DNA from: an uncultured Gammaproteobacteria bacterium
Lineage (GTDB): Bacteria; Patescibacteriota; Microgenomatia; Daviesbacterales; UBA10151
DNA: 45,481 nt
Reading direction: 5' to 3'
NCBI GenBank assembly: GCA_964551255.1
Contig: CAZKAW010000001.1
Location: forward strand, 31,062-76,542
In this document: positions 1 through 45,481 of the stretch, in pieces
Layout of the letters: every line of letters begins with the position of its first letter
Position numbering within the stretch: position 1 is the stretch's first letter
Made by a program: the position numbers and the translations under genes
The notes under the pieces: model-generated
Told to the model about the DNA's origin: nothing
Seen by the model: the letters and a program-made list of their open reading frames with translations, nothing else
Database searches by the model: none

Positions 1-3
1 AAT

Positions 4-1482
4 TTAATCATGTTTGTTTACAATTAATTTTTTCATCATAGAAACTATTTTTGGCTCTAAAATAAAAACGGAAAGGGTGTATAAAATTAAACCGGTACCA
101 ATCATTAGGATAACCTGAAAGATAGAAATTGGGATAAGAGAGCGAACAATAAATACTGATAACCCCATGATCACAGTAGCAATAAATGGTTTTCCTGTGC
201 TCTGAACATAATCAATACTCACATATTTGGAAATAATAATAAGCGCAATAAAAGATGTCAGCCCAACCAGTGTAAAACCAAAAGCTGCCCCGTTTAATCC
301 ATAATAGGAAAGCGGCGGGATAATAATCCAGCTGATAATTGTCCACATTACCATCAATCTAAAAGTAATGGAAATTTTTCCTATGGCATTTAGGGTATTG
401 GTAAGCGGGGTAGTAACTGCTGCCAGGGCAGAGGTTATACTCAAAAAAGAAAGGGCCATCAAGGCAGGGCTCCATTTGGTATATTTGGGAATAATATTCA
501 CTAAACTCGGTGCCAAAAGATTTAACATTAAAAGGGAGGGGAAAACAAAAAGGCAAACAAAGAAAATTGACTTGGAAACAGCACTAGATAACTCTTTTTT
601 TTGATCTTGCAGCCTGGAAAATGCAGGGAATGTTACTTTAATCACCTGATCCATAAAAAACCGCAGCGGCGCATAGGCCCACTTTTGCGCCCAACCCAAA
701 AGACCAATGCCTGAGGGCCCTAAAATACCTCCCAAAACTAAAATCATCCCATCATCTTTTACCATAGCCAGCAAAGTATTCAACTGATAGGGAATACCAA
801 AATTTAGTATGGAGGACACGGAGGATAAGGAAAAAGAAAATCCCGGAAACCAGGGCTGAATAAGATATGTCGTAGTTAATCCGAAAACTCCCCTGAAAAG
901 AACGGCTATGGTAAAGCTGGTAAGTCCCCATCCCTGCCAGGCCAAGACTACTGCAATTACATAAAAGACAACAGTCTCGACAATTTGTGGCACCACCCAC
1001 TTATTAAACTCCAGCTTTCTTTCCATTAAAACTGTCGGTATGGTTTTTAAGGAAGAAAGCAATAGGGAAAAAGCGAGTGCCCAAAGTAAATATATCGCTG
1101 ACTGATTCAGGTTATAGAGGTTTTTTATCAAAGGGGTAAAAATAAAAACAATTAACAGTAAAAATAAAACCAATGCCTGCTGGATAGTAAAAACTGTTCT
1201 TAATTGAGTTTGAGTTAAACTCTCTTTTTTTTGGATCAAACTGGCAGCAAAACCGATATCTCCAAAATAGGCCAAAAAATTAATTACTGCAGATATCAAA
1301 AAGAATACTCCGTATTCGGAAGGGTCTAAAAAAACTGTTAAAAAAACGGTGGCAAAAAAAGTAACCCCCTGAATAAAAATATTTCTGCCGGTTAAAATTG
1401 CAGCACCCCGAAGAGCTCTTTTTTTTACAACTTCCGCTGTTAAATTGGAAGTCGGATCCAATTGTTCAACACTTTCTGCCAT
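4..1482 (-). CDS. Wzx/RfbX-like polysaccharide (lipid-linked glycan) flippase, MOP superfamily
   Basis: 492-aa multi-pass membrane ORF. The N-terminus KRALRGAAILTGRNIFIQGVTFFATVFLTVFL..YGVFFL..GFAASLIQKK fits the Polysacc_synt/Wzx pattern as I recall it. It is the last gene of a gapless minus-strand run of glycosylation genes. Confidence 0.7.
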   Translation of the reverse strand: MAESVEQLDPTSNLTAEVVKKRALRGAAILTGRNIFIQGVTFFATVFLTVFLDPSEYGVFFLISAVINFLAYFGDIGFAASLIQKKESLTQTQLRTVFTIQQALVLFLLLIVFIFTPLIKNLYNLNQSAIYLLWALAFSLLLSSLKTIPTVLMERKLEFNKWVVPQIVETVVFYVIAVVLAWQGWGLTSFTIAVLFRGVFGLTTTYLIQPWFPGFSFSLSSVSSILNFGIPYQLNTLLAMVKDDGMILVLGGILGPSGIGLLGWAQKWAYAPLRFFMDQVIKVTFPAFSRLQDQKKELSSAVSKSIFFVCLFVFPSLLMLNLLAPSLVNIIPKYTKWSPALMALSFLSITSALAAVTTPLTNTLNAIGKISITFRLMVMWTIISWIIIPPLSYYGLNGAAFGFTLVGLTSFIALIIISKYVSIDYVQSTGKPFIATVIMGLSVFIVRSLIPISIFQVILMIGTGLILYTLSVFILEPKIVSMMKKLIVNKHD

Positions 1483-1483
1483 A

Positions 1484-3175
1484 TTAATAAACTCTTTTTC
1501 TATAATACTTAACCCATTCTCTAATTTTTTTAAGTTTTGATAGAAAAAATAAGATAAGTATTATCAGGGCAGCAAAAGACAGAAGGTTTGACAAAAAACG
1601 AATTTGCGTATCGTATAATCTTCCTTCAATAGTGTGATTTCCTTTTCCCAAAATTATGGTCATTAGTCCCAGACTGTTATTTTCATATTCGACTTTTGTT
1701 TCCTTTCCATCTATAAATATTTTCCAATCCGGGAAATAATATTGAGAGAGTCTGAGAATGGTGTGGGAATTGGTATCGGCTTTAAATTTTAACCAGTTAG
1801 AGCCTTCTTCAAAATCATAAACTTTGGAATCACCGGTTAAGATCTGAAATCTTTCCTTTGCTAATTCAGCCGGCGGCTCTTTTGCAAAAATCGGTAAAAA
1901 ATCATAAATTGATCTTTTGATTTGTCTGTCCCAATTTTTTCCTGATAATAATTCTTTTTCAGAAATATCTATAAATTTTTCCGGCTTAAAATATAAAAAA
2001 TTAAGTGCTACCACCAAAGCAACTAAAATACCCCAAGTAATAATTCTCCTCTCTTTAGCAAAAAAGCTTCCCGACAAAAAAGAAACAAAAAATATAGTAA
2101 TTATTAAAAACCGCCAAGGGAATTGGAGATATTTAAGGGGTTCAATTGAGTCCCAGATAAACTGCGACCTGGGGTTTATCAGAAAAATCGATAGTAAAAT
2201 CATTGCCGAACAAAGCAGTATAAGATAAGCGGTACGCCTTTCCTTAAACCAGAAAAATGTAAGGGTAGACAGAGCTAAAATAAAACCTGTCAGGTGAGCC
2301 CATCCTATCTGATAAGAAAGTTTGTCTTTTTCTCCTCCCGGTACTTCTCTGACCGATGCTCCGTACCCCCAGGACCTTTCTAGGACTAATTTCCTAAGTC
2401 CCTTAAAATGTTCTGTATAAGAAAAGTAGCCTACTGTGGTAGTGTCTACATGCACTAAATTCTTCTCTGCTACCATAGGTATCAGGTAAAAGGCAGACAA
2501 AAGAAGACTGAATAAAAATGCTGCCAGACAAAAAGATAAAAACTTAATATTTTTCTTTACGATATAGTGGAAAAATATCCAAATCATGATTATGGGAATA
2601 AAAAGCATAGTTGATAAATTATGGGAAAGGCTTAAACCTGCCAGGGCCAGTGCAAAAAAAAGTGCATTTTTAATATTTGTGTGTTCAGATAGCATTGTCA
2701 CAGTGAGTAAAATGGCGGGGAAAAACATCATCGCCCACATCTCCCCCATTGCTCCCCTCACGTAAAAATCAACTGCATGATAAGGGGCAAAACTATAAAA
2801 AATAGCTGAGATACTTCCTCCTAAAGTACCCCAGAACCTGGAAGCAAAAAGATACATGAGAACAAAACTTCCTACAAAACTTACAGCAAACATAATCTTA
2901 ACGGAGAAAAGCAAACTTCCTGAAATAAGATAAGATAGCTCTCCAAAATAATAGGGCAGGGGAGCATAATAGTTAAAAAGAGGGTAACCGTACAGACCTC
3001 CTAAATCGGGTACCCACCGACAGGGAATTTGTCTATCTTTAAAACATTTGCCCATTTCATATAATCTGATTGTTTGTACATCATCATGGTAGGAAAAATC
3101 GGAAGATACAAAAAGCGGCCATAGCAGACTTAAAGTCAGTAGTAATCCAATCAAGAAAAATTTATTTTTTGACAT
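1484..3175 (-). CDS. Polytopic membrane protein, putative GT-C-type glycosyltransferase (tandem paralog P1 of 4)
   Basis: 563 aa. TM1 is followed by an acidic loop YHDD..IPCRWVPD..YGYPLFNYY. Shared motifs are YVRGAMGE, WGYGAS and QFPWRFL. The C-terminal beta-rich soluble domain (YYFPDWKIFIDG) ends in a terminal TM helix. From memory it resembles the COG5617 / PTPS_related membrane family; this is unverified. Confidence 0.55.
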   Translation of the reverse strand: MSKNKFFLIGLLLTLSLLWPLFVSSDFSYHDDVQTIRLYEMGKCFKDRQIPCRWVPDLGGLYGYPLFNYYAPLPYYFGELSYLISGSLLFSVKIMFAVSFVGSFVLMYLFASRFWGTLGGSISAIFYSFAPYHAVDFYVRGAMGEMWAMMFFPAILLTVTMLSEHTNIKNALFFALALAGLSLSHNLSTMLFIPIIMIWIFFHYIVKKNIKFLSFCLAAFLFSLLLSAFYLIPMVAEKNLVHVDTTTVGYFSYTEHFKGLRKLVLERSWGYGASVREVPGGEKDKLSYQIGWAHLTGFILALSTLTFFWFKERRTAYLILLCSAMILLSIFLINPRSQFIWDSIEPLKYLQFPWRFLIITIFFVSFLSGSFFAKERRIITWGILVALVVALNFLYFKPEKFIDISEKELLSGKNWDRQIKRSIYDFLPIFAKEPPAELAKERFQILTGDSKVYDFEEGSNWLKFKADTNSHTILRLSQYYFPDWKIFIDGKETKVEYENNSLGLMTIILGKGNHTIEGRLYDTQIRFLSNLLSFAALIILILFFLSKLKKIREWVKYYRKRVY

Positions 3176-4445
3176 CTTCGGGTTGTTTTACTCTCTGCGG
3201 GAGGTAGCGATAAATAAAAAATGCTGCAGCGCTTACAAAAACGGTTTGGAAGATACTTCTTGAAAAATTGTAGTCAATATTTAAACCCATCTGTCCCCAC
3301 AACTCTATCGAGCTAAGAGGGGGGGAAAGCGGGGAAAACAGTCCAAGCGAAAGCGAGGGCCCAAAAATAAAGGCCCCTCCCATATAACTGATAAGCATCA
3401 AAATTACCACAATCAAGTGTCTAAAATTAGAACTTATTAATTCAATAATCAAAAATGGTGTCAACCATAAAAACCACTGGACATGATAGTGAGTAAAAGA
3501 GAAAAACAGCAGTAGAAATATAAAAAATCTCTGCCACAAAAATGTCCCGTTTAAATTTTGATATAAAAGATAAAGGTAGAAAAAAATTACAGATCCTAAA
3601 AACAATATAATGCTTTCTCCTCCCGATATGGAGATTTGGGCGTAAAAACTCTTTAAAGTTTGATTTGCCAAAAGCGCCGTAGTTCTAAATCCGGATGAAG
3701 CCAAAAACGGCAGGATGGTGACAGCATAGACGGCCAGCCCCAAAAGGACTACCAAAAACCTTTTAATCCAACCGTTTAAAGAGGCAGCCAGTGGAATTAA
3801 AAGTAGAAGAGGAAATATTTTATATGAGCCGCCAATCCCCAAAAGGATTGAAGAGAAAAAAATTCTTTTTTCGAAGTTTACACTTTCCGCTTTTATAACC
3901 AGATAAAGAACCAATACTACAAAAAATGTGGGGACAATATCAAATTGACCAATCATATAAGTCGAATAAAGAGTCACCGGGTTAAAAATCCAAAAAATTA
4001 CTGCCCGCACCTGTTCTTTTTTGTTGGTAAAGAGGCGATAAAGGAAATAGGCAATAAGTAAATCAAATACCAGGTAGAATACCTTAAGCAACATAAGATG
4101 GGGAAAAAGCAGGGGGTTTCCGAAAGTACTTTTGGTATTAAACAGAAAAGTGCTGTGGAAATCAGGATTAGTGAAAGAAGTTAAAGCCCAATTTATCGGT
4201 CCCAAAGTAAAATATACGGCAGGGGGGTAGTTAAATAAAGCTACCGGATAGAATTGTAAAAGGATGTCGTTTTTATCCAAAGTAAAAGTGTAATCATAAA
4301 AATTTAAGATTTGCCCTTTGCCCAAAACATACCCGGCCAGATCAAAATGTACAATATCGGAATGAAAGGTGGCGGCCGAAAGAACTAACCTAATAAGCAC
4401 CCCCGTCAGTATAATCAAACCTAATTTTCCTTTTAAGAAGCTCAT
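3162..4445 (-). CDS. Polytopic membrane protein, possible GT-C-like glycosyltransferase
   Basis: 427 aa and very hydrophobic throughout. TM1 is followed by FHSDIVHFDLAGY (acidic first loop). It sits inside the paralog array and overlaps the P1 start by 14 nt. No specific family recognised. Confidence 0.4.
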   Translation of the reverse strand: MSFLKGKLGLIILTGVLIRLVLSAATFHSDIVHFDLAGYVLGKGQILNFYDYTFTLDKNDILLQFYPVALFNYPPAVYFTLGPINWALTSFTNPDFHSTFLFNTKSTFGNPLLFPHLMLLKVFYLVFDLLIAYFLYRLFTNKKEQVRAVIFWIFNPVTLYSTYMIGQFDIVPTFFVVLVLYLVIKAESVNFEKRIFFSSILLGIGGSYKIFPLLLLIPLAASLNGWIKRFLVVLLGLAVYAVTILPFLASSGFRTTALLANQTLKSFYAQISISGGESIILFLGSVIFFYLYLLYQNLNGTFLWQRFFIFLLLFFSFTHYHVQWFLWLTPFLIIELISSNFRHLIVVILMLISYMGGAFIFGPSLSLGLFSPLSPPLSSIELWGQMGLNIDYNFSRSIFQTVFVSAAAFFIYRYLPQRVKQPEDVKK

Positions 4446-4448
4446 AAT

Positions 4449-6089
4449 TTAAATTAGTGCCAGTACTAATGATACTAAAAATCCACCCAAAGAGGCAAAG
4501 TTTAAAATTTTTCTAAACTCTGTTTCTGCATAGTAAACTTGTACTTTGTGTTTGCCTTTTTCTATCAAAACACTTACTTGACCAAACGGTTCGCCGCTTA
4601 TAACCGGTGTACTCACATTATCAATCCTAGCGCTCCAACCTGGGAAATTATATTTATTTACATTAAGCCTTGTTGTTTTTTCTGTTTCTACTTCAAAGCT
4701 TAAGCTTAAATCATTTTGTTTTTCTATGTTTTTTATTCCTTCTTGAGGATAAACAGCAGGGAAGATTTGGTTTGGACGCATCTTGGTTGCTTTAGGCAAT
4801 CTTAAATACTCTTCCTGCGTTTTTAAATATTCACTACTTAAAGCGGGGAAAGGGATGTACTTATTTAAATAATACTCGTCTTTCCTGCCAAGAAAATCTT
4901 CCGGTCTAAAATAAAAAAAAGCAGGGATAATTAAAATTAAAACTAAAAAGAGAAAAATTTTCTTAAATTTGATTTCATCAAAAAGAATAAAAAATAGGGG
5001 AATAAGAAATGTAGTAAGTATCAAAAACCTCCAGGGAAATTGAAAATAGGCAAGCAGAGGCAAAATGTCCCAAATGGGTGTAGATCTAAAATTCATCAAA
5101 AATATGGAAATAAAAACTGCTGAGACTACCCAGGAGGCTATAATCTTTTTTTCCGGACTGATTTTTTTGAAGTTTAGGAAAAAATAAGCTACTCCAATTA
5201 TTAAAACAAGTAAATTAGCACTTCCCAGAAAAAAGGACATTCCATCATATGGCCCGGGTACCGAAGCTCCATACCCCCAATAAGGGGTAAGTAGTTGCTT
5301 TAGAGTGGGAAAATGATCGGCAAAATTAAATACCGTATCGTATTTCATCAGACTACTCTCCCAAAGAGCCGGTAGCCAAAAATATGAGCTTATCAGAAAG
5401 CCTAAAAAAACAGTTAAAATTGATTTAAAAAGATAACTTCTTTTATTATCTGAAATAAAAGTTTGTAAAATAACAAGGAGCAAAACTGCCGGAAAGAACA
5501 TAAAAGCCGTAATATTGTGCGACAAGACTAGGGAGGCAAGAGCAACTGCTCCGATCCCGACCCATTTAAAACTTTTTAAGCGAAGCTTTATTACCGATAA
5601 AACTAAAAGCGGCAGAAAAACGAAACTTATTACCTCCCCCATTGCTCCCCTGATATAGATATCGACAGCTCTGTAGGGTGTATAGATATAAAGCACTGCC
5701 CCAAGCAGATTTACTAGACTGCTTTTACAAAAGTGTCTAAGCAGTAAATACATAAAAATTGCAGAAGAAGGGATGCTTAGGAAAAATAGCGCCTTGATAC
5801 TGTCAACCAGTGACAAACCCAAAAGATGAAATATTTCAGCCAGATAAAAGGGCAGCGGGAAGACAAAATTAAAAAGCGGATAACCGAATCCAAAACTCAG
5901 ATCCGGCACAAACCTGGGGGGAATTTGTCCAATTTTGAGGGTACGATCCATTTCATAAAGCCAGGCAATGTGCAAATCATCCGACGCCCCGTAAAATCCA
6001 GGAACAAATAAAGCCCAGCCGGCCGGGATAGATAAAAGTAAAATCACCAACCACCAGTATTTATTCAAAAAATTTTCTACTTTTTCCAT
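4449..6089 (-). CDS. Polytopic membrane protein, putative GT-C-type glycosyltransferase (paralog P2)
   Basis: 546 aa. Motifs: ASDD..IPPRFVPD..FGYPLFNF, IYIRGAMGE, WGYGAS, QFPWRFL, and a C-terminal domain YNFPGWSARIDN plus terminal TM. Its start overlaps the end of P3 by 29 nt. Confidence 0.55.
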   Translation of the reverse strand: MEKVENFLNKYWWLVILLLSIPAGWALFVPGFYGASDDLHIAWLYEMDRTLKIGQIPPRFVPDLSFGFGYPLFNFVFPLPFYLAEIFHLLGLSLVDSIKALFFLSIPSSAIFMYLLLRHFCKSSLVNLLGAVLYIYTPYRAVDIYIRGAMGEVISFVFLPLLVLSVIKLRLKSFKWVGIGAVALASLVLSHNITAFMFFPAVLLLVILQTFISDNKRSYLFKSILTVFLGFLISSYFWLPALWESSLMKYDTVFNFADHFPTLKQLLTPYWGYGASVPGPYDGMSFFLGSANLLVLIIGVAYFFLNFKKISPEKKIIASWVVSAVFISIFLMNFRSTPIWDILPLLAYFQFPWRFLILTTFLIPLFFILFDEIKFKKIFLFLVLILIIPAFFYFRPEDFLGRKDEYYLNKYIPFPALSSEYLKTQEEYLRLPKATKMRPNQIFPAVYPQEGIKNIEKQNDLSLSFEVETEKTTRLNVNKYNFPGWSARIDNVSTPVISGEPFGQVSVLIEKGKHKVQVYYAETEFRKILNFASLGGFLVSLVLALI

Positions 6090-7728
6090 AAAGGCTTAGA
6101 TATAAAACTATTAGCATAGTGAGACCTGTTAAGGTATTGGCAACCGTTCTAATCGGGGTATCGGTAAATTGGGCAAAAATTAAATGCCTGCCAACCGGTA
6201 AATCCAAACTAATCCTTTTGACATAATTATCGTTTGAATATTTCAGCGCTTCCCCATTTTCATAAACTTTCCAGTTCGGAAAATCAAAAACAGGTATTTC
6301 TATTTTTGATGGTGAGGAAACTATTAAATCTAACCTCCAGTTATTAGATCTTTTTTCAAAAGATTTAATGTCTGCTTCCCCGCTTCTGATAATAGGTTCC
6401 GACGGAGCCGGTTCTATCGGCTCCCCTGCTCCCATAGGTAAGTAATCTCGGATAGAGGCCTTTTGTTGAGTTTCATAAAGCTCACCGCCCAGTTTTTCTT
6501 TATCGGTTAAATTTAAATAAAACTCCCGCGGCTTAAAGTAGTTCCAGTTTAGAAATACTGTTACAATAATCAAAACCCCCAATACCACTCTACCCCACAC
6601 CCCCTTTAAACTATATATTAAAAACCCTGCCAATAAAGAATTGGCAAAAATCGTAACAGACAAAAATCTCCAGGGAAATTGGGCAAACCTTAAAATCCCC
6701 AGACCTTCCCAAATAAAAGCAGATCTGCCGTGGGTCATAAAAACAGACAAAACAAAGAAAACAAACATGCTGAGGCAAATTAAAAGTAATCTCCGGTTAA
6801 TCTTTCTTAAAATAATTAAAGCCGGCAAAGATAGTACTGCCACCGGCCAGTGGGGCCAACCTATTTGAAAGGAGATGGTATCCCCCGCTCCCGGAAAGGA
6901 AGCACCATACCCCCACTTTCTGTCAAAAAATAACTGATATAAGGTGGCAAAGTGAGCCCTAAAATCCAAATCCAGTCTCGTGAGATTATCTATTTGAACT
7001 AAGTTTCTTTCAAAAAAAGCCGGTATGACAAAAAAAGCTGCCAGCCCAAAACCTAATCCCAGGGAAAAAAATACCCTCCTAATAATTTGTCCTTTCCTAC
7101 CCCAAAAAATTATTATAAAAAAAGTCAGGATAACGGGTAAAAAAAGGGTGGATAAAATAGTATGACTTGTTAAAAGAATAGTCAGAGAAAAAGCCAGACC
7201 CAAAAAATTTTTATTATTAAATTCTTTTGAAATTTTCAAACCAAAATATAAAATCAGAGGGATAATTGCTATGGCAAAACTTTCAGCTATGGCACCCCGT
7301 ACGTAAATATCAAGCGCCCGGTATGGAGCAAACATATACAGCACTGCCGAAGCAAGGGCTGCATATTTACTTTCCAGCAATTCTTTCACCAAAAAATACA
7401 TGGCAAAAGCAGCTGAGAAGGCAGCAACTAAAAATAAAGATTTGGCTCCCCCGATAAATCCCACAAAAAAGCTAACTACTCCGCCAAGGTAATAAGGAAA
7501 AACATTATAATAGTTAAAAAGAGGGTAACCGTTCCCATATCCCATTTCGGCAACCCACCGGCAGGGAATTTGTAAGTCCGAAAAGCACTCCCGCATTTCA
7601 AAAATTCTCATTACCTGCAAATCATCATGGTGAGAAAAATAACCGGGTAAAAAAATCGGCCAAACAATAAATGCCGAAAGATAAAACAGCAATAGGACAG
7701 GCCAGTAAATTTTAAGTAAATTTTTCAT
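6061..7728 (-). CDS. Polytopic membrane protein, putative GT-C-type glycosyltransferase (paralog P3)
   Basis: 555 aa. Motifs: HHDD..IPCRWVAE..NGYPLFNYY, YVRGAIAE, WGYGAS, QFPWRFL, FDFPNWKVYENG plus terminal TM. Confidence 0.55.
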   Translation of the reverse strand: MKNLLKIYWPVLLLFYLSAFIVWPIFLPGYFSHHDDLQVMRIFEMRECFSDLQIPCRWVAEMGYGNGYPLFNYYNVFPYYLGGVVSFFVGFIGGAKSLFLVAAFSAAFAMYFLVKELLESKYAALASAVLYMFAPYRALDIYVRGAIAESFAIAIIPLILYFGLKISKEFNNKNFLGLAFSLTILLTSHTILSTLFLPVILTFFIIIFWGRKGQIIRRVFFSLGLGFGLAAFFVIPAFFERNLVQIDNLTRLDLDFRAHFATLYQLFFDRKWGYGASFPGAGDTISFQIGWPHWPVAVLSLPALIILRKINRRLLLICLSMFVFFVLSVFMTHGRSAFIWEGLGILRFAQFPWRFLSVTIFANSLLAGFLIYSLKGVWGRVVLGVLIIVTVFLNWNYFKPREFYLNLTDKEKLGGELYETQQKASIRDYLPMGAGEPIEPAPSEPIIRSGEADIKSFEKRSNNWRLDLIVSSPSKIEIPVFDFPNWKVYENGEALKYSNDNYVKRISLDLPVGRHLIFAQFTDTPIRTVANTLTGLTMLIVLYLSLYGKSRKFFE

Positions 7729-9424
7729 TTTTTTTACTTCGGAAAAGTATAACCATAAGTATCAAAACAGAAGCTACAGTTATTATATTACTTATTTTCC
7801 TTACTGGTGTGTCTTCTAAACGCGCCTCAATTTTGTGCCTGCCTTCCGGCACATTAAAAGTTATCAGACCCAGACAATACTCTTGTCCCCGGCAGTCGTC
7901 ATACCAATGATTAACTTTTCCTCCATCAACTCTTACTTCCATCCCCGGAAAATCAAAAAGAGGCAGTCTTATGGTGGCAGTTTTTTTAACATCTATCTCA
8001 CCTTTTTGATAATTACTTCCCTTTTGAAAACTAATAAGATCCGCCTGTCCGTCTAGAGTATCGGGCAGCAGAGGGGCTTTTTTATTTGGCGGGAGTTTAG
8101 CATATACGGGCAAATAATCAAAAATACTGATGGTAAGTTGTTTCTCCCAGTTCTGCCCGGAAAACTTATCGGAATCGGAAATATTAAGCCAGGCCTTGGG
8201 CTGGAAAATGGGAGCGTGTAATATAAACAGTAAGACTATAATAGTTATACCCGAGCCCAAACTTACTTTTTTACCATAACTTTCTATATTATATATGGCA
8301 AAGGCGCCCAAAACGGAAAGAATAAAAGTGCTGTCGGATAAAAACCGCCAGGGAAATTGCAAAAGTGAAAAAGCAGGAATATTTTCCCAAATAAAAGTTG
8401 ACCTTTGATGCAATAAAAAAAGTACTGCTAACTCCAAAACACCCAGCATCAACATTAAACCTGATAGTTCTTTCATCTTTTTAAGATTAAACAAAGCCAG
8501 TACAACAGCCAAAAGCCCCAAAGCCCAGTGAATTATTCCTGTGGATAGTGATAAATCATCATTGGCCCCCAAATATGAAGATCCATACCCAAAATGATTG
8601 GATAAAAATAGTTGCTTTACACTGACAAAATGCTGTCTCCAGTCAAAATACCCTCCTGTTAAAGTTTCCAGATGGACAAATTTTCCTTCAAAAATTACCG
8701 GTATGGTAAAAAAGGAAGCCACCCCCAACCCTAGCAAAAAGGCAAAAAATACTTTTGGAAAAACTTTCCATTTTTTCCAGATTATAATTTGAGATATAGC
8801 CCAAATTAGTGACAGGGGCAGGAAAATAAAAGACATTAGGTTGTGAGTTGTCAAAAGCAAGGCAGTTGATAAAGCAAGCCAAATTAAATATTTTACTTTA
8901 CCCTGATTTATCAGTTGAAAAATTGACCAAAAAATCAGGGGGAAAAATACAAAAGACCAAAATTCGGATAATGCTCCCCTCACGTAAACTTCCGTAGCTT
9001 TATACGGAGCATAGCTGTAAAGCATCGCCCCTACAAAAGCAGGCCAACTGCCAAACATGGCCTTTAAAAAAACAAACATGGTGACAGCAGAAAGCACAAA
9101 GCCCAAAATAAATAAAATCTTAACCGTATCAATAACCTGGATACCCAAAATATTCAGTAAACCCCCCAGATAAAAAATGCTGGGTGGGTAAAAATTAAAT
9201 TGGGGATAGCCATATTGATATCCCATGTCGGGAATCCATCTACAGGGAATTTGTAGATCCGAAAGGCATTTAACCATCTGGTGAACCCTGAAGGCTTGCA
9301 AATCATCCTGCATGGGAAAAAACCCGGGACGAATCAGAGAATAAAAGGTGGGCAAAATTAAAAGCAAAAGCAGAAGAAAAATTTTTAGCATCTTAAGGTA
9401 GTACTTGATATAAAACCGTGGCAT
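7712..9424 (-). CDS. Polytopic membrane protein, putative GT-C-type glycosyltransferase (paralog P4)
   Basis: 570 aa. Motifs: MQDD..IPCRWIPD..YGYPQFNFY, YVRGALSE, FGYGSS, QFPWRFL, FDFPGMEVRVDG plus terminal TM. The ATG at 9424 has a GGAGGG Shine-Dalgarno (9433-9438, minus strand) 8 nt upstream. An alternative ATG at 9391 would remove the 32-nt overlap with the upstream gene. Confidence 0.55.
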   Translation of the reverse strand: MPRFYIKYYLKMLKIFLLLLLLILPTFYSLIRPGFFPMQDDLQAFRVHQMVKCLSDLQIPCRWIPDMGYQYGYPQFNFYPPSIFYLGGLLNILGIQVIDTVKILFILGFVLSAVTMFVFLKAMFGSWPAFVGAMLYSYAPYKATEVYVRGALSEFWSFVFFPLIFWSIFQLINQGKVKYLIWLALSTALLLTTHNLMSFIFLPLSLIWAISQIIIWKKWKVFPKVFFAFLLGLGVASFFTIPVIFEGKFVHLETLTGGYFDWRQHFVSVKQLFLSNHFGYGSSYLGANDDLSLSTGIIHWALGLLAVVLALFNLKKMKELSGLMLMLGVLELAVLFLLHQRSTFIWENIPAFSLLQFPWRFLSDSTFILSVLGAFAIYNIESYGKKVSLGSGITIIVLLFILHAPIFQPKAWLNISDSDKFSGQNWEKQLTISIFDYLPVYAKLPPNKKAPLLPDTLDGQADLISFQKGSNYQKGEIDVKKTATIRLPLFDFPGMEVRVDGGKVNHWYDDCRGQEYCLGLITFNVPEGRHKIEARLEDTPVRKISNIITVASVLILMVILFRSKKNEKFT

Positions 9425-10871
9425 CCCCTTTACCCTCCAAAGGCTTTGCTTTAGGAAACTCCATAATCACTTTGACCCCTTCGGCCACACCTTCCAAGTT
9501 GTTTTTATTGCCCACAAAATAAACAGTCTGATCTTTGGTTGACATCCTTATTTGAGCGGAAATGGTGGCGTGACTTCCGGTAATGGCAATATGGCTTTTA
9601 TCAAGATAAATATAGAGTCCGTCCGGCAGTGTTCCAAAAAAGCCCTCTGTACCAACCAGGATGGATTTTCCGCTAGCCTCTTGTTTTAAAAACCGGGCAA
9701 TTTCTTTTAAACCATAACCTGCAGTCCACTGCTCAAAATACCCTTTTCTTTCTTCAGAAGGTAAAGAGGAGGGAGGGGGATTTGTCAAAAGCTGATAATT
9801 AAAAAGGATTGACGGGACAATCAAAATAATTGTAAGAAAAAACATTGAGAACTTATTTGAAATTTTGTATACCCCGTATCCTGCCATAACCAAAAACAAC
9901 GGGATAGAGGGAAACAGGTATCTGGCTGTAAAAGTCCTGAGAAATGTCATATTTAAAAGCAAAGGGACAAGGGCCCAAAGCAAAATTACCCAACCCAATC
10001 TATTCTTTTCCCTAATTATCTTTATTAACCCGATCACCCCAACTATTATGACGGGCCAGGTTATTAGCCTGGGAAACCAATCCGAGATATCTCTAAGGTG
10101 GGGGATAAAAGGATCAAGTGGTCTTCCTGCAAGTTCCATGGGGGAAAAAACATAATCCGTGTTTCTTGAAGAAAGCAGGTGAAAATTAGGACCCAATCTT
10201 AAAAGGTTATACATTACTAAAGCTATGCCAATTGAAACTCCCCAAAAAAGAAATAATTTTAAAAGATTGTTTTTATCACTTCTGTCTCTTTTATAAACCA
10301 GTGCCGAGAGGGGTATTAGAAACAAGTTAACTACAGCCGGTGTTTTGGTAAGCCATCCTCCCCCCAAAATAAATCCTAAAATAAAAGCCAGATCCAACCT
10401 GGGAAATTTGGCAAGCCAGACAGCAAAAAAGAGTGCCCATACGCTAAAAGCCGACAACATGGAGTCAACCAAAGCCATCCGGTCAAAAAAAACAGTGTAG
10501 GGAATAACAGTGTATAGAAGCGCTGCCCAAAAGCCTGTCCTTTTCCCTCCCAATCTACTGCCCAAAGCAAAAACTCCGGCTAAGGTCATAAGGCCTGACA
10601 AAACAGATAAAAACCGGCCGGCAAAAAGAGGGTCTTCAAAAACTTTAAAAAGCGGCATCATTGTCCACATAAATAAAGGGGTTTTGCCGTCGGATAAGGG
10701 TAAAAACCGCAGTGTTGGCTCGCTTTTCATTACCTGAGCCCATCTTATATAAATAGCCTCATCAGCAAAAATAGGCTGAAGGGTCAAGTTAGGAATTCTT
10801 AATATCAGATAGGCTGCCAAAATAATTAAGAAAAGAAAAATCTCCAGCTTTCTTTTTATGAGGAAACCCAT
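9393..10871 (-). CDS. ArnT/PMT-family (GT39/GT83-like) GT-C glycosyltransferase
   Basis: 492 aa. The first loop FADEAIYIRWA..GKTPLFMW matches the DE-x-x-Y plus K-x-P-L-x-x-W pattern of ArnT/PMT_2 enzymes. Multi-pass N-terminal part followed by a C-terminal soluble domain. Confidence 0.65.
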   Translation of the reverse strand: MGFLIKRKLEIFLFLIILAAYLILRIPNLTLQPIFADEAIYIRWAQVMKSEPTLRFLPLSDGKTPLFMWTMMPLFKVFEDPLFAGRFLSVLSGLMTLAGVFALGSRLGGKRTGFWAALLYTVIPYTVFFDRMALVDSMLSAFSVWALFFAVWLAKFPRLDLAFILGFILGGGWLTKTPAVVNLFLIPLSALVYKRDRSDKNNLLKLFLFWGVSIGIALVMYNLLRLGPNFHLLSSRNTDYVFSPMELAGRPLDPFIPHLRDISDWFPRLITWPVIIVGVIGLIKIIREKNRLGWVILLWALVPLLLNMTFLRTFTARYLFPSIPLFLVMAGYGVYKISNKFSMFFLTIILIVPSILFNYQLLTNPPPSSLPSEERKGYFEQWTAGYGLKEIARFLKQEASGKSILVGTEGFFGTLPDGLYIYLDKSHIAITGSHATISAQIRMSTKDQTVYFVGNKNNLEGVAEGVKVIMEFPKAKPLEGKGDATVLYQVLP

Positions 10872-10931
10872 TACTTAATTGTACTTCCCTAATCACCTCT
10901 CAGCAAGCTTTCAGTAAGAATTATGCAAATT

Positions 10932-12401
10932 TTAAGCTATCCGTACAGGGGTATCCAAATGACCCCGTCTTACCATATACCTTGCCGAACCGGTTAAGAT
11001 GGGAGAAGCCGGGGATGGTTCCAAGATAAAGTTGCTTTCAAACCTTTGTATCCCATAAGCATCCGTGACTATTACCCCTTCAGGTCTTTCCAAAATCATC
11101 CTCTTTGTGCCGTTTGCCCAACCTACCACAGCTTCTATTCCGTCCGTTCGTTTCAGTTTAACCAGTGTATAATCCTTTGAGCTCAGTATTGTTATATCTT
11201 CAAGCTGTGCCAATAATCTAGCATTATATTCCCATGCATCAAAGGTAGGCTTTAAAACCCACTTACCATCTTTAAAAGAAGCCAGGGATTGATAGTCCTG
11301 CCCCATGCTGTGAAAGTTATACCAAAATACCTTGCTCACCTTTTTGGAACCTATGGCAAGCATCAGCATGGCCGGCAGGTGACACTCAGCCAGCTGGTCT
11401 AAACGAAATTGAGTTTGGGGATGGTCTGCCCCGGGAAACCCTACCTCCCTCAATATCAGCTCTTTTCCCTCCCAACCATTCCTCTGCATAACCTGATAAG
11501 TCTGATCAATCAAGGCAGAAATTCCTAAAACAGGCTTTGTCTCTCTTTTATAATCTCTGACCGCTTCAATATCATTAACCGGGGGATAGAGGTGTAAAGT
11601 AATAAAATCGAAATGATCAGCCGGAATCCCCATAAGTGCAACTTCCTGTCTTAATCCCGGATAATCATAATAGGCAGGACCCGCCGGGGAAAACTTCACA
11701 CCGGGAAGTGCTTCTTGAGCACGGCAGGCATTAGCATCTCTCAATGCATCCTCCTGCAAACCCGGCCTATTTCTCCACTCATGTGCCCAGGGCAGATCAA
11801 ACTCATTACCATATGTTTGATGTCTAAAGCCAAAGCTATATAAGTCTCTTACAACAGTACATATCCGCTCCGGTCTGTGCTTATAATTTAATTCTATAAC
11901 CACTATAGCTTCAGCCTGTCTTCCTAAAGCATCCGGACTGGTAAGCCAGGTGGCTGTATTGAAAAACTCCTGCATCATCTCTAAATATGTTTCACCCTCT
12001 CGAGGAGGCCTGACGAGTTTTTTCTCAGAGGCGGAATTAGTGGTGGAGGGAAACCAAAACCTGTGATTTTGTAGTCTATTCCTATCAGGATCTACGGCAA
12101 AAGAGGTGTGAATTTTTTCCGGTATATCATACCCCCAAAGGTGGGCGTTAACCAAACCCACCGGAGATAAACAAAGCGGAGTAACCCTGATTTGATCCAA
12201 AGGGGGTGTATAGGGACCTTTGTTTCTAACAGCAGGAGTCCGGTTTGCCAAAAAATCAGCAATGGCTTCTTCTCTGCTTTTGGGGGGAAGTTCGCTGGAG
12301 GATCCTAAAGCTACATCCAGCATAGCCAGAGTCCCTCCAAATGAAAAGGCGGTCTTTACAAGAAAATCCCGACGGGTAAGCCGGGACAGAACTCGCTCCA
12401 T
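10932..12401 (-). CDS. Secreted (Tat signal) clan GH-A-like glycoside hydrolase
   Basis: 489 aa. The N-terminus LTRRDFLVKTAFSFGGTLAMLDVALG fits the twin-arginine consensus S/T-R-R-x-F-L-K. YGNEFDL (NE acid/base-like) and LILREVGFPG (nucleophile-like Glu) lie about 120 residues apart, as in (beta/alpha)8 clan A hydrolases. G+C is clearly higher than in the neighbouring genes. Confidence 0.55.
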   Translation of the reverse strand: MERVLSRLTRRDFLVKTAFSFGGTLAMLDVALGSSSELPPKSREEAIADFLANRTPAVRNKGPYTPPLDQIRVTPLCLSPVGLVNAHLWGYDIPEKIHTSFAVDPDRNRLQNHRFWFPSTTNSASEKKLVRPPREGETYLEMMQEFFNTATWLTSPDALGRQAEAIVVIELNYKHRPERICTVVRDLYSFGFRHQTYGNEFDLPWAHEWRNRPGLQEDALRDANACRAQEALPGVKFSPAGPAYYDYPGLRQEVALMGIPADHFDFITLHLYPPVNDIEAVRDYKRETKPVLGISALIDQTYQVMQRNGWEGKELILREVGFPGADHPQTQFRLDQLAECHLPAMLMLAIGSKKVSKVFWYNFHSMGQDYQSLASFKDGKWVLKPTFDAWEYNARLLAQLEDITILSSKDYTLVKLKRTDGIEAVVGWANGTKRMILERPEGVIVTDAYGIQRFESNFILEPSPASPILTGSARYMVRRGHLDTPVRIA

Positions 12402-12415
12402 ATTTATTTTTGCAG

Positions 12416-13777
12416 TTATCGTGATCTAATTAGGATTTTATCACGATCTGCTTTTAAAATCTCATACCTATTTTTATCTATTTTTGCCTGATCCAACCTC
12501 CACTGGTAAGTAATAAGATAGAGGGTTTCCTTGCTTTCAAATATGGGTATTAAATGATTGGCCCTGATTTGATTTACTTTTTTATTTGAATAAAAAGAGG
12601 CGCTTGGTAAAAACTCTCCGTCAATATAAAAATCACCCGGATATTTTCCCGCCTCTCTGGATAAAATCTCCTCATCGGAAATAAAGGAAGGTATATCAAT
12701 AAACTCCACCCAGGATCTTTGGAGTTGTATTAAAGATAAATAAAAAGAGAGGCCCAAAATAATTAGAGTCATAACTGCCTTATTTTTAATTATTTTTGTA
12801 AGAAAAACTGACAAAAAGCCAAACAATGATAAAAGCATAATCGGGTGAAGGGGTATCAGGTGCCAAATTTGCCCTTTTTGGGAAAAAATAAAAGGAATAA
12901 AGAAAACAAGGAAAAAGACAGATAAAATCAAAAACCTTCTCTGTCTTAAGAATAATCCTATGAGGACAGAAACTATTCCCGGCCAAAACCACCTGCCAAT
13001 TCCCAAATATAAATAATCTTTCATCAGTTTTAAATTTTGCCAGTAATCTGTTTCCACCTTGACCCCGGGAAGACCAATTGAAAAAAACCTGGGCAGAAAA
13101 TTGGAATTAATCATTTGCTGGGAAAAAACCCACCCCAGAAATACTGCTGCTACCAGCCCCAAAGGCCAAACTAGCTTTTTAAGTTTTACCTTTTTCCAAA
13201 AAATTATTATTAGAGAAGGGATAATAACAAAAGGCACCAATGTTTTTATTAAAAGAAGCAGAGCCATACTGATTGAAAAGGGAAGTTGAAACTTTTTATC
13301 TTTAACACTCTTTAAAGCCAGGAGCAGGGTTAGCAAAAAGAAAAAAGTTAAAGGCACATCTAAATTACCGGACCTGGCTCTGAACAAAAACCAATATGAG
13401 GAAGCTAAAGACAGGGCTGAGGCAAACCCAACTGTTTTATTAAAAAGCTCTTTACCTAAAAAATAAATTACTATTAAGCTTAAAAATCCCAATATAGCTG
13501 AGGGAAGTCTCACCGCCAGATTACTATCCCCCATTATTTTTAAACTTAGAGCCATCATCCAGTACCCGGCAGGCGGGTGGTCGCTATAGAAGCTTCCATT
13601 CCATTTTAAATTTATCAAGTCCCCGCTTTTTATAATTTCCTTGGCCACACTGCCATACCAGGCTTCATCAAATGCTACCAGTGACGATTGACCGAGTTTA
13701 TAAAAAAATAAAGGGGTAAGGGTGGTAAGCAGTAAAATAATCAGCAAGCTTTTTCTTTCAAACAGTTTTGCCATCAA
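12416..13777 (-). CDS. ArnT/PMT-family (GT39/GT83-like) GT-C glycosyltransferase
   Basis: 453 aa. First loop AFDEAWYGSVAKEI..SDHPPAGYWMMAL (DE-x-x-Y and PP-x-x-YW motifs). Multi-pass, with a C-terminal soluble domain. Confidence 0.7.
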   Translation of the reverse strand: MMAKLFERKSLLIILLLTTLTPLFFYKLGQSSLVAFDEAWYGSVAKEIIKSGDLINLKWNGSFYSDHPPAGYWMMALSLKIMGDSNLAVRLPSAILGFLSLIVIYFLGKELFNKTVGFASALSLASSYWFLFRARSGNLDVPLTFFFLLTLLLALKSVKDKKFQLPFSISMALLLLIKTLVPFVIIPSLIIIFWKKVKLKKLVWPLGLVAAVFLGWVFSQQMINSNFLPRFFSIGLPGVKVETDYWQNLKLMKDYLYLGIGRWFWPGIVSVLIGLFLRQRRFLILSVFFLVFFIPFIFSQKGQIWHLIPLHPIMLLSLFGFLSVFLTKIIKNKAVMTLIILGLSFYLSLIQLQRSWVEFIDIPSFISDEEILSREAGKYPGDFYIDGEFLPSASFYSNKKVNQIRANHLIPIFESKETLYLITYQWRLDQAKIDKNRYEILKADRDKILIRSR

Positions 13778-14508
13778 TACTTCCCGCTTAAATCATTCCA
13801 CCTGATCCGAAGCATGTCATAAATTGCCGCTGCCGCATCCTTGATAACTTGCACTCTTTCCGTATCCACGTAATTCCACTCCACCCCGACTTCGGCAATT
13901 TTAAACCCGTATTTTTTGGCCAAGTATAAAACTTCCACATCAAAGCCGGCGTTTACCGCTCCACCCTTAAAATGTACTACCCCCCACTCTCCCTTAATTT
14001 TGGGAATAATTACCTCCAGGCTTTTTTTATTGAAAGCTTTAAAACCACACTGGCTATCTTTAAAGGGCAATCCCAAAATAATGTTTCTTAAAACGGAAAA
14101 TCCCCAGGCAGACAGTTTTCTGATTAGAGGTGCCCCCCTTCTGCCTTGTCTTGAGCCGATCACAATATCAAAACCGTTTTTGAATTCAGGCAAAAATTTA
14201 TCAAGCTGGTCAATCGGAGTAGCTTGATCCATGTCTGTAAATAAAACAATTTTGCCTCTTGCTGCCATCATCCCATCCATCACTGCTATGGCTTTACCTC
14301 CATGTTGGTCTTGAATTAGTCTAAATTTGGGGTTTTTGGAAATATAGTTTTTTATTAACTCCACCGAATGATCTGTTGAGCCATCATCAACAATAATCAC
14401 TTCATATTCCAGATTTTTCCTGTCTAAAAATTTATCTACTTTGTCTAAAACGCCTTTGCCAAGATTTTTTTGCTCGTTATAAGAAGGTATCACCACTGAT
14501 ATTTCCAT
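13774..14508 (-). CDS. GT2 polyprenyl-phosphate sugar synthase (DPM1/ALG5/GtrB-like)
   Basis: 244 aa. Motifs ISVVIPSYNE, VIIVDDGSTD, FTDMDQATP. Soluble and single-domain. 4-nt overlap with the downstream ArnT-like gene. Confidence 0.8.
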   Translation of the reverse strand: MEISVVIPSYNEQKNLGKGVLDKVDKFLDRKNLEYEVIIVDDGSTDHSVELIKNYISKNPKFRLIQDQHGGKAIAVMDGMMAARGKIVLFTDMDQATPIDQLDKFLPEFKNGFDIVIGSRQGRRGAPLIRKLSAWGFSVLRNIILGLPFKDSQCGFKAFNKKSLEVIIPKIKGEWGVVHFKGGAVNAGFDVEVLYLAKKYGFKIAEVGVEWNYVDTERVQVIKDAAAAIYDMLRIRWNDLSGKY

Positions 14509-14517
14509 AATTTTCCT

Positions 14518-16674
14518 TTACGGTTTACCGCTTGGGTTTGGTATTAGTTTATATATTTTTACTCCAAATCTAGCTTCCATCCATTGAATCCTTGACCAGC
14601 CAAAACCGGCAATTTCATACTTGGCATTGTGGGTAGGATCACATACCTCATCTTCACAAACCACCAACAGTTGACCTGTTTTATCAAAAGGCACTTGCTT
14701 GGGTTTGTGACCAAAAGCCTCCAGATAAAACTGATAGGCCAAATCATAATTGTTTTTGGAAATTAAGGCAAAATTAAATTCTCTGCCTTCGCTTTTTTCT
14801 ATTATAAAGCGGGCTATATCCTGAGTTTTCTTAAGTTGATTATTAGGCGCAAAATTGAGCGGATTTTTTTGCAAATTAACTAAGGTTAAACTTACTACTA
14901 AACCGGTCAAAGCAATTACTGACAAACGCCTTCCCGCATCCGATGTGGGAATACGGACCAGGCGGGTTAAAGAACCAAAGAGCAAAAACGGCACGGGGTT
15001 TAAAAAACCTAAATAATGATCATAAATATCCTGCTTTAGAAAAGACAGCCCAAAAACTCCCGCCAAAAGCCAAACCCCCAAAACCCTTCTTGGCCAGCCG
15101 GGGAAAAACAAGGCTGCCAGTATCAAAGCAGAAACTAGAATAGACAAATACAAGTTTTCTCCTGCTATATACCTGCCAATTAAATCCTGAGTAAAGATTT
15201 CAGGAATCCTGGCTAAATTTTCCCCAAAACTAACCTTTAGCGCCCCGCCTTCTGTCAAAAGAGTGGTGATTGCTCTGTAGTTTAAGTAGTTATGCCGAAG
15301 GTCAAACCAAACCAGGGGAGACATCAGCACCAAAAAAGCCGCTATTGCCAAAACAGTTCCCCGTATCACATTTTTTTTATTCTTTCCAAAAATTATTTCA
15401 TTTACCCAAACGGCAGTTATAATAGGGATTAAAATTAAGGCCAGATAATGCATCTGCAGAGCAAAAGCCAAAGAGACTCCGCTTAAAACAAACCATAAAA
15501 AATTACCACCCCGGTGAAGTTTATATAGCCCCAGGAAAATTATCAAAGTAAAAAAAGGCAGGGGATTGGGGTTCCAAGAAAAACGGCTATAGTTGATCGT
15601 TACAGTAGATAAAGCGTATAAAAAAGCCGACAAGACTCCCGCCCAAGCTCCAAACCAGGTCTTTCCCAAATAATAAATCAACCCCACTGTTGCTACTCCA
15701 ATAACAGCCACCATGACTGCAGCCGATACAGGGTTAAAGCCGGTAAGTACCATTGGCACAAACATCATGTAATAGTAAAGCGGTCCCAGATAAATATTTC
15801 CTACAGAAGTCGGCGGACCAATTAGCGGCAGGTGTTTCTCAACCCAGATATTTTTGACAATTGCAGCATCCCTGCCCTCATCTCCCAGAAAAATCATATA
15901 TTCATCCAGTTTATAGAAGCGCAAAAAAGAAGCCAAAAGCAATATCCCTAAAATAGCTATAAATGCTCCCTTGTGTTGTTTTAGTTCCCACCAAAGCTTA
16001 ACTAAATCCAAGTATGATTTGATAATTACATTCAAACTGGCCCCGGTTGGTTTGCCGCAGAGACGCGGATAGTGGTTTACTCCCACCTCGGCAATTCTAA
16101 ATCCTCCCTTTTTGGCCTTGATGGCAATTTCGGCGTTAATCATTGCTCCTCTTTGAGACTCAAGATGGGGAATTTCTTCCAAGACTTTTCTTTTGACCAT
16201 CTTAAAACCGCAATCCACATCTTTTAAAGTTAATCTGAAAAAAGCAAGCAGTGTCAGCTTCCAACCTTGCTTAAAAACAGTTCTGATAAAAGGATCCCTT
16301 CTTTTAATTCTATAGCCTATTACCAAATCCGCCTCTTTAATTTTTTCCAAAAACTTTGTCACTTCTGAAAAATCAAATTGCCTGTCTCCGTCTGTGTAAA
16401 CAATGGTGTCAAATTTAGCATTATAAAAACCGCTCTTTAAAGCTTCTCCGTAACCTAAGTTTTTAGGATGATGAATCACTCTGATTAAAGAATTCTGTTT
16501 GGATAAATTATCAGCAATCTCACCGGTTTTATCTGTTGAGCCGTCATCAACAATAATGATTTCATACTTTAGCTTAAGCTTTTTTAAAACCTTTTCTGCT
16601 TTTTTGACAATGTTTTCAACATTGCCTTCTTCATTAATACAGGGGAAAAATACCGACAAGGAGTCTATATTCAT
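14518..16674 (-). CDS. Fusion protein: N-terminal GT2 polyprenyl-phosphate sugar synthase plus C-terminal GT-C-like polytopic domain
   Basis: 718 aa. Residues 1 to about 235 are GT2 (IIIVDDGSTDKTGE, YTDGDRQF). The remainder is multi-pass, with FLGDEGRDAAIV..LIGPPTSVGNIYLGPLYYY and FDLRHNY motifs shared with the five proteins at 34062-43228. Confidence 0.7.
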   Translation of the reverse strand: MNIDSLSVFFPCINEEGNVENIVKKAEKVLKKLKLKYEIIIVDDGSTDKTGEIADNLSKQNSLIRVIHHPKNLGYGEALKSGFYNAKFDTIVYTDGDRQFDFSEVTKFLEKIKEADLVIGYRIKRRDPFIRTVFKQGWKLTLLAFFRLTLKDVDCGFKMVKRKVLEEIPHLESQRGAMINAEIAIKAKKGGFRIAEVGVNHYPRLCGKPTGASLNVIIKSYLDLVKLWWELKQHKGAFIAILGILLLASFLRFYKLDEYMIFLGDEGRDAAIVKNIWVEKHLPLIGPPTSVGNIYLGPLYYYMMFVPMVLTGFNPVSAAVMVAVIGVATVGLIYYLGKTWFGAWAGVLSAFLYALSTVTINYSRFSWNPNPLPFFTLIIFLGLYKLHRGGNFLWFVLSGVSLAFALQMHYLALILIPIITAVWVNEIIFGKNKKNVIRGTVLAIAAFLVLMSPLVWFDLRHNYLNYRAITTLLTEGGALKVSFGENLARIPEIFTQDLIGRYIAGENLYLSILVSALILAALFFPGWPRRVLGVWLLAGVFGLSFLKQDIYDHYLGFLNPVPFLLFGSLTRLVRIPTSDAGRRLSVIALTGLVVSLTLVNLQKNPLNFAPNNQLKKTQDIARFIIEKSEGREFNFALISKNNYDLAYQFYLEAFGHKPKQVPFDKTGQLLVVCEDEVCDPTHNAKYEIAGFGWSRIQWMEARFGVKIYKLIPNPSGKP

Positions 16675-16706
16675 ACTCCTGAGTGTAGCATAATTTTATC
16701 CCAATC

Positions 16707-16715
16707 TGCTATGAT
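16707..16715 (+). promoter_or_regulatory. Extended -10 element (TGcTATGAT) ending 6 nt before the ATG at 16722; candidate leaderless start
   Basis: TG at 16707-16708 and TATGAT at 16710-16715, then 6 nt to the ATG. No Shine-Dalgarno and no clear -35. Confidence 0.3.
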
Positions 16716-16721
16716 TTAACT

Positions 16722-17882
16722 ATGAAAAAGATGAATGACTTTGTTCTTCTTATTACTTTGACAGTATTTCTTACTTTTATTATCTGGTTACCTCACCTTT
16801 TGGCTGCACCGAATTTCTGGGGGCTATCATTCCAAAACGGATTTAACACCATTTACAGAAATTTTGACGGTTTAGAGTATATAGTCATTGCCAAAACATA
16901 TTATCAACCGGGTTTAATTGCTTCCTTACCTCTGTCACTTCCGGCCGGCTATTTTGCTTCACACTTTCCCGGCTATTCCCTCTTAATAAATGTCTTTGCT
17001 CCGCTTTTGGGGTATCTTAAGTCAATGCTGTTTGTATCTTTGTTTTCCACCATCCTGGCAGCCTGCATCTTTTATAAACTGGTTAAAGATTTCAATTTAA
17101 GCACTCACCCGCTTTTTCTTTCTATCCTCTTTTTAATACTGCCCGCCCGCTGGGTGATCGTTCACTCTGTTGGTTCTTCCGAACCCTTATTTATTTTATT
17201 GATTATTTTGTCTGTCTACTTTTTTATGAAATATGAGACAGAGCAAAAATTTCAATTTATTCTTCTGACCGGAGTCTTCGGACTATTTGCTCAATTAACA
17301 AGACCTCCGGGGATTCTTCTTTTTATAGCCTTATCTTTGTACCTAGTCTGGAAAATTCTAAAAACAAGAATGCGCTTTGTTTCGATTATTCGAATAATTG
17401 GTCTAAACACTCCGCTGCTTTTGATACCGGCCGGACTTTTGTTAATTTTTTACTGGTATGCCTTAACTTACGGAAATTTTTTTGCCTATTTCCAAAGCGG
17501 TGACAATATCCACTTGAATTTCCCCCCATTTGGGGTTTTTAATAAAAACCAATTTTGGGTAGGAGATATTTGGCTGGAAGATTTAATCTATATTTTTATT
17601 TTGGGATTTTTGGGAGCAGTCTCACTTTTTAAAAGGGGCCTTTATCCCATGGCCTATTTTGTTTTAATATACTTTATTGCCTCAACCTTAATAGCTCACA
17701 GGGATATCTCAAGGTATATTCTACCAGTTACTCCTTTTGTCCTGATTGCTTTTGAAAAAGTTTTAACAAGTAAAGAATTTAAAATCATCCTGCCGATTAT
17801 TCTTTTGGTTATTTACTTGTATGCCCAAAATTTTATTTTGGCCAATACCGCACCCATCCCAAATCTCCAAATTTTTAATTAA
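16722..17882 (+). CDS. Polytopic membrane protein, possible GT-C mannosyltransferase (PIG-V/GT76-like motif)
   Basis: 386 aa and multi-pass. The first loop FDGLEYIVIAKTYY resembles the (W/F)D-x-x-x-(F/Y)-x-x-IA-x-x-GY motif of PIG-V-type enzymes; this is recall only. It is the only plus-strand gene in the left cluster. Confidence 0.4.
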   Translation: MKKMNDFVLLITLTVFLTFIIWLPHLLAAPNFWGLSFQNGFNTIYRNFDGLEYIVIAKTYYQPGLIASLPLSLPAGYFASHFPGYSLLINVFAPLLGYLKSMLFVSLFSTILAACIFYKLVKDFNLSTHPLFLSILFLILPARWVIVHSVGSSEPLFILLIILSVYFFMKYETEQKFQFILLTGVFGLFAQLTRPPGILLFIALSLYLVWKILKTRMRFVSIIRIIGLNTPLLLIPAGLLLIFYWYALTYGNFFAYFQSGDNIHLNFPPFGVFNKNQFWVGDIWLEDLIYIFILGFLGAVSLFKRGLYPMAYFVLIYFIASTLIAHRDISRYILPVTPFVLIAFEKVLTSKEFKIILPIILLVIYLYAQNFILANTAPIPNLQIFN

Positions 17883-19063
17883 TCTTCCTGATGCTTCCAG
17901 GTAACAAAGTGGTTAACCGTAAAATTCCAAAGCATCACCGGCGGGATGGTAGCGAAAAAGTAAAAGTTATTGTAAGCAATCGGCCTTCCCAAAACAGTGA
18001 TAAACCCGTCACCATAAGTTGAATGAAGCAGCTTAACAATTAATACTCCTATAACTAAACCTCCTAAACTGACCAGGTTGAAAATACTCAGTTTTTGCCA
18101 AAAGTTGGTTTTAGTTTTTCTATATTTAAAAGTCCAGAAGTTATTAAGAAAAAAATTATTTATTATGGCTATCTCTGTTGAGAAACCTTTACTGGTAGCA
18201 GGAGGCAGTCCAAACAGATTAATAAATAATTTATAAAAGAAAAAGTCAACTAAAGTCCCCACAAATCCTACCAGGCCAAACTTAACAGGTGTTTTAGCTC
18301 TTCTGCTTAACTTATATAGCGGAAAATCTATTCCCCAGTTTTTTAATCTGACGTCTAAACAATAGGCAATTACATCATATGTATAATTAAAAACTTTATT
18401 TTTGGAATAACCCTCCAACCTGTTTTTAAATATCAGAGGGACTTCTTTATATTTGGCTCCGACCAAAATAGCCTCATGCAAAAAAGCCGGCTGGACAATA
18501 AAAGTTTTTTCTCTCCAGGGAAGTCTGGCTAAATTGATTTTTTTAAAGAGGGCCGGAGTAAAAGCTCTGGCGGAATTTGTTACCTCTTTGATATCCCAAG
18601 GTCCTACAGTTAATCTAAAAAAGAGGGAAGCTCCGTAGGTAAAAATTCTTCTTAAAAAAGACAGCTGGTTTTTACCTCCCTCAACAAATCTGGAACCAAT
18701 GGCTAAAGTGTAACCCTGATCTATCGTTTCAACCAACCTCACTAAGACATCTTCAATCACCTGGCCATCAGCGTCCAGTTGGGCCAAAATATCCGGGTGA
18801 ATTTTTTCCAAAGCATATTTGTGCCCCATTATTAAACCTACTCCCAGGCCTGGGTCAACTTTAATAAAATGGATTCTTTTGTTTTTACTTGCCAATTTCC
18901 CGGCTAACTCCCGGGTACCGTCTGTAGAGCGGATATCATCGGCTATAACCAGATGAATTTCCCAATCGGGAAGTTTTTTTTGCTGCTTTAAAACTCTGTC
19001 TACAGTTTTTTCAAGATTAGCTCTTTCGTTATATGTAGGTAAAACAACAGAAACCCGTTTCAT
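17879..19063 (-). CDS. Fusion protein: GT2 polyprenyl-phosphate sugar synthase (DPM1/GtrB-like) plus C-terminal GtrA-like membrane domain
   Basis: 394 aa. N-terminal motifs VSVVLPTYNE, QLDADGQ. The C-terminal ~130 aa has 4 TM helices with VKFGLVGFVGTLVDFFFY..IINNFFLNNFWTFKYR, typical of the GtrA family. Confidence 0.75.
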   Translation of the reverse strand: MKRVSVVLPTYNERANLEKTVDRVLKQQKKLPDWEIHLVIADDIRSTDGTRELAGKLASKNKRIHFIKVDPGLGVGLIMGHKYALEKIHPDILAQLDADGQVIEDVLVRLVETIDQGYTLAIGSRFVEGGKNQLSFLRRIFTYGASLFFRLTVGPWDIKEVTNSARAFTPALFKKINLARLPWREKTFIVQPAFLHEAILVGAKYKEVPLIFKNRLEGYSKNKVFNYTYDVIAYCLDVRLKNWGIDFPLYKLSRRAKTPVKFGLVGFVGTLVDFFFYKLFINLFGLPPATSKGFSTEIAIINNFFLNNFWTFKYRKTKTNFWQKLSIFNLVSLGGLVIGVLIVKLLHSTYGDGFITVLGRPIAYNNFYFFATIPPVMLWNFTVNHFVTWKHQED

Positions 19064-20073
19064 TAGGAGAATTTAGCCAGATCCGAATGCACCATGATTT
19101 TAACCAACTCTTTAAATTTGGTCTTCGGCTCCCAGTTTAAAATCCTTTTGGCCTTGGCATAGTCACCTTGTAGCGGCCCTGTATGGACAGGTGGAATGAA
19201 GGAAAGGTCACTTACTACATAGTCTTTCCAGTCAAGTCCCACTACCGAAAAGGCCTCTTTAGCAAAATCTTCGACTGTATGTATCTCACCGGTAGCAATG
19301 ACAAAATTATCCGCCTTTTCTTGTTGCAACATTAACCACATGGCCTCCACATAATCGGGAGCATACCCCCAATCTCTTTTGGCATTCAAGTCTCCTAATT
19401 TTAATTTACCCTCTTGCACAATCGGCTCACCAAACTCATTTAATGGAGTACCCTCCCTTTTATTATTTTTAATTACTGCCACTGCCACCGAAATTTTTCT
19501 GGTAATAAAATTCATCCCGCGTCTTGGACTTTCATGGTTAAAAAGAATTCCGCAACTGATAAACTGCGGTGCTTTTTTATCCTGTCTGGCAATATTCCCC
19601 ATCCAATGGGCATAAACCTTGGCTGCAGCATAAGGATTGGCCGGGATAAGCGGAGTGTCCTCATCCTGAGGAACCTGTTTGGGAGCACCATACATTTCCG
19701 ATGTGGAAGCTTGGTAAATCTTGGCATTTGGCACAACCTGCCTGGCTCTTTCAAACACCTGCACTGCCCCTATGCCGGTAATCATCATAGTTCCGATCGG
19801 ATCAAAAAAAGAAGCCAGAGGCGAAGATTGGGCAGCCAAATTGTATATTTCATCCGGTTTAAAGTCATAAAGGGCCAGGGCAATGGATTCCGGGGAAGAG
19901 AGATCTCCGTGGTAAATTTTAATTTCCGATTTGAGGTGTTCAATATTGTTGGGGTCATTGGCAGCTGTCCGGCGAACTAAACCTGCCACTTCGTAATTTT
20001 TTTTCAAGAGTAATTCTGTTAAATATGAACCATCCTGACCTGAAATCCCGGTGATAAATGCTTTTTTTGCCAT
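19063..20073 (-). CDS. gmd: GDP-mannose 4,6-dehydratase
   Basis: 336 aa. KKAFITGISGQDGSYLTELLLKKNYEV is the classic Gmd N-terminus. Also has STSEMYG and the Y-x-x-x-K region (YAAAKVYA). Confidence 0.9.
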   Translation of the reverse strand: MAKKAFITGISGQDGSYLTELLLKKNYEVAGLVRRTAANDPNNIEHLKSEIKIYHGDLSSPESIALALYDFKPDEIYNLAAQSSPLASFFDPIGTMMITGIGAVQVFERARQVVPNAKIYQASTSEMYGAPKQVPQDEDTPLIPANPYAAAKVYAHWMGNIARQDKKAPQFISCGILFNHESPRRGMNFITRKISVAVAVIKNNKREGTPLNEFGEPIVQEGKLKLGDLNAKRDWGYAPDYVEAMWLMLQQEKADNFVIATGEIHTVEDFAKEAFSVVGLDWKDYVVSDLSFIPPVHTGPLQGDYAKAKRILNWEPKTKFKELVKIMVHSDLAKFS

Positions 20074-20098
20074 ATTTTGTCTTACTATAGCGAAGTTA

Positions 20099-20989
20099 TT
20101 ACCCTTGAGTCAACTCCTGTTTAAAAATTATTAGGCCTTCTTCAACCGTATGCAAAATTTGGTCTCCAAACTCCCTCTCAAACTTAGTTGGATTAAGCCA
20201 GGAATATTTTAGCAGCTTGGCTTTTTTGATTTCATTATATTCATCCAAAGTTGTAGAACCTGTTAAAGAATAATCCAGTTGAAATGTTTCGGCAATAGTT
20301 TTTACCAGCTCTAAAGGGGAAACAGAATCCGTACTGCTGACATGATAAATCCCTCCCGGGCGTTTTTCCAAAAAGTTGCTTAAAGCACGGGCAATATCAT
20401 TGACCAAGGTAGGGGTAATTCTTTGATCTTCTATTGCTTTAATCTGGTTTTTTAATTTAAGTTGCTGCAAAAAAAATCTGGCCACATCATTTTTTTTCTC
20501 ATATCTGGCAGAATAAGGCATGGATATCCGCACCACCAGACAATTACCCCCGATTTCCAAAACAAACTGTTCCCCAAAAAGTTTGGTTTGCCCATACCAG
20601 TTAATGGGGTTTGGTTTATCCTCTTCGGTATAGGGACTTTCCTCCTTGGTACCGTCAAATACATATTCTGTGGAAATATGGATTAAATATTTATTTTCCT
20701 CTTTACAAACCTCTGAAACATTTTTGGCACCAGTTGCATTTATTCGAAAAACTATTCCCTCCTCATGATCTTTTTCCTCTTCTGCTTTTTGTACATCGGT
20801 GTATGCAGCAAAGTTGATTACTGCCTCAGGGTTAAAACTTTTGACTGCCTCAAGCAGATAGCCTTTATTTAAAATATCTACCTCGGAAGCCGGGGGAGAT
20901 TTAATATCAAAATCTTGACTGTAAAGCTCAATAAATTTTGAACCCACCAGCCCGCTGCCACCAAAAAGTAAGACCTTTTTTTTATTCAT
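20099..20989 (-). CDS. rfbD: dTDP-4-dehydrorhamnose reductase (RmlD family)
   Basis: 296 aa. Motifs LLFGGSGLVG, AAYTDVQKAEEE, STEYVFDG, YGQTKLFGE, DQRITPT parallel the RmlD motifs. Confidence 0.8.
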   Translation of the reverse strand: MNKKKVLLFGGSGLVGSKFIELYSQDFDIKSPPASEVDILNKGYLLEAVKSFNPEAVINFAAYTDVQKAEEEKDHEEGIVFRINATGAKNVSEVCKEENKYLIHISTEYVFDGTKEESPYTEEDKPNPINWYGQTKLFGEQFVLEIGGNCLVVRISMPYSARYEKKNDVARFFLQQLKLKNQIKAIEDQRITPTLVNDIARALSNFLEKRPGGIYHVSSTDSVSPLELVKTIAETFQLDYSLTGSTTLDEYNEIKKAKLLKYSWLNPTKFEREFGDQILHTVEEGLIIFKQELTQG

Positions 20990-21537
20990 TTGAATTTTTC
21001 AGGAAACAACTGCCTTAATTTGGGATTATTTTTATCTCTTTCGGAAATAACCGGATTTTTAACCGGCCAGTTAATTGCCAAATCTGGATCATCAAAAGCA
21101 ATGGCTCTGGTGTCGGTTCCGTCATAGTAAGCATCAACCAAATATATATAATCCACGGTTTTCTCACCGGTGACACAAAGTGAGTTAGCCAGTCCCTTGG
21201 GGATAAACAGTCCAATTCTATTTTCATCATTTACACTAAAGGTTTCCACTTTGGCAAAAGTAGGGGAATTGGACCTGATATCAATTATAGCCAGAAAAAC
21301 CTCTCCGTTCACCGGATAAATAACCTTATTCCAACCTTCGGCGTGAATTCCTCTGATTACTCCCGGTTTTGAGTAAGAGTGGTTCAGTTGTACACCGTCA
21401 AATTTTATCCCCGCTAAAGCTTCCAGCTCATCTTTGCGAAACAATTCTCTGAAAAATCCCCTGCTGTCTTCAAAAACAGGCCTTTCCAAAATCAAAAGCC
21501 CCGGGATGGAAGTTTTCTTCACATATTTATGATCCAT
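20986..21537 (-). CDS. rfbC: dTDP-4-dehydrorhamnose 3,5-epimerase
   Basis: Contains IPGLLILERPVFEDSRGFFRELF and RGIHAE, typical of RmlC. The start is ambiguous: ATG at 21537 or GTG at 21552 (the ORF-track start). Confidence 0.85.
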   Translation of the reverse strand: MDHKYVKKTSIPGLLILERPVFEDSRGFFRELFRKDELEALAGIKFDGVQLNHSYSKPGVIRGIHAEGWNKVIYPVNGEVFLAIIDIRSNSPTFAKVETFSVNDENRIGLFIPKGLANSLCVTGEKTVDYIYLVDAYYDGTDTRAIAFDDPDLAINWPVKNPVISERDKNNPKLRQLFPEKFK

Positions 21538-22531
21538 ATTGTTTTTGAGCACTCCTGTCTATATTAGGTCTTCCCTGTTTTAAGGGTTTCCACCACCATT
21601 CATTTGCTTTATACCACTCCACTGTTTTTTCCAACCATTCATCAAACTTATGTTTAGGCTCCCAGCCAAGCTGCCTAACCTTACTGCCATCATTGGCGTA
21701 ACGAAAGTCATGCCCTAGTCTGTGCGGCACGTACTCAATCATAGACTCATCCATTCCCAAGTGGTTTAAAATAGCTCTGGTAACTTCTATATTTAGCCGT
21801 TCTTCTCCTTGAACTAAATAAGTCTCGCCTGCTTGCCCTTTTGCCAAAACTGTATCTATTGCGCAGGCATGATCCACAACATGAAGCCATTCTCTGATAT
21901 TTTCTCCTCTTCCCATCAGGGGAACCTTTTTACCTTCTAAAAGATTGGTCATAAATCTGGGGATTAATTTTTCAGGGTCCTGGTATGGGCCGTAATTATT
22001 GGCACAATTACTAATGGTGACCGGCAAACCATAGGTTTTAAAGTAAGCTCTCACCAAATGATCAGAACCTGCCTTGGAAGCAGAATAAGGTGTACGTGGA
22101 TCATACGGGGTGTTGGGAGCAAAAGGCGGTTCATCCGATTTCAAATCACCATATACTTCATCTGTGGAAACATGATGAAATCTTTTCACCTTGGTATCCA
22201 GCGCGGCATCAAGTAAAACTGCAGTGCCTAAAACATTGGTTTTGACAAAAACTAGCGGATCTACTACTGATCTGTCCACATGCGACTCAGCAGCAAAGTG
22301 AACCACCACATCCACCTCCTGCATTGCCTGTTTAACAACTTCAGGGTCTGTGATATCCCCTTTTATAAATCTATATCTTGAATCTCCTTCTACATCTTTA
22401 AGAGATTCTAAGTGCCCGGCATATGTCAATGCATCTAAATTAACCACTTGATCATCAGAATGGTGTTCCAGCCAATAGCGGATAAAATTAGAACCAATAA
22501 AACCGGCCCCTCCAGTTACCAGTAATTTCAT
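21527..22531 (-). CDS. rfbB: dTDP-glucose 4,6-dehydratase
   Basis: MKLLVTGGAGFIGSNF at the ATG at 22531. The first 16 codons of the longer ORF-track version overlap rfbA and are unlikely to be real. Also has YSASKAGSDHLVRAY (Y-x-x-x-K). Confidence 0.9.
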   Translation of the reverse strand: MKLLVTGGAGFIGSNFIRYWLEHHSDDQVVNLDALTYAGHLESLKDVEGDSRYRFIKGDITDPEVVKQAMQEVDVVVHFAAESHVDRSVVDPLVFVKTNVLGTAVLLDAALDTKVKRFHHVSTDEVYGDLKSDEPPFAPNTPYDPRTPYSASKAGSDHLVRAYFKTYGLPVTISNCANNYGPYQDPEKLIPRFMTNLLEGKKVPLMGRGENIREWLHVVDHACAIDTVLAKGQAGETYLVQGEERLNIEVTRAILNHLGMDESMIEYVPHRLGHDFRYANDGSKVRQLGWEPKHKFDEWLEKTVEWYKANEWWWKPLKQGRPNIDRSAQKQYGS

Positions 22532-22547
22532 ACTTTCTGCTCTTCCA

Positions 22548-23630
22548 TCAAATCTGTATTTTACACTTTTCTCCCACAAAAAGTGAGGTGGTAGCTCCCC
22601 TGCCGTTTTTGGAAGTTACCTCACTGTCCGTTCCAATCAAACTGTTATCCACCGGATGAATTTTAACATCCAAAATTTTTACCCCGCTCATTAAAACACT
22701 ATTTTTAACCGTACTGCCTACTATCTCACAATTATCAGCTACAGAGGTAAGAGAACCTACCTCTGAATCGGTAATTACCACATTATCTCCTATAACAGTT
22801 GGCCCCAGGATTTTGGAATTTACTATGGTGCATCTCCTGCCAATGGAAACCTCTCCTGCTATTTTACTATCCCGGCTTATCTCAGACTCCAGCTTACTTA
22901 CCAGCTTATTTTTTAGTAAATACGCATTAGCCTCAATCCAATCATCAAACTTACCCGGATCCAGCCAGGTACCTTTATATTCCACTACATCTACCCTATA
23001 TTTGTGGTCAATTAACCACTGAAAAGCAGTGGGAATTTCATACTCGCCGCGTCCGGAAGGCTTGATTGCATTTTCTCCTTTGAAACACTTAAAAAAGTTG
23101 CTGTCGGCAAAATATAAACCGGGAATGGCAAAATCATGAGGGGGATTTTCCGGCTTTTCTACATATTGAAGCAGTCTTCCTTCTTTGTCAAAAAACGGCA
23201 CCCCCAATCTTTTGTTTTCCCGGTGGTGAACCATGGTCACCATCGCATTTGGCTTTTTATCCATAAAATAATTTACAACCTTTTCAATTCCATCTGCAAA
23301 AATATTATCCCCGAGGTGAAAAACAAAGGGAGATCCGTTTAAAAACTGCTCGCAAACTTGGACAATGTTAGCAAGCCCGATTGGTTTCTCCTGCAAGACA
23401 TACTCAAAGTATACTCCCCATCTTGAACCGTCACCCAGCATATTTTTTACCTCCTCCAAACCCTGGGGATTATAGGTGATGGCAATATCTTTGATGCCGG
23501 CACGAGCCACTGTTTCAATGGGATAAAAAATTAAAGGTTTGTTGGCAACAGGAATGAAATGTTTGTTGGTGGAAAAAGTTAAGGGGCGCATTCTGGTTCC
23601 CCTTCCACCGGTTGGTATAATTGCCTTCAT
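22548..23630 (-). CDS. rfbA: Glucose-1-phosphate thymidylyltransferase, long form with C-terminal left-handed beta-helix
   Basis: 360 aa. MKAIIPTGGRGTRMRPLT (the G-x-G-T-R-x-x-P-x-T nucleotidyltransferase motif). The C-terminal ~110 aa has hexapeptide-like repeats (IGDNVVITDSEVGSLTSVADNCEIVGSTV). Confidence 0.8.
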   Translation of the reverse strand: MKAIIPTGGRGTRMRPLTFSTNKHFIPVANKPLIFYPIETVARAGIKDIAITYNPQGLEEVKNMLGDGSRWGVYFEYVLQEKPIGLANIVQVCEQFLNGSPFVFHLGDNIFADGIEKVVNYFMDKKPNAMVTMVHHRENKRLGVPFFDKEGRLLQYVEKPENPPHDFAIPGLYFADSNFFKCFKGENAIKPSGRGEYEIPTAFQWLIDHKYRVDVVEYKGTWLDPGKFDDWIEANAYLLKNKLVSKLESEISRDSKIAGEVSIGRRCTIVNSKILGPTVIGDNVVITDSEVGSLTSVADNCEIVGSTVKNSVLMSGVKILDVKIHPVDNSLIGTDSEVTSKNGRGATTSLFVGEKCKIQI

Positions 23631-23654
23631 TTTTTGGACGATTCTACCATTATA

Positions 23655-23816
23655 TTAAAAAATAACACCGAAAAGTAAGACCAGTACCAAAATAACTACT
23701 AAGAAGTATTCTACCAGAATTTCTAAAGTCAAACTTTTGTCTTTCTTATGATAAATTAAGGCCCAAACAAGATATATTAAACAGGCAATTACCAGTATAT
23801 ATACGGGTTCAATCAT
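23655..23816 (-). CDS. Small (53 aa) two-TM membrane protein, hypothetical
   Basis: Below the ORF-track size cutoff. MIEPVYILVIACLIYLVWALIYHKKDKSLTLEILVEYFLVVILVLVLLFGVIF. Its ATG overlaps the TGA of the upstream CAP-domain gene (ATGA), and it fills an otherwise empty 182-nt gap. Confidence 0.4.
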   Translation of the reverse strand: MIEPVYILVIACLIYLVWALIYHKKDKSLTLEILVEYFLVVILVLVLLFGVIF

Positions 23817-24691
23817 AAAATGCTTCCCGGACTGCTGAGTAACAAGCTGGCAGCAGCAATAGATAAAATGGACAGATGGGCAATATGATTGGAGCTAATT
23901 CTAAATACTCCCCTTCTATATAAAATTAAAAGGTCCAAACCTAAGAGCAGCCCCATAAACCCGATTAATGAAACTCCGGCGTATTTGGTAAAGATATAGG
24001 GATCAATTAAAGCATTACTGAGTTTGGTTGTTTCTGCCAAAGCCAGTTCCGGTTTAGTATTTAAATCCCGGGTGGAAACTGATAATTGTTTACCCTGGAC
24101 ATTAACAGCCGGTTTTCCCGCCAGTATGGCAGTGGTACCAAATTCCTGCACCACCAGAGTAGTTTGCTGGCCGTTTAACACTCCCTCTGCCACTGCTATA
24201 CCAATATCTTTATAGTTTGAATTTAACAAATTATCCCGGTGAGTTGGTGAATTCATCCAGGCAGTCACCACCTCATCGGAAGAATAAAAATTTTTGGCTA
24301 AATTTTCTCCGGCAAAAGTAAATCTGTAACCGGCCCCCAAGATAAAATCCCAGGGAGTTTTACCACTGGGGGCAAAGTGGGCCCAATAATTTTCCGCAAA
24401 CATATTCTCCGCCTTAAGTTGAGCAGCTTTATCCAAAGCCTCATTTTCTACCAAAACAGGTAAACCTTTTTTTGCTCTTTCTATATTGGTAAGATTAATC
24501 AGCTTCTTTTGGTCAATATTGGAACTGATTCCTAAAATTCCGGGTTTGGTGTAACTGACAATGGAAAATCCTACCTGAAGTAAAATAAAAAGCAGAACAT
24601 AAATAAGTAACCCTTCCCAGGAAATTAATTTGGCTTTTTGATGGGTATCTTTGTGTGGAATAAACCAATGATGTATTTTTTGCCAAGTCAC
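23813..24691 (-). CDS. Membrane-anchored CAP/SCP (YkwD-like) domain protein
   Basis: 292 aa. N-terminal TM, then NIERAKKGLPVL..AENYWAHF..GENLAK..WMNSPTHRDNLL..YKDIGIAV (CAP domain pattern), then two C-terminal TM helices. Confidence 0.7.
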   Translation of the reverse strand: MTWQKIHHWFIPHKDTHQKAKLISWEGLLIYVLLFILLQVGFSIVSYTKPGILGISSNIDQKKLINLTNIERAKKGLPVLVENEALDKAAQLKAENMFAENYWAHFAPSGKTPWDFILGAGYRFTFAGENLAKNFYSSDEVVTAWMNSPTHRDNLLNSNYKDIGIAVAEGVLNGQQTTLVVQEFGTTAILAGKPAVNVQGKQLSVSTRDLNTKPELALAETTKLSNALIDPYIFTKYAGVSLIGFMGLLLGLDLLILYRRGVFRISSNHIAHLSILSIAAASLLLSSPGSIL

Positions 24692-24695
24692 TCTA

Positions 24696-24983
24696 TTAGT
24701 ATACCAAATCTGTTTCTGCCTTCTTCCCGTTAACAGGAATTCCTAAAACAAACCCCAAAGCATTAGCCACAGACACTCCAACTCTTAGCCCTGTAAAGGA
24801 ACCCGGGCCGGTTTCTACTTCAATGGCATCCAGCGAATTTACATCAACCAATTTTTTAATCAGCGGCAGGAGAACCTGTGAGCCATATTTATTCTCTTTA
24901 CTCAAACTCTTTATAACTCTATTATCCTCTCTCAAACTGACAATAACCCCTCTTTGGTCTTTGGTATTGATATGAAGAATCAT
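24696..24983 (-). CDS. tsaB: Truncated TsaB-like protein (N-terminal subdomain only)
   Basis: 95 aa. GPGSFTGLRVGVSVANALG is the TsaB/YeaZ signature. The protein ends soon after it, so roughly the C-terminal half of a normal TsaB is absent. Confidence 0.6.
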   Translation of the reverse strand: MILHINTKDQRGVIVSLREDNRVIKSLSKENKYGSQVLLPLIKKLVDVNSLDAIEVETGPGSFTGLRVGVSVANALGFVLGIPVNGKKAETDLVY

Positions 24984-25519
24984 TGCTCTTCCCTGAAGAC
25001 AGAATAGAATTTGCCTTCCTCAATATTTTTAGCCACCTCATCAGGGGTAAAACTGCGGGCATTCATGCAGACATACACCCCGGCAGGCAATTTTTGCACC
25101 TGGGCAAAAGCATAACCTAAATTAAACGGCCCATCGGAAAAATCAAATCCCTTAATAGGAACCATAGAGCCTGTTAAAACAATCACCTGATCTCTTCTTT
25201 TTAAGTTTTCTTTTAAAAACCTGGCCGTATCCGGCATAGTATATGTCCCGTGGGTAATAATTATTTTATCTGCCTGTGACTGCTCAATTACCTTTAAAAC
25301 ATTTTTCCTGTCTTCATCTGTTATAGCCCGGGAATCTTTCATGCAGACTTCGCTAAAATTAATTTCTTCATAAAATTTTAAATTCCGGGAAATTTCGGAA
25401 AAATACTCCGGTAAAATGGAATGTTCAGACACCACCACAGTATCCTGCGCCCCATTCCAGACCGAATCAATTGTCCTCCCGGTCATAATAATGTGAATTT
25501 TTAGATTATTATTTTGCAT
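24980..25519 (-). CDS. Asparaginase/glutaminase N-terminal-domain-only protein, degenerate active-site motifs
   Basis: 179 aa. IIMTGRTIDS (canonical TGGTI), ITHGTYTMPDTA (canonical HGTDTM), VLTGSMVP. There is no C-terminal asparaginase domain. Confidence 0.6.
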   Translation of the reverse strand: MQNNNLKIHIIMTGRTIDSVWNGAQDTVVVSEHSILPEYFSEISRNLKFYEEINFSEVCMKDSRAITDEDRKNVLKVIEQSQADKIIITHGTYTMPDTARFLKENLKRRDQVIVLTGSMVPIKGFDFSDGPFNLGYAFAQVQKLPAGVYVCMNARSFTPDEVAKNIEEGKFYSVFREEQ

Positions 25520-25556
25520 TTTAAATATCTTTATGGTAGTATATGTTTACTAAACA
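25451..25556. repeat. Direct repeat copy A: 5-prime coding end, start codon and 5-prime UTR of the asparaginase-like gene
   Basis: Core 25454-25502 matches 26233-26281 at 43 of 49 positions (hand alignment). 25451-25477 matches 27028-27054 at 26 of 27. The 11-mer tttactaaaca at 25546-25556 recurs at 27054-27064. Confidence 0.85.
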
Positions 25557-25567
25557 TGGGGAAGATT

Positions 25568-26224
25568 CTATATGAGTCTTCCCTTTTTTATGTCTTTTTT
25601 ATCCTCCATTTTTAAAATATTCCTTAAATATTCAAAATCTTTAAAATTATTTCCTGCAAACTGACGTATTTCTCTTGCAGTTCTTGGCCCTCTTGCCAAA
25701 ATTATTACTTCTTTTTTATTTTTCCTAAGATATTTCAGTAATGGCAAAAAATCCCCATCACCCGAGAGAATCAAAACCTTATCATAATTATCTTTCTCCT
25801 TCATGAGATAAAAAGCCATTTCTACATCACAATTTGCTTTTCGCTCAGTGCTGCCATCAGGTTTGTAGTAAGTTTTAATAGGTTTTAAGAATAATTTATA
25901 CCCAAATTGGTTAAGCTTTAAATAAAATTTTATCCTTGAAAGGTGACGGGACAGCAAAATAAGTTTGGCTTCATCAAGTTTTTTACCTTCTTTACTGATG
26001 TAACCCTCCAAACGGTTTCTTAGCTTACTCAAAGGAACTGTCTCGTTTTTCAAATAATCATATTTATAGCCATGGGTCTCTACCCCAGCAAAATAATAAG
26101 CATCAGACACCTCATATTTTTCTTTTAGATATTTTATCAGCTTTGAGTAATCTATCTTCCAACCCAAACTTTTCTCACCACCATAGAAAAGATTAGAAGC
26201 GTCAATAAAAGCATAAGTTCTCAT
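25568..26224 (-). CDS. NYN-domain (LabA/DUF88-like, PIN-fold) putative ribonuclease
   Basis: 218 aa. Motifs YAFIDASNLFYG, KANCDVEMAFYLM, LILSGDGDFLPLLKYLR correspond to the conserved acidic positions of the NYN fold. Confidence 0.75.
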   Translation of the reverse strand: MRTYAFIDASNLFYGGEKSLGWKIDYSKLIKYLKEKYEVSDAYYFAGVETHGYKYDYLKNETVPLSKLRNRLEGYISKEGKKLDEAKLILLSRHLSRIKFYLKLNQFGYKLFLKPIKTYYKPDGSTERKANCDVEMAFYLMKEKDNYDKVLILSGDGDFLPLLKYLRKNKKEVIILARGPRTAREIRQFAGNNFKDFEYLRNILKMEDKKDIKKGRLI

Positions 26225-26286
26225 ATCTTAATATTCCAGACAGAATCACTTGTCCCCCCGGTCATAATAAAATGAATTTTACTCAT
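26221..26286 (-). pseudogene. 21-codon 5-prime remnant of an asparaginase-like gene (repeat copy B)
   Basis: Encodes MSKIHFIMTGGTSDSVWNIKI, compared with MQNNNLKIHIIMTGRTIDSVWNG in the intact gene. Its stop overlaps the NYN gene start (ATGA). It keeps an upstream GGAGTAGGAAGGGGAG Shine-Dalgarno-like stretch and a TATAAT (26326-26331, minus strand). Confidence 0.8.
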
Positions 26287-26343
26287 TTAAATATCTCCCC
26301 TTCCTACTCCTCATGCACTAGGCTCATTATACCCTATTTAGCC

Positions 26344-26754
26344 TCATTTTGCTTCAAAAGTTACATAATGAGTAGGTGAAAAATACACTTCGAATGTTTC
26401 CAAAAATAAATGCCTTCCTAAAAGCGGTGGAACATTATCTCTATCCAAAAATCCAACTGGAATTTCTCTTTCCCATATTCCTAATTTAGCTTTAATTCTT
26501 CTTAAAAAATGAACTTTCTCTTCACCGCCAATTCCAGCTGTTTTAAAAACCTGACAGTCTTTTTTTAAATCTATACCCAGTCGATAAGAGAAATATCTAG
26601 GCAAAAGGGTATAGTCTGCACCACTATCAACTATCATCCAAGTTTCATACCAACGTTTTTTGCTCTTGGAATAAAAAAATACTCTTGCAACAGGTCTATA
26701 AATTGTGCCTAATATGGGAGAATTAGATTTCTCAAACTGAAAAGTTAAAGCCAT
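26344..26754 (-). CDS. Retropepsin-like (clan AA) aspartic protease
   Basis: 136 aa. MIVDSGADYTLLP contains the D-S-G-A catalytic motif. The C-terminal PPLLGRHLFLETFEVYF matches the usual LLG..L..F tail of single-domain retropepsin-like proteins. Confidence 0.7.
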   Translation of the reverse strand: MALTFQFEKSNSPILGTIYRPVARVFFYSKSKKRWYETWMIVDSGADYTLLPRYFSYRLGIDLKKDCQVFKTAGIGGEEKVHFLRRIKAKLGIWEREIPVGFLDRDNVPPLLGRHLFLETFEVYFSPTHYVTFEAK

Positions 26755-26957
26755 AATATCAGCGTATCGGCTTTGGGGATATAAGTAATTGCGGGTGTAT
26801 CATTGGGAAATTTCTGTTCTAAACGATCTAAAAGTTTGTTAGCAGATTCGCCGGTCCTAGCAGTATATACTTGATTCTTAATCACTATTATATGTTTCCC
26901 CTTATACTTAGGATTTCCCATAATTTGAATCATAGTTTGTTTAGAGGATTTTTTCAT
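26745..26957 (-). CDS. Small partner protein (DUF5678-like by recall), overlapping the protease gene by 10 nt
   Basis: 70 aa. KYKGKHIIVIKNQVYTARTGESANKLLDRLEQKFPNDTPAITYIPKADTLILWL. The family assignment is from memory only. Confidence 0.45.
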   Translation of the reverse strand: MKKSSKQTMIQIMGNPKYKGKHIIVIKNQVYTARTGESANKLLDRLEQKFPNDTPAITYIPKADTLILWL

Positions 26958-27027
26958 AGATGTATTTTAACATATTTCTACTATGGTATGCAGGGAATGT
27001 ATTTCACATTTTGCAGTAAAATTCTCC

Positions 27028-27064
27028 CCCATTCCAGACAGAATCAATTGTCCTTTACTAAACA
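27028..27064. repeat. Direct repeat copy C: internally deleted remnant of the asparaginase-like 5-prime end
   Basis: 27028-27054 equals 25451-25477 apart from 1 mismatch and would encode RTIDSVWNG. It is joined directly to the 11-mer tttactaaaca, which lies 68 nt further away in copy A. It forms the last codons and stop of the wHTH ORF. Confidence 0.8.
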
Positions 27065-27292
27065 CCAGTGATTACTCGTACCTTTATTTAGTACTTTAAT
27101 CAAACCTTCATCTCTCAATCTATACAGGATTTGAGTGAATCGAGGCCTATTTAAATTCAATCCGTACAGCAAATTAACTCTTCGCTGAACCTCTTGTGAT
27201 GATAAGCTATCAGAATAATTTTCAAAAATACTCATCACTATCGCTTTTAATTCCGTAAATTCTTTTTGATTTATTTGGTGCGAAAAACGCAA
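27044..27292 (-). CDS. Small winged-helix-like DNA-binding protein, hypothetical
   Basis: 82 aa. SSQEVQRRVNLLYGLNLNRPRFTQILYRLRDEGLIKVL looks like a wHTH recognition helix plus wing. The ORF-track start is TTG (27290-27292) and is uncertain. Confidence 0.4.
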   Translation of the reverse strand: MRFSHQINQKEFTELKAIVMSIFENYSDSLSSQEVQRRVNLLYGLNLNRPRFTQILYRLRDEGLIKVLNKGTSNHWCLVKDN

Positions 27293-27345
27293 TGAAGAAA
27301 AATAGCAAGAATCCCAAAGACTAAAATTTCTCCCATAGGCGTTGG

Positions 27346-27774
27346 TTAATTTTTCTGATAGGGATTTTTAATGGAATGGATTTGCAGAAACTGTTCCGCA
27401 GTTAGGATTTTGATATTTTTAAATTTTTTTAAATCCAATAAATCCTTATCCCCGGTAATAATATAATCACAGTTTCCCTCTACCGCTGCTTCTATCACCC
27501 TATTATCATCTGGATCTCTTGATACGTTAATTGTTCTACTGGGATAAACCAATTCAAAAGTATTCTTTATCTCTTCCTCTATTTCTAATATTTCAGCTTG
27601 TGAAACACCAAACTTCTTCCTCAAAATATCTAAAAATTCACTTATTAAAACTGCAGATGTAATACCGTGAATTTTTTCTGAAACAATTAGTTTAAAAACG
27701 TTTTCTGGTTTACCTCCAAATACATATGCTGAGATTAGAACATTGGAGTCCAGCACTATGCGGAGACTATTCAT
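27346..27774 (-). CDS. PIN-domain toxin (VapC-like, TIGR00305-type)
   Basis: 142 aa. RIVLDSNVLISAYVFGG, ..DDNRVIEAA.., YIITGDKDLL supply the conserved acidic residues of the PIN fold. Confidence 0.8.
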   Translation of the reverse strand: MNSLRIVLDSNVLISAYVFGGKPENVFKLIVSEKIHGITSAVLISEFLDILRKKFGVSQAEILEIEEEIKNTFELVYPSRTINVSRDPDDNRVIEAAVEGNCDYIITGDKDLLDLKKFKNIKILTAEQFLQIHSIKNPYQKN

Positions 27775-27787
27775 GGACTAACTGTGT

Positions 27788-28030
27788 TTATTTACCGTGT
27801 CTGTATTCACTAACAATTTTGTTCACATCTTCTTCGCTTTTGATACCTAATTTTTTACCATACTTTTTACCCATCTTTAAAATCTGATCCCACTTCTCCA
27901 TCCTGGCCAAGTAAACACGCAATGCTTCTCTAATAAATTCGCTTCTATTGCGGTATTCATTCTTAGCTACCTGATCTACCCTCTTAACTAAATCTTTTGG
28001 TAAGGCTATATTAAAAGTTTGTGTTTGCAT
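27788..28030 (-). CDS. Ribbon-helix-helix (CopG/MetJ-type) antitoxin
   Basis: 80 aa. [36 protein letters not shown] is a typical RHH N-terminus. GAGGA Shine-Dalgarno (28039-28043, minus strand) 8 nt before the ATG. Lies directly upstream of the PIN gene. Confidence 0.8.
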
Positions 28031-28051
28031 ACTTCGATTCCTCAGTACAAG

Positions 28052-28064
28052 TACAATGATTGTA
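28052..28064. promoter_or_regulatory. Candidate RHH operator: perfect palindrome TACAA-tga-TTGTA within a cluster of GTACAA / TTGTAT repeats
   Basis: GTACAA at 28045-28050 and 28051-28056. TTGTATAT at 28060-28067 and 28071-28078. TTGTGT at 28080-28085. The palindrome overlaps the -10 of the minus-strand promoter. Confidence 0.45.
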
Positions 28065-28088
28065 TATAACTTGTATATGTTGTGTCAA
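28059..28088 (-). promoter_or_regulatory. Sigma-70-like promoter for the RHH-PIN operon
   Basis: On the minus strand: TTGACA (28083-28088), an 18-nt spacer, then TACAAT (28059-28064). The predicted start near 28052 gives a ~22-nt leader carrying the GAGGA Shine-Dalgarno. Confidence 0.5.
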
Positions 28089-28100
28089 GTAGGATATAAT
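28071..28100 (+). promoter_or_regulatory. Sigma-70-like promoter for prfB; -10 ends 6 nt before the ATG (candidate leaderless mRNA)
   Basis: TTGTAT (28071-28076), an 18-nt spacer, then TATAAT (28095-28100), with the ATG at 28107. It overlaps the divergent RHH promoter face to face. Confidence 0.4.
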
Positions 28101-28106
28101 TTCCGC

Positions 28107-29183
28107 ATGGAAGAAATACAAAATAAGTTATACAGCTTAAAAGACAGGTTTGAAAAAGTATCCCGGTCAATAGACCAGGATAAATTGCGCGGGGAAATCA
28201 GGGAGCTTGAAACTCAAACTATGAAAGAAGGTTTTTGGAATGATCCTAGTCAGTCTAGCGCTATCAGCAAACAGCTTTCAGAAAAACAAAAGACATTGGA
28301 AAGAATAGAGAATCTGGAATCAAGAATTAAGGATGCGCTGGAAATGACTGCAGAACCGGCAATGAAGGAAGACCTCAAAAAGGAAGTAAAAGAATTAGAA
28401 AAAATTTTAGACCAGCTGGAGCTTAAACTGTTTTTATCTAATCCTCATGATGAATCTGAAGCAATTTTATCTGTTCACTCGGGAGCCGGAGGAGTAGAGG
28501 CCATGGATTGGGCTCAAATGTTAGTCCGAATGTATCAAAGATATTTTGATCGCCAAGGGTGGAAATATGAAATAACCGATGAGAATCCAGGCGAGGAAGC
28601 AGGCATAAAAACAGTCTCTATGATTATTCACGAGCCGTATGCTTTTGGGTATTTAAAAGGTGAAAGAGGAACACACAGACTGGTAAGACAATCCCCTTTT
28701 AATGCAGATAATTTACGCCAAACCTCTTTTGCTTTAGTTGAGGTTTTACCTGTCATTAATCCGGCTGAAGTTGAATTAGGTGAGGCAGACATTGAATTTG
28801 AAGCCTTCAGGTCAGGAGGGGCAGGAGGACAAAATGTTAATAAAGTCTCTACAGCAGTCAGGCTGAAGCATCTACCCACCGGGATAACAGTTACCTGTCA
28901 AACGGAAAGGTCACAACTGCAAAACAGGGAAAATGCCCTAAAATTACTCAGGGCAAAAATCTGGGCTCTCAGACAAGCTCAGGGTGAAAAACTAAAACAG
29001 GAATTGAAGGAGGGAGTCACTCAGGCTTCCTGGGGAACACAAATCAGGTCTTATGTTTTGCACCCTTACCATATGGTCAAGGATTTAAGGACTAATGTAG
29101 AAACTTCTAATACCGATGCTGTTTTGAATGGAGATTTAGCAGAATTTATTGAGGCGGAGTTAAAAAGTTTATCTTCGGGGTAG
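28107..29183 (+). CDS. prfB: Peptide chain release factor 2
   Basis: [18 protein letters not shown].., the SPF tripeptide (RQSPFNA) and the GGQ motif ([12 protein letters not shown]). It is a single uninterrupted frame. The 17 extra N-terminal codons in the ORF track lie upstream of the predicted promoter. Confidence 0.9.
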
Positions 29184-29220
29184 ACAAATTACTCATTTTA
29201 TTGTTAATATTAGTAGGCCC

Positions 29221-29682
29221 ATGGATACTAAAGCCATCACGGAAGATAATCCAACTTTTTCTTCCAGTCAACTTGTCAAACGTTTTATCACTCCTGATAA
29301 CCCTAAGAAACTTCTTTTAACGGTAGTAATTGTTTCCGTAGTTTTAGGGACACTTACCGGTTATATTCTTGCCAACAAAAGCGGCGGGTTGGCAACCAGC
29401 GGACTTGGTATTCCTGCCAAAAATGCCCAGTCTGACACCCGTACCTTTAGAGATTTTGCGGAAGGAGTCATCAAAGTAAAACCCGAACCGTCCGACCCGG
29501 AATCATATAATGAGGGAACCCACCTGTTGCAGCGCCAGGGTGCGGTGCCGGTAGCTCTAACTTCATCTGTAGTCGATTTATCTCAATATGAAGGTAAAAA
29601 AGTTAAGGTTTTCGGTGAAACCCAAAAAGCTTTAAAAGAAGGCTGGCTGATGGATGTAGGTAAAGTTGAGGAAATTAGATAA
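29221..29682 (+). CDS. Hypothetical single-pass membrane-anchored protein
   Basis: 153 aa. One TM helix (LLLTVVIVSVVLGTLTGYILA) followed by a ~100-aa extracytoplasmic domain. No family recognised. Confidence 0.4.
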   Translation: MDTKAITEDNPTFSSSQLVKRFITPDNPKKLLLTVVIVSVVLGTLTGYILANKSGGLATSGLGIPAKNAQSDTRTFRDFAEGVIKVKPEPSDPESYNEGTHLLQRQGAVPVALTSSVVDLSQYEGKKVKVFGETQKALKEGWLMDVGKVEEIR

Positions 29683-29694
29683 AATAAATGGCTC

Positions 29695-30369
29695 ATGATT
29701 CTTTTCGACTCCGTCACTAAAAAATTTGGTTCTATCTTGGCCTTGGAAAATATTTCCCTGGAAGTCAAACAGGGAGAGTTTGTATTTATTGTCGGTCCTT
29801 CAGGTGCCGGCAAATCCACCTTACTCAGAATCTTAACCCGGGAGGTATTACCTACTTCCGGCAAAGTTTTGATCGGAGAAAAGGATATTATTAGATTGAA
29901 GGATAAGGATATTCCCGGTTTAAGAAGGAAGGTGGGGGTGGTTTTCCAGGATTTTAAGCTGCTGGATGACCGGACTGTTTTTGAACAGGTGGCTTTGGCT
30001 TTGGAAGTTTTAGGCAAAAAGGATGAAGAAATTACAAAAACCGTTGAGCATATTTTAAAGCTGGTGGAAATTTGGGATAAAAGAAATCTTTTTCCCAGGC
30101 AACTGTCCGGAGGCGAAGCTCAAAGGACCGCCATTGCCAGAGCTGCTGCTGGCAAACCCGACGTGCTTTTGGCAGATGAACCAACCGGAGATTTGGATCC
30201 TAAAACAGCCTGGGGAGTAGTACAACTTTTAAATGAAATTAACTCCTGGGGAACTACCATCCTCATGGCCACCCACAACCAGGAAATAGTTAATACCTTA
30301 AAAAGAAGAGTGGTGGTTTTAAAAAGCGGTAAGATAACAAAAGATACTAAGGAAGGCAAATATGAGTAG
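29695..30369 (+). CDS. ftsE: Cell division ABC transporter ATP-binding protein FtsE
   Basis: 224 aa. Walker A GPSGAGKST, signature LSGGEAQR, Walker B LLADEPTGDLD. Overlaps ftsX. Confidence 0.85.
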   Translation: MILFDSVTKKFGSILALENISLEVKQGEFVFIVGPSGAGKSTLLRILTREVLPTSGKVLIGEKDIIRLKDKDIPGLRRKVGVVFQDFKLLDDRTVFEQVALALEVLGKKDEEITKTVEHILKLVEIWDKRNLFPRQLSGGEAQRTAIARAAAGKPDVLLADEPTGDLDPKTAWGVVQLLNEINSWGTTILMATHNQEIVNTLKRRVVVLKSGKITKDTKEGKYE

Positions 30370-31234
30370 GAGCCTGGAATATGCCAAGAGAAATATCAGA
30401 AGAACTCCTATTCAGGCTTTTGCTGCTTCCATGATAATGTTTTTAACCTTCTTTGCCCTGCTTATTTTTTTGCTGGTGGCAGCTGGTTCTCAAAGGGCAT
30501 TAAATTATTTTGAAAGCAGACCCCAAGCTATTGCCTTTTTCAAAGACGGTACCACAGAAGAAGATGTAGCTGCTATTGAAAATGCCTTGAAGCAAGATTC
30601 AAGGGTCGTAGCTACCAAGTTCGTCTCCAAAAAAGATGCTTTAAAAAAATACCAAACGGACAATCAGGCCGAACCAATCTTAGTAGAACTGGTCAGTGAG
30701 AATATGTTACCTGCCTCTTTGGAAATTTCTACCCAATCCCCGGAAAGCTTGGCGACAATTGCAGACCTTTTATCCAAAGAGCCGGTGGTTGAACAGGTCT
30801 TTATTCCCAAAGACGTTATTAAAAACCTGGTGGCTTTTACTGCTTTGGTAAGAATTGTGGGAGTTGCGGTGGTAGGATTTTTAATGATTTTTGCCACACT
30901 GGTCATTATCATGATTATCGGGTTTAAAATCAGACTAAGAAGAAGTGAAATTGAAATCATGAGACTGGTAGGAGCATCCCCTTCTTTTATCAGAAATCCT
31001 TTTATTTTGGAAGGAATCTTTTATGGTGTAGCCGGGGCCATCCTGGCCTGGACTATCAGTTACGGTTTGCTTTGGTATTTCACTCCTTTTTTGCAAGGAT
31101 ATTTGGGTGAGTTAAGTTTACTGCCGGTAAACCCTGTATTTATGCTCAGTCTCTTGGCAATAGTTACATCAATTGCCATAGTTATCGGCTCGCTTGGCTC
31201 TATCGGGGCAGTCAGAAGATATTTAAAGATCTAA
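30362..31234 (+). CDS. ftsX: Cell division permease-like protein FtsX
   Basis: 290 aa. N-terminal TM, a ~110-aa extracytoplasmic domain, then three C-terminal TM helices (FtsX topology). 8-nt overlap with ftsE. Confidence 0.8.
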   Translation: MSRSLEYAKRNIRRTPIQAFAASMIMFLTFFALLIFLLVAAGSQRALNYFESRPQAIAFFKDGTTEEDVAAIENALKQDSRVVATKFVSKKDALKKYQTDNQAEPILVELVSENMLPASLEISTQSPESLATIADLLSKEPVVEQVFIPKDVIKNLVAFTALVRIVGVAVVGFLMIFATLVIIMIIGFKIRLRRSEIEIMRLVGASPSFIRNPFILEGIFYGVAGAILAWTISYGLLWYFTPFLQGYLGELSLLPVNPVFMLSLLAIVTSIAIVIGSLGSIGAVRRYLKI

Positions 31235-31243
31235 TGAACACTG

Positions 31244-32431
31244 ATGAAAAAGTTATTACTATTTCTGTTAGTCTTTACCTTTCTTAGCTTTTTACTTTTA
31301 TATCCTAACCCTTTCACCGTCCCTTCCGGCTTTGCCCAGTCTGTTGATGATTTAACCAAACAAGTTGCTGAAAAAGAAGCAGAAATTCAAAAACTGGAGA
31401 GTAGTTTAAATGAAGCAAAAAATCAGGAAAAAACTTTAAAATCACAACTTAATTTGATTGACGGTCAAGCCAAAGTAACTACCTTAAAAATAGAAGAAAC
31501 TAATTTAAAAATAGAAAAATTAAAAAGAGAGATTTCCGAACTTTCCATCCGGATTGACAGAATTTCTCTAACCTTAGATAACTTGTCCGAAATTTTGCTT
31601 AAAAGAATTGTCCAAACTTACAAATACGGCAACACTATTTCTACTTTAGATTTAATTTTTTCTTCTCACGGAGTGGCTGATCTTTTGGAAAGATTAAAAT
31701 ATATCCAGGTTGCCCAGGCTTATGACAAAAAAAAGCTGTATGAACTGCAGGCCACTAAACTGGCTTACAATGACCAAAAACAGGATAAGGAAGTCAGACA
31801 AACTGAGGCGGAAAAACTGCAAAAAGATTTGGAAACTTATAAAAACCAACTGGCGGAACAGAGGAAAGCTAAGGATGAGCTCCTTAAGGTTACTCAAAAT
31901 GATGAAGCAAAGTATCAAAGCTTAATAGCTCAACTGCGGGCAGATACAGATTCTATTAGAAGGGCCTTAGGCGGAGCTGGCGTCAAAATAGGCTCTGTTA
32001 AAAGAGGAGAAACTATTGCAGCAGTAGGCAATTCAGGGTGTTCAACCGGGCCTCATCTTCATTTTGAAGTAATGACCGGTGCAAAAGTGGAAAATAATAC
32101 CGTGGTAGGCAGAGAGAATAAGATCGACCCAAAACCATTGATCGATAAAGGATTTTTTGAAAAACCTATCTCCAGTTATCATGGAGGAGAGTGTGGCAGC
32201 TCATGTAGACCAGGAGATATCTCCACCAGGTTCGGGGAGGTTTATTTCTTAGGAACACATGCAGGGCTCGATATAGTTGAATACGCTGGAGCACCTATTA
32301 GAGCTACCGCAGATGGAGTGGCCTACCAATTTTCTGACTCCAGCGCTTGCTATTTAACAGGCACAGTAGGTAAAGGAGTAGTAATCGACCATCAAAATGG
32401 CTACGTTACTTTGTATTGGCATATTCCTTAA
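31244..32431 (+). CDS. Coiled-coil M23 (LytM-type) metallopeptidase, EnvC/PcsB-like FtsEX partner, with inverted M23 motif order
   Basis: 395 aa. Signal/anchor, then ~200 aa of heptad-rich coiled coil, then GNSGCSTGPHLHFEV (aa 262-276) upstream of THAGLDIV (H-x-x-x-D, aa 339-343) and GYVTLYWHIP at the C-terminus. Confidence 0.75.
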   Translation: MKKLLLFLLVFTFLSFLLLYPNPFTVPSGFAQSVDDLTKQVAEKEAEIQKLESSLNEAKNQEKTLKSQLNLIDGQAKVTTLKIEETNLKIEKLKREISELSIRIDRISLTLDNLSEILLKRIVQTYKYGNTISTLDLIFSSHGVADLLERLKYIQVAQAYDKKKLYELQATKLAYNDQKQDKEVRQTEAEKLQKDLETYKNQLAEQRKAKDELLKVTQNDEAKYQSLIAQLRADTDSIRRALGGAGVKIGSVKRGETIAAVGNSGCSTGPHLHFEVMTGAKVENNTVVGRENKIDPKPLIDKGFFEKPISSYHGGECGSSCRPGDISTRFGEVYFLGTHAGLDIVEYAGAPIRATADGVAYQFSDSSACYLTGTVGKGVVIDHQNGYVTLYWHIP

Positions 32432-32453
32432 TATTTGATTTACTATTAAGATA

Positions 32454-33638
32454 GTGAGAATAAAACTACTAATGCTCGCTACTTTTCTTACCCTTTTTTG
32501 GGTAAAGCCTGTTTTTGCTACTACTATATCAACCCCTAACGACACTCCATCTGAAATTCAGATCAATCAAACTTTCTCCTTTAATACGGCCTTAACAAAT
32601 GTCCAGTCAGGTGAAACTTACTTTGTAAAATGTAGATTGGGAGAATCATCCACAAGTTTAGCCGAAGGGCAAACATATAATTCAACTACTAATACATGGC
32701 TTTCTGATACTGGTTCTACTGGTGCGTGGGTTGATATGCCCACAGTTACTATATCAGATAGTTCAATAACTTTTTCAATACAATGCCGTGTAAAATCCGG
32801 TGTTGCTACCGGACAAAAAATACTTTATTCCAGTGCTTGTTTAAAAAAAACAGATGGTACTTGCGGGAGTGGGACCAGTTTTAAATCTGCATCTGGAATA
32901 AATTTTACGGCTACCGCTGAACCCACTCCTACTCCCACACCCTCATCCACTCCCTCTCCCACTCCATCTTCTTCTTCATCTTCGCAATTTACCATTAGCG
33001 ATACCCCCTCACAAATAGACTCCGGTCAATCTTTCACTGTTAATATAAATTTATCAATACCCGGAAGTGCCGGTACCGATTATTATCTAAAGGGGGCTTT
33101 TAAAAAATCCGACGGCACCAGATATTTGGGACTGACCAAAAAAGATGGGGGGTGGGTAGGGTATCATGATGATGATAATAACCAGAATAAAATAACTACT
33201 GATTCCTCCGGCAATTGGTCCGGAAGTCTGGAAGTAAAACCGGATATTTCCGATACGGATTATAAAGGCGCCGGTAGTTATACTTTTAAAGTAGTCAGAA
33301 TTACCTCGGGAGGCTCAACAGTTTCCAGCAGTGAAGTCACTATAATCATAACGGATTCTACCGCCACACCCCCTCTTTCTCCTACTCCAACTCCAAAGGC
33401 AAGTGCTACTCCTTTAACCTCCCCAACCATTAAACCTAACACAAAACCTGCTTTAAAATCCCCCACCCCCGCTCTCCTGCCAACTGTTAAAACCGCCTCC
33501 GTAGCAGGTGTGACAATAACCTCATCCCCTACCCCGTCACCTACTACTTCCTCAACAAATCCTTTTGTTTGGGGAGGGCTGTTGATTATGCTGGCCGGAT
33601 TTACCTCACTGGGGTATATTTATTGGAAAAACAAATGA
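32454..33638 (+). CDS. Cell-surface protein with two related beta-rich domains, Pro/Thr/Ser-rich linkers and a C-terminal TM anchor
   Basis: 394 aa. Signal peptide MRIKLLMLATFLTLFWVKPVFA. Domain starts ISTPNDTPSEIQINQTFSF and ISDTPSQIDSGQSFTV look like an internal duplication. Linkers at aa 156-177 (EPTPTPTPSSTPSPTPSSSSSS) and aa 303-368. C-terminal WGGLLIMLAGFTSLGYIYWKNK. Confidence 0.6.
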   Translation: MRIKLLMLATFLTLFWVKPVFATTISTPNDTPSEIQINQTFSFNTALTNVQSGETYFVKCRLGESSTSLAEGQTYNSTTNTWLSDTGSTGAWVDMPTVTISDSSITFSIQCRVKSGVATGQKILYSSACLKKTDGTCGSGTSFKSASGINFTATAEPTPTPTPSSTPSPTPSSSSSSQFTISDTPSQIDSGQSFTVNINLSIPGSAGTDYYLKGAFKKSDGTRYLGLTKKDGGWVGYHDDDNNQNKITTDSSGNWSGSLEVKPDISDTDYKGAGSYTFKVVRITSGGSTVSSSEVTIIITDSTATPPLSPTPTPKASATPLTSPTIKPNTKPALKSPTPALLPTVKTASVAGVTITSSPTPSPTTSSTNPFVWGGLLIMLAGFTSLGYIYWKNK

Positions 33639-34054
33639 AGCAATATCTCAGTCACTCGGATAATCAAACAAAAAAAATTGCCCAAAACTTAGCCCAAAAC
33701 ATTAAAAGCGGTGTTTTGGCCCTAACCGGGGATTTGGGTGCGGGTAAGACTACTTTTACCCAGGGGTTTGCCAAAGGCCTGGGGATTAAAGAAAAAATTA
33801 TCTCCCCCACCTTTGTTTTAATTAGGCAGCATCAGATACCCGCCACAGATAAAACCCTTTATCACATTGATCTGTACCGTCTGGAAAAGAAGGCAGATGT
33901 CAAACAATTAGGTTTGCGGGATTTATTAAATAGTTCAAACCATTTAATCTTAATTGAGTGGGCGGAGAAAATAAAAGACTTTTTGCCAAAAAATACAACT
34001 TGGATTAAGTTTGAAACTATGGCCGTAAACGAACGTCGGATTACTATAGATTAA
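33635..34054 (+). CDS. tsaE: tRNA t6A biosynthesis ATPase TsaE
   Basis: MKQY.. start at 33635 (ATGA overlap with the upstream stop). LTGDLGAGKTTFTQGFAKGLG P-loop, then SPTF..Y......HIDLYRL, typical of TsaE/YjeE. Confidence 0.85.
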   Translation: MKQYLSHSDNQTKKIAQNLAQNIKSGVLALTGDLGAGKTTFTQGFAKGLGIKEKIISPTFVLIRQHQIPATDKTLYHIDLYRLEKKADVKQLGLRDLLNSSNHLILIEWAEKIKDFLPKNTTWIKFETMAVNERRITID

Positions 34055-34061
34055 TTATTCT

Positions 34062-35585
34062 CTATTTTTCTCTTTTCAATTCCACTTCGATTGGACCAAC
34101 CATTTGTTTACTAATAAATTCCAAGTTGACAAACCCACCTTCCCAGCCCGAACGGGTTTCATTACGATCCGGTTCTTTTATCAGAAAAACTAAGTTAGAA
34201 TTTTCTCTTTTTTTAGAAGACTCCGGCGTCTGGGAAAAATACTGTTTATTTGAAATAATCTGCGGCTTATTGGGAGCATAAGCATAATCCAAAGGTAAAT
34301 AGCCAAAGTTTCTCAGTCCGTACCACCAAATTAAATATTGATAAGGATAATCATAAACAGAAGGAAGATAAGCATAAACTTTAAAATTTTGTCCTTTGGC
34401 ATATTTGTAAACATAATCTATAGCCGCAATTTCATTTTTATAAGCAGACGGGTTCATATTTGGGGTATTCCTGTCATAAAGAAAGAACTTAAAAATATTA
34501 AAAAGGGAAAAGCTAAAAATAGAAACTGCCAAAATAAGTGAAATTACTTTCCCAGCCCAATTAAAATCCCAAAGTTTTTTTAAAGTAAATCCCGCCAGGA
34601 TAACAGAAGCTGCCATAGGCCCGCCCAAATGCCAAGGGTTAACCGTAACCGGCAAAATCAAAAAACCCAAAAAGGGAACAAAAATGTAACAAAGAGAAAC
34701 TACAACCGCCGCGTCTTTTTTAATATCTTTAAAAAATTTTAAAAAAACAGGTATGGAAAAGGCTGAAATTAAAACAGCCAGTAATTTCCTGTTTAGGATA
34801 GTTGGTACAAAAGTATCAAAAAAACTTGATGTGACAACTTGAAGACGGTAACTAACATCAAAGGGTTTAACTTCCCTTTGCAGGTGAGCCATCAGCGACT
34901 TTGAGATTAAAAACCCGTGTCTCAGCTCAAAAATAACTTGAGGTAAAAGATAAAGAAGGTAAAATAATAACCCTATCCAAAAGCTTGCTTTTTTAAGAGG
35001 CAGTTCCTTTTTAAAAATTACAAAACTAAAAAAAATAATCAGCGGGATAAAAACCGCAAAATTCATTTCCAAATTTAAAAAAATTCCTCCAAGTAAAAAA
35101 GTAAGTATGGCAAAAACTGTTTTATTTGTTTTTAGATATTGACTGAGAAAATATATAAAAAGAGGGGTTAAAAGGGTAATAGGGTTGGGACTAAAAATAT
35201 ATACCGTAGACAAACCAATATAGTTTGAGGCTATCCAAAGAAAACCTATTGGAAAGGTTAGCCACTTGCTCCAACCGGAAACAATTTTTAATAAAAAATA
35301 TCCGCCAACTGCCCAAAAAATAATTTGTAAAACAAGCGGGGCAAAGGGGTCTCCACCGCTGACAATAAATGGGATTGCCAAAATATAATACCAGGCTGGT
35401 CCATTAAACACTCCCTCTATAGCAGTGCCCGCTCCAATCAAACGCGGCTTTTTTAAAACCACCATTTCTCTTACATCCACCCAATCTCTGGCGCTGTCTA
35501 TATGAAAAAGAAAATTACCGTTGGAAACCATAATTAGTTTATAGACAATTCCCAAAAGAAGAATAAACAATATGGATTTGTTCAT
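34062..35585 (-). CDS. Polytopic membrane protein, putative GT-C-like glycosyltransferase (family A, member 1)
   Basis: 507 aa. HIDSARDWVDVREMV..LIGAGTAIEGVFNGPAWYY and FELRHGF motifs, plus a C-terminal soluble domain. Confidence 0.5.
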   Translation of the reverse strand: MNKSILFILLLGIVYKLIMVSNGNFLFHIDSARDWVDVREMVVLKKPRLIGAGTAIEGVFNGPAWYYILAIPFIVSGGDPFAPLVLQIIFWAVGGYFLLKIVSGWSKWLTFPIGFLWIASNYIGLSTVYIFSPNPITLLTPLFIYFLSQYLKTNKTVFAILTFLLGGIFLNLEMNFAVFIPLIIFFSFVIFKKELPLKKASFWIGLLFYLLYLLPQVIFELRHGFLISKSLMAHLQREVKPFDVSYRLQVVTSSFFDTFVPTILNRKLLAVLISAFSIPVFLKFFKDIKKDAAVVVSLCYIFVPFLGFLILPVTVNPWHLGGPMAASVILAGFTLKKLWDFNWAGKVISLILAVSIFSFSLFNIFKFFLYDRNTPNMNPSAYKNEIAAIDYVYKYAKGQNFKVYAYLPSVYDYPYQYLIWWYGLRNFGYLPLDYAYAPNKPQIISNKQYFSQTPESSKKRENSNLVFLIKEPDRNETRSGWEGGFVNLEFISKQMVGPIEVELKREK

Positions 35586-36316
35586 CTGCCGCCTTTCTTC
35601 CAGGAGACAGCAGAAAGAAAAGGATAAAACATATCTTCTTGCTCATCGATATCTAGAATATGACTCTCATTATGGCTAGTAAATTTTAAATCAGGTATAC
35701 CGGAAATTATGGCAATCGGTTTACCCTCAGCTCCTTCTCCCATTTCCAACACCGCAGCAGTTGCCAGACTGTCAGGTAAATTAGAAGTCTCCATTTTAAA
35801 TTCTCTCCCGAATAAATCAGGTGTTCCTCTATAATCTTTTAGAGGTTTAAAGCCGAAATACCCGATTGCTATCCCCACCACCCCTCTTCTTAAAGGAATT
35901 AACCTTGAATCGGTAATAACTATCCCCAAATTTTTAATATTAAATTTTTCTCTTAAAAATTTCCAGATATTTCCGGCTGATTTTTGCGGGTCTTTTGGCC
36001 AAAGTATGTAATACCCTGCCCCGTTACTTTCGTCAATCCCGGAGGATGCCACCAGAATATTATTTTTGATGGTGTGCATTATCAGCCCGTCAGGCGCGGT
36101 TTCTCTTGGTAAATATTTGTCCGCTTCTTTTATAGCCAATTTATCTTTATCGGGAAATTTCGAAATAGCAAGACACCGGCCTTCCCCAATTGATACCACT
36201 TTTGAAGTAATTGCCAATACCGAATTTTCTTTTAAATCTTTAATTTCCGAGAGTAACTGCCAAAGGTCATCTTTCGGCGGTAAAAATTTCCTGGTTTTGA
36301 TTGCTTTGACTATCAT
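35582..36316 (-). CDS. CofE-like (F420-0:gamma-glutamyl ligase family) protein
   Basis: 244 aa. ITSKVVSIGEGR, SSGIDESN, VITDSRLIPLRRGVVGIAIGYFG, AAVLEMGEGAEGKPIAII parallel the CofE motifs as I recall them. Confidence 0.6.
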   Translation of the reverse strand: MIVKAIKTRKFLPPKDDLWQLLSEIKDLKENSVLAITSKVVSIGEGRCLAISKFPDKDKLAIKEADKYLPRETAPDGLIMHTIKNNILVASSGIDESNGAGYYILWPKDPQKSAGNIWKFLREKFNIKNLGIVITDSRLIPLRRGVVGIAIGYFGFKPLKDYRGTPDLFGREFKMETSNLPDSLATAAVLEMGEGAEGKPIAIISGIPDLKFTSHNESHILDIDEQEDMFYPFLSAVSWKKGGR

Positions 36317-36335
36317 CTCAGTTGATAGTTTAGCA

Positions 36336-36341
36336 TATAAT
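36336..36341 (+). promoter_or_regulatory. Consensus TATAAT -10 box 7 nt upstream of the ATG at 36349; candidate leaderless start
   Basis: TATAAT at 36336-36341, then taaacag, then ATG. No Shine-Dalgarno and no convincing -35. Confidence 0.3.
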
Positions 36342-36348
36342 TAAACAG

Positions 36349-37836
36349 ATGATTCCCTATTTTCAAAAAAGGCCCCACCTCATAATTTTGGGACTGATTC
36401 TTTTAACAGGTCTATTTTTTCGCTCTTTCCAGGTAATAGAAAGGTTTGAATTTGCCCATGACGGTGATTTATATTCCTGGATAGTCAAAGATATTTTAGT
36501 AAACGGCCACTTCCGTTTAATCGGTCAACTTACTTCCGCTCCGGGAATTTTTATTGGACCTCTATTTTATTATTTACTTGTTCCTTTTTTTCTTATTACA
36601 GGCATGGAACCGGTGGGAGTAGTTATTTTAGCAATACTTACCGGCCTTCTGGCTATCTTCAGTTATTATTTTGTTTTATCAAAACTTTTTAGAAAAGAGG
36701 TTGGCCTGATAGCGGCATTTTTATACGCGGTGCTTCTTGCAACCGCGGCTTCCGACCGCTGGGTGGTACCGACCATCACTACCTCCCTTTGGGCTATTTG
36801 GTATTTTTACAGTATTTTAATGATAAGCAGAGGAAGTTTTTCCGTTCTTCCAATTTTGGGGGTTTTAATTGGACTTATTTGGCATGTTCACATCGCTATA
36901 ATTCCTGCCTTAACCGCCATACCGGTAGCCCTTATGCTATCCAGCAAAGTTCCCTCTTTTAAACAGACTGTAAAATTTATTCTTGCCCTCTTTATAGTCT
37001 CCTTACCTTTAATTATTTTTGAGTTAAGACATAATTTTTTACAAACATCAGCATTTTTGAATAATTTTTTTGTTTACCGGGAAGGCCCAACGGGTTTGTA
37101 TAAACTTCAGTTAGTAACGGAAATGATAACAAAAAATATTAATGCTTTATTTTTTACTCCTCAGTCATTTAATTTTACGAACAATTTTTTCTTTGTGTTA
37201 ATAATACTTTTGTCCGCATTAGCAGCAGCAAAAGCAGACCTTATTTCTTTTAAACAGGTTTTCACTTTATATGCCTGGATTTTTGGGGTAATATTATTTT
37301 TTTTCCTTTCATCTTCGCCTATTTCCGAATATTATTTTATTAATATTCACGTAATATTTATTGCCATCATCAGCTTACTTCTCTATCTGCTGTTTAGATC
37401 CAGCCTGTTGGGAAAAGTAGCAGTCTTTTTGTTATTAAGTTTACTTCTTATAAAAAATGTTAACTTTCTTATCACTCAGGATTTTTACCACAAAGGTTAT
37501 TTGGAAAAAAAGAAGGTGGTAGAGTTTATTAGTGAGGATGCCCAAAGAAAAGGTTATCCCTGTATTGGCATAAGTTATATAACTTCACCGGGAGAAAATG
37601 TGGGATTTCGCTATCTTCTTTATTTAAAAAAACTACACTTGGTTCATCCTTCTTTAAACGTTCCTGTTTATAATATTGTCATCCCTGACGAGTTAGCATT
37701 GGAAGAAGTCAAACAAAAATTTGGCCATATTGGCATTATCCCTCCTGTTAATATTCCTGCCAAGGAAGTTATTCAAACAAGTTGTAAAATCCCTAACACC
37801 AATATAACTGATTCCATGTTTGGGTATGTGGAATAA
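36349..37836 (+). CDS. Polytopic membrane protein, putative GT-C-like glycosyltransferase (family B, member 1)
   Basis: 495 aa. FAHDGDLYSWIVKDI..LIGQLTSAPGIFIGPLFYY, FELRHNF, and a C-terminal GYPCIGISY..GFRYLLY domain. Confidence 0.5.
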   Translation: MIPYFQKRPHLIILGLILLTGLFFRSFQVIERFEFAHDGDLYSWIVKDILVNGHFRLIGQLTSAPGIFIGPLFYYLLVPFFLITGMEPVGVVILAILTGLLAIFSYYFVLSKLFRKEVGLIAAFLYAVLLATAASDRWVVPTITTSLWAIWYFYSILMISRGSFSVLPILGVLIGLIWHVHIAIIPALTAIPVALMLSSKVPSFKQTVKFILALFIVSLPLIIFELRHNFLQTSAFLNNFFVYREGPTGLYKLQLVTEMITKNINALFFTPQSFNFTNNFFFVLIILLSALAAAKADLISFKQVFTLYAWIFGVILFFFLSSSPISEYYFINIHVIFIAIISLLLYLLFRSSLLGKVAVFLLLSLLLIKNVNFLITQDFYHKGYLEKKKVVEFISEDAQRKGYPCIGISYITSPGENVGFRYLLYLKKLHLVHPSLNVPVYNIVIPDELALEEVKQKFGHIGIIPPVNIPAKEVIQTSCKIPNTNITDSMFGYVE

Positions 37837-37837
37837 C

Positions 37838-38686
37838 TTAAGATTTTAAATCTCTTATGGTTTTAGGTAAAAGGGGCAGCAGATCAGAGGCTAACGCTCC
37901 TGAATCACCAATTTTTTTCCTTAGTAATTTACCTGCCAGTCCGTGGATATAAACTCCGATACATGAAGCCTCAAAAGGTTTTAGGCCCTGAGCCAAAAGT
38001 CCGGCTACTACCCCTGCTAAAACATCACCGGTGCCTGCTGTTGCCAAAAGAGGGTTGGCAAAAGGACTAATTTTAACTTCACCAGAAGGTGCCGCAATCA
38101 CAGTTTTGGCTCCTTTTAAAATCACTATCTTACTCCACTTTTTGGCAAAATGCGTTGCTACCTTGTTCCTACTTCCCTGGATTTCATCAACTGATAATCC
38201 AGTTAATCTGGACATTTCTCCCGGATGGGGGGTTAACACTAATTCTCCACTTAGTTTAATCCACCAGTTATCTATTTGGGCAAGTAAGCTAAGTCCATCA
38301 CCATCAATTACAGTTTTGTATCGATTATTCGAATAATTGGTACAAAAAGCTTTCATTACTTCTCTTGCTCTATCATCCTTTCCCAAACCTGGACCAATTA
38401 GAACTACATCATACTCTAAAAGTTTATTTTCAACTTCTCGTAAAAGAAAGGTTACTTCTGGAAGCTTTCGGGAAACTATTATTTTTATATCTTTTGTTGT
38501 TGCTAAAGTTACCAATCCTGCTCCAACTCTATATGCAGCGGCACAAGATAAATATGCTGCACCCGGATAATTTTTAGAGCCAGCAATTACAAGTACTTTA
38601 CCGAAAGTTCCTTTATTTGCATACTTCGGTCTTTTTGGCAATTTGGAACTTACCCAATTTTCAGTTATTTTTTCAAACTTTTTCAT
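37838..38686 (-). CDS. nnrD: ADP-dependent NAD(P)H-hydrate dehydratase (YjeF C-terminal domain)
   Basis: 282 aa. GTFGKVLVIAGS..PGAAYL, TPHPGEMSRL, ATAGTGDVLAGVVAGLLAQG are the carbohydrate-kinase (YjeF_C) signatures. Confidence 0.85.
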   Translation of the reverse strand: MKKFEKITENWVSSKLPKRPKYANKGTFGKVLVIAGSKNYPGAAYLSCAAAYRVGAGLVTLATTKDIKIIVSRKLPEVTFLLREVENKLLEYDVVLIGPGLGKDDRAREVMKAFCTNYSNNRYKTVIDGDGLSLLAQIDNWWIKLSGELVLTPHPGEMSRLTGLSVDEIQGSRNKVATHFAKKWSKIVILKGAKTVIAAPSGEVKISPFANPLLATAGTGDVLAGVVAGLLAQGLKPFEASCIGVYIHGLAGKLLRKKIGDSGALASDLLPLLPKTIRDLKS

Positions 38687-40197
38687 CTGAAAAATGTTGA
38701 GTTTAACAAATAAGGATTTACGGGAGACTTTATTTGCTCCTCAGTTAAATAATATTTTTGAATTTCTGCTAAATCTATTCTCATCTTTTTTGCCGGGTCC
38801 GTGGTAATTTTAAGATCGGTAATCCTCCAACCCATACTGACAGGATCTTCAAAATCGGCCTGGGAATCGTATATTACTAAATAAGTTATTTTTTGTTTGC
38901 TAAAAGGGTGCGCTTGTCTTTGGGGAAATTGCTTTTGTGTAAAATCCAAAGCATACCAAGGTTGATATGCCCATCTTTCCGGAGTAAAGATAAAATACCC
39001 AAAATCACTTTCCGCATCCTTAAATATAGTTTCGGCAACCAGTTTGTTAAATGACCAGCTGTTTTTAGATCTGTAGGCTGCATCAAAACTGAAATTTTTG
39101 ATATAACTTATTCCAATATACATATTCCAAAAAAGTAGAGGCAAAAAGATAATATAAAATAATTTTTTTGGAAAAAAATTTATGAAAGCTGTAAATAACA
39201 TAATCATTAACGGTAAAAGAGGCCAATAATAACTGCTCCAAAGGGGTTTTAAGGTAAGATGAATAAACCAATAACCCAGATAAAAATACAAAAACAAAAA
39301 ATAAATTTTCCTTGCCGGTGATTTTATTTTGAAAATCAGGATGAAAAACAAAACAGAATATACCCAGCTCAGAAATCTGTTATCTTGTGTCAGCAAGAAA
39401 AATGTATCGGATAAGATACCCTTTATTTTTTCCACCAAAAATATAAACAAACTAAACTGATGTTTACCCAGTTGTGACTGGACATAATTTAAAATAGAAC
39501 GAACTTGCAAAAAGTTGTGCCGAAGATCAAAAAGTATAAAGGTTGACAGCGGCAAAAGAATAATTGGTAAAACTAACAGGTGTTTTAACAATCCTTTTTT
39601 AAAAAGAAAAAAAGTTAAAAATAAAATGGTCAGTGCCAAAACGGGAATGCCGAATGCGATTTCAAACTGAACGGTGAAACCTAGGGTAAGTAAGGCCAGT
39701 GCTAAATATTTTGCTTTTTTATTGTTTAAATACTTCAGAAATAAATAAAAAAATACCGGGGATAGTAGTACGGCACCATAAGGCGGAAAAAACATCTTTA
39801 GACCATACACAGGATTAATAATGGAGTTTGCACTGTAAAGAAGGGTTGCCAAAGCAGCTGTAAAAGTATTAAATAATTTTTGAGTAACAAAGAAAAATAC
39901 TACCAGTGTTAAAATTGAAAGTCCCCACCAAAACCAGCCAATGAGGATAGGGTTGCCGGAAGAAACAAAAAATGCCGGCACGTTAAGATAATACCAGAGC
40001 GGTCCGTGAAAAACCCCACCCACGGATGTATGTGAACCTATTAAGGTAACCGGCTTGGCAGTAACAATCTCTTTTATCAGAAAAAAATCCCGGGAGATAT
40101 CAACATCAAAGCGGATATCGCCAAAGGCTAACCACCAAGCGCTTAAGATAACATTTAAAGCAATAAGAAAATAAATTAAATAGTACCGATTTCTCAT
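38683..40197 (-). CDS. Polytopic membrane protein, putative GT-C-like glycosyltransferase (family A, member 2)
   Basis: 504 aa. DVDISRDFFLIKEIV..LIGSHTSVGGVFHGPLWYY, FDLRHNF. The C-terminal domain is clearly paralogous to that of 41687-43228. Confidence 0.5.
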   Translation of the reverse strand: MRNRYYLIYFLIALNVILSAWWLAFGDIRFDVDISRDFFLIKEIVTAKPVTLIGSHTSVGGVFHGPLWYYLNVPAFFVSSGNPILIGWFWWGLSILTLVVFFFVTQKLFNTFTAALATLLYSANSIINPVYGLKMFFPPYGAVLLSPVFFYLFLKYLNNKKAKYLALALLTLGFTVQFEIAFGIPVLALTILFLTFFLFKKGLLKHLLVLPIILLPLSTFILFDLRHNFLQVRSILNYVQSQLGKHQFSLFIFLVEKIKGILSDTFFLLTQDNRFLSWVYSVLFFILIFKIKSPARKIYFLFLYFYLGYWFIHLTLKPLWSSYYWPLLPLMIMLFTAFINFFPKKLFYIIFLPLLFWNMYIGISYIKNFSFDAAYRSKNSWSFNKLVAETIFKDAESDFGYFIFTPERWAYQPWYALDFTQKQFPQRQAHPFSKQKITYLVIYDSQADFEDPVSMGWRITDLKITTDPAKKMRIDLAEIQKYYLTEEQIKSPVNPYLLNSTFFR

Positions 40198-41676
40198 TTA
40201 ATTATTAAACCCCCACAGAGGCAAGAGCTGGCGCTCTTTTTTAAAACAAATATCTTTATCAAATTTATCAACACCTGGAACAATCACTCCGAGAACACCA
40301 AATCTTACATCCACTTCGTCTTTGGAAATTGTCCAGGGGTTTACAATATTATAAACAGGTATGTCATCTCCGGCCGTAATTACCGATAATTTATCGTACC
40401 AGAAGAGATACCTAAAACCATTTCCCCCGCCTGGTTGACTTTCAATAAAATTAACTGCCACACAAGGATAATTCTTATTTTCAGAGTGTTTCTTTATATA
40501 TTCAATAACTTTTTCTTTATATAAAAAACCTCCCAAATCATCGGGCTTTTGTATAAGCCAAACTGTTACTACAATCAAATATACTGCTAACAAACTATTA
40601 ACAAATGGAAATTTTTTAAAGAAACCGTCAATCCTAACCAAAATAAGAGCCAGCATCAAAAATAAAATGATAAAAAGGTTGTTGAAATAATATTCCGTGA
40701 TAATTCTTTTGGAAAAAAACTGACCAATAATTACCAAAAAATACCAGGCAAGCAAGATTACTGTTTGTCTGCCGGTCAAAGCTTTGAAATACCAAAGATA
40801 AAAAATTGCTACCAACAGTAAAAAGGGCAATAGAGAAACTAAAGATGAGTTCAGTAAAACTGCAGGTCCGCTTAAAACAAATGCCCCTGCCAAAGATCTC
40901 CCCCCGGAATCAAAAACCTTAATCAATCTGCCGGTTCCCCTTAAATTATCGTGATCATTGTAAACAGCATTGATTAAACTATTAATTTGACCAAAGCCGT
41001 GTCTTATTTCAAAGAGAAAAAAAGGGGCCAAAAAGATACCCACTATCAAAAACGATATAACTGTAGTTTTTAACCTAAATTTAGGCTTATTTTTATCAGA
41101 CAACAAATAAGCAAAAGGTAATAAAATAAGAAGCGGAATAAAGGCAATATGTATATGCCAAATTAAACCAACCAAGATACTTAAAAGTATGAGGGGAAGA
41201 CTGCCTTTTATCGTAGACAGTAAAACATATAAGTACCAGACGGCCCAAAGAATAGTTGGTTGGGTAGGTACTACCCAGCGGTCTAAAAACACTGCGCCGG
41301 GAGAAACAGCATATAGAAATGACCCGATTAAACCTACTTTTTTCCCAAAAAATTTACTAAACACCCGGTAAATACTTATAATGGTAGCCATACTGACAAC
41401 AGTGGTAACAACTGCAGCACTAAGAGGATTCATCTTAAAAAGGGCAAAAGCAAAAGCGATTAAATAATAAAACAGGGGACCGATAAAAACTCCAATGATA
41501 CTTGTTTCCTGACCTATTAATCGAACGTGACCATCTATTATAATATCTTTGGCAATCCAGGCAAAAAGGTCTTGATCGTGACCAAAGGGAAAAAATATTT
41601 CCAGTTTATAGATTCTAAAAAATAGCCCTAAAAGCAAGATAAGCAGCAAGATTCTTTCTGAAGATAAATATTTCAT
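40198..41676 (-). CDS. Polytopic membrane protein, putative GT-C-like glycosyltransferase (family B, member 2)
   Basis: 492 aa. FGHDQDLFAWIAKDI..LIGQETSIIGVFIGPLFYY, FEIRHGF, C-terminal NYPCVAVNF..GFRYLFW. Paralog of 36349-37836. Confidence 0.5.
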   Translation of the reverse strand: MKYLSSERILLLILLLGLFFRIYKLEIFFPFGHDQDLFAWIAKDIIIDGHVRLIGQETSIIGVFIGPLFYYLIAFAFALFKMNPLSAAVVTTVVSMATIISIYRVFSKFFGKKVGLIGSFLYAVSPGAVFLDRWVVPTQPTILWAVWYLYVLLSTIKGSLPLILLSILVGLIWHIHIAFIPLLILLPFAYLLSDKNKPKFRLKTTVISFLIVGIFLAPFFLFEIRHGFGQINSLINAVYNDHDNLRGTGRLIKVFDSGGRSLAGAFVLSGPAVLLNSSLVSLLPFLLLVAIFYLWYFKALTGRQTVILLAWYFLVIIGQFFSKRIITEYYFNNLFIILFLMLALILVRIDGFFKKFPFVNSLLAVYLIVVTVWLIQKPDDLGGFLYKEKVIEYIKKHSENKNYPCVAVNFIESQPGGGNGFRYLFWYDKLSVITAGDDIPVYNIVNPWTISKDEVDVRFGVLGVIVPGVDKFDKDICFKKERQLLPLWGFNN

Positions 41677-41686
41677 CTTAATTAAT

Positions 41687-43228
41687 TTATCTTAAAAATA
41701 CCTTATCCAACAAGTATGGATTAGGTTCTATTTTAATTTCTTCGTCATTTAACAGATATTTTTCAATCTGAATAAAGTCAAAGCGAAAAGTTTGATTGGG
41801 CAACCGCTCTATTTTTACATCACTAATTCTCCAGCTGGTACCGTTAAGTTCCTGTCTATCCGGCGGCGGGTCTGCCTCAATTAAATAAGTAAGCGGTTTT
41901 TTAGTTGATGAAAAAGAATTTATGTTCGGAAAATATTTTTTTGTATAAATCATTGCATACCTTTGTTGATATGCAAACCTATCCGGAGAAAAATTAAAAT
42001 ACCCGAAATCACCTTTGGCATCCTCATAGATTTTTTTGGCAATAGAAAAGTTAAAAGCCCAACTGTGCGGACCTCTTTCACTGATATCTGTTTTAAAATC
42101 CGAAATTGACAAAATTCCGCTGTAAAGATTGGTTAAATATAAAGCTATAAAGGAAAAAATAAAAATTTCTTTTTTAATAAATTTTTTATATGAACAAAAT
42201 ATAATAATTGCCATGGGCAAAAACGGCCAGAAATAATTCCCTACTCCTCCTTGATAAAACAGGGAGAGACCCCAAAAACCGAAAAAAAGATAGGCAAACA
42301 ATATATAGATTGTTTTTAGAGCGTTTTTGCTTTTTTTAAAGGCCACAATTAATCCTGCAAAAAAGATTAATGAAAAAATTATGGTTATCAAATTTTTCCC
42401 GGGGGCAAAGAAATCAAAGAAATCAAAAAATAGAGCTTTAAAACGATCTGAAAATATACTTAAGAATTCTACTTTAAAGCTTTCTTTTCCATTTAAATAT
42501 TGGATTATTGCTTGAAGTTGTAACCCGTCATGTTTTATATCAAATAAAATAAAGGTTGACAAAGAAATCAATAAAATGACATATGAGAAAAAATGGAAAA
42601 GCTTTTTCTTTTTAAGCAAAAAGTAGATTAAAAAGAAAGTTATAGCAAAAAGTAGTGGTACCCCAAAAGCCATCTGGAATTGAATAATAAGACCCAGGAT
42701 AAATAAACTAATGGTTAAATCTGTAAATTTAAGGTTGGTAATATAGCGGTAAAAAAACCAAAAAAATATTGGAAATAAAAATACTGCTCCGTAAGGATTA
42801 TAAAAATTTTTCAAACCAATTGAAGGATTAATAATTGAATTGGCAGAAAGGAGCAAAACAGAAAGAAGGGCAATTTTATAATCAAATAATTTTTTTGCTG
42901 CCCAAAATATCAAACTTAAAAAAATTACAGACAATCCCCACCAGAACCAACCCAAAACTAAAGGATTTCCTCCACCCAAAAAGAAAGCCGGCAAATTTAT
43001 ATAAAACCACAAAGGACCATGAAAAAGACCGGGGATGGCCCCTGAACGGGGACCCAGTAAAGTAAAGTGATTATTCCTAATGATGTCATCCATTACCAGA
43101 AGGTCCCGGGAAACATCCACATCATAGTGAATATCACCATTTAGCAACCAATAAGCACTAAGGAGTATATTGAAAACAATTAGGGCGTGGATCAACAGGT
43201 CAAACTTAATCAATTTGGATAATGGCAT
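41687..43228 (-). CDS. Polytopic membrane protein, putative GT-C-like glycosyltransferase (family A, member 3)
   Basis: 513 aa. DVDVSRDLLVMDDII..LLGPRSGAIPGLFHGPLWFY, FDIKHDG. Its start overlaps the secA stop by 19 nt. Confidence 0.5.
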   Translation of the reverse strand: MPLSKLIKFDLLIHALIVFNILLSAYWLLNGDIHYDVDVSRDLLVMDDIIRNNHFTLLGPRSGAIPGLFHGPLWFYINLPAFFLGGGNPLVLGWFWWGLSVIFLSLIFWAAKKLFDYKIALLSVLLLSANSIINPSIGLKNFYNPYGAVFLFPIFFWFFYRYITNLKFTDLTISLFILGLIIQFQMAFGVPLLFAITFFLIYFLLKKKKLFHFFSYVILLISLSTFILFDIKHDGLQLQAIIQYLNGKESFKVEFLSIFSDRFKALFFDFFDFFAPGKNLITIIFSLIFFAGLIVAFKKSKNALKTIYILFAYLFFGFWGLSLFYQGGVGNYFWPFLPMAIIIFCSYKKFIKKEIFIFSFIALYLTNLYSGILSISDFKTDISERGPHSWAFNFSIAKKIYEDAKGDFGYFNFSPDRFAYQQRYAMIYTKKYFPNINSFSSTKKPLTYLIEADPPPDRQELNGTSWRISDVKIERLPNQTFRFDFIQIEKYLLNDEEIKIEPNPYLLDKVFLR

Positions 43229-45480
43229 TTTTTGTATTTCTTTCCGCTACCACAATAGCAGGGATCGTTCCGGCCTATTTTTCCATGAGGCTTGGTTAAT
43301 TGTCCCTGACCTCCATAAATTTGTTCTGTGACCACCCCACCCCTTTCTATGGTAACTTTTGTTACTCCGCCCTCTTCAACTTTCCCTGTTTCAACTTCTT
43401 CTTTTTCTGTTTCCACTCCCACCTCAATCTCAGGATGTTTTTCTTCCACCATCACTGATTGAGGTTGGATAATGGAGGCCTGATTCTGGACTGCTACCTT
43501 ATAAATTCTGTGTACTATTTCATAATCAATTTCCACCATCAGCTTTTCGAACAAATCAAAACCTTCTCTTTTATATTCAATCAGAGGATCTCTTTGGGCA
43601 TAACCTCTGAGCCCTATCCCGGATCTTAAATCATCCATGGTATCCAAATGTTCAATCCAAAGAGTATCAATGGTATTTAAATAAACAAATACCTCCATTT
43701 GTCTTGCCACCTCACCCCCAACTTGTTTTTCCCTGGTGTCATAAAAATTCTTTGCCAAGTCGCTTAAGAATCGGCTTATCTCTTCCGTATTAGAAAAGGT
43801 GCCAAATTGTTTTTCCATCTGCTTTTTACTTCCTTCATCAATCGGTACAATGGTGGAAAATTCCTCCACTATTTTGTTCCCGTTTATTCCCTGCCCGTCC
43901 GGCAGACGGGCTTCCTCAGAATTGATAGTGACAATATTTTCAATTTCTCTTGCTATTTTTTCTAAAATTTCTTCTTTAAGTCTTTGATTCTTACTTTCAG
44001 CAGTTTCCAAAACCTTTTTTCTAACTTCATAAATAATTTTTCTTTGTTGATTCATCACATCGTCATACTCCACAGTATGTTTTCTGATATCAAAATTGTG
44101 ACCTTCAACTTTTTTCTGTGCCCCCTCTATGGCTTTGGAAACCAGTCCGTGTTCAATCGGCACATCTTCCGGCATTTTAAGAAAATCCATTACTTTGGAA
44201 ACTTGTTCTCCTCCAAAAATTCTCATCAAATCATCCTCCAAAGATACAAAAAATCTGCTTTCTCCCGGATCTCCCTGACGGCCTGAACGACCCCGCAGCT
44301 GGTTATCAATTCTTCTGGATTCATGCCTTTCTGTACCGATTACATACAACCCGCCCAATTTATCTATTTCCTTGCCTAAGATAATGTCCACACCTCTTCC
44401 GGCCATATTGGTAGCTACAGTCACTGCTCCTTTTTCTCCGGCATGGGAAATAATTTCCGCTTCTTTTTCATGATTTTTGGCATTAAGCAAGGCATGAGAA
44501 ATTCCTTTTCTTTTGAGAAGTTCCGATAAAAATTCATTTTTATCAATCGAGGTGGTCCCCACTAAAACCGGCTGGCCCTTTTGATAAAGCTCTTCTACCA
44601 GATTGGCAACGGCCGTATATTTTCCAGCTTGAGTTTTATAGATAGTGTCCGGATGATCCGCTCTTATCATTGGGTTATTGGTGGGAATTACCACCACTTC
44701 CAGTTTGTAAATTTTGTTAAACTCTTCCGCTTCTGTGGCTGCAGTCCCGGTCATTCCGGCCAATTTTTCATACATCCTGAAGTAATTTTGAAAAGAAATG
44801 GTAGCTAAAGTTTGGGACTCTTGTTGAATAAACACTCCTTCTTTGGCTTCAATGGCTTGATGCAACCCTTCCGAATAGCGACGGCCCAACATTAACCTCC
44901 CGGTAAACTCATCTACAATAATTACCTCACCGTCTTTGACCACATAATCTTTGTCTTTATGAAATAAAGTTTTGGCTTTTAAGGCTTCTTCCAGGTGATG
45001 CAAGGTAGAAAAATCCTTCTCATATAGATTGTCTACATGCAGCATTTTTTCTATCTTTAATGTTCCATGCTCAGTTAAATGCGCGGTTCTTACCTTTTCA
45101 TCAATTACATAGTCAGAAGCTAGCAGCGAATCAATTATTTTGGCAAATTCGTAGTATTTCTCTGTAGCTTCCTGTGCAGGCTGAGAAATAATTAAGGGGG
45201 TTCTCGCCTCATCAATTAAGATAGAATCTACTTCATCAACTACAGCAAAAAAGTGTCCCCTTTGAGATTGGTCCGGCAACCTGAAAACCATGTTATCCCG
45301 CAGATAATCAAAACCAAACTCGTTATTAGTACCATATGTAATATCAGCTCCGTAAGCTTCTTTCCGGGAAACAGGCCGAAGATGTTGTAAACGCTTATCT
45401 TCGTGGGTTGTATCTTTATATTTGGGGTCATAAATATAAGCTGCATCATGAACAATAGTGGCACATGTTGCTCCCAGGCC
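43210..45480 (-). CDS. secA: Preprotein translocase ATPase SecA (5-prime partial; runs off the window edge)
   Basis: The frame stays open from 45291 to the window edge (..ITYGTNNEFGFDYLRDNMVFR..). VVDEVDSILIDEARTPLIIS (DEAD-like motif), TNMAGRGVDI, and the C-terminal zinc-binding tail RNDPCYCGSGKKYKKCH. Confidence 0.95.
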   Translation of the reverse strand, partial: GLGATCATIVHDAAYIYDPKYKDTTHEDKRLQHLRPVSRKEAYGADITYGTNNEFGFDYLRDNMVFRLPDQSQRGHFFAVVDEVDSILIDEARTPLIISQPAQEATEKYYEFAKIIDSLLASDYVIDEKVRTAHLTEHGTLKIEKMLHVDNLYEKDFSTLHHLEEALKAKTLFHKDKDYVVKDGEVIIVDEFTGRLMLGRRYSEGLHQAIEAKEGVFIQQESQTLATISFQNYFRMYEKLAGMTGTAATEAEEFNKIYKLEVVVIPTNNPMIRADHPDTIYKTQAGKYTAVANLVEELYQKGQPVLVGTTSIDKNEFLSELLKRKGISHALLNAKNHEKEAEIISHAGEKGAVTVATNMAGRGVDIILGKEIDKLGGLYVIGTERHESRRIDNQLRGRSGRQGDPGESRFFVSLEDDLMRIFGGEQVSKVMDFLKMPEDVPIEHGLVSKAIEGAQKKVEGHNFDIRKHTVEYDDVMNQQRKIIYEVRKKVLETAESKNQRLKEEILEKIAREIENIVTINSEEARLPDGQGINGNKIVEEFSTIVPIDEGSKKQMEKQFGTFSNTEEISRFLSDLAKNFYDTREKQVGGEVARQMEVFVYLNTIDTLWIEHLDTMDDLRSGIGLRGYAQRDPLIEYKREGFDLFEKLMVEIDYEIVHRIYKVAVQNQASIIQPQSVMVEEKHPEIEVGVETEKEEVETGKVEEGGVTKVTIERGGVVTEQIYGGQGQLTKPHGKIGRNDPCYCGSGKKYKKCHYPN

Positions 45481-45481
45481 A

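Follow-up and report, generated by a model that had tools for sequence, protein, structure and literature searches.

This locus raises a simple question: what do its many large membrane proteins do for their host, an uncultured Candidatus Daviesbacteria-like CPR bacterium (Microgenomates/Patescibacteria)? The window, i.e. the whole stretch of DNA analysed, spans 45,481 nt. It contains 14 large polytopic ORFs (named below by their first coordinate), all at exactly the start positions given by the initial annotation. Together they amount to 21,705 nt or 47.7% of the window, close to the earlier estimate of roughly 45%; a Kyte–Doolittle scan of all 14 found 7–14 hydrophobic segments per ORF. Sequence comparison and structural models indicate that the window encodes 14 membrane-embedded glycosyltransferases of the GT-C fold, beside predicted enzymes for the synthesis of lipid-linked donors.

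The ORFs fall into array 1 (1484–17882) and array 2 (34062–43228); the roughly 16 kb between them carry rml/gmd, CAP, NYN, PIN, prfB, ftsEX, M23 and tsaE genes. ORFs 1484 to 14518 all lie on the minus strand and 16722 on the plus strand; in array 2, only 36349 is on the plus strand, with 34062, 38683, 40198 and 41687 on the minus strand. Array 2 also has unrelated genes among its members, one for an NAD(P)HX dehydratase and one for a glutamate ligase of the folate/F420 type. What was first called a 'supercluster' is two arrays, split by nucleotide-sugar and housekeeping genes, and they may be functionally independent.

Each of the 14 ORFs has orthologues in other genomes, in the same order and at 52–73% identity, so the pattern is not due to chance. 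Synteny of both arrays extends to further members of the Daviesbacteria and Microgenomates (array 1 in loci L001–L004 and L008, array 2 in L005 and L006, recovered as separate loci), and the GT-C density is therefore a lineage trait. It is exceptional compared with bacteria generally, but not within the lineage, where homologous 21-kb regions carry 5–10 such genes each.

Assignment to the GT-C fold

Nine of the 14 proteins score above the Pfam gathering cut-offs for families of the GT-C clan (PTPS_related/YfhO and PMT_2). Two (16722 and 41687) fall below threshold and three (3162, 34062 and 38683) have no Pfam match; these five are the sole support for an alternative in which the ORFs would encode transporters or other polytopic proteins outside the GT-C fold, with incidental acidic residues. 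Each of the five is tied to the GT-C clan by structure, by profile comparison or by its orthologues. For 34062, 38683 and 41687, hhalign comparison with PMT_2-positive paralogues (profile A4, which includes 41687, versus A5) gave a probability of 99.9% and E=4e-35; in profile searches against the PDB, the alignments of family B (B1 and B2, below) gave no match. AlphaFold models cover two of the 14 proteins, 6061 and 3162, and their confident Foldseek matches are GT-C enzymes only (STT3, AglB, PglB, ArnT, AftD, Pmt4, ALG3, ALG6 and PIG-U). Foldseek probabilities are 0.9–1.0 for these, with moderate TM-scores of 0.36–0.59, and at most 0.18 for MFS and MATE transporters and WaaL.

The acidic motifs quoted in the initial annotation were found directly behind TM1: HDD/SDD/QDD in 1484, 4449, 6061 and 7712, FADEA in 9393, FDEAWY in 12416, GDEGRD in 14518, HDGD/HDQD in 36349 and 40198, and DVDxSRD/IDSARD in 38683, 41687 and 34062, with FHSDI in 3162 and NFDGLEY in 16722. 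In every family the acidic residues of this first loop (DD, DE, DxD or DxxxD) are invariant among orthologues. When 12416 is aligned with ArnT (5ezm), the two DE pairs coincide; in ArnT, Pmt1 and EmbB, the equivalent acidic pair in EL1 is described as the active site (PMC7801869). The N-termini of the GT-C ORFs are short and rich in Lys/Arg. In 14518 the part ahead of TM1 is a cytoplasmic GT2 domain, so that the GDEGRD loop comes to lie outside.

Two kinds of test had been named beforehand, HMM or structure comparison and motif conservation; both were run, and the GT-C reading withstood them. The Foldseek probabilities, the profile ties to PMT_2 and GT87 and the invariant first-loop motif already contradict the transporter reading, which is highly improbable.

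The enzymes of the two arrays

BLAST among the 14 proteins yields five groups, in keeping with the 'at least four' families first proposed. Family A comprises four tandem PTPS_related paralogues: 1484–3175 (PF10131, 32.1 bits; cut-off 26.4), 4449–6089 (29.7 bits), 6061–7728 (39.6 bits) and 7712–9424 (YfhO, 32.3 bits, cut-off 28.5; PTPS_related, 27.3 bits). The first shares 32–35% identity (BLAST) with the other three. The DD pair is invariant in 1484 and 4449, as are D35 and D36 of 6061 (n=30 sequences). The AF2 model of 6061, the modelled representative (pLDDT 87.7, pTM 0.89), has GT-C enzymes at Foldseek ranks 1–25. Orthologues reach 62% identity for 1484 (in L001 and L004), 53–62% for 4449 and 58–72% for 7712. 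The paralogues are 28–37% identical to each other, and 52–72% to their positional orthologues in four other genomes; judged by sequence, they are non-redundant, as are the array 2 genes (by comparison with L005 and L006). We know of no characterised member of the PF10131 family. Its function is listed as unknown (PMC7801869). Family A proteins also carry a C-terminal β-sandwich domain (residues 446–521 in the 6061 model); AftD, Emb and GT136 enzymes bind glycan acceptors through extracytoplasmic CBMs (PMC11127046; bioRxiv 10.1101/2019.12.22.885152).

ORF 3162 (3162–4445) encodes, by its orthologues and model, a GT87/PIG-M-like GT-C with an ALG3/ALG6/PIG-U-like fold. GT87 is matched by 17 of 25 orthologues and PIG-M by 8 of 25, and the profile matches PIG-U/GAB1 (E=1.7e-6). 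The best 23 Foldseek matches of the model (pLDDT 85.9) are all GT-C, with a probability of 0.03 for WaaL; H19, D21 and D42 are invariant in the family.

The remaining array 1 enzymes are PMT_2-like. In 9393 (9393–10871; PF13231, E=1.3e-13), FADEAIY is invariant across five orthologues. The ArnT/PMT-like 12416 (12416–13777; PMT_2, E=3.6e-23, with PMT and STT3 likewise above cut-off) aligns with ArnT 5ezm at E=6e-7, and WDEAWY is invariant in its orthologues; in L005 and L006 the orthologue lies within array 2, adjoining secA. ORF 12416 overlaps the GT2 gene 13774 by 4 nt and is translationally coupled to it. ORF 14518 (14518–16674) is a GT2–GT-C fusion, with a synthase-like part (aa 1–225; Glycos_transf_2, E=1e-27, residues 7–168) and a PMT_2 GT-C (aa ~233–718; PMT_2 at 298–456); its counterpart in L003, a more distant relative, is a pair of adjacent genes, for a GT2 (232 aa, 47% identity) and a PMT_2 protein (503 aa, 50% identity). 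Both 12416 and 14518 exceed the PMT (PF02366) cut-off. The short 16722 (16722–17882, 386 aa; PMT_2, 25.0 bits, cut-off 26.1) is the most conserved of the 14, with orthologues 65–73% identical, many of which match PF13231 and bear the NCBI name GT39 family; D49 and E52 are invariant.

Among these genes lies 10932 (10932–12401, minus strand), which is not a GT-C but an inserted gene for a secreted protein with a Tat signal (RRDFL N-terminus). It has no Pfam, NCBIfam or PDB match, and just 18 relatives among 1.84 billion representatives. GNEP and ExGxP are conserved, and it is possibly a clan GH-A-like hydrolase. The gene is absent from the equivalent position in the relatives' loci.

Array 2 holds two PMT_2 enzymes of family B1, 36349–37836 (PF13231, 29.7 bits) and 40198–41676 (39.7 bits), which share 38.5% identity; D38 of 36349 is invariant. 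Family B2 comprises 34062–35585 (BLAST to 38683 3e-20, to 14518 1e-9; D..D invariant), 38683–40197 and 41687–43228 (PMT_2, 17.9 bits, below cut-off). The last two are 41.6% identical; in 38683, D33 and D37 are invariant, and its orthologues in L005 and L006 are at 69–71% identity. By sequence, the GT-C domain of 14518 falls into one family with the enzymes of array 2.

Next to array 2, on the plus strand, 32454–33638 encodes a secreted, C-terminally anchored surface protein without a Pfam match. It has a signal peptide, Pro/Thr/Ser-rich linkers with a 30-residue stretch of 60% S/T, and a C-terminal TM segment with a basic tail; the orthologue in L005 retains both these features and the place beside array 2. 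The protein is a candidate acceptor for O-glycosylation.

Supply of lipid-linked donors

All three GT2 domains reported at first are present: 13774–14508, the N-terminus of 14518–16674, and 17879–19063. The soluble 13774 (minus strand; Glycos_transf_2, E=1.5e-29) resembles polyprenyl-phosphate sugar synthases, with DPMS (5mlz, 1e-17), GtrB (5ekp, 6e-15) and ArnC (1e-13) as best PDB matches; PgfS is the best NCBIfam match both here and for the N-terminus of 14518. ORF 17879 (minus strand; Glycos_transf_2 and GtrA_DPMS_TM), which abuts 16722, encodes a full-length DPMS-type polyprenyl-phosphate hexose synthase, aligning end to end over residues 3–345 with P. furiosus DPMS (5mlz, E=1.8e-29). The GtrA-like domain noted previously is the C-terminal TM domain of this synthase, not a separate flippase. 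That GT2 and GT-C partners occur fused (14518), neighbouring (L003) and overlapping (13774/12416) suggests functional coupling.

The last gene of array 1 (4–1482, minus strand) encodes the expected Wzx-like flippase, a MOP/Wzx-type protein (Polysacc_synt_3, E=1e-50; NCBIfam MOP flippase, E=5e-43, under cut-off) with orthologues in the same place in L001, L003, L004 and L008. The nucleotide-sugar block (19063–23630, minus strand; Pfam and NCBIfam) likewise contains the predicted rfbABCD and gmd genes: gmd-like (19063–20073), rmlD (20099–20989) and rmlC (20986–21552) are NCBIfam best matches below the equivalog cut-offs, whereas rmlB (21527–22579) and the long-form rmlA (22548–23630; rmlA_long) score above theirs. 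To our knowledge, polyprenyl-P-rhamnose is not an established donor, so the polymer supplied by the rml genes may be an unrelated one. The window has no stand-alone GtrA, priming phosphoglycosyltransferase, polymerase, LCP ligase or cytoplasmic GT-B enzyme.

Known systems and proposed mode of action

Three-component systems (GtrA/GtrB/Gtr*, CsbB/GtcA/YfhO and GacI/GacK/GacL; PMC8035078, PMC11127046) share with this locus the pairing of a GT-A-fold synthase with a GT-C, the acidic motif in the outer GT-C loop and the Pfam families PMT_2 and YfhO; the GacK variant has a Wzx-type flippase, as in this window. They pair one-to-one and have a GtrA, whereas here 14 GT-Cs accompany three synthases, one fused covalently to its own GT-C (14518), and four PTPS_related paralogues stand in tandem. 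The ArnC/ArnT pathway for lipid A aminoarabinose resembles the locus in the ArnT alignment and matched DE pairs of 12416 and in its ArnC-like GT2s. Orthology was rejected on NCBIfam equivalog scores far under the cut-offs (ArnT 54.6 versus 567; ArnC ~65 versus 529), and the window lacks arnA, arnB, arnD and lipid A genes.

In mycobacteria, the GT-Cs PimE, Mpt, Emb and Aft use polyprenyl-P-mannose and decaprenyl-P-arabinose. Assembly of LM/LAM/arabinogalactan outside the membrane likewise involves many non-redundant GT-Cs, including one of GT87 type and some with extra β-sandwich domains, and few lipid-monophosphate donors. In sequence this system is not close: AftD and Emb are fold matches only, the top Foldseek matches of the 3162 model do not include PimE (9dm5), and the window has no DPA pathway genes; the genome is also small (~1 Mb; relatives' contigs 1.0–1.15 Mb), with the genes packed in two arrays. 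The archaeal/eukaryotic Dol-P-Man system with its lumenal GT-Cs (ALG3/6/9/12, PIG-M, PMT) shares the logic of several GT-Cs in succession that draw on lipid-monophosphate sugars across the membrane from the cytoplasm. Here 17879 matches P. furiosus DPMS in its complete architecture, and ALG3 and ALG6 give the best TM-scores for 3162 (0.55–0.59), but the context is bacterial, STT3/AglB/PglB orthologues and MIR domains are absent, and the likeness is at fold or clan level only.

It is quite probable that the two lineage-conserved arrays, with 14 GT-C transferases and donor-feeding enzymes, work as follows. By homology, RmlABCD and the Gmd-like dehydratase would make activated sugars in the cytoplasm, and the three GT2s (17879, 13774 and the N-terminal domain of 14518) would load single sugars onto polyprenyl phosphate at the inner face. 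The lipid-monophosphate sugars would then reach the outer face, with the Wzx/MOP protein (4–1482) or the DPMS-type TM domain as candidate routes. There, as fold, motif and topology suggest, each GT-C would pass a sugar to an extracytoplasmic acceptor, its positive N-terminus being cytoplasmic and its invariant acidic motif lying in the first outer loop, after TM1. At most three locally made donors for 14 non-redundant transferases suggest that each donor serves a variety of linkages or acceptors, as in mycobacterial LM/LAM/arabinogalactan assembly or in the ALG steps in the ER lumen.

The most likely acceptor is a glycopolymer, either associated with the wall or anchored in the membrane, with Ser/Thr/Pro-rich surface proteins such as 32454–33638 as a plausible second class. 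That the GT-Cs chiefly O-glycosylate disordered Ser/Thr/Pro-rich linkers of secreted or surface proteins rather than polysaccharides, in analogy to actinobacterial Pmt, streptococcal GtrB/PgtC2 and PgfS/PgfM1, is rather unlikely. Streptococcal YfhO-family GT-Cs with GtrB-type synthases do glycosylate Ser/Thr-rich regions (PMC11092751), and the PgfS matches, the two PMT-positive proteins and the conserved place of 32454 beside array 2 agree with this; however, position alone ties 32454 to the arrays, known protein O-glycosylation systems use far fewer than 14 non-redundant transferases, and a Pfam search of the window proteins found no MIR domain. The family A β-sandwich and the GT87/ALG-like enzyme also suit glycan or glycolipid acceptors, and the presence of a Wzx-type flippase implies an oligosaccharide linked to lipid diphosphate.

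Somewhat less doubtful is that the arrays are independent systems within 45 kb, with different products. The intervening 16 kb, the interleaved genes and use of both strands in array 2, its lack of a GT2 or flippase and the separate loci in relatives all fit this. Yet without a donor synthase array 2 must rely on synthases from elsewhere, the nearest being in array 1; the family shared by 14518 and array 2 also speaks against independence, as does the 12416 orthologue inside array 2 in L005 and L006, which indicates that genes move between arrays. Some paralogues might instead be catalytically dead scaffolds or Agl23-like flippase-associated proteins. Among solved structures, the 3162 family is closest in sequence to PIG-U/GAB1, and PIG-U is a catalytically dead scaffold in GPI transamidase; 9393, 12416 and the GT-C domain of 14518 match Agl23 (TIGR03663) below cut-off, and no dedicated polyprenyl-monophosphate sugar flippase is evident. 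This is improbable, since every family is strongly conserved, with the invariant acidic motif and numerous further polar positions that do not vary, the Agl23 scores are 37–48 against a cut-off of 126 bits, and 3162 orthologues match the enzymatic GT87 and PIG-M families.

Read as an extracytoplasmic transferase system, the machinery seems to work on the outer side of the membrane, building or decorating the cell surface. It would be of a kind already known, multi-component extracytoplasmic glycosylation (general scheme in Rismondo et al. 2021, PMC8035078), here unusually expanded.

Two arrays of polytopic membrane proteins

The 38 ORFs of 120 aa or longer in the window (G+C about 37%) were all scanned against Pfam and NCBIfam; 17 glycosyltransferase domains lie within 45 kb, 14 of them of the extracytoplasmic GT-C type. 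Genes are named here by the start coordinates of their ORFs. The window begins with a Wzx/MOP flippase (4–1482), followed by ten polytopic ORFs on the reverse strand (1484–16674), a series that is broken at 10932 (a soluble secreted protein) and at 13774 (a GT2 protein). Next come a further single polytopic ORF on the forward strand (16722–17882), a DPMS-type GT2 gene (17879), and a gmd-like gene followed by rmlD, rmlC, rmlB and rmlA (19063–23630). The stretch from about 23.8 to 34 kb encodes a CAP-domain protein, an asparaginase fragment, NYN, an aspartyl protease-like protein, PIN, prfB, ftsE, ftsX, an M23 peptidase, a PT-rich surface protein and tsaE. Positions 34062–43228 hold five further polytopic ORFs, among which lie genes for a folate/F420-type glutamate ligase and an NAD(P)HX dehydratase, and secA extends from 43210 to the window end. 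The window contains no tRNA genes and no Rfam matches, and Pfam scans recognised no acceptor-synthesis genes (LTA, WTA, O-antigen or rhamnan) in it.

The initial annotation had proposed that fourteen large polytopic ORFs (1484, 3162, 4449, 6061, 7712, 9393, 12416, 14518, 16722, 34062, 36349, 38683, 40198 and 41687) form, together with GT2 synthases, a single extracytoplasmic glycosylation supercluster. All fourteen are present, each with 7–14 hydrophobic segments; they total 21,705 nt or 47.7% of the window, close to the 45% first estimated. The acidic motif described after TM1 lies directly behind the first hydrophobic segment in 14 of 14, and Pfam and NCBIfam recover the three GT2 domains, the Wzx protein, rmlABCD and the gmd-like gene. 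The genes are arranged as two arrays rather than one cluster: array 1 (GT-C genes of 1484–17882) and array 2 (34062–43228).

Three further features of this map concern genes other than glycosyltransferases. A truncated gene or pseudogene was considered for secA (43210–45291) and ruled out. The listed 693-aa ORF begins at an internal Met, and the orthologue in a related locus (L005) has 903 aa; the frame (43210–45481, reverse strand) is free of stops to the window end and matches that orthologue, so the window boundary merely interrupts the gene. A row of short ORFs (24980–27774, reverse strand) lies between the rml genes and prfB; they encode an N-terminal fragment of an asparaginase (179 aa), an NYN-domain and a PIN_3 protein, and a retropepsin-like aspartyl protease domain. 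G+C falls to 0.337 at 26–28 kb, and this region could be degraded or mobile. The ligase within array 2 (35582–36316, reverse strand) belongs to the CofE/F420-ligase family; its best NCBIfam match, TIGR04132 ('putative folate metabolism gamma-glutamate ligase'), scores 243.7 bits against a cut-off of 350, and the gene occupies the same place within array 2 in the related loci L005 and L006.

Assignment to the GT-C superfamily

All-against-all BLAST comparison divides the 14 proteins into five groups, in keeping with the 'at least four' sequence families first proposed. Family A consists of 1484, 4449, 6061 and 7712 (28–37% identity), and family B of 36349 and 40198 (38.5% identical), 38683 and 41687 (41.6%), 34062 and the GT-C domain of 14518. 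Weak links to family B were found for 9393 and 12416, a marginal link for 16722, and no link to any of the other 13 for 3162. Nine of the 14 exceed the Pfam gathering score for families of the GT-C clan (CL0111), whose members include PTPS_related, PMT, PMT_2, GT87 and PIG-U (PMC7801869). PTPS_related is matched by the four family A proteins, and PMT_2 by 9393, 12416, 36349, 40198 and the C-terminal two thirds of 14518; 12416 additionally matches PMT and STT3. Only 7712 passes for YfhO (PF09586), with 32.3 bits against a cut-off of 28.5 and coverage of profile positions 65–383 of 835.

For the other five, the tie to the clan comes through orthologues or profile comparison. Orthologues of 16722 are 65–73% identical to it; many have PF13231, and the NCBI name is that of a GT39-family protein. 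PDB sequence-profile searches with two family B alignments, A4 (38683, 41687, 34062 and orthologues) and A5 (the PMT_2-positive paralogues), gave no match, so the GT-C link of 38683, 41687 and 34062 rests on BLAST and on hhalign, which joins A4 to A5 over 395 columns (probability 99.9%, E = 4e-35) with the acidic residues in register. 3162 itself has no Pfam match; within its family, GT87 (PF09594) is matched by 17 of 25 orthologues (best E = 6.5e-12) and PIG-M by 8 of 25, and the family profile matches PIG-U/GAB1, a GT-C-fold protein. Public annotation names several orthologues 'glycosyltransferase family 39 protein', 'DUF2029/GT87' or 'PTPS-related'.

Predicted structures point in the same direction. 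The AlphaFold2 model of 6061, based on a 30-sequence alignment (pLDDT 87.7, pTM 0.89), is a helical bundle, and ranks 1–25 of its Foldseek comparison with the PDB are all GT-C enzymes, namely STT3, AglB, PglB, ArnT, AftD, Pmt4, EmbA/B/C, DPY19 and Pmt1. Probabilities are mostly 0.99–1.0, with 0.77–0.92 for Emb and at most 0.18 for MFS transporters. The exact 6061 sequence has no match in the public assemblies searched, and its context was taken from orthologues. The model of 3162 (pLDDT 85.9) is also a helical bundle, with ranks 1–23 all GT-C; these include PIG-U, STT3, ALG3 (TM-scores 0.55/0.59), ALG6 (0.56/0.49), ArnT and Pmt4, and PimE (9dm5) is absent from the top 50. A Wzy/WaaL-type polymerase or ligase was considered for 3162 and rejected, the probability for WaaL (7tpg) being 0.03 versus 0.9–1.0 for the GT-C matches. 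At moderate TM-scores, the models thus favour a GT-C over a transporter fold, as first supposed, for 6061 and 3162, the two modelled of the 14.

The first-loop acidic residues, which the initial annotation took as a GT-C hallmark, are invariant in the orthologue alignments of every family. They are D35 and D36 in all four family A paralogues (30 sequences), H19, D21 and D42 in the 3162 family (25 sequences), D49 and E52 in the 16722 family (24 sequences), D33 and D37 in the 38683/41687/34062 family, including a Chisholmbacteria homologue (9 sequences), and D38 in the 36349/40198/14518 family (9 sequences); the motifs FADEAIY and WDEAWY are invariant in five 9393 and four 12416 orthologues, respectively. 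The DE pair of 12416 aligns with that of ArnT (5ezm), an active site common to Pmt1 and EmbB (PMC7801869). The proteins begin with short, Lys/Arg-rich tails, and 14518 has a nucleotide-sugar-dependent GT2 domain ahead of TM1; by the positive-inside rule and this domain logic, the acidic loop would lie outside the cytoplasm. Family A proteins carry a C-terminal β-sandwich domain followed by the last TM helix (6061 model), which recalls the modules that bind glycans in AftD, Emb and GT136 enzymes. The interpretation of these proteins as glycosylating GT-C enzymes is supported.

Putative donor synthases and conservation of the locus

Among solved structures, 13774 is closest to DPMS (1e-17), GtrB (6e-15) and ArnC (1e-13), and it shares its NCBIfam matches (PgfS, ArnC, PpgS and Dol-P-hexose transferase) with the GT2 domain of 14518; every equivalog score of the GT2 domains is below cut-off. 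Residues 3–345 of 17879 align with the Pyrococcus furiosus Dol-P-Man synthase (5mlz, E = 1.8e-29), and by this alignment 17879 is predicted to be a complete DPMS-type enzyme. The GtrA-like domain of the initial annotation does exist; it was rejected as a separate flippase, being the membrane domain of this full-length synthase. A Wzx/MOP protein is present, and the window ORFs scanned include no stand-alone GtrA.

Every GT2 has a GT-C partner: synthase and transferase are covalently fused in 14518, 13774 shares 4 nt with 12416, and 17879 directly adjoins 16722. The fusion is the form found in Daviesbacteria-type genomes. In L003, a locus from a more distant Microgenomates genome, the counterpart of 14518 consists of two neighbouring genes 4 nt apart (961–3174), which encode a 232-aa GT2 protein (47% identical) and a 503-aa PMT_2 protein (50% identical). 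Fusion in one lineage and separate genes in the other support the notion that the synthase would feed the transferase.

The closest relatives of the window proteins (50–73% identity) occur in Candidatus Daviesbacteria and other Microgenomates/Patescibacteria assemblies, some with contigs of 1.0–1.15 Mb. Array 1 is ordered rml/gmd, DPMS-type GT2, 16722-like, GT2–GT-C, GT2, PMT_2, three or four family A genes and Wzx; this order is kept in three Daviesbacteria-type loci (L001, L004 and L008), with small differences in L003, and L002 and L009 are further copies of the array. Array 2 is syntenic beside secA in L005 and L006. Every family A gene has a positional orthologue of its own at 52–72% identity, as against 28–37% for paralogues, so the duplications are old and every copy has been retained.

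The density of GT-C genes, first described as exceptional, is indeed high by ordinary standards; it is, however, a lineage-wide property. Using HMMs built from the alignments made in this analysis, 14 GT-C genes were counted in the 45.5 kb of the window, and 5–10 in relatives' loci: seven in each array-1 locus of about 21.6 kb (eight in L001 if an additional PMT_2 gene there is included), ten in L003, six in each array-2 locus and five in a Chisholmbacteria locus. These counts indicate that the density belongs to the lineage, not to this window. Three such enzymes are given for B. subtilis in a review (PMC8035078), and a whole Parcubacterium genome has 20 glycosyltransferases of all kinds (Castelle et al., PMC5220378).

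In the window, 12416 (12416–13777) lies in array 1 beside 13774; its orthologues (L005 5531–6907, L006 3139–4509) lie in array 2 beside secA, so genes have moved between arrays. In relatives (L004 16480–19932; also L001, L003, L008 and L009), the gene after Wzx encodes a conserved protein of about 1150 aa that has a signal peptide and hydrophobic segments in its interior, and the next one a protein of about 670 aa (L004 19932–21662). Neither had a Pfam match in the scan, and precomputed tables give a weak DUF3863. Located at the equivalent of just past the window's left end, both may be part of the same system. Contig CAZCNP010000002.1, which carries L005, is publicly labelled 'uncultured Gammaproteobacteria bacterium'; it is syntenic with the window, its proteins are 54–84% identical to those of the window's array-2 region, and the label looks wrong.

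Proposed mode of action, possible acceptors and known systems

The best-supported reading of the locus is a multiplied multi-component transmembrane glycosylation system. Nucleotide sugars would be made in the cytoplasm, and three GT2 synthases would load single sugars onto polyprenyl phosphate; these putative donors would be translocated by a presumed flipping route, and the fourteen GT-C enzymes would then catalyse transfer of the sugars to extracytoplasmic acceptors. That 14 transferases stand against three synthases, and that all paralogues have been retained, suggests many linkages or acceptors.

That these acceptors are proteins rather than a glycopolymer is a serious alternative. Streptococcal YfhO-type GT-Cs glycosylate Ser/Thr-rich regions (PMC11092751), and a protein with Pro/Thr/Ser linkers and a putative anchor, 32454 (32454–33638, forward strand), adjoins array 2 both in the window and in L005. 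It is a secreted protein of 394 aa with a signal peptide and two long linkers rich in Pro, Thr and Ser (S/T reaches 60% over 30 residues); it belongs to no Pfam family. Its C-terminus, a '...TNPFVWGG...' hydrophobic segment with a basic tail, resembles a sorting or anchor signal, and these features are kept in the L005 orthologue (19055–20308, reverse strand; 35% identity). 32454 could be an acceptor for O-glycosylation.

Another secreted protein, 10932 (10932–12401, reverse strand; 489 aa), is inserted in array 1 and has no counterpart at this position in L001, L003, L004 or L008. Its N-terminus is of the twin-arginine type (SRLTRRDFLVK), and local G+C is 0.424 versus about 0.39 for its neighbours. 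No Pfam, NCBIfam or PDB sequence match was obtained and no family is assigned; 18 relatives were found among 1.84 billion representative proteins, with GNEP and ExGxP conserved. These motifs resemble the acid/base and nucleophile signature of clan GH-A glycosidases, for which PDB profile matches are weak.

The multi-component system proposed here shares its families and working principle with the Gtr/CsbB-YfhO/Gac three-component systems (PMC8035078, PMC11127046), but differs in the number of GT-Cs, in the synthase–GT-C fusion, in having no stand-alone GtrA and in drawing on PF10131, for which the literature searched gives only 'function unknown' and no characterised member. In the many linkages or acceptors suggested for it, it would resemble mycobacterial LM/LAM/AG assembly. 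12416 was rejected as an orthologue of ArnT (GT83): it scores 54.6 against an NCBIfam equivalog cut-off of 567 bits, and there is no arn operon context, Pfam scans finding no arnA, arnB or arnD in the window. Eukaryotic-type PMT (GT39; PMT plus MIR) was also rejected, PF02366 being passed by 12416 and 14518 only and no MIR domain being found in any protein. Bacterial Pmt enzymes are not known to carry MIR, so a PMT-like activity may still be present here. ArnT, ArnC, PgfS and DPMS-type equivalog scores are far under cut-off, and no protein of the locus is orthologous to a characterised enzyme. The locus is unusually expanded relative to known systems. Full-text literature on CPR/Patescibacteria and GT-C or envelope glycosylation yielded no paper on a GT-C expansion in this group, and searches pairing Daviesbacteria, Microgenomates, CPR or Patescibacteria with GT-C, mannosyltransferase or dolichyl-phosphate-mannose gave nothing relevant.

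The locus bears on how the CPR/Patescibacteria cell envelope is organised and built. Fourteen GT-Cs, conserved gene for gene, are a large investment for a reduced genome (related contigs are about 1.0–1.15 Mb) and predict that an elaborate glycan of the cell surface is put together outside the membrane. As reagents for heterologous biochemistry, the locus offers three candidate lipid-sugar synthases, a natural synthase–GT-C fusion, the PF10131 family and a candidate glycoprotein acceptor. A more far-reaching possibility, which we regard as unlikely, is that the CPR surface is defined by a largely extracytoplasmic glycan assembly line, in which at least 14 non-redundant GT-Cs are fed by a few polyprenyl-monophosphate sugars. 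Among CPR bacteria, such a line would correspond to mycobacterial LAM/AG assembly or to the ER lumenal ALG pathway, and 14518, as a single-polypeptide synthase–transferase, may couple donor synthesis, translocation and transfer. Its product would cover the cell as well as the PT-rich surface proteins, with a central role in the CPR envelope and in host attachment.

Follow-up and report, generated by a model that had tools for sequence, protein, structure and literature searches.

The window, i.e., the whole stretch of 45,481 nucleotides that was analysed, comes from a Daviesbacteria-like member of the candidate phyla radiation with a tiny genome (889 kb). The original prediction had placed three genes here, a stand-alone family 2 glycosyltransferase (GT2) and two GT2 fusions, and all of them are recovered in the open reading frame listing. 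The genes and domains of the locus are as follows (positions are those of the window):

12416..13777, minus strand: ArnT/PMT-like GT-C of 453 aa, downstream stop/start-coupled partner of the stand-alone 244-aa GT2
13774..14508, minus strand: stand-alone GT2 of 244 aa, TM-less, of the polyprenyl-phosphate glycosyltransferase type
14518-16674, minus strand: GT2-GT-C fusion of 718 aa
15979..16674, minus strand: GT2 domain of the 718-aa fusion (residues 1-232)
14869..15969, minus strand: GT-C transmembrane domain of the 718-aa fusion (residues 236-602)
14518..14868, minus strand: C-terminal soluble alpha/beta domain of the 718-aa fusion (residues 603-718 and the stop codon)
16722..17882, plus strand: minimal, TM-only GT-C of 386 aa, between the two fusion genes
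17879-19063, minus strand: GT2 + GtrA-type 4-TM protein of 394 aa
18314..19063, minus strand: GT2 domain of the 394-aa protein (residues 1-~250)
17897..18283, minus strand: GtrA/DPMS-type 4-TM domain of the 394-aa protein (residues 261-389)
19063..23630, minus strand: rmlA(long), rmlB, rmlC, rmlD and a gmd-like dehydratase gene, tightly packed upstream of the GT2-GtrA gene

The genes of the rml block overlap by 1 to 33 nt. The matches of rmlA(long) (8.2e-97) and rmlB (6e-137) lie above the NCBIfam cut-offs, those of rmlD (9.6e-62), rmlC (3.4e-40) and gmd (7.8e-95) under them. Judging from these matches, the block is predicted to supply 6-deoxyhexose nucleotide sugars. A promoter and terminator scan of positions 12000-24200 found promoter-like sites to be no commoner than at the shuffle level.

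The 394-aa protein matches Glycos_transf_2 at residues 5-143 (2.1e-21) and GtrA_DPMS_TM at residues 261-389 (6.3e-21) in Pfam, and its residues 3-345 align with residues 24-340 of the Pyrococcus furiosus DPMS (5mlz) with an E of 1.8e-29. It has the Type III DPMS architecture, in which one chain carries a GT2 and, after it, a 4-TM GtrA/DPMS domain, and is predicted to be an ordinary DPMS-type synthase. Since it is encoded directly downstream of rmlABCD and the gmd-like gene, its sugar need not be mannose. Its GtrA domain is the only one found in the genome assembly, the whole-genome domain search having returned no stand-alone GtrA. The fusion of GT2 to GtrA is not unusual, its architecture being already known and the norm in this class: homologues bear the NCBI name 'bifunctional glycosyltransferase family 2/GtrA family protein', and about 108 of 133 GtrA domains in 121 genomes of the class lie in frames of at least 318 aa. 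The GT2-GT-C fusion, which had been put forward as unusual, is lineage-specific, and its source gene pair is adjacent but split in most relatives.

Within the same coordinates lies the 386-aa GT-C gene (16722-17882, plus strand), which was absent from the original prediction. It is divergent from the fusion gene, and its position is conserved across the class (synteny of loci L002-L009). The PMT_2 match of the protein (2.5e-5) falls just under the cut-off, and its homologues are named 'glycosyltransferase family 39 protein'. Its AF2 model has a pLDDT of 72.6; the best 40 Foldseek matches are all of the GT-C fold, mostly transferases along with a GPI-transamidase subunit, the best E being 1.7e-3.

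The stand-alone 244-aa GT2 matches Glycos_transf_2 (Pfam, 1.5e-29), its best PDB matches are DPMS (1e-17), GtrB (5.8e-15) and ArnC (1.1e-13), and a search for a hydrophobic segment in it found none. The 453-aa GT-C matches PMT_2 (3.6e-23), PMT (6.7e-7) and STT3 (4.6e-6); against the ArnT equivalog NF009784 it reaches 6.9e-15, under the cut-off. The TGA stop of the GT2 gene overlaps the start of the GT-C gene, and the 4-nt overlap originally described is correct for a TTG start but shrinks to 1 nt (TGATG) with the adjacent ATG as start. In relatives, a P0003-like GT2 follows the GT-C at syntenic loci. The two proteins are predicted to form an unfused pair of the same logic as the fusion. In the paralogue ranking, the 244-aa GT2 and the GT2 half of the fusion are each other's closest paralogue. 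The GT-C half of the fusion turned out to be closer to the GT-Cs encoded at 40198-41676 and 36349-37836 than to the 453-aa GT-C. The two units are therefore not simple duplicates, and the pair was rejected as a tandem copy of the fusion.

The halves of the 718-aa fusion, a GT2 (residues 1-232) and an ArnT/PMT-like GT-C (residues 236-718), are joined by about 5 residues. In the AF2 model (pLDDT 89, pTM 0.83), the junction appears as a helix (214-231), a 3-residue break and then TM1 (235-253). The GT2 half matches Glycos_transf_2 (PF00535) at residues 7-168 (Pfam, 1.2e-27) and has a GT-A fold catalytic domain with a DXD and a nucleotide-binding Asp. Among 32 fused homologues the VDDGSTD and TDGD motifs are conserved, D44, D48, D97, R122, D127 and R204 are invariant, and D95, which lies with D97 within TDGD, is nearly so. 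Sequence searches of the PDB gave DPMS (2.2e-15), ArnC (2e-13) and GtrB (7e-13), and Foldseek gave ArnC (1.4e-12) along with DPMS and GtrB (E ~1e-12). The initial description of the GT2s of the locus as GtrB-like is thereby borne out: all three are most like DPMS, ArnC and GtrB by sequence, and that of the 718-aa protein also by fold. A TM anchor of its own follows the catalytic domain in the 394-aa protein and is lacking in the 718-aa and 244-aa proteins; in the GT2 part of the 718-aa protein, which terminates in an amphipathic helix (residues 214-231), no hydrophobic segment was found.

The GT2 half could instead be an ordinary cytoplasmic glycan extender acting on a lipid-linked or protein acceptor, in which case the fusion would join two successive, chemically unrelated steps. 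The NCBIfam results leave room for this, as the matches of the fusion are all far under the equivalog cut-offs and the list for its GT2 includes the non-synthase GT2s PgaC, TuaG and EpsD. We nevertheless consider it very improbable, because the best sequence and fold matches are consistently three structurally defined polyprenyl-phosphate glycosyltransferases, and the alignments are not confined to the GT-A core but also cover the interface-helix region (residues 6-252 vs. 5mlz, 5-226 vs. ArnC). The half is also synthase-like in its length (~232 aa), in the amphipathic helix at its C-terminus and in its obligate pairing with a GT-C.

The GT-C half matches PMT_2 at residues 298-456 (2e-10) and PMT at residues 245-457 (2.8e-6), both above the Pfam cut-offs. 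In the HMM search the C-terminal domains of both fusions thus match the models that the original prediction had named for them, GT-C and GtrA. Foldseek of the C-terminal domain of the 718-aa fusion found ArnT 5f15 (E 2.3e-9, TMt 0.56) as well as AglB. Its sequence profile has no significant match in the PDB (best E 0.69); the GT-C assignment therefore rests on Pfam and fold, and the link to ArnT on the fold search. The domain is polytopic and carries acidic residues in the first extracytoplasmic loop after TM1, within an FLGDEGRD motif whose D265, G267, R268 and D269 are invariant in fused and split orthologues, as are SWNPN and H409. The D265/D269 loop may correspond, by position only, to the catalytic Asp of ArnT or PMT. 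The C-terminal soluble domain is alpha/beta in the AF2 model and contains a pair of nearly invariant cysteines, C673 and C678. The topology of ArnT suggests, by analogy, that it is extracytoplasmic, and it is a candidate acceptor-binding domain. The half also matches TIGR03663 ('flippase activity-associated protein Agl23') with 1.1e-12. The cut-off of that model is 126.25 bits; the fusion scores 47.7 bits and two neighbouring GT-Cs score 37.3 and 24.4 bits, and membership in the Agl23 family was rejected.

More than 1100 homologues of the fusion are found; the best 120 clusters are all full-length (62-72% identity), and the fused architecture is common to more than 120 full-length clusters. 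A strong match to the fused protein (E <= 1e-40) is present in 179 of 201 class genomes. In most of the class the two halves are adjacent genes, often overlapping, and the spacing of the split orthologues ranges from a 25-nt overlap to a 32-nt gap; adjacent split halves were confirmed in genomes read directly, and the split GT2 orthologues end exactly at fusion residue ~232. No stop interrupts the junction in 17 species genomes of the class, three of which were read directly: 9 of the 12 genomes of the window's family (f1) and 8 of the 11 of a second family (f5), with different linkers in the two. A split pair also occurs within the window's own family (G274). Three in-frame pairs have a single stop between the halves (TAG in G450 and G395, TAA in G428). 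G428 looked at first like a third fused family because its 'open frame' was given as 767 aa, which was rejected when direct reading revealed an in-frame TAA followed by ATG, i.e., a split pair. In the GT-C tree the fused state is scattered, with 8 changes by parsimony, at least 5 of them forced by supported branches, and the clade of the window, which is monophyletic (95*), is nested within split forms. Elsewhere in the phylum, other families (G018, G033) have GT2+PMT_2 fusions of independent origin, and metagenomes yielded a GT2+GtrA+PMT_2 triple fusion and a reversed PMT_2-GT2 protein. The fusion arose more than once, from neighbouring genes.

An alternative reading is that the merger is functionally meaningless and the halves remain independent: a deletion or frameshift could have joined two overlapping genes neutrally, or the join could be an error of sequencing or assembly. 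Split pairs that overlap by 4-25 nt or stand in frame with one stop (G450, G395, G428) could be merged by one small mutation or indel error, and several of the fused representatives from metagenomes are singletons that lie on short contigs. This reading is hardly credible given that 17 independent species genomes from two families, as well as more than 120 clusters with 62-72% identity, have preserved the fused frame, that fusion recurs with different linkers, and that the pair is adjacent in nearly all split genomes. Maintenance of the fused frame in so many genomes and clusters points to long-term purifying selection on the joined form, and an assembly artefact is very unlikely here. The adjacency in split genomes already indicates co-function of both halves, and since fusion recurs, we argue that they act together, as a unit for both making and using a lipid-linked sugar. 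The sequences have been public since about 2016, labelled only 'hypothetical protein' or 'glycosyltransferase'. In the open literature searched, nothing relevant describes a GT2-GT-C fusion or a GT-C expansion in Patescibacteria; the nearest cases are GacJ-GacI fusions and engineered WpsB-WpsA fusions (PMC10821137).

The 718-aa protein is probably the natural single-chain form of a two-gene unit found nearly throughout this Patescibacteria class, combining the maker and the user of a lipid-linked sugar. At the inner membrane face, its cytoplasmic GT2 would load polyprenyl phosphate with a sugar taken from a nucleotide sugar. Lacking an anchor, it would be held through its C-terminal amphipathic helix and about 5 residues to TM1 of the GT-C half. 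The FLGDEGRD loop and the C-terminal soluble domain would face outward, and once the lipid carrier has flipped, the GT-C half would pass its sugar on to an acceptor outside the cytoplasm. The fusion would have originated by the joining of adjacent, translationally coupled genes, and its effect would be to fix a 1:1 ratio, to anchor the synthase and to hold maker and user together. Domain identities, folds, conservation, synteny and the history of split and fused forms are observed, whereas we infer the lipid acceptor of the GT2, the use of its product by its own GT-C, and the topology; the 'substrate channelling across the membrane' of the original prediction is of the same kind.

The whole genome contains 28 PMT_2 matches, about 4.8% of the 889-kb genome, i.e., about 28 GT-C genes vs. 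only about 6 synthase-like GT2s. Given these numbers, the product of the fused GT2 may also feed other GT-Cs. The fusion may even serve only to anchor the TM-less GT2, with no hand-over of substrate. The GT-C half could also be mainly an anchor and/or a scramblase rather than the terminal transferase, both fusions being synthase-flippase units that supply the ~27 other GT-Cs. The missing anchor of the GT2 half, the presence of one GtrA domain and about 6 synthase-like GT2s beside 28 PMT_2 matches, and the TIGR03663 match at 1.1e-12 speak for it. Purified Haloarcula Agl23, a putative hexose-P-dolichol flippase and partner of the synthase Agl22, translocates a lipid-linked glycan in liposomes (PMC11182771), which also favours such a role. 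On balance, this is an unlikely reading: the 47.7 bits place the protein outside the Agl23 family, and the FLGDEGRD, SWNPN and H409 invariant in fused and split forms, along with the conserved 115-residue outer domain and its Cys pair, are features to be expected of an active transferase that has an acceptor site. Transferase and translocator roles of the GT-C half are mutually compatible. Doubtful, too, is the proposal that the GT2-GT-C unit, fused here and closely paired in relatives, is a make-flip-use machine, in which the lipid-sugar is made at the foot of TM1, conducted across the bilayer along the GT-C bundle, much as has been reported of Agl23, a distant relative, and used by the same chain with no separate flippase. 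If this were true, the metagenomic triple fusion would be a variant with an explicit translocating part, and a one-polypeptide system would be available for studying how polyprenyl-phosphate monosaccharides cross the membrane. To our knowledge, no protein has yet been assigned to the crossing step of Dol-P-Man and Dol-P-Glc in eukaryotes.

The carrier lipid was considered as well. UppS (PF01255) was not found in this assembly. Of 101 class genomes 86 have it, four of them from the same family, so its absence here is most likely an assembly gap. An explanation of the fusion by a scavenged, scarce polyprenol is therefore unsupported.

That fusion has recurred in nature is strong evidence, at the genomic level, that a specific lipid-sugar synthase works in a pair with a specific GT-C. 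In genomes that encode dozens of GT-C paralogues, such pairings are difficult to establish by other means. A 718-residue chain with both ends of the lipid-carrier cycle should be convenient for cryo-EM and for liposome reconstitution of the inner-to-outer passage of the intermediate. The 28 PMT_2 matches in an 889-kb genome suggest that, in these ultrasmall bacteria, assembly outside the cell accounts for much of the surface glycan. We know of no experimental study of surface-glycan building in them so far.

Several known systems resemble the locus. Reading it in the frame of Gtr-type three-component systems (GtrA/GtrB/GtrC; CsbB/GtcA/YfhO; PgfS/PgfM1/PgfM2), as proposed originally, is reasonable, since a GT2 synthase, a small GtrA-type TM domain and a GT-C occur in one locus. 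PgfS is the top NCBIfam match of both the fusion GT2 half and the 244-aa GT2, and GtrB is among their best PDB matches. In those systems three separate proteins are encoded together, whereas the three domain types are clustered here but fused pairwise, and several GT2s and many GT-Cs replace one of each. The literature searched on three-component systems makes no mention of a fused form. The 394-aa protein shares its GT2 + 4-TM GtrA/DPMS architecture with the Pyrococcus furiosus DPMS (PDB 5MLZ/5MM0/5MM1/9EP0) but is bacterial and encoded beside rmlABCD and a gmd-like gene. In Haloarcula hispanica, Agl22/Agl23 pair a hexose-P-dolichol synthase with a GT-C-like membrane protein (TIGR03663); unlike the halves of the fusion they are separate archaeal proteins, and the role described for Agl23 is that of a flippase, not of a transferase (PMC11182771).

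The best structural matches of the two halves of the fusion are ArnC (N-terminal) and ArnT (C-terminal), where the GT2 loads undecaprenyl phosphate inside and the GT-C transfers outside. ArnC and ArnT both belong to the lipid A aminoarabinose pathway, but as separate proteins; ArnC has C-terminal TM helices of its own, and the steps between the two are carried out by ArnE/F, a flippase of the SMR type, and by a deformylase. The fusion, in contrast, is one chain, its GT2 has no TM hairpin, and it scores far under the ArnC and ArnT NCBIfam cut-offs; no ArnE/F-type protein was identified here. Mycobacterium tuberculosis Ppm1 (Rv2051c) is a precedent: a polyprenyl-phosphate mannose synthase joined with a polytopic membrane domain, for which related species have a gene of its own. 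This partner, however, is an Lnt-like acyltransferase domain and not a donor-consuming GT-C. Overall, the GT2-GT-C fusion condenses a familiar glycosylation scheme and is not a new type of system.

The original prediction placed both pairwise fusions of a Gtr-like glycosylation system side by side at 13774-19063, together with a stand-alone GT2 gene overlapping an ArnT-like gene by 4 nt. The three gene models and both fusions were borne out in every particular by the ORF coordinates and Pfam domains. The region contains four genes, not three, the extra one being P0004, which separates the two fusion genes and is transcribed divergently from P0001. The genes are listed below (GT2, a domain predicted to load sugar on a lipid carrier; GT-C, a membrane transferase domain; GtrA, a small domain with four transmembrane (TM) segments).

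12416-13777: gene for a 453-aa PMT_2/PMT/STT3-like protein; its start is overlapped by the stop of P0003
13774-14508 (-): P0003, 244 aa, stand-alone GT2 without a hydrophobic segment
14518-16674 (-): P0001, 718 aa, GT2-GT-C fusion; Glycos_transf_2 at residues 7-168, PMT_2/PMT at 245-457 (Pfam)
16722-17882 (+): P0004, 386 aa, putative GT-C; PMT_2 score slightly below the cut-off
17879-19063 (-): P0002, 394 aa, GT2-GtrA protein; Glycos_transf_2 at 5-143, GtrA_DPMS_TM at 261-389

The stop of P0003 and the start of the 453-aa gene read TATTGATGG, which gives the predicted overlap of 4 nt with a TTG start and 1 nt with the adjacent ATG. The source assembly (889 kb, 97% complete, 56 contigs; the window is 31062-76542 of contig CAZKAW010000001.1) has close protein relatives labelled Candidatus Daviesbacteria, a member of the Microgenomates group within Patescibacteria.

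The GT2-GT-C fusion is real, and its frame is conserved over the long term. A search of 5.8 billion proteins returned more than 1100 homologues of P0001, and the best 120 homologue clusters are all full-length with both Pfam domains at 62-72% identity. In a survey of 201 species genomes of the window's class, the junction was without a stop across residues 1-718 in two families: f1, to which the window belongs (9 of 12 genomes), and f5 (8 of 11 genomes); where it was read directly, in three of the fused genomes, the frame is open. An artefact limited to the window's assembly is very unlikely, because the orthologue in sister genomes keeps the same frame. Certain fused singletons on short metagenome contigs could be errors; the two family-level fused clades cannot be.

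The evolutionary origin of the fusion is clear: a conserved pair of neighbouring genes has fused repeatedly. In most of the class the two halves are separate, with GT2 directly upstream of GT-C; the two genes overlap by up to 25 nt or lie up to 32 nt apart. The split GT2 ends exactly at the equivalent of P0001 residue ~232 (...KLWWELK), and in the split GT-C a short basic stretch at the N-terminus precedes TM1. Split forms occur within the window's own family (G274, G372), where one further genome (G450, locus L011) has both halves in the same frame with a TAG between them. In-frame halves are likewise separated by TAG-ATG in G395 (L016) and by TAA-ATG in G428 (L013), and each of these three genomes is a single point mutation away from fusion. 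The linkers of the fused proteins measure 5-8 residues in f1 (e.g., ELKQHKGAF in the window) and about 19 residues in f5 (e.g., QLKKEILVERGLAVFPWEM). A maximum-likelihood tree was computed from 72 GT-C domains; in it, the fused clade of the window is monophyletic (SH-aLRT 95) and branches from within split forms. Fused proteins are dispersed across this tree, where parsimony counts 8 changes of state and well-supported branches require at least 5.

Both domains of P0001 are of catalytic type and keep the conserved residues expected of them, and their join fits the topology, with a cytoplasmic GT2 running into TM1 of the GT-C. The AlphaFold2 model of P0001, which draws on 32 fused homologues, has high confidence (pLDDT 89.1, pTM 0.83). 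Compared with the PDB by Foldseek, the N-terminal domain matches ArnC (1.4e-12), as well as DPMS and GtrB, and the C-terminal domain matches ArnT (5f15, 2.3e-9, TMt 0.56), as well as archaeal AglB. At the join, a helix (214-231) and a three-residue break lead into TM1 (235-253). In the GT2 half, D44, D48, D97, R122, D127 and R204 are invariant and D95 is nearly so, D95 and D97 belonging to the TDGD motif. In the GT-C half, the first loop past TM1 contains FLGDEGRD, of which D265, G267, R268 and D269 are invariant, as are SWNPN (366-370) and H409. The C-terminal stretch (603-718) folds into a soluble alpha/beta domain that contains two nearly invariant cysteines (C673, C678) and would lie outside the cell if the topology resembles that of ArnT, with the N-terminus inside and the C-terminus outside.

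In the mechanism that we propose, the GT2 of P0001 would form a polyprenyl-phosphate monosaccharide on the cytoplasmic side of the membrane, and the attached GT-C would spend this lipid-sugar at the outer face, glycosylating an acceptor. The fusion would provide the membrane anchor that the GT2 lacks, fix the stoichiometry and keep producer and consumer together. The intermediate may be flipped in trans by the GtrA domain of P0002, or by another protein. That the GT-C bundle itself acts as the flippase seems improbable; the only pointers to it are a match of this domain to the Agl23 family that stays below threshold and the flippase activity published for Agl23 (PMC11182771). Should a single P0001 chain prove to translocate its own intermediate, interest in it would rise sharply.

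For all three GT2 domains, a sequence search gives Pyrococcus furiosus DPMS (dolichyl-phosphate mannose synthase), ArnC and GtrB as the closest solved structures. Their NCBIfam matches agree (PgfS, ArnC, AglJ, PpgS, Dol-P-hexose transferase), and none of these reaches the equivalog cut-off, so the sugar cannot be named. P0002 aligns with PfDPMS over both the catalytic and membrane domains (3-345 vs. 24-340, E 1.8e-29). Homologues of P0004 are named 'glycosyltransferase family 39 protein'. Its model has medium confidence (pLDDT 72.6), and its top 40 structural matches, which are weak (best 1.7e-3), all have the GT-C fold, being mostly GT-C enzymes, with the GT-C-fold subunit of GPI transamidase besides. 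We read P0004 as a putative minimal, TM-only GT-C.

These genes belong to a class-wide order: GT2-GtrA, a P0004-like GT-C on the opposite strand, GT2 and GT-C, then a second GT2 and a second GT-C. The first three module genes have consecutive locus tags (A3H40_04225, 04230, 04235) in one public Daviesbacteria genome. The GtrA domain is found in 114 of 121 class genomes, mostly as a single copy, and usually no more than a few kb away from the GT2/GT-C unit. About 108 of the 133 matches lie in frames of at least 318 aa, hence fused to GT2, and the sole GtrA domain of the window's genome is that of P0002. P0002 closes a tightly packed same-strand run, rmlA(long)-rmlB-rmlC-rmlD-gmd-like (17879-23630(-), overlaps of 1-33 nt), in which the gmd-like gene scores 317.9 bits, below the gmd cut-off of 415. 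This run upstream gives a hint, and no more, that the DPMS-like synthase may load a 6-deoxyhexose, not mannose.

The window's genome has 28 PMT_2 matches and about six short synthase-like GT2s. The PMT_2 open frames total ~14,200 codons, or ~4.8% of the 889 kb. Within the window, this repertoire lies at 1484-13777, 14518-17882 and 34062-43228, where four tandem PTPS_related/YfhO-like paralogues (1484-9424) come in addition to the PMT_2 matches. Such a very large GT-C-type investment for a reduced genome suggests that much glycan is assembled outside the cell. Inside the GT-C array, a 489-aa ORF (10932-12401(-)) has no Pfam or NCBIfam match; G+C is locally higher at 10001-12000 (0.424). At the end of the array (4-1482(-)) lies a MOP/Wzx-type flippase gene (Polysacc_synt_3, 1e-50; NF007773, 4.7e-43, below cut-off), and the locus may therefore additionally handle polyprenyl-diphosphate-linked oligosaccharides. 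The cis-prenyltransferase UppS (PF01255) was not found in the window's assembly; 86 of 101 class genomes encode it, and four of these belong to the window's family. Its absence probably reflects a gap in the 56-contig assembly, not true loss.

Related architectures occur elsewhere. Beyond the class, two further families of the same phylum have GT2+PMT_2 proteins of 736-737 aa. Among metagenome protein representatives at 50% identity, P0234 (923 aa, 40-kb contig) is a GT2+GtrA+PMT_2 triple fusion, which by its predicted domains would hold all three Gtr-type components in one chain, and P0245 (673 aa) has the reversed order, PMT_2 then GT2. Since both are singletons, assembly error is possible. 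In another Patescibacteria family, an ORF of more than 711 aa (L023, G077:C13, 1-2133(-)) combines PMT_2 with a C-terminal calcineurin-like phosphoesterase (Metallophos).

GT2-GT-C sequences have been public for years, under no other label than 'hypothetical protein' or 'glycosyltransferase'. P0001 reaches no NCBIfam equivalog threshold, and no description of the fused architecture was found in the open literature searched, the nearest mentions being of GacJ-GacI fusions that occur naturally and of a WpsB-WpsA fusion made by engineering (PMC10821137). The GT2-GtrA arrangement of P0002 is the known PfDPMS architecture, for which NCBI has a stock name. P0001 would combine in a single chain the work of ArnC and ArnT, or of GtrB and GtrC: whereas Gtr-type components are separate proteins, here they are joined, and unlike GtrB and ArnC, the GT2 of P0001 has no TM anchor of its own.

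What the first reader, a model, noticed from the sequence alone, without database searches (positions are those of the whole stretch)
25451..27064. Three direct copies of the 5-prime end of the asparaginase-like gene bracket two small accessory cassettes: an integration-hotspot signature without an integrase
Copy A (25451-25556) is the real 5-prime end plus UTR of gene 24980-25519. Copy B (26233-26296) matches the core at 43 of 49 positions, keeps its own ATG, Shine-Dalgarno and -10, and then diverges after 18 codons. Copy C (27028-27064) matches 26 of 27 core positions and is joined to an 11-mer (tttactaaaca) that lies 68 nt further away in copy A, so it is an internally deleted old copy. The NYN gene lies exactly between B and A. 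The retropepsin pair lies exactly between C and B. The wHTH ORF runs into C. This pattern fits serial site-specific insertion at the 5-prime end of one gene. Each incoming element would bring a replacement 5-prime end (attP mimic) and leave the old one behind as attL. No recombinase is encoded in the window, so the mobilising activity would act in trans or be unknown.
Basis: seen in the sequence. Interest (0 to 1): 0.8.

Follow-up and report, generated by a model that had tools for sequence, protein, structure and literature searches.

The report
Displaced gene starts mark stacked cassettes
Three copies of the start of one housekeeping gene are real; they look like scars left each time DNA from a related strain, carrying a small accessory gene plus its own version of that gene start, was added in front of the gene without removing the old start, and no dedicated integrase was found.

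Summary
A 23-nt core occurs three times in direct orientation (25454, 26233, 27031), with none expected by chance. An independent assembly reproduces the locus with 1 mismatch in 6172 nt.

The site lies between prfB and an asparaginase-domain gene. It is a variable hotspot in related candidate-phyla-radiation (Microgenomates-like) genomes: empty, AbiE, NYN or unknown genes.

Leftover gene-end copies recur:
- two relatives carry leftover copies of this gene's 5' end;
- a distant homologue carries a leftover 3' end next to a BrnT/BrnA pair;
- the same NYN unit sits at atpC with a leftover atpC start.

Each copy in the window matches a junction found intact elsewhere:
- B carries a 7-codon AbiEii C-terminal relic;
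- A and C carry the NYN downstream flank.

In the 3'-end case the two copies differ almost only at synonymous sites.

Best reading: serial displacement of the gene's 5' end. Homologous recombination acts in the gene and a second joint forms inside the resident 5' end. This resembles Rhs, CdiA and T6SS displacement arrays.

No recombinase, shared att core or conserved cargo-side arm was found. The joints differ by up to 15 nt but cluster beside the gene's two G4 runs, which is unexplained. A trans-acting site-specific system is therefore not excluded.

The parts
24980..25519 (-). Asparaginase N-terminal-domain gene (179 aa), first gene of the conserved asn-tsaB-CAP block. It carries a G15R change in the otherwise near-invariant TGGT motif.
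   Evidence: Pfam PF00710 E=3e-21. There are 1035 homologues, and the top hits (up to 89% identical) come from candidate-phyla-radiation genomes. Alignment A2 shows G15 is at least 90% conserved.
25450..25556 (-). Copy A. It holds the functional 5' end (codons 1-23) plus a 37-nt leader. The leader is the NYN unit's downstream flank and includes TGTTTAGTAAA (25546-25556).
   Evidence: The leader is near-identical in L174 and conserved in the atpC and ychF contexts.
25558..25584 (-). Conserved 11-bp-stem hairpin at the NYN 3' end (GGGAAGACTCATATAGAATCTTCCC). It belongs to the NYN unit.
   Evidence: Identical in L174, L175 and L176, with one loop change in L178/L187, where it lies after the stop codon.
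25568..26224 (-). NYN (LabA/DUF88-type) gene, the newest stacked cargo.
   Evidence: Pfam PF01936 E=2e-20. The listed homologues are 69-86% identical and include Daviesbacteria, Gottesmanbacteria and WWE3 entries. Found at asn (L174, L175), atpC (L176) and ychF (L178-L187).
26225..26232 (-). Joint between copy B and the NYN unit (sense: ...ctggaat|ATTAAGAT ATGA...).
   Evidence: L176 has the same left end (...ttaccc|ATTAAGAATACTAA ATGA).
26221..26296 (-). Copy B, a displaced 5' end. Its own ATG is at 26286-26284. It encodes a 21-codon leader ORF whose stop overlaps the NYN start, so it probably now serves as the expression platform for NYN.
26283..26303 (-). In-frame relic of an AbiEii C-terminus (EGEIFK*) directly upstream of, and overlapping, B's start codon.
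   Evidence: The pattern G[DE]IFK* occurs only here and at the L003 AbiEii C-terminus (EGDIFK*) in 3.3 million translated residues.
26344..26957 (-). DUF5678 (70 aa) plus retropepsin-like protease (136 aa) gene pair, the middle cargo.
   Evidence: Pfam PF18929 and PF13650. An 88% identical pair sits at an unrelated locus in L177.
27027..27064 (-). Copy C, the oldest relic. It holds asn codons 14-23 (27027-27053) joined directly to the NYN-flank 11-mer TGTTTAGTAAA (27054-27064). It has no start codon.
27044..27292 (-). wHTH-like ORF (82 aa). Its last 7 codons and stop are supplied by copy C, so its original 3' end was lost at a deletion joint.
   Evidence: weak MCM4_WHD hit; no homology to the NYN 3' end beyond the 11-mer.
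27346..28030 (-). RHH antitoxin plus PIN toxin pair, the cargo nearest prfB.
   Evidence: Pfam PF01402 and PF13470.
28056..29183 (+). prfB, the divergently oriented conserved gene that bounds the hotspot on the other side.
   Evidence: Synteny prfB | variable | asn-tsaB-CAP in L003, L005, L168, L170, L173 and L174 (L172 has no prfB on its contig).

Best explanation
The three copies are scars of serial displacement of the gene's 5' end, which can also be called allele stacking. It happened at a hotspot between prfB and the asparaginase-domain gene.

Related strains carry different small accessory modules directly upstream of this gene: AbiE, NYN, DUF5678 plus retropepsin, or nothing. DNA from such a strain enters the cell. 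On its right side it recombines homologously inside the gene. On its left side it is joined inside the resident gene's first ~20 codons rather than upstream of it. The left joint could form by an illegitimate join of a linear fragment. It could also form by single-crossover integration of a circularised fragment that carries a gene-start copy.

The result is: old gene start, then new cargo, then new gene start fused to the intact gene. This happened at least twice here.

Inferred order of events:
1. An NYN-asn junction existed first. Its relic is C.
2. A DUF5678/retropepsin piece arrived, attached to a relic AbiEii-asn junction. That junction is B.
3. An NYN-asn junction arrived again. That is A.
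4. Deletions then trimmed C and the gene upstream of it.

The stranded start B still has a -10 box, a ribosome-binding site and an ATG. Its short ORF ends on the NYN start codon, so it probably now drives NYN expression.

Shown: the repeats, the cargo variability, the recurrence in relatives, the allelic identity of each junction, and the absence of a recombinase in 45 kb. Inferred: DNA uptake from relatives, RecA-type recombination in the gene body, and the nature of the second joint.
For: 1. Hotspot with alternative contents in relatives: empty (L005), no cargo (L170), AbiE (L003, L172, L173), NYN alone (L174) and unknown genes (L168). GC is 0.31-0.35 inside the hotspot against about 0.40 in the flanks.

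2. Recurrence. L173 has leftover asn start | DUF6922-AbiEii | full asn. L175 has leftover start | inverted NYN | full asn. L116 has asn | BrnT-BrnA | a 106-nt leftover 3' end. L176 has leftover atpC start | NYN | atpC.

3. Each copy equals a junction type found intact elsewhere.
- B's leader is an AbiEii C-terminal relic, EGEIFK* against EGDIFK* in L003, unique in 3.3 M residues.
- The leader of A and its MQNN start match L174.
- The leftover in L173 keeps the native-type leader and MSDN-type start seen in L170 and L175.

4. The incoming DNA therefore included part of a donor's own gene, so the right-hand junction is homologous.

5. In L116 the two 3'-end copies differ at 9 of 106 nt. Eight differences are synonymous and one is conservative (P about 1e-4 under neutral decay, my calculation). 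Both copies therefore evolved as working gene ends in different lineages. In L176 the first six codons differ only synonymously.

6. No recombinase or transposase domain in the window. No tRNA. No Rfam family.

7. The joints are not identical and no att core is shared across targets.

8. Published models for structurally similar arrays invoke the same processes: Rhs tips via homologous recombination with circular intermediates (PMC2935791), T6SS effector-immunity arrays via homology-facilitated illegitimate recombination (PMC5361080), and TA islets spreading by recombination at flanking core genes (PMC13617665).
Against: 1. Four joints (B +66, C +70, L173 +63/66, L175 +55) fall within 16 nt of a 540-nt gene. 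B, C and L173 abut the first G4 run. The L116 joint abuts the homologue of the second G4 run. Random illegitimate joining does not predict this. A site-preferring nuclease or recombinase would.

2. The NYN unit has the same left end (ATTAAGA) at two different targets, in the window and in L176. That looks like a defined element terminus.

3. The core region of A, B and C shares a lineage variant (gtc tgg) and is not L174-like. Donors must therefore have been very close relatives that were not sampled, or the copies were homogenised. In-lineage duplication of the core cannot be excluded.

4. No donor carrying DUF5678/retropepsin next to asn was found.

5. Competence, recA and end-processing genes were not examined, because only 45 kb of the genome is available.
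Confidence: 0.55

Rival explanations
1. Small integrase-less cassettes are mobilised in trans by a site-specific recombinase or nuclease encoded elsewhere. It would act at a site in the conserved 5' region of the gene, near TGGAAT/GGGG. Each cassette would carry a mimic of the gene start as its attachment site. This is the first reader's model, comparable to cis-mobilisable elements, tycheposon satellites or integron cassettes.
For: - Joints cluster beside G4 runs.
- Spacing is cassette-sized: 779, 798 and 983 nt.
- The NYN left end is identical at two targets.
- Empty and differently filled sites exist.
- A polymorphic insertion lies 17 nt into ychF, just after a G4 run, and carries an excisionase-like HTH_17 gene.
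Against: - No recombinase in 45 kb.
- Joint positions differ by 3-15 nt, and in L174 the joint is at the start codon.
- The targets asn, atpC and ychF share no core beyond a G-run, and atpC has none.
- Cargo-side sequences at the joints share no motif.
- The 'attP mimics' are chromosomal junctions of relatives, including a relic of another cargo's coding end.
- A scan of viral contigs for the core motif and for the NYN hairpin found nothing.
Confidence: 0.2
2. In-lineage duplication without outside DNA. Segmental tandem duplications, or template switching during replication, would have one breakpoint in the gene's 5' end. Deletion and replacement of the duplicated cargo would follow.
For: - The A-B spacing (779 nt) equals one NYN unit plus the 5' end.
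- The B|NYN joint could be a duplication joint at AAT microhomology.
- The cores of A, B and C are nearly identical and share a lineage variant.
- C needs deletions under any model.
Against: - The leaders and N-terminal codons of A and B differ and match different alleles, AbiE-type against NYN-type.
- No tandem NYN or full-length paralogue occurs in any close relative.
- The synonymous-only divergence in L116 and the hotspot's alternative contents show that inter-lineage exchange occurs.
Confidence: 0.12
3. A transposon-like insertion that generates a long target-site duplication of about 50-90 nt by widely staggered cuts.
For: Direct repeats of target sequence flank each cargo. The NYN unit has recognisable ends, including a possible 7-nt inverted match TACTAAA/TTTAGTA in L176.
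Against: - Repeat lengths vary: 0 in L174, about 60 in L176, about 80 in the window and 106 at the 3' end in L116.
- The copies differ in leader and N-terminal codons in ways that match alleles of relatives.
- There is no transposase and no consistent terminal inverted repeats, and the window copy lacks the left motif.
- NYN at ychF has no duplication.
Confidence: 0.05
4. An assembly artefact, such as chimeric joining of strain variants at a shared repeat.
For: The repeats are short, and contig breaks occur near the locus in Logan assemblies: L002 starts inside NYN and L001 starts at prfB.
Against: Two independent assemblies agree with the window across the region, one over 6172 nt with 1 mismatch. 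Analogous structures occur in unrelated assemblies L173, L175, L176 and L116.
Confidence: 0.02

Closest known systems
C-terminal displacement arrays of rhs / cdiA / mafB polymorphic-toxin genes (Jackson et al. 2009, PMC2935791)
   Same: An intact gene lies next to a string of same-orientation fragments. Each fragment keeps a piece of the conserved gene segment and is attached to different cargo. The fragments vary in length. The displaced pieces have intact counterparts in other strains. The proposed mechanism is homologous recombination, possibly through small circles, with no integrase.
   Different: Here the 5' end is displaced, not the 3' end. The target is a housekeeping-type enzyme gene, not a toxin. 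The cargo consists of free-standing TA-like or nuclease/protease genes, not alternative gene tips. The organism is a candidate-phyla-radiation bacterium. The displaced start is reused as a leader for the cargo.
Sequential displacement of T6SS effector-immunity modules in Vibrio cholerae by homology-facilitated illegitimate recombination (Kirchberger et al. 2017, PMC5361080)
   Same: Incoming DNA is anchored by homology on one side and joined illegitimately on the other. Old material is pushed aside rather than replaced, so arrays build up. Most exchanges in relatives leave no scar.
   Different: There the anchor is upstream and whole immunity genes are retained. Here the anchor is the downstream gene body and only about 20 codons of the gene are retained. 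The joints here cluster next to G-runs.
Integrative elements that target a gene's 5' end and supply a replacement (own knowledge: SXT/R391 in prfC), and integrase-less satellites flanked by partial target copies (own knowledge: CIMEs in Streptococcus thermophilus; tycheposon cargo satellites at tRNA genes)
   Same: The target gene is restored by incoming sequence. The old end is left as a direct repeat. Tandem accretion occurs at one site, and some units lack a recombinase.
   Different: Those systems have a defined att core, a fixed crossover point and an identifiable integrase somewhere in the array or genome. None of these was found here, and the 'replacement ends' are ordinary chromosomal alleles.
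TA 'islets' between core genes, spread by homologous recombination at flanking core genes (Belot et al. 2026, PMC13617665)
   Same: Small TA-type modules sit in small high-turnover spots without linked mobile-element genes, and erosion and relics are frequent. The cargo here includes RHH-PIN, an AbiE relic and BrnTA (in L116).
   Different: That model gives clean replacement with no duplication of the flanking core gene. Here one joint falls inside the core gene and leaves a scar.
Integron cassette arrays
   Same: Short promoterless cassettes of about 0.8 kb are stacked in one orientation next to a fixed point. The newest lies nearest that point, and TA cassettes are common.
   Different: There is no IntI and no attI. 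The repeats are gene 5' ends, not attC imperfect palindromes with RYYYAAC/GTTRRRY cores. The NYN hairpin is part of that gene's unit in every context.

Membership tests
Site-specific integrative element (tyrosine/serine recombinase with attL/attR) | Recombinase gene in the element or nearby | tested here: not met
   No integrase, resolvase or transposase Pfam hit in any ORF of at least 100 aa in the 45-kb window, or in the small hotspot ORFs. The rest of the genome was not available.
Site-specific integrative element (tyrosine/serine recombinase with attL/attR) | One fixed crossover position and an identical core at every junction | tested here: not met
   Joints lie at +55 (L175), +63/66 (L173), +66 (B), +70 (C) and 0 (L174). 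Other targets (atpC, ychF) have unrelated sequence.
Site-specific integrative element (tyrosine/serine recombinase with attL/attR) | Conserved element-side arm (attP flank) shared by the different cargos | tested here: not met
   The cargo-side sequences next to the joints have no common motif: ATTAAGAT.., GAGAATTTTAC.., GATCGATAATC.., ATGTTATATTT.., CACAATCAAC...
Site-specific integrative element (tyrosine/serine recombinase with attL/attR) | Empty site in relatives | tested here: met
   L005 has 425 nt between prfB and asn. L170 has about 57 nt.
Site-specific integrative element (tyrosine/serine recombinase with attL/attR) | Excised circular form | not testable with these tools
   This needs raw reads of SRR12113430 and SRR12113384.
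Integron | IntI integrase, attI and attC sites (imperfect palindromes with RYYYAAC / GTTRRRY cores) between cassettes | tested here: not met
   No integrase. The inter-cassette repeats are coding 5' ends. TGTTTAGTAAACA deviates from the core consensus and occurs only with the NYN flank.
Displacement array of the Rhs / CdiA / T6SS-EI kind | Intact gene plus same-orientation dissociated fragments that keep a variable-length piece of the conserved segment | tested here: met
   A is intact. B has 18 codons plus a leader. C has 10 codons.
Displacement array of the Rhs / CdiA / T6SS-EI kind | Displaced pieces correspond to arrangements that are intact in other strains (lateral origin) | tested here: met
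   B matches the L003-type AbiEii-asn junction. A and C match the L174-type NYN-asn junction. The L116 copies differ at 8 synonymous and 1 conservative site.
Displacement array of the Rhs / CdiA / T6SS-EI kind | The target is a polymorphic toxin gene whose variable 3' tip is exchanged | tested here: not met
   The target is an asparaginase-domain gene (PF00710) and the 5' end is displaced. This works like the family but is not a member of it.
Homology-facilitated illegitimate recombination | One homologous anchor in the incoming DNA | tested here: met
   Incoming segments carry a donor-type asn start and leader contiguous with the gene.
Homology-facilitated illegitimate recombination | Short microhomology at the non-homologous joint | tested here: inconclusive
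   AAT or AATA is possible at the B|NYN joint by comparison with L174. GGGG is possible at the C joint. The true donor sequences are unknown.
Homology-facilitated illegitimate recombination | Natural competence and RecA in the host | not tested
   Only a 45-kb window is available, and no com or recA gene lies in it.
Transposable element with target-site duplication | Transposase, terminal inverted repeats and a fixed-length duplication identical at birth | tested here: not met
   No transposase. Duplication length ranges from 0 to 106 nt. The copies carry different allele-type leaders.
Type II toxin-antitoxin / small defence-type modules as cargo | Recognisable toxin and antitoxin domains in adjacent small genes | tested here: met
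   RHH+PIN in the window, DUF6922+AbiEii in L172/L173 and BrnT+BrnA in L116. NYN and DUF5678/retropepsin are not established TA systems.

The most novel reading that the evidence does not exclude
Candidate-phyla-radiation bacteria might possess an undescribed trans-acting integration system. It would be a nuclease or recombinase with a preference for G-run-adjacent sites in the ends of conserved genes. It would insert integrase-less mini-cassettes of about 0.8-1 kb (NYN, AbiE, BrnTA, retropepsin pairs). It would regenerate the target gene from a carried copy of its end, and the stranded old start would become the cassette's promoter and leader. This would be an integron-like gene-capture platform that uses housekeeping gene ends instead of attI/attC.
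Probability: 0.15. Interest if true: 0.8.

Novelty: new variant of a known kind. Interest (0 to 1): 0.5.

Why it matters
How tiny, integrase-poor candidate-phyla-radiation genomes gain and lose accessory and defence-type genes is poorly understood. This locus and its relatives give a readable record of the order of events, because each acquisition left a dated scar.

The record suggests that strain-to-strain recombination, with one joint falling inside a conserved gene, is enough to stack cassettes. It can also rewire their expression: the stranded gene start becomes the leader for the new gene.

Two features could make the mechanism testable in metagenomic read data. The joints cluster beside the gene's only two G4 runs. 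The same architecture appears at asn 5', asn 3' and atpC, with a further polymorphic insertion of unknown structure at the ychF 5' end.

If the clustering reflects a dedicated enzyme, that would be a new gene-capture system. If not, it documents for housekeeping genes a displacement process so far described mainly for polymorphic toxin loci.

Tried and rejected
1. Tandem paralogue decay. tblastn and nhmmer over 176 loci found no full-length second asn copy in any close relative. Only distant loci labelled archaeal/DPANN (L031, L036, L151, L154) have a second paralogue, about 39% identical.

2. Integron attC or a known RNA element. There was no Rfam hit in 23000-30000 at E up to 1, no tRNA, and the cores do not fit attC.

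3. TGTTTAGTAAA as a shared cassette-end recombination motif. It accompanies only the NYN flank. The wHTH 3' end has no other similarity to the NYN 3' end (score below the shuffle mean). Other occurrences are scattered chance matches.

4. The conserved AATACT upstream of NYN as an element end. It is more likely a -10-like TAAAAT/TATACT box, and too low in complexity to count as homology.

5. A mini-ORF MEEAIKALN.. near prfB, first suspected to be a displaced prfB start. It proved to be the 3' relic of an ACT-domain gene that is intact in L168 and L173.

6. A mosaic test of asn. Sliding identity to L003 and L174 gave no clear crossover point.

7. Viral or plasmid carriers. Scans of IMG/VR for the core motif, the NYN hairpin and NYN relatives all found nothing.

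8. L168's 282-aa gene and L173's 266-aa gene as a before/after pair. They are not homologous.

9. A generic screen for direct repeats 250-5000 nt apart in all loci. It returned many hits, but most are other things, such as pilin paralogues and intergenic repeats that I did not characterise. Only L116 was confirmed as the same architecture.


Full report
**1. Observation**

All genes of the region are on the minus strand. In the direction of transcription the order is:
- RHH (27788-28030) and PIN (27346-27774);
- a wHTH-like ORF (27044-27292);
- copy C;
- DUF5678 (26745-26957) and a retropepsin-like gene (26344-26754);
- copy B;
- NYN (25568-26224);
- copy A together with the asparaginase-domain gene (24980-25519), then tsaB-like and CAP genes.

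prfB diverges on the other side.

The 23-nt core ATTCCAGACMGAATCAMTTGTCC occurs three times, and no shuffle gave a match.
- A and B share 43/48 positions. They also share the start-codon context gatatttaa(a)ATG, and they differ by a 12-nt indel in the N-terminal codons.
- C shares 27/28 positions and is followed by the 11-mer that lies 68 nt further out in A.
- B has its own ATG, a purine-rich ribosome-binding tract and a TATAAT box. It encodes MSKIHFIMTGGTSDSVWNIKI*, and its stop overlaps the NYN start (ATGA).

An independent assembly, L001, matches 6172 nt with one mismatch. The structure is therefore real.

**2. Context**

- The window comes from a low-GC genome of the candidate phyla radiation, most likely Microgenomates-like. 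The homologues are labelled Levybacteria, Saccharimonadales and similar.
- GC falls to 0.31-0.35 between 25500 and 28100, against about 0.40 in the flanks.
- No ORF of at least 100 aa in the 45 kb has a recombinase or transposase domain. The window encodes glycosyltransferases, rhamnose synthesis enzymes, FtsEX, prfB, TsaE and SecA.
- There is no tRNA and no Rfam match in 23000-30000.

**3. The site is a hotspot**

Relatives keep the synteny prfB | variable | asn-tsaB-CAP. The variable part differs from one to the next:

| Locus | asn identity | Content of the variable part |
|---|---|---|
| L005 | 84% | 425 nt, no gene |
| L170 | 86% | about 57 nt; a YafQ-type toxin-antitoxin pair lies downstream of asn instead |
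| L003 | 89% | small ORF plus AbiEii; AbiEii stop 3 nt before the asn start |
| L172, L173 | 86% | DUF6922-AbiEii |
| L168 | 84% | three genes without clear function |
| L174 | 80% | NYN alone; the native leader runs straight into the NYN ATG |

The NYN-asn junction of L174 is nearly identical to the leader of copy A.

**4. The scars recur**

An nhmmer profile of the 5' block, searched over 176 loci, found extra copies only in the window (and its twin assembly L001), L173 and L175.

- **L173.** Native-type leader plus MLDNPLIHIIMTGGTIDSVW, then DUF6922-AbiEii, then the intact gene with a different start (MNLIH).
- **L175.** Native leader plus 19 codons with one frameshift, then an inverted NYN unit, then the intact gene.
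- **L116 (57% identical homologue).** A BrnT/BrnA pair lies between the gene and a 106-nt copy of its 3' end. The two copies differ at 9 positions, 8 of them synonymous and 1 conservative.
- **L176.** The NYN unit (81% identical) sits in front of atpC. Upstream lies a leftover atpC start, MAQLNL.., whose first six codons differ only synonymously. That leftover ORF again ends on the NYN ATG (ATGA).
- **L178-L187.** NYN (74% identical) lies between a PP2C gene and ychF without any duplication. The hairpin and the following ATGTTTAGTA-tatatacta-cat flank are conserved there, even though the hairpin lies after the stop codon. This shows that the leader of copy A belongs to the NYN unit.

**5. What each copy is**

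- **B.** The 21 nt that run into B's start codon encode EGEIFK*. They are codon-aligned with the AbiEii C-terminus of L003 (EGDIFK*). The pattern G[DE]IFK* occurs nowhere else in 3.3 million translated residues. B is therefore a relic of an AbiEii-asn junction. Most of AbiE has since been replaced by the DUF5678/retropepsin pair.
- **A.** An intact NYN-asn junction of the L174 type, including the MQNN start.
- **C.** A relic of an older NYN-asn junction. It has been cut down to the 11-mer of the NYN flank plus codons 14-23. The wHTH ORF is fused onto it.

The array therefore records three successive junction types: NYN-type, then AbiE-relic-type with retropepsin cargo, then NYN-type again. Both junction types exist intact in relatives.

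**6. Mechanism**

The incoming pieces carry a relative's own gene start contiguous with the gene. The junction on that side is therefore homologous.

The other joint lies inside the resident gene's first ~20 codons. This strands the old start upstream of the new cargo. It is the architecture of displacement arrays. The mechanisms proposed for those arrays are homologous recombination through small circles (Rhs; PMC2935791) and homology-facilitated illegitimate recombination (T6SS effector-immunity modules; PMC5361080).

TA islets without linked mobile-element genes are thought to spread by recombination at flanking core genes (PMC13617665). Scars such as those seen here would arise when one joint misses the flank.

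The synonymous-only divergence in L116, and partly in L176, shows that the paired copies evolved as working gene ends in different lineages.

I rate this explanation at 0.55. The steps of DNA uptake, RecA-type exchange and the chemistry of the second joint are inferred, not shown.

**7. What does not fit neatly**

- **Joint clustering.** The joints cluster at +55, +63/66, +66 and +70. The gene has only two G4 runs, at +67 and +439. B, C and L173 abut the first run. The L116 joint abuts the homologue of the second (|AGCTGGGG). The ychF insertion in L178 follows TTAGGGGCAGG|. By my rough, post-hoc estimate, 4 of 5 asn joints within 7 nt of a G4 run has a probability of about 1e-4.
- **Possible causes of the clustering.** These include a preference of illegitimate joining for GC-rich patches, Chi-like end processing, or a site-preferring enzyme. 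I cannot tell which applies.
- **NYN left end.** The left end of the NYN unit is ATTAAGA at both asn and atpC.
- **Core variant.** The core of A, B and C shares a lineage variant, gtc tgg, that is not L174-like. The donors must therefore have been close, unsampled relatives, or the copies were homogenised.

For these reasons I keep the trans-acting site-specific model at 0.2 and in-lineage duplication at 0.12.

**8. Comparison with known systems and novelty**

The locus works like Rhs, CdiA and T6SS displacement arrays, but it is not a member of those families. The target is a housekeeping-type enzyme gene, the 5' end is the part displaced, and the cargo consists of free-standing small modules.

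It fails the tests for a classical integrative element: no recombinase was found, there is no fixed core, and there is no conserved arm. It also fails the tests for an integron and for a transposon with target-site duplication.

I class it as a new variant of a known kind, with interest 0.5. It is a clear, recurrent and datable record of cassette stacking in a candidate-phyla-radiation genome, and it has an unexplained joint preference that could be tested in read data.

Noticed in passing
window 25474-25476 (codon 15 of gene 24980-25519): The functional copy A has AGG (Arg) where relatives and copy B have GGG (Gly), in the TGGT motif. G15 is at least 90% conserved in 36 homologues. The same change is present in the independent assemblies L001 and L002. 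The enzyme may be impaired in this strain.
   Followed up: partly
window 25558-25584; L174 1516-1540; L176 1097-1121; L178 2893-2917: The hairpin at the NYN 3' end is conserved at the nucleotide level. It is identical in four contexts and has one loop change in a fifth. This holds whether it overlaps the last codons or lies after the stop. It may be a regulatory or processing element of this NYN (RNase-fold) gene rather than a terminator or recombination site.
   Followed up: partly
L178 2955-2975 versus L187 873-893: An insertion polymorphism among contigs that carry a 100% identical NYN protein. DNA carrying an HTH_17 (excisionase-like) gene and unknown genes is inserted 17 nt into ychF, right after TTAGGGGCAGG. 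It leaves a 5-codon ychF start. The far end lies beyond the fetched locus.
   Followed up: partly
L116 3842-3947 and 4731-4836: A BrnT/BrnA toxin-antitoxin pair is flanked by a 106-nt direct repeat of the asn 3' end. The copies differ at 8 synonymous and 1 conservative site. This is the mirror image, at the 3' end, of the finding in the window.
   Followed up: yes
L005 7811-7853; L174 777-821; L168 6371-7021; L173 741-1052: An ACT-domain gene next to prfB is intact in L168 and L173. In L005 and L174 it is reduced to a 3' relic (..MEEAIKALN(S/T)YF..*). It is absent from the window. This is a further sign of frequent deletion in the hotspot.
   Followed up: partly
L020, L022, L105, L112, L117 (around the asn match): In a more distant clade (asn about 60% identical) the asn gene lies between tsaB and prfB in the opposite orientation relative to both neighbours. 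The gene itself has therefore been inverted or re-inserted at this position.
   Followed up: no
L170 1143-1696: In the relative whose prfB-asn spacer has no cargo, a 95-aa ORF plus a YafQ-type toxin is inserted between asn and tsaB. Small toxin-antitoxin modules therefore use both sides of this gene.
   Followed up: no
L177 1146-1236: Directly after the stop of a retropepsin gene that is 88% identical to the window's lies a fragment that reads like the C-terminus of DNA polymerase I (..LKLSVPVVVDLKVGPNWGEMKELVV*). This could be another stranded gene end next to this cargo.
   Followed up: no
window 1484-12401 and 34062-43228: There are many consecutive paralogous membrane-protein genes of about 500 aa (PMT_2 / PTPS_related / YfhO-like glycosyltransferase families) around a rhamnose-synthesis cluster. 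A 51-nt direct repeat (7537 and 9218) links two of them.
   Followed up: no
window 28056-28106: The mechanical prfB ORF probably starts too early. Homologues align only from residue 13-18 (MEEIQNK..), so the true start is likely near 28107. The prfB-RHH spacer would then be about 76 nt, and it holds the best promoter-like match in the region (TTGACA-18-TACAAT, minus strand).
   Followed up: no
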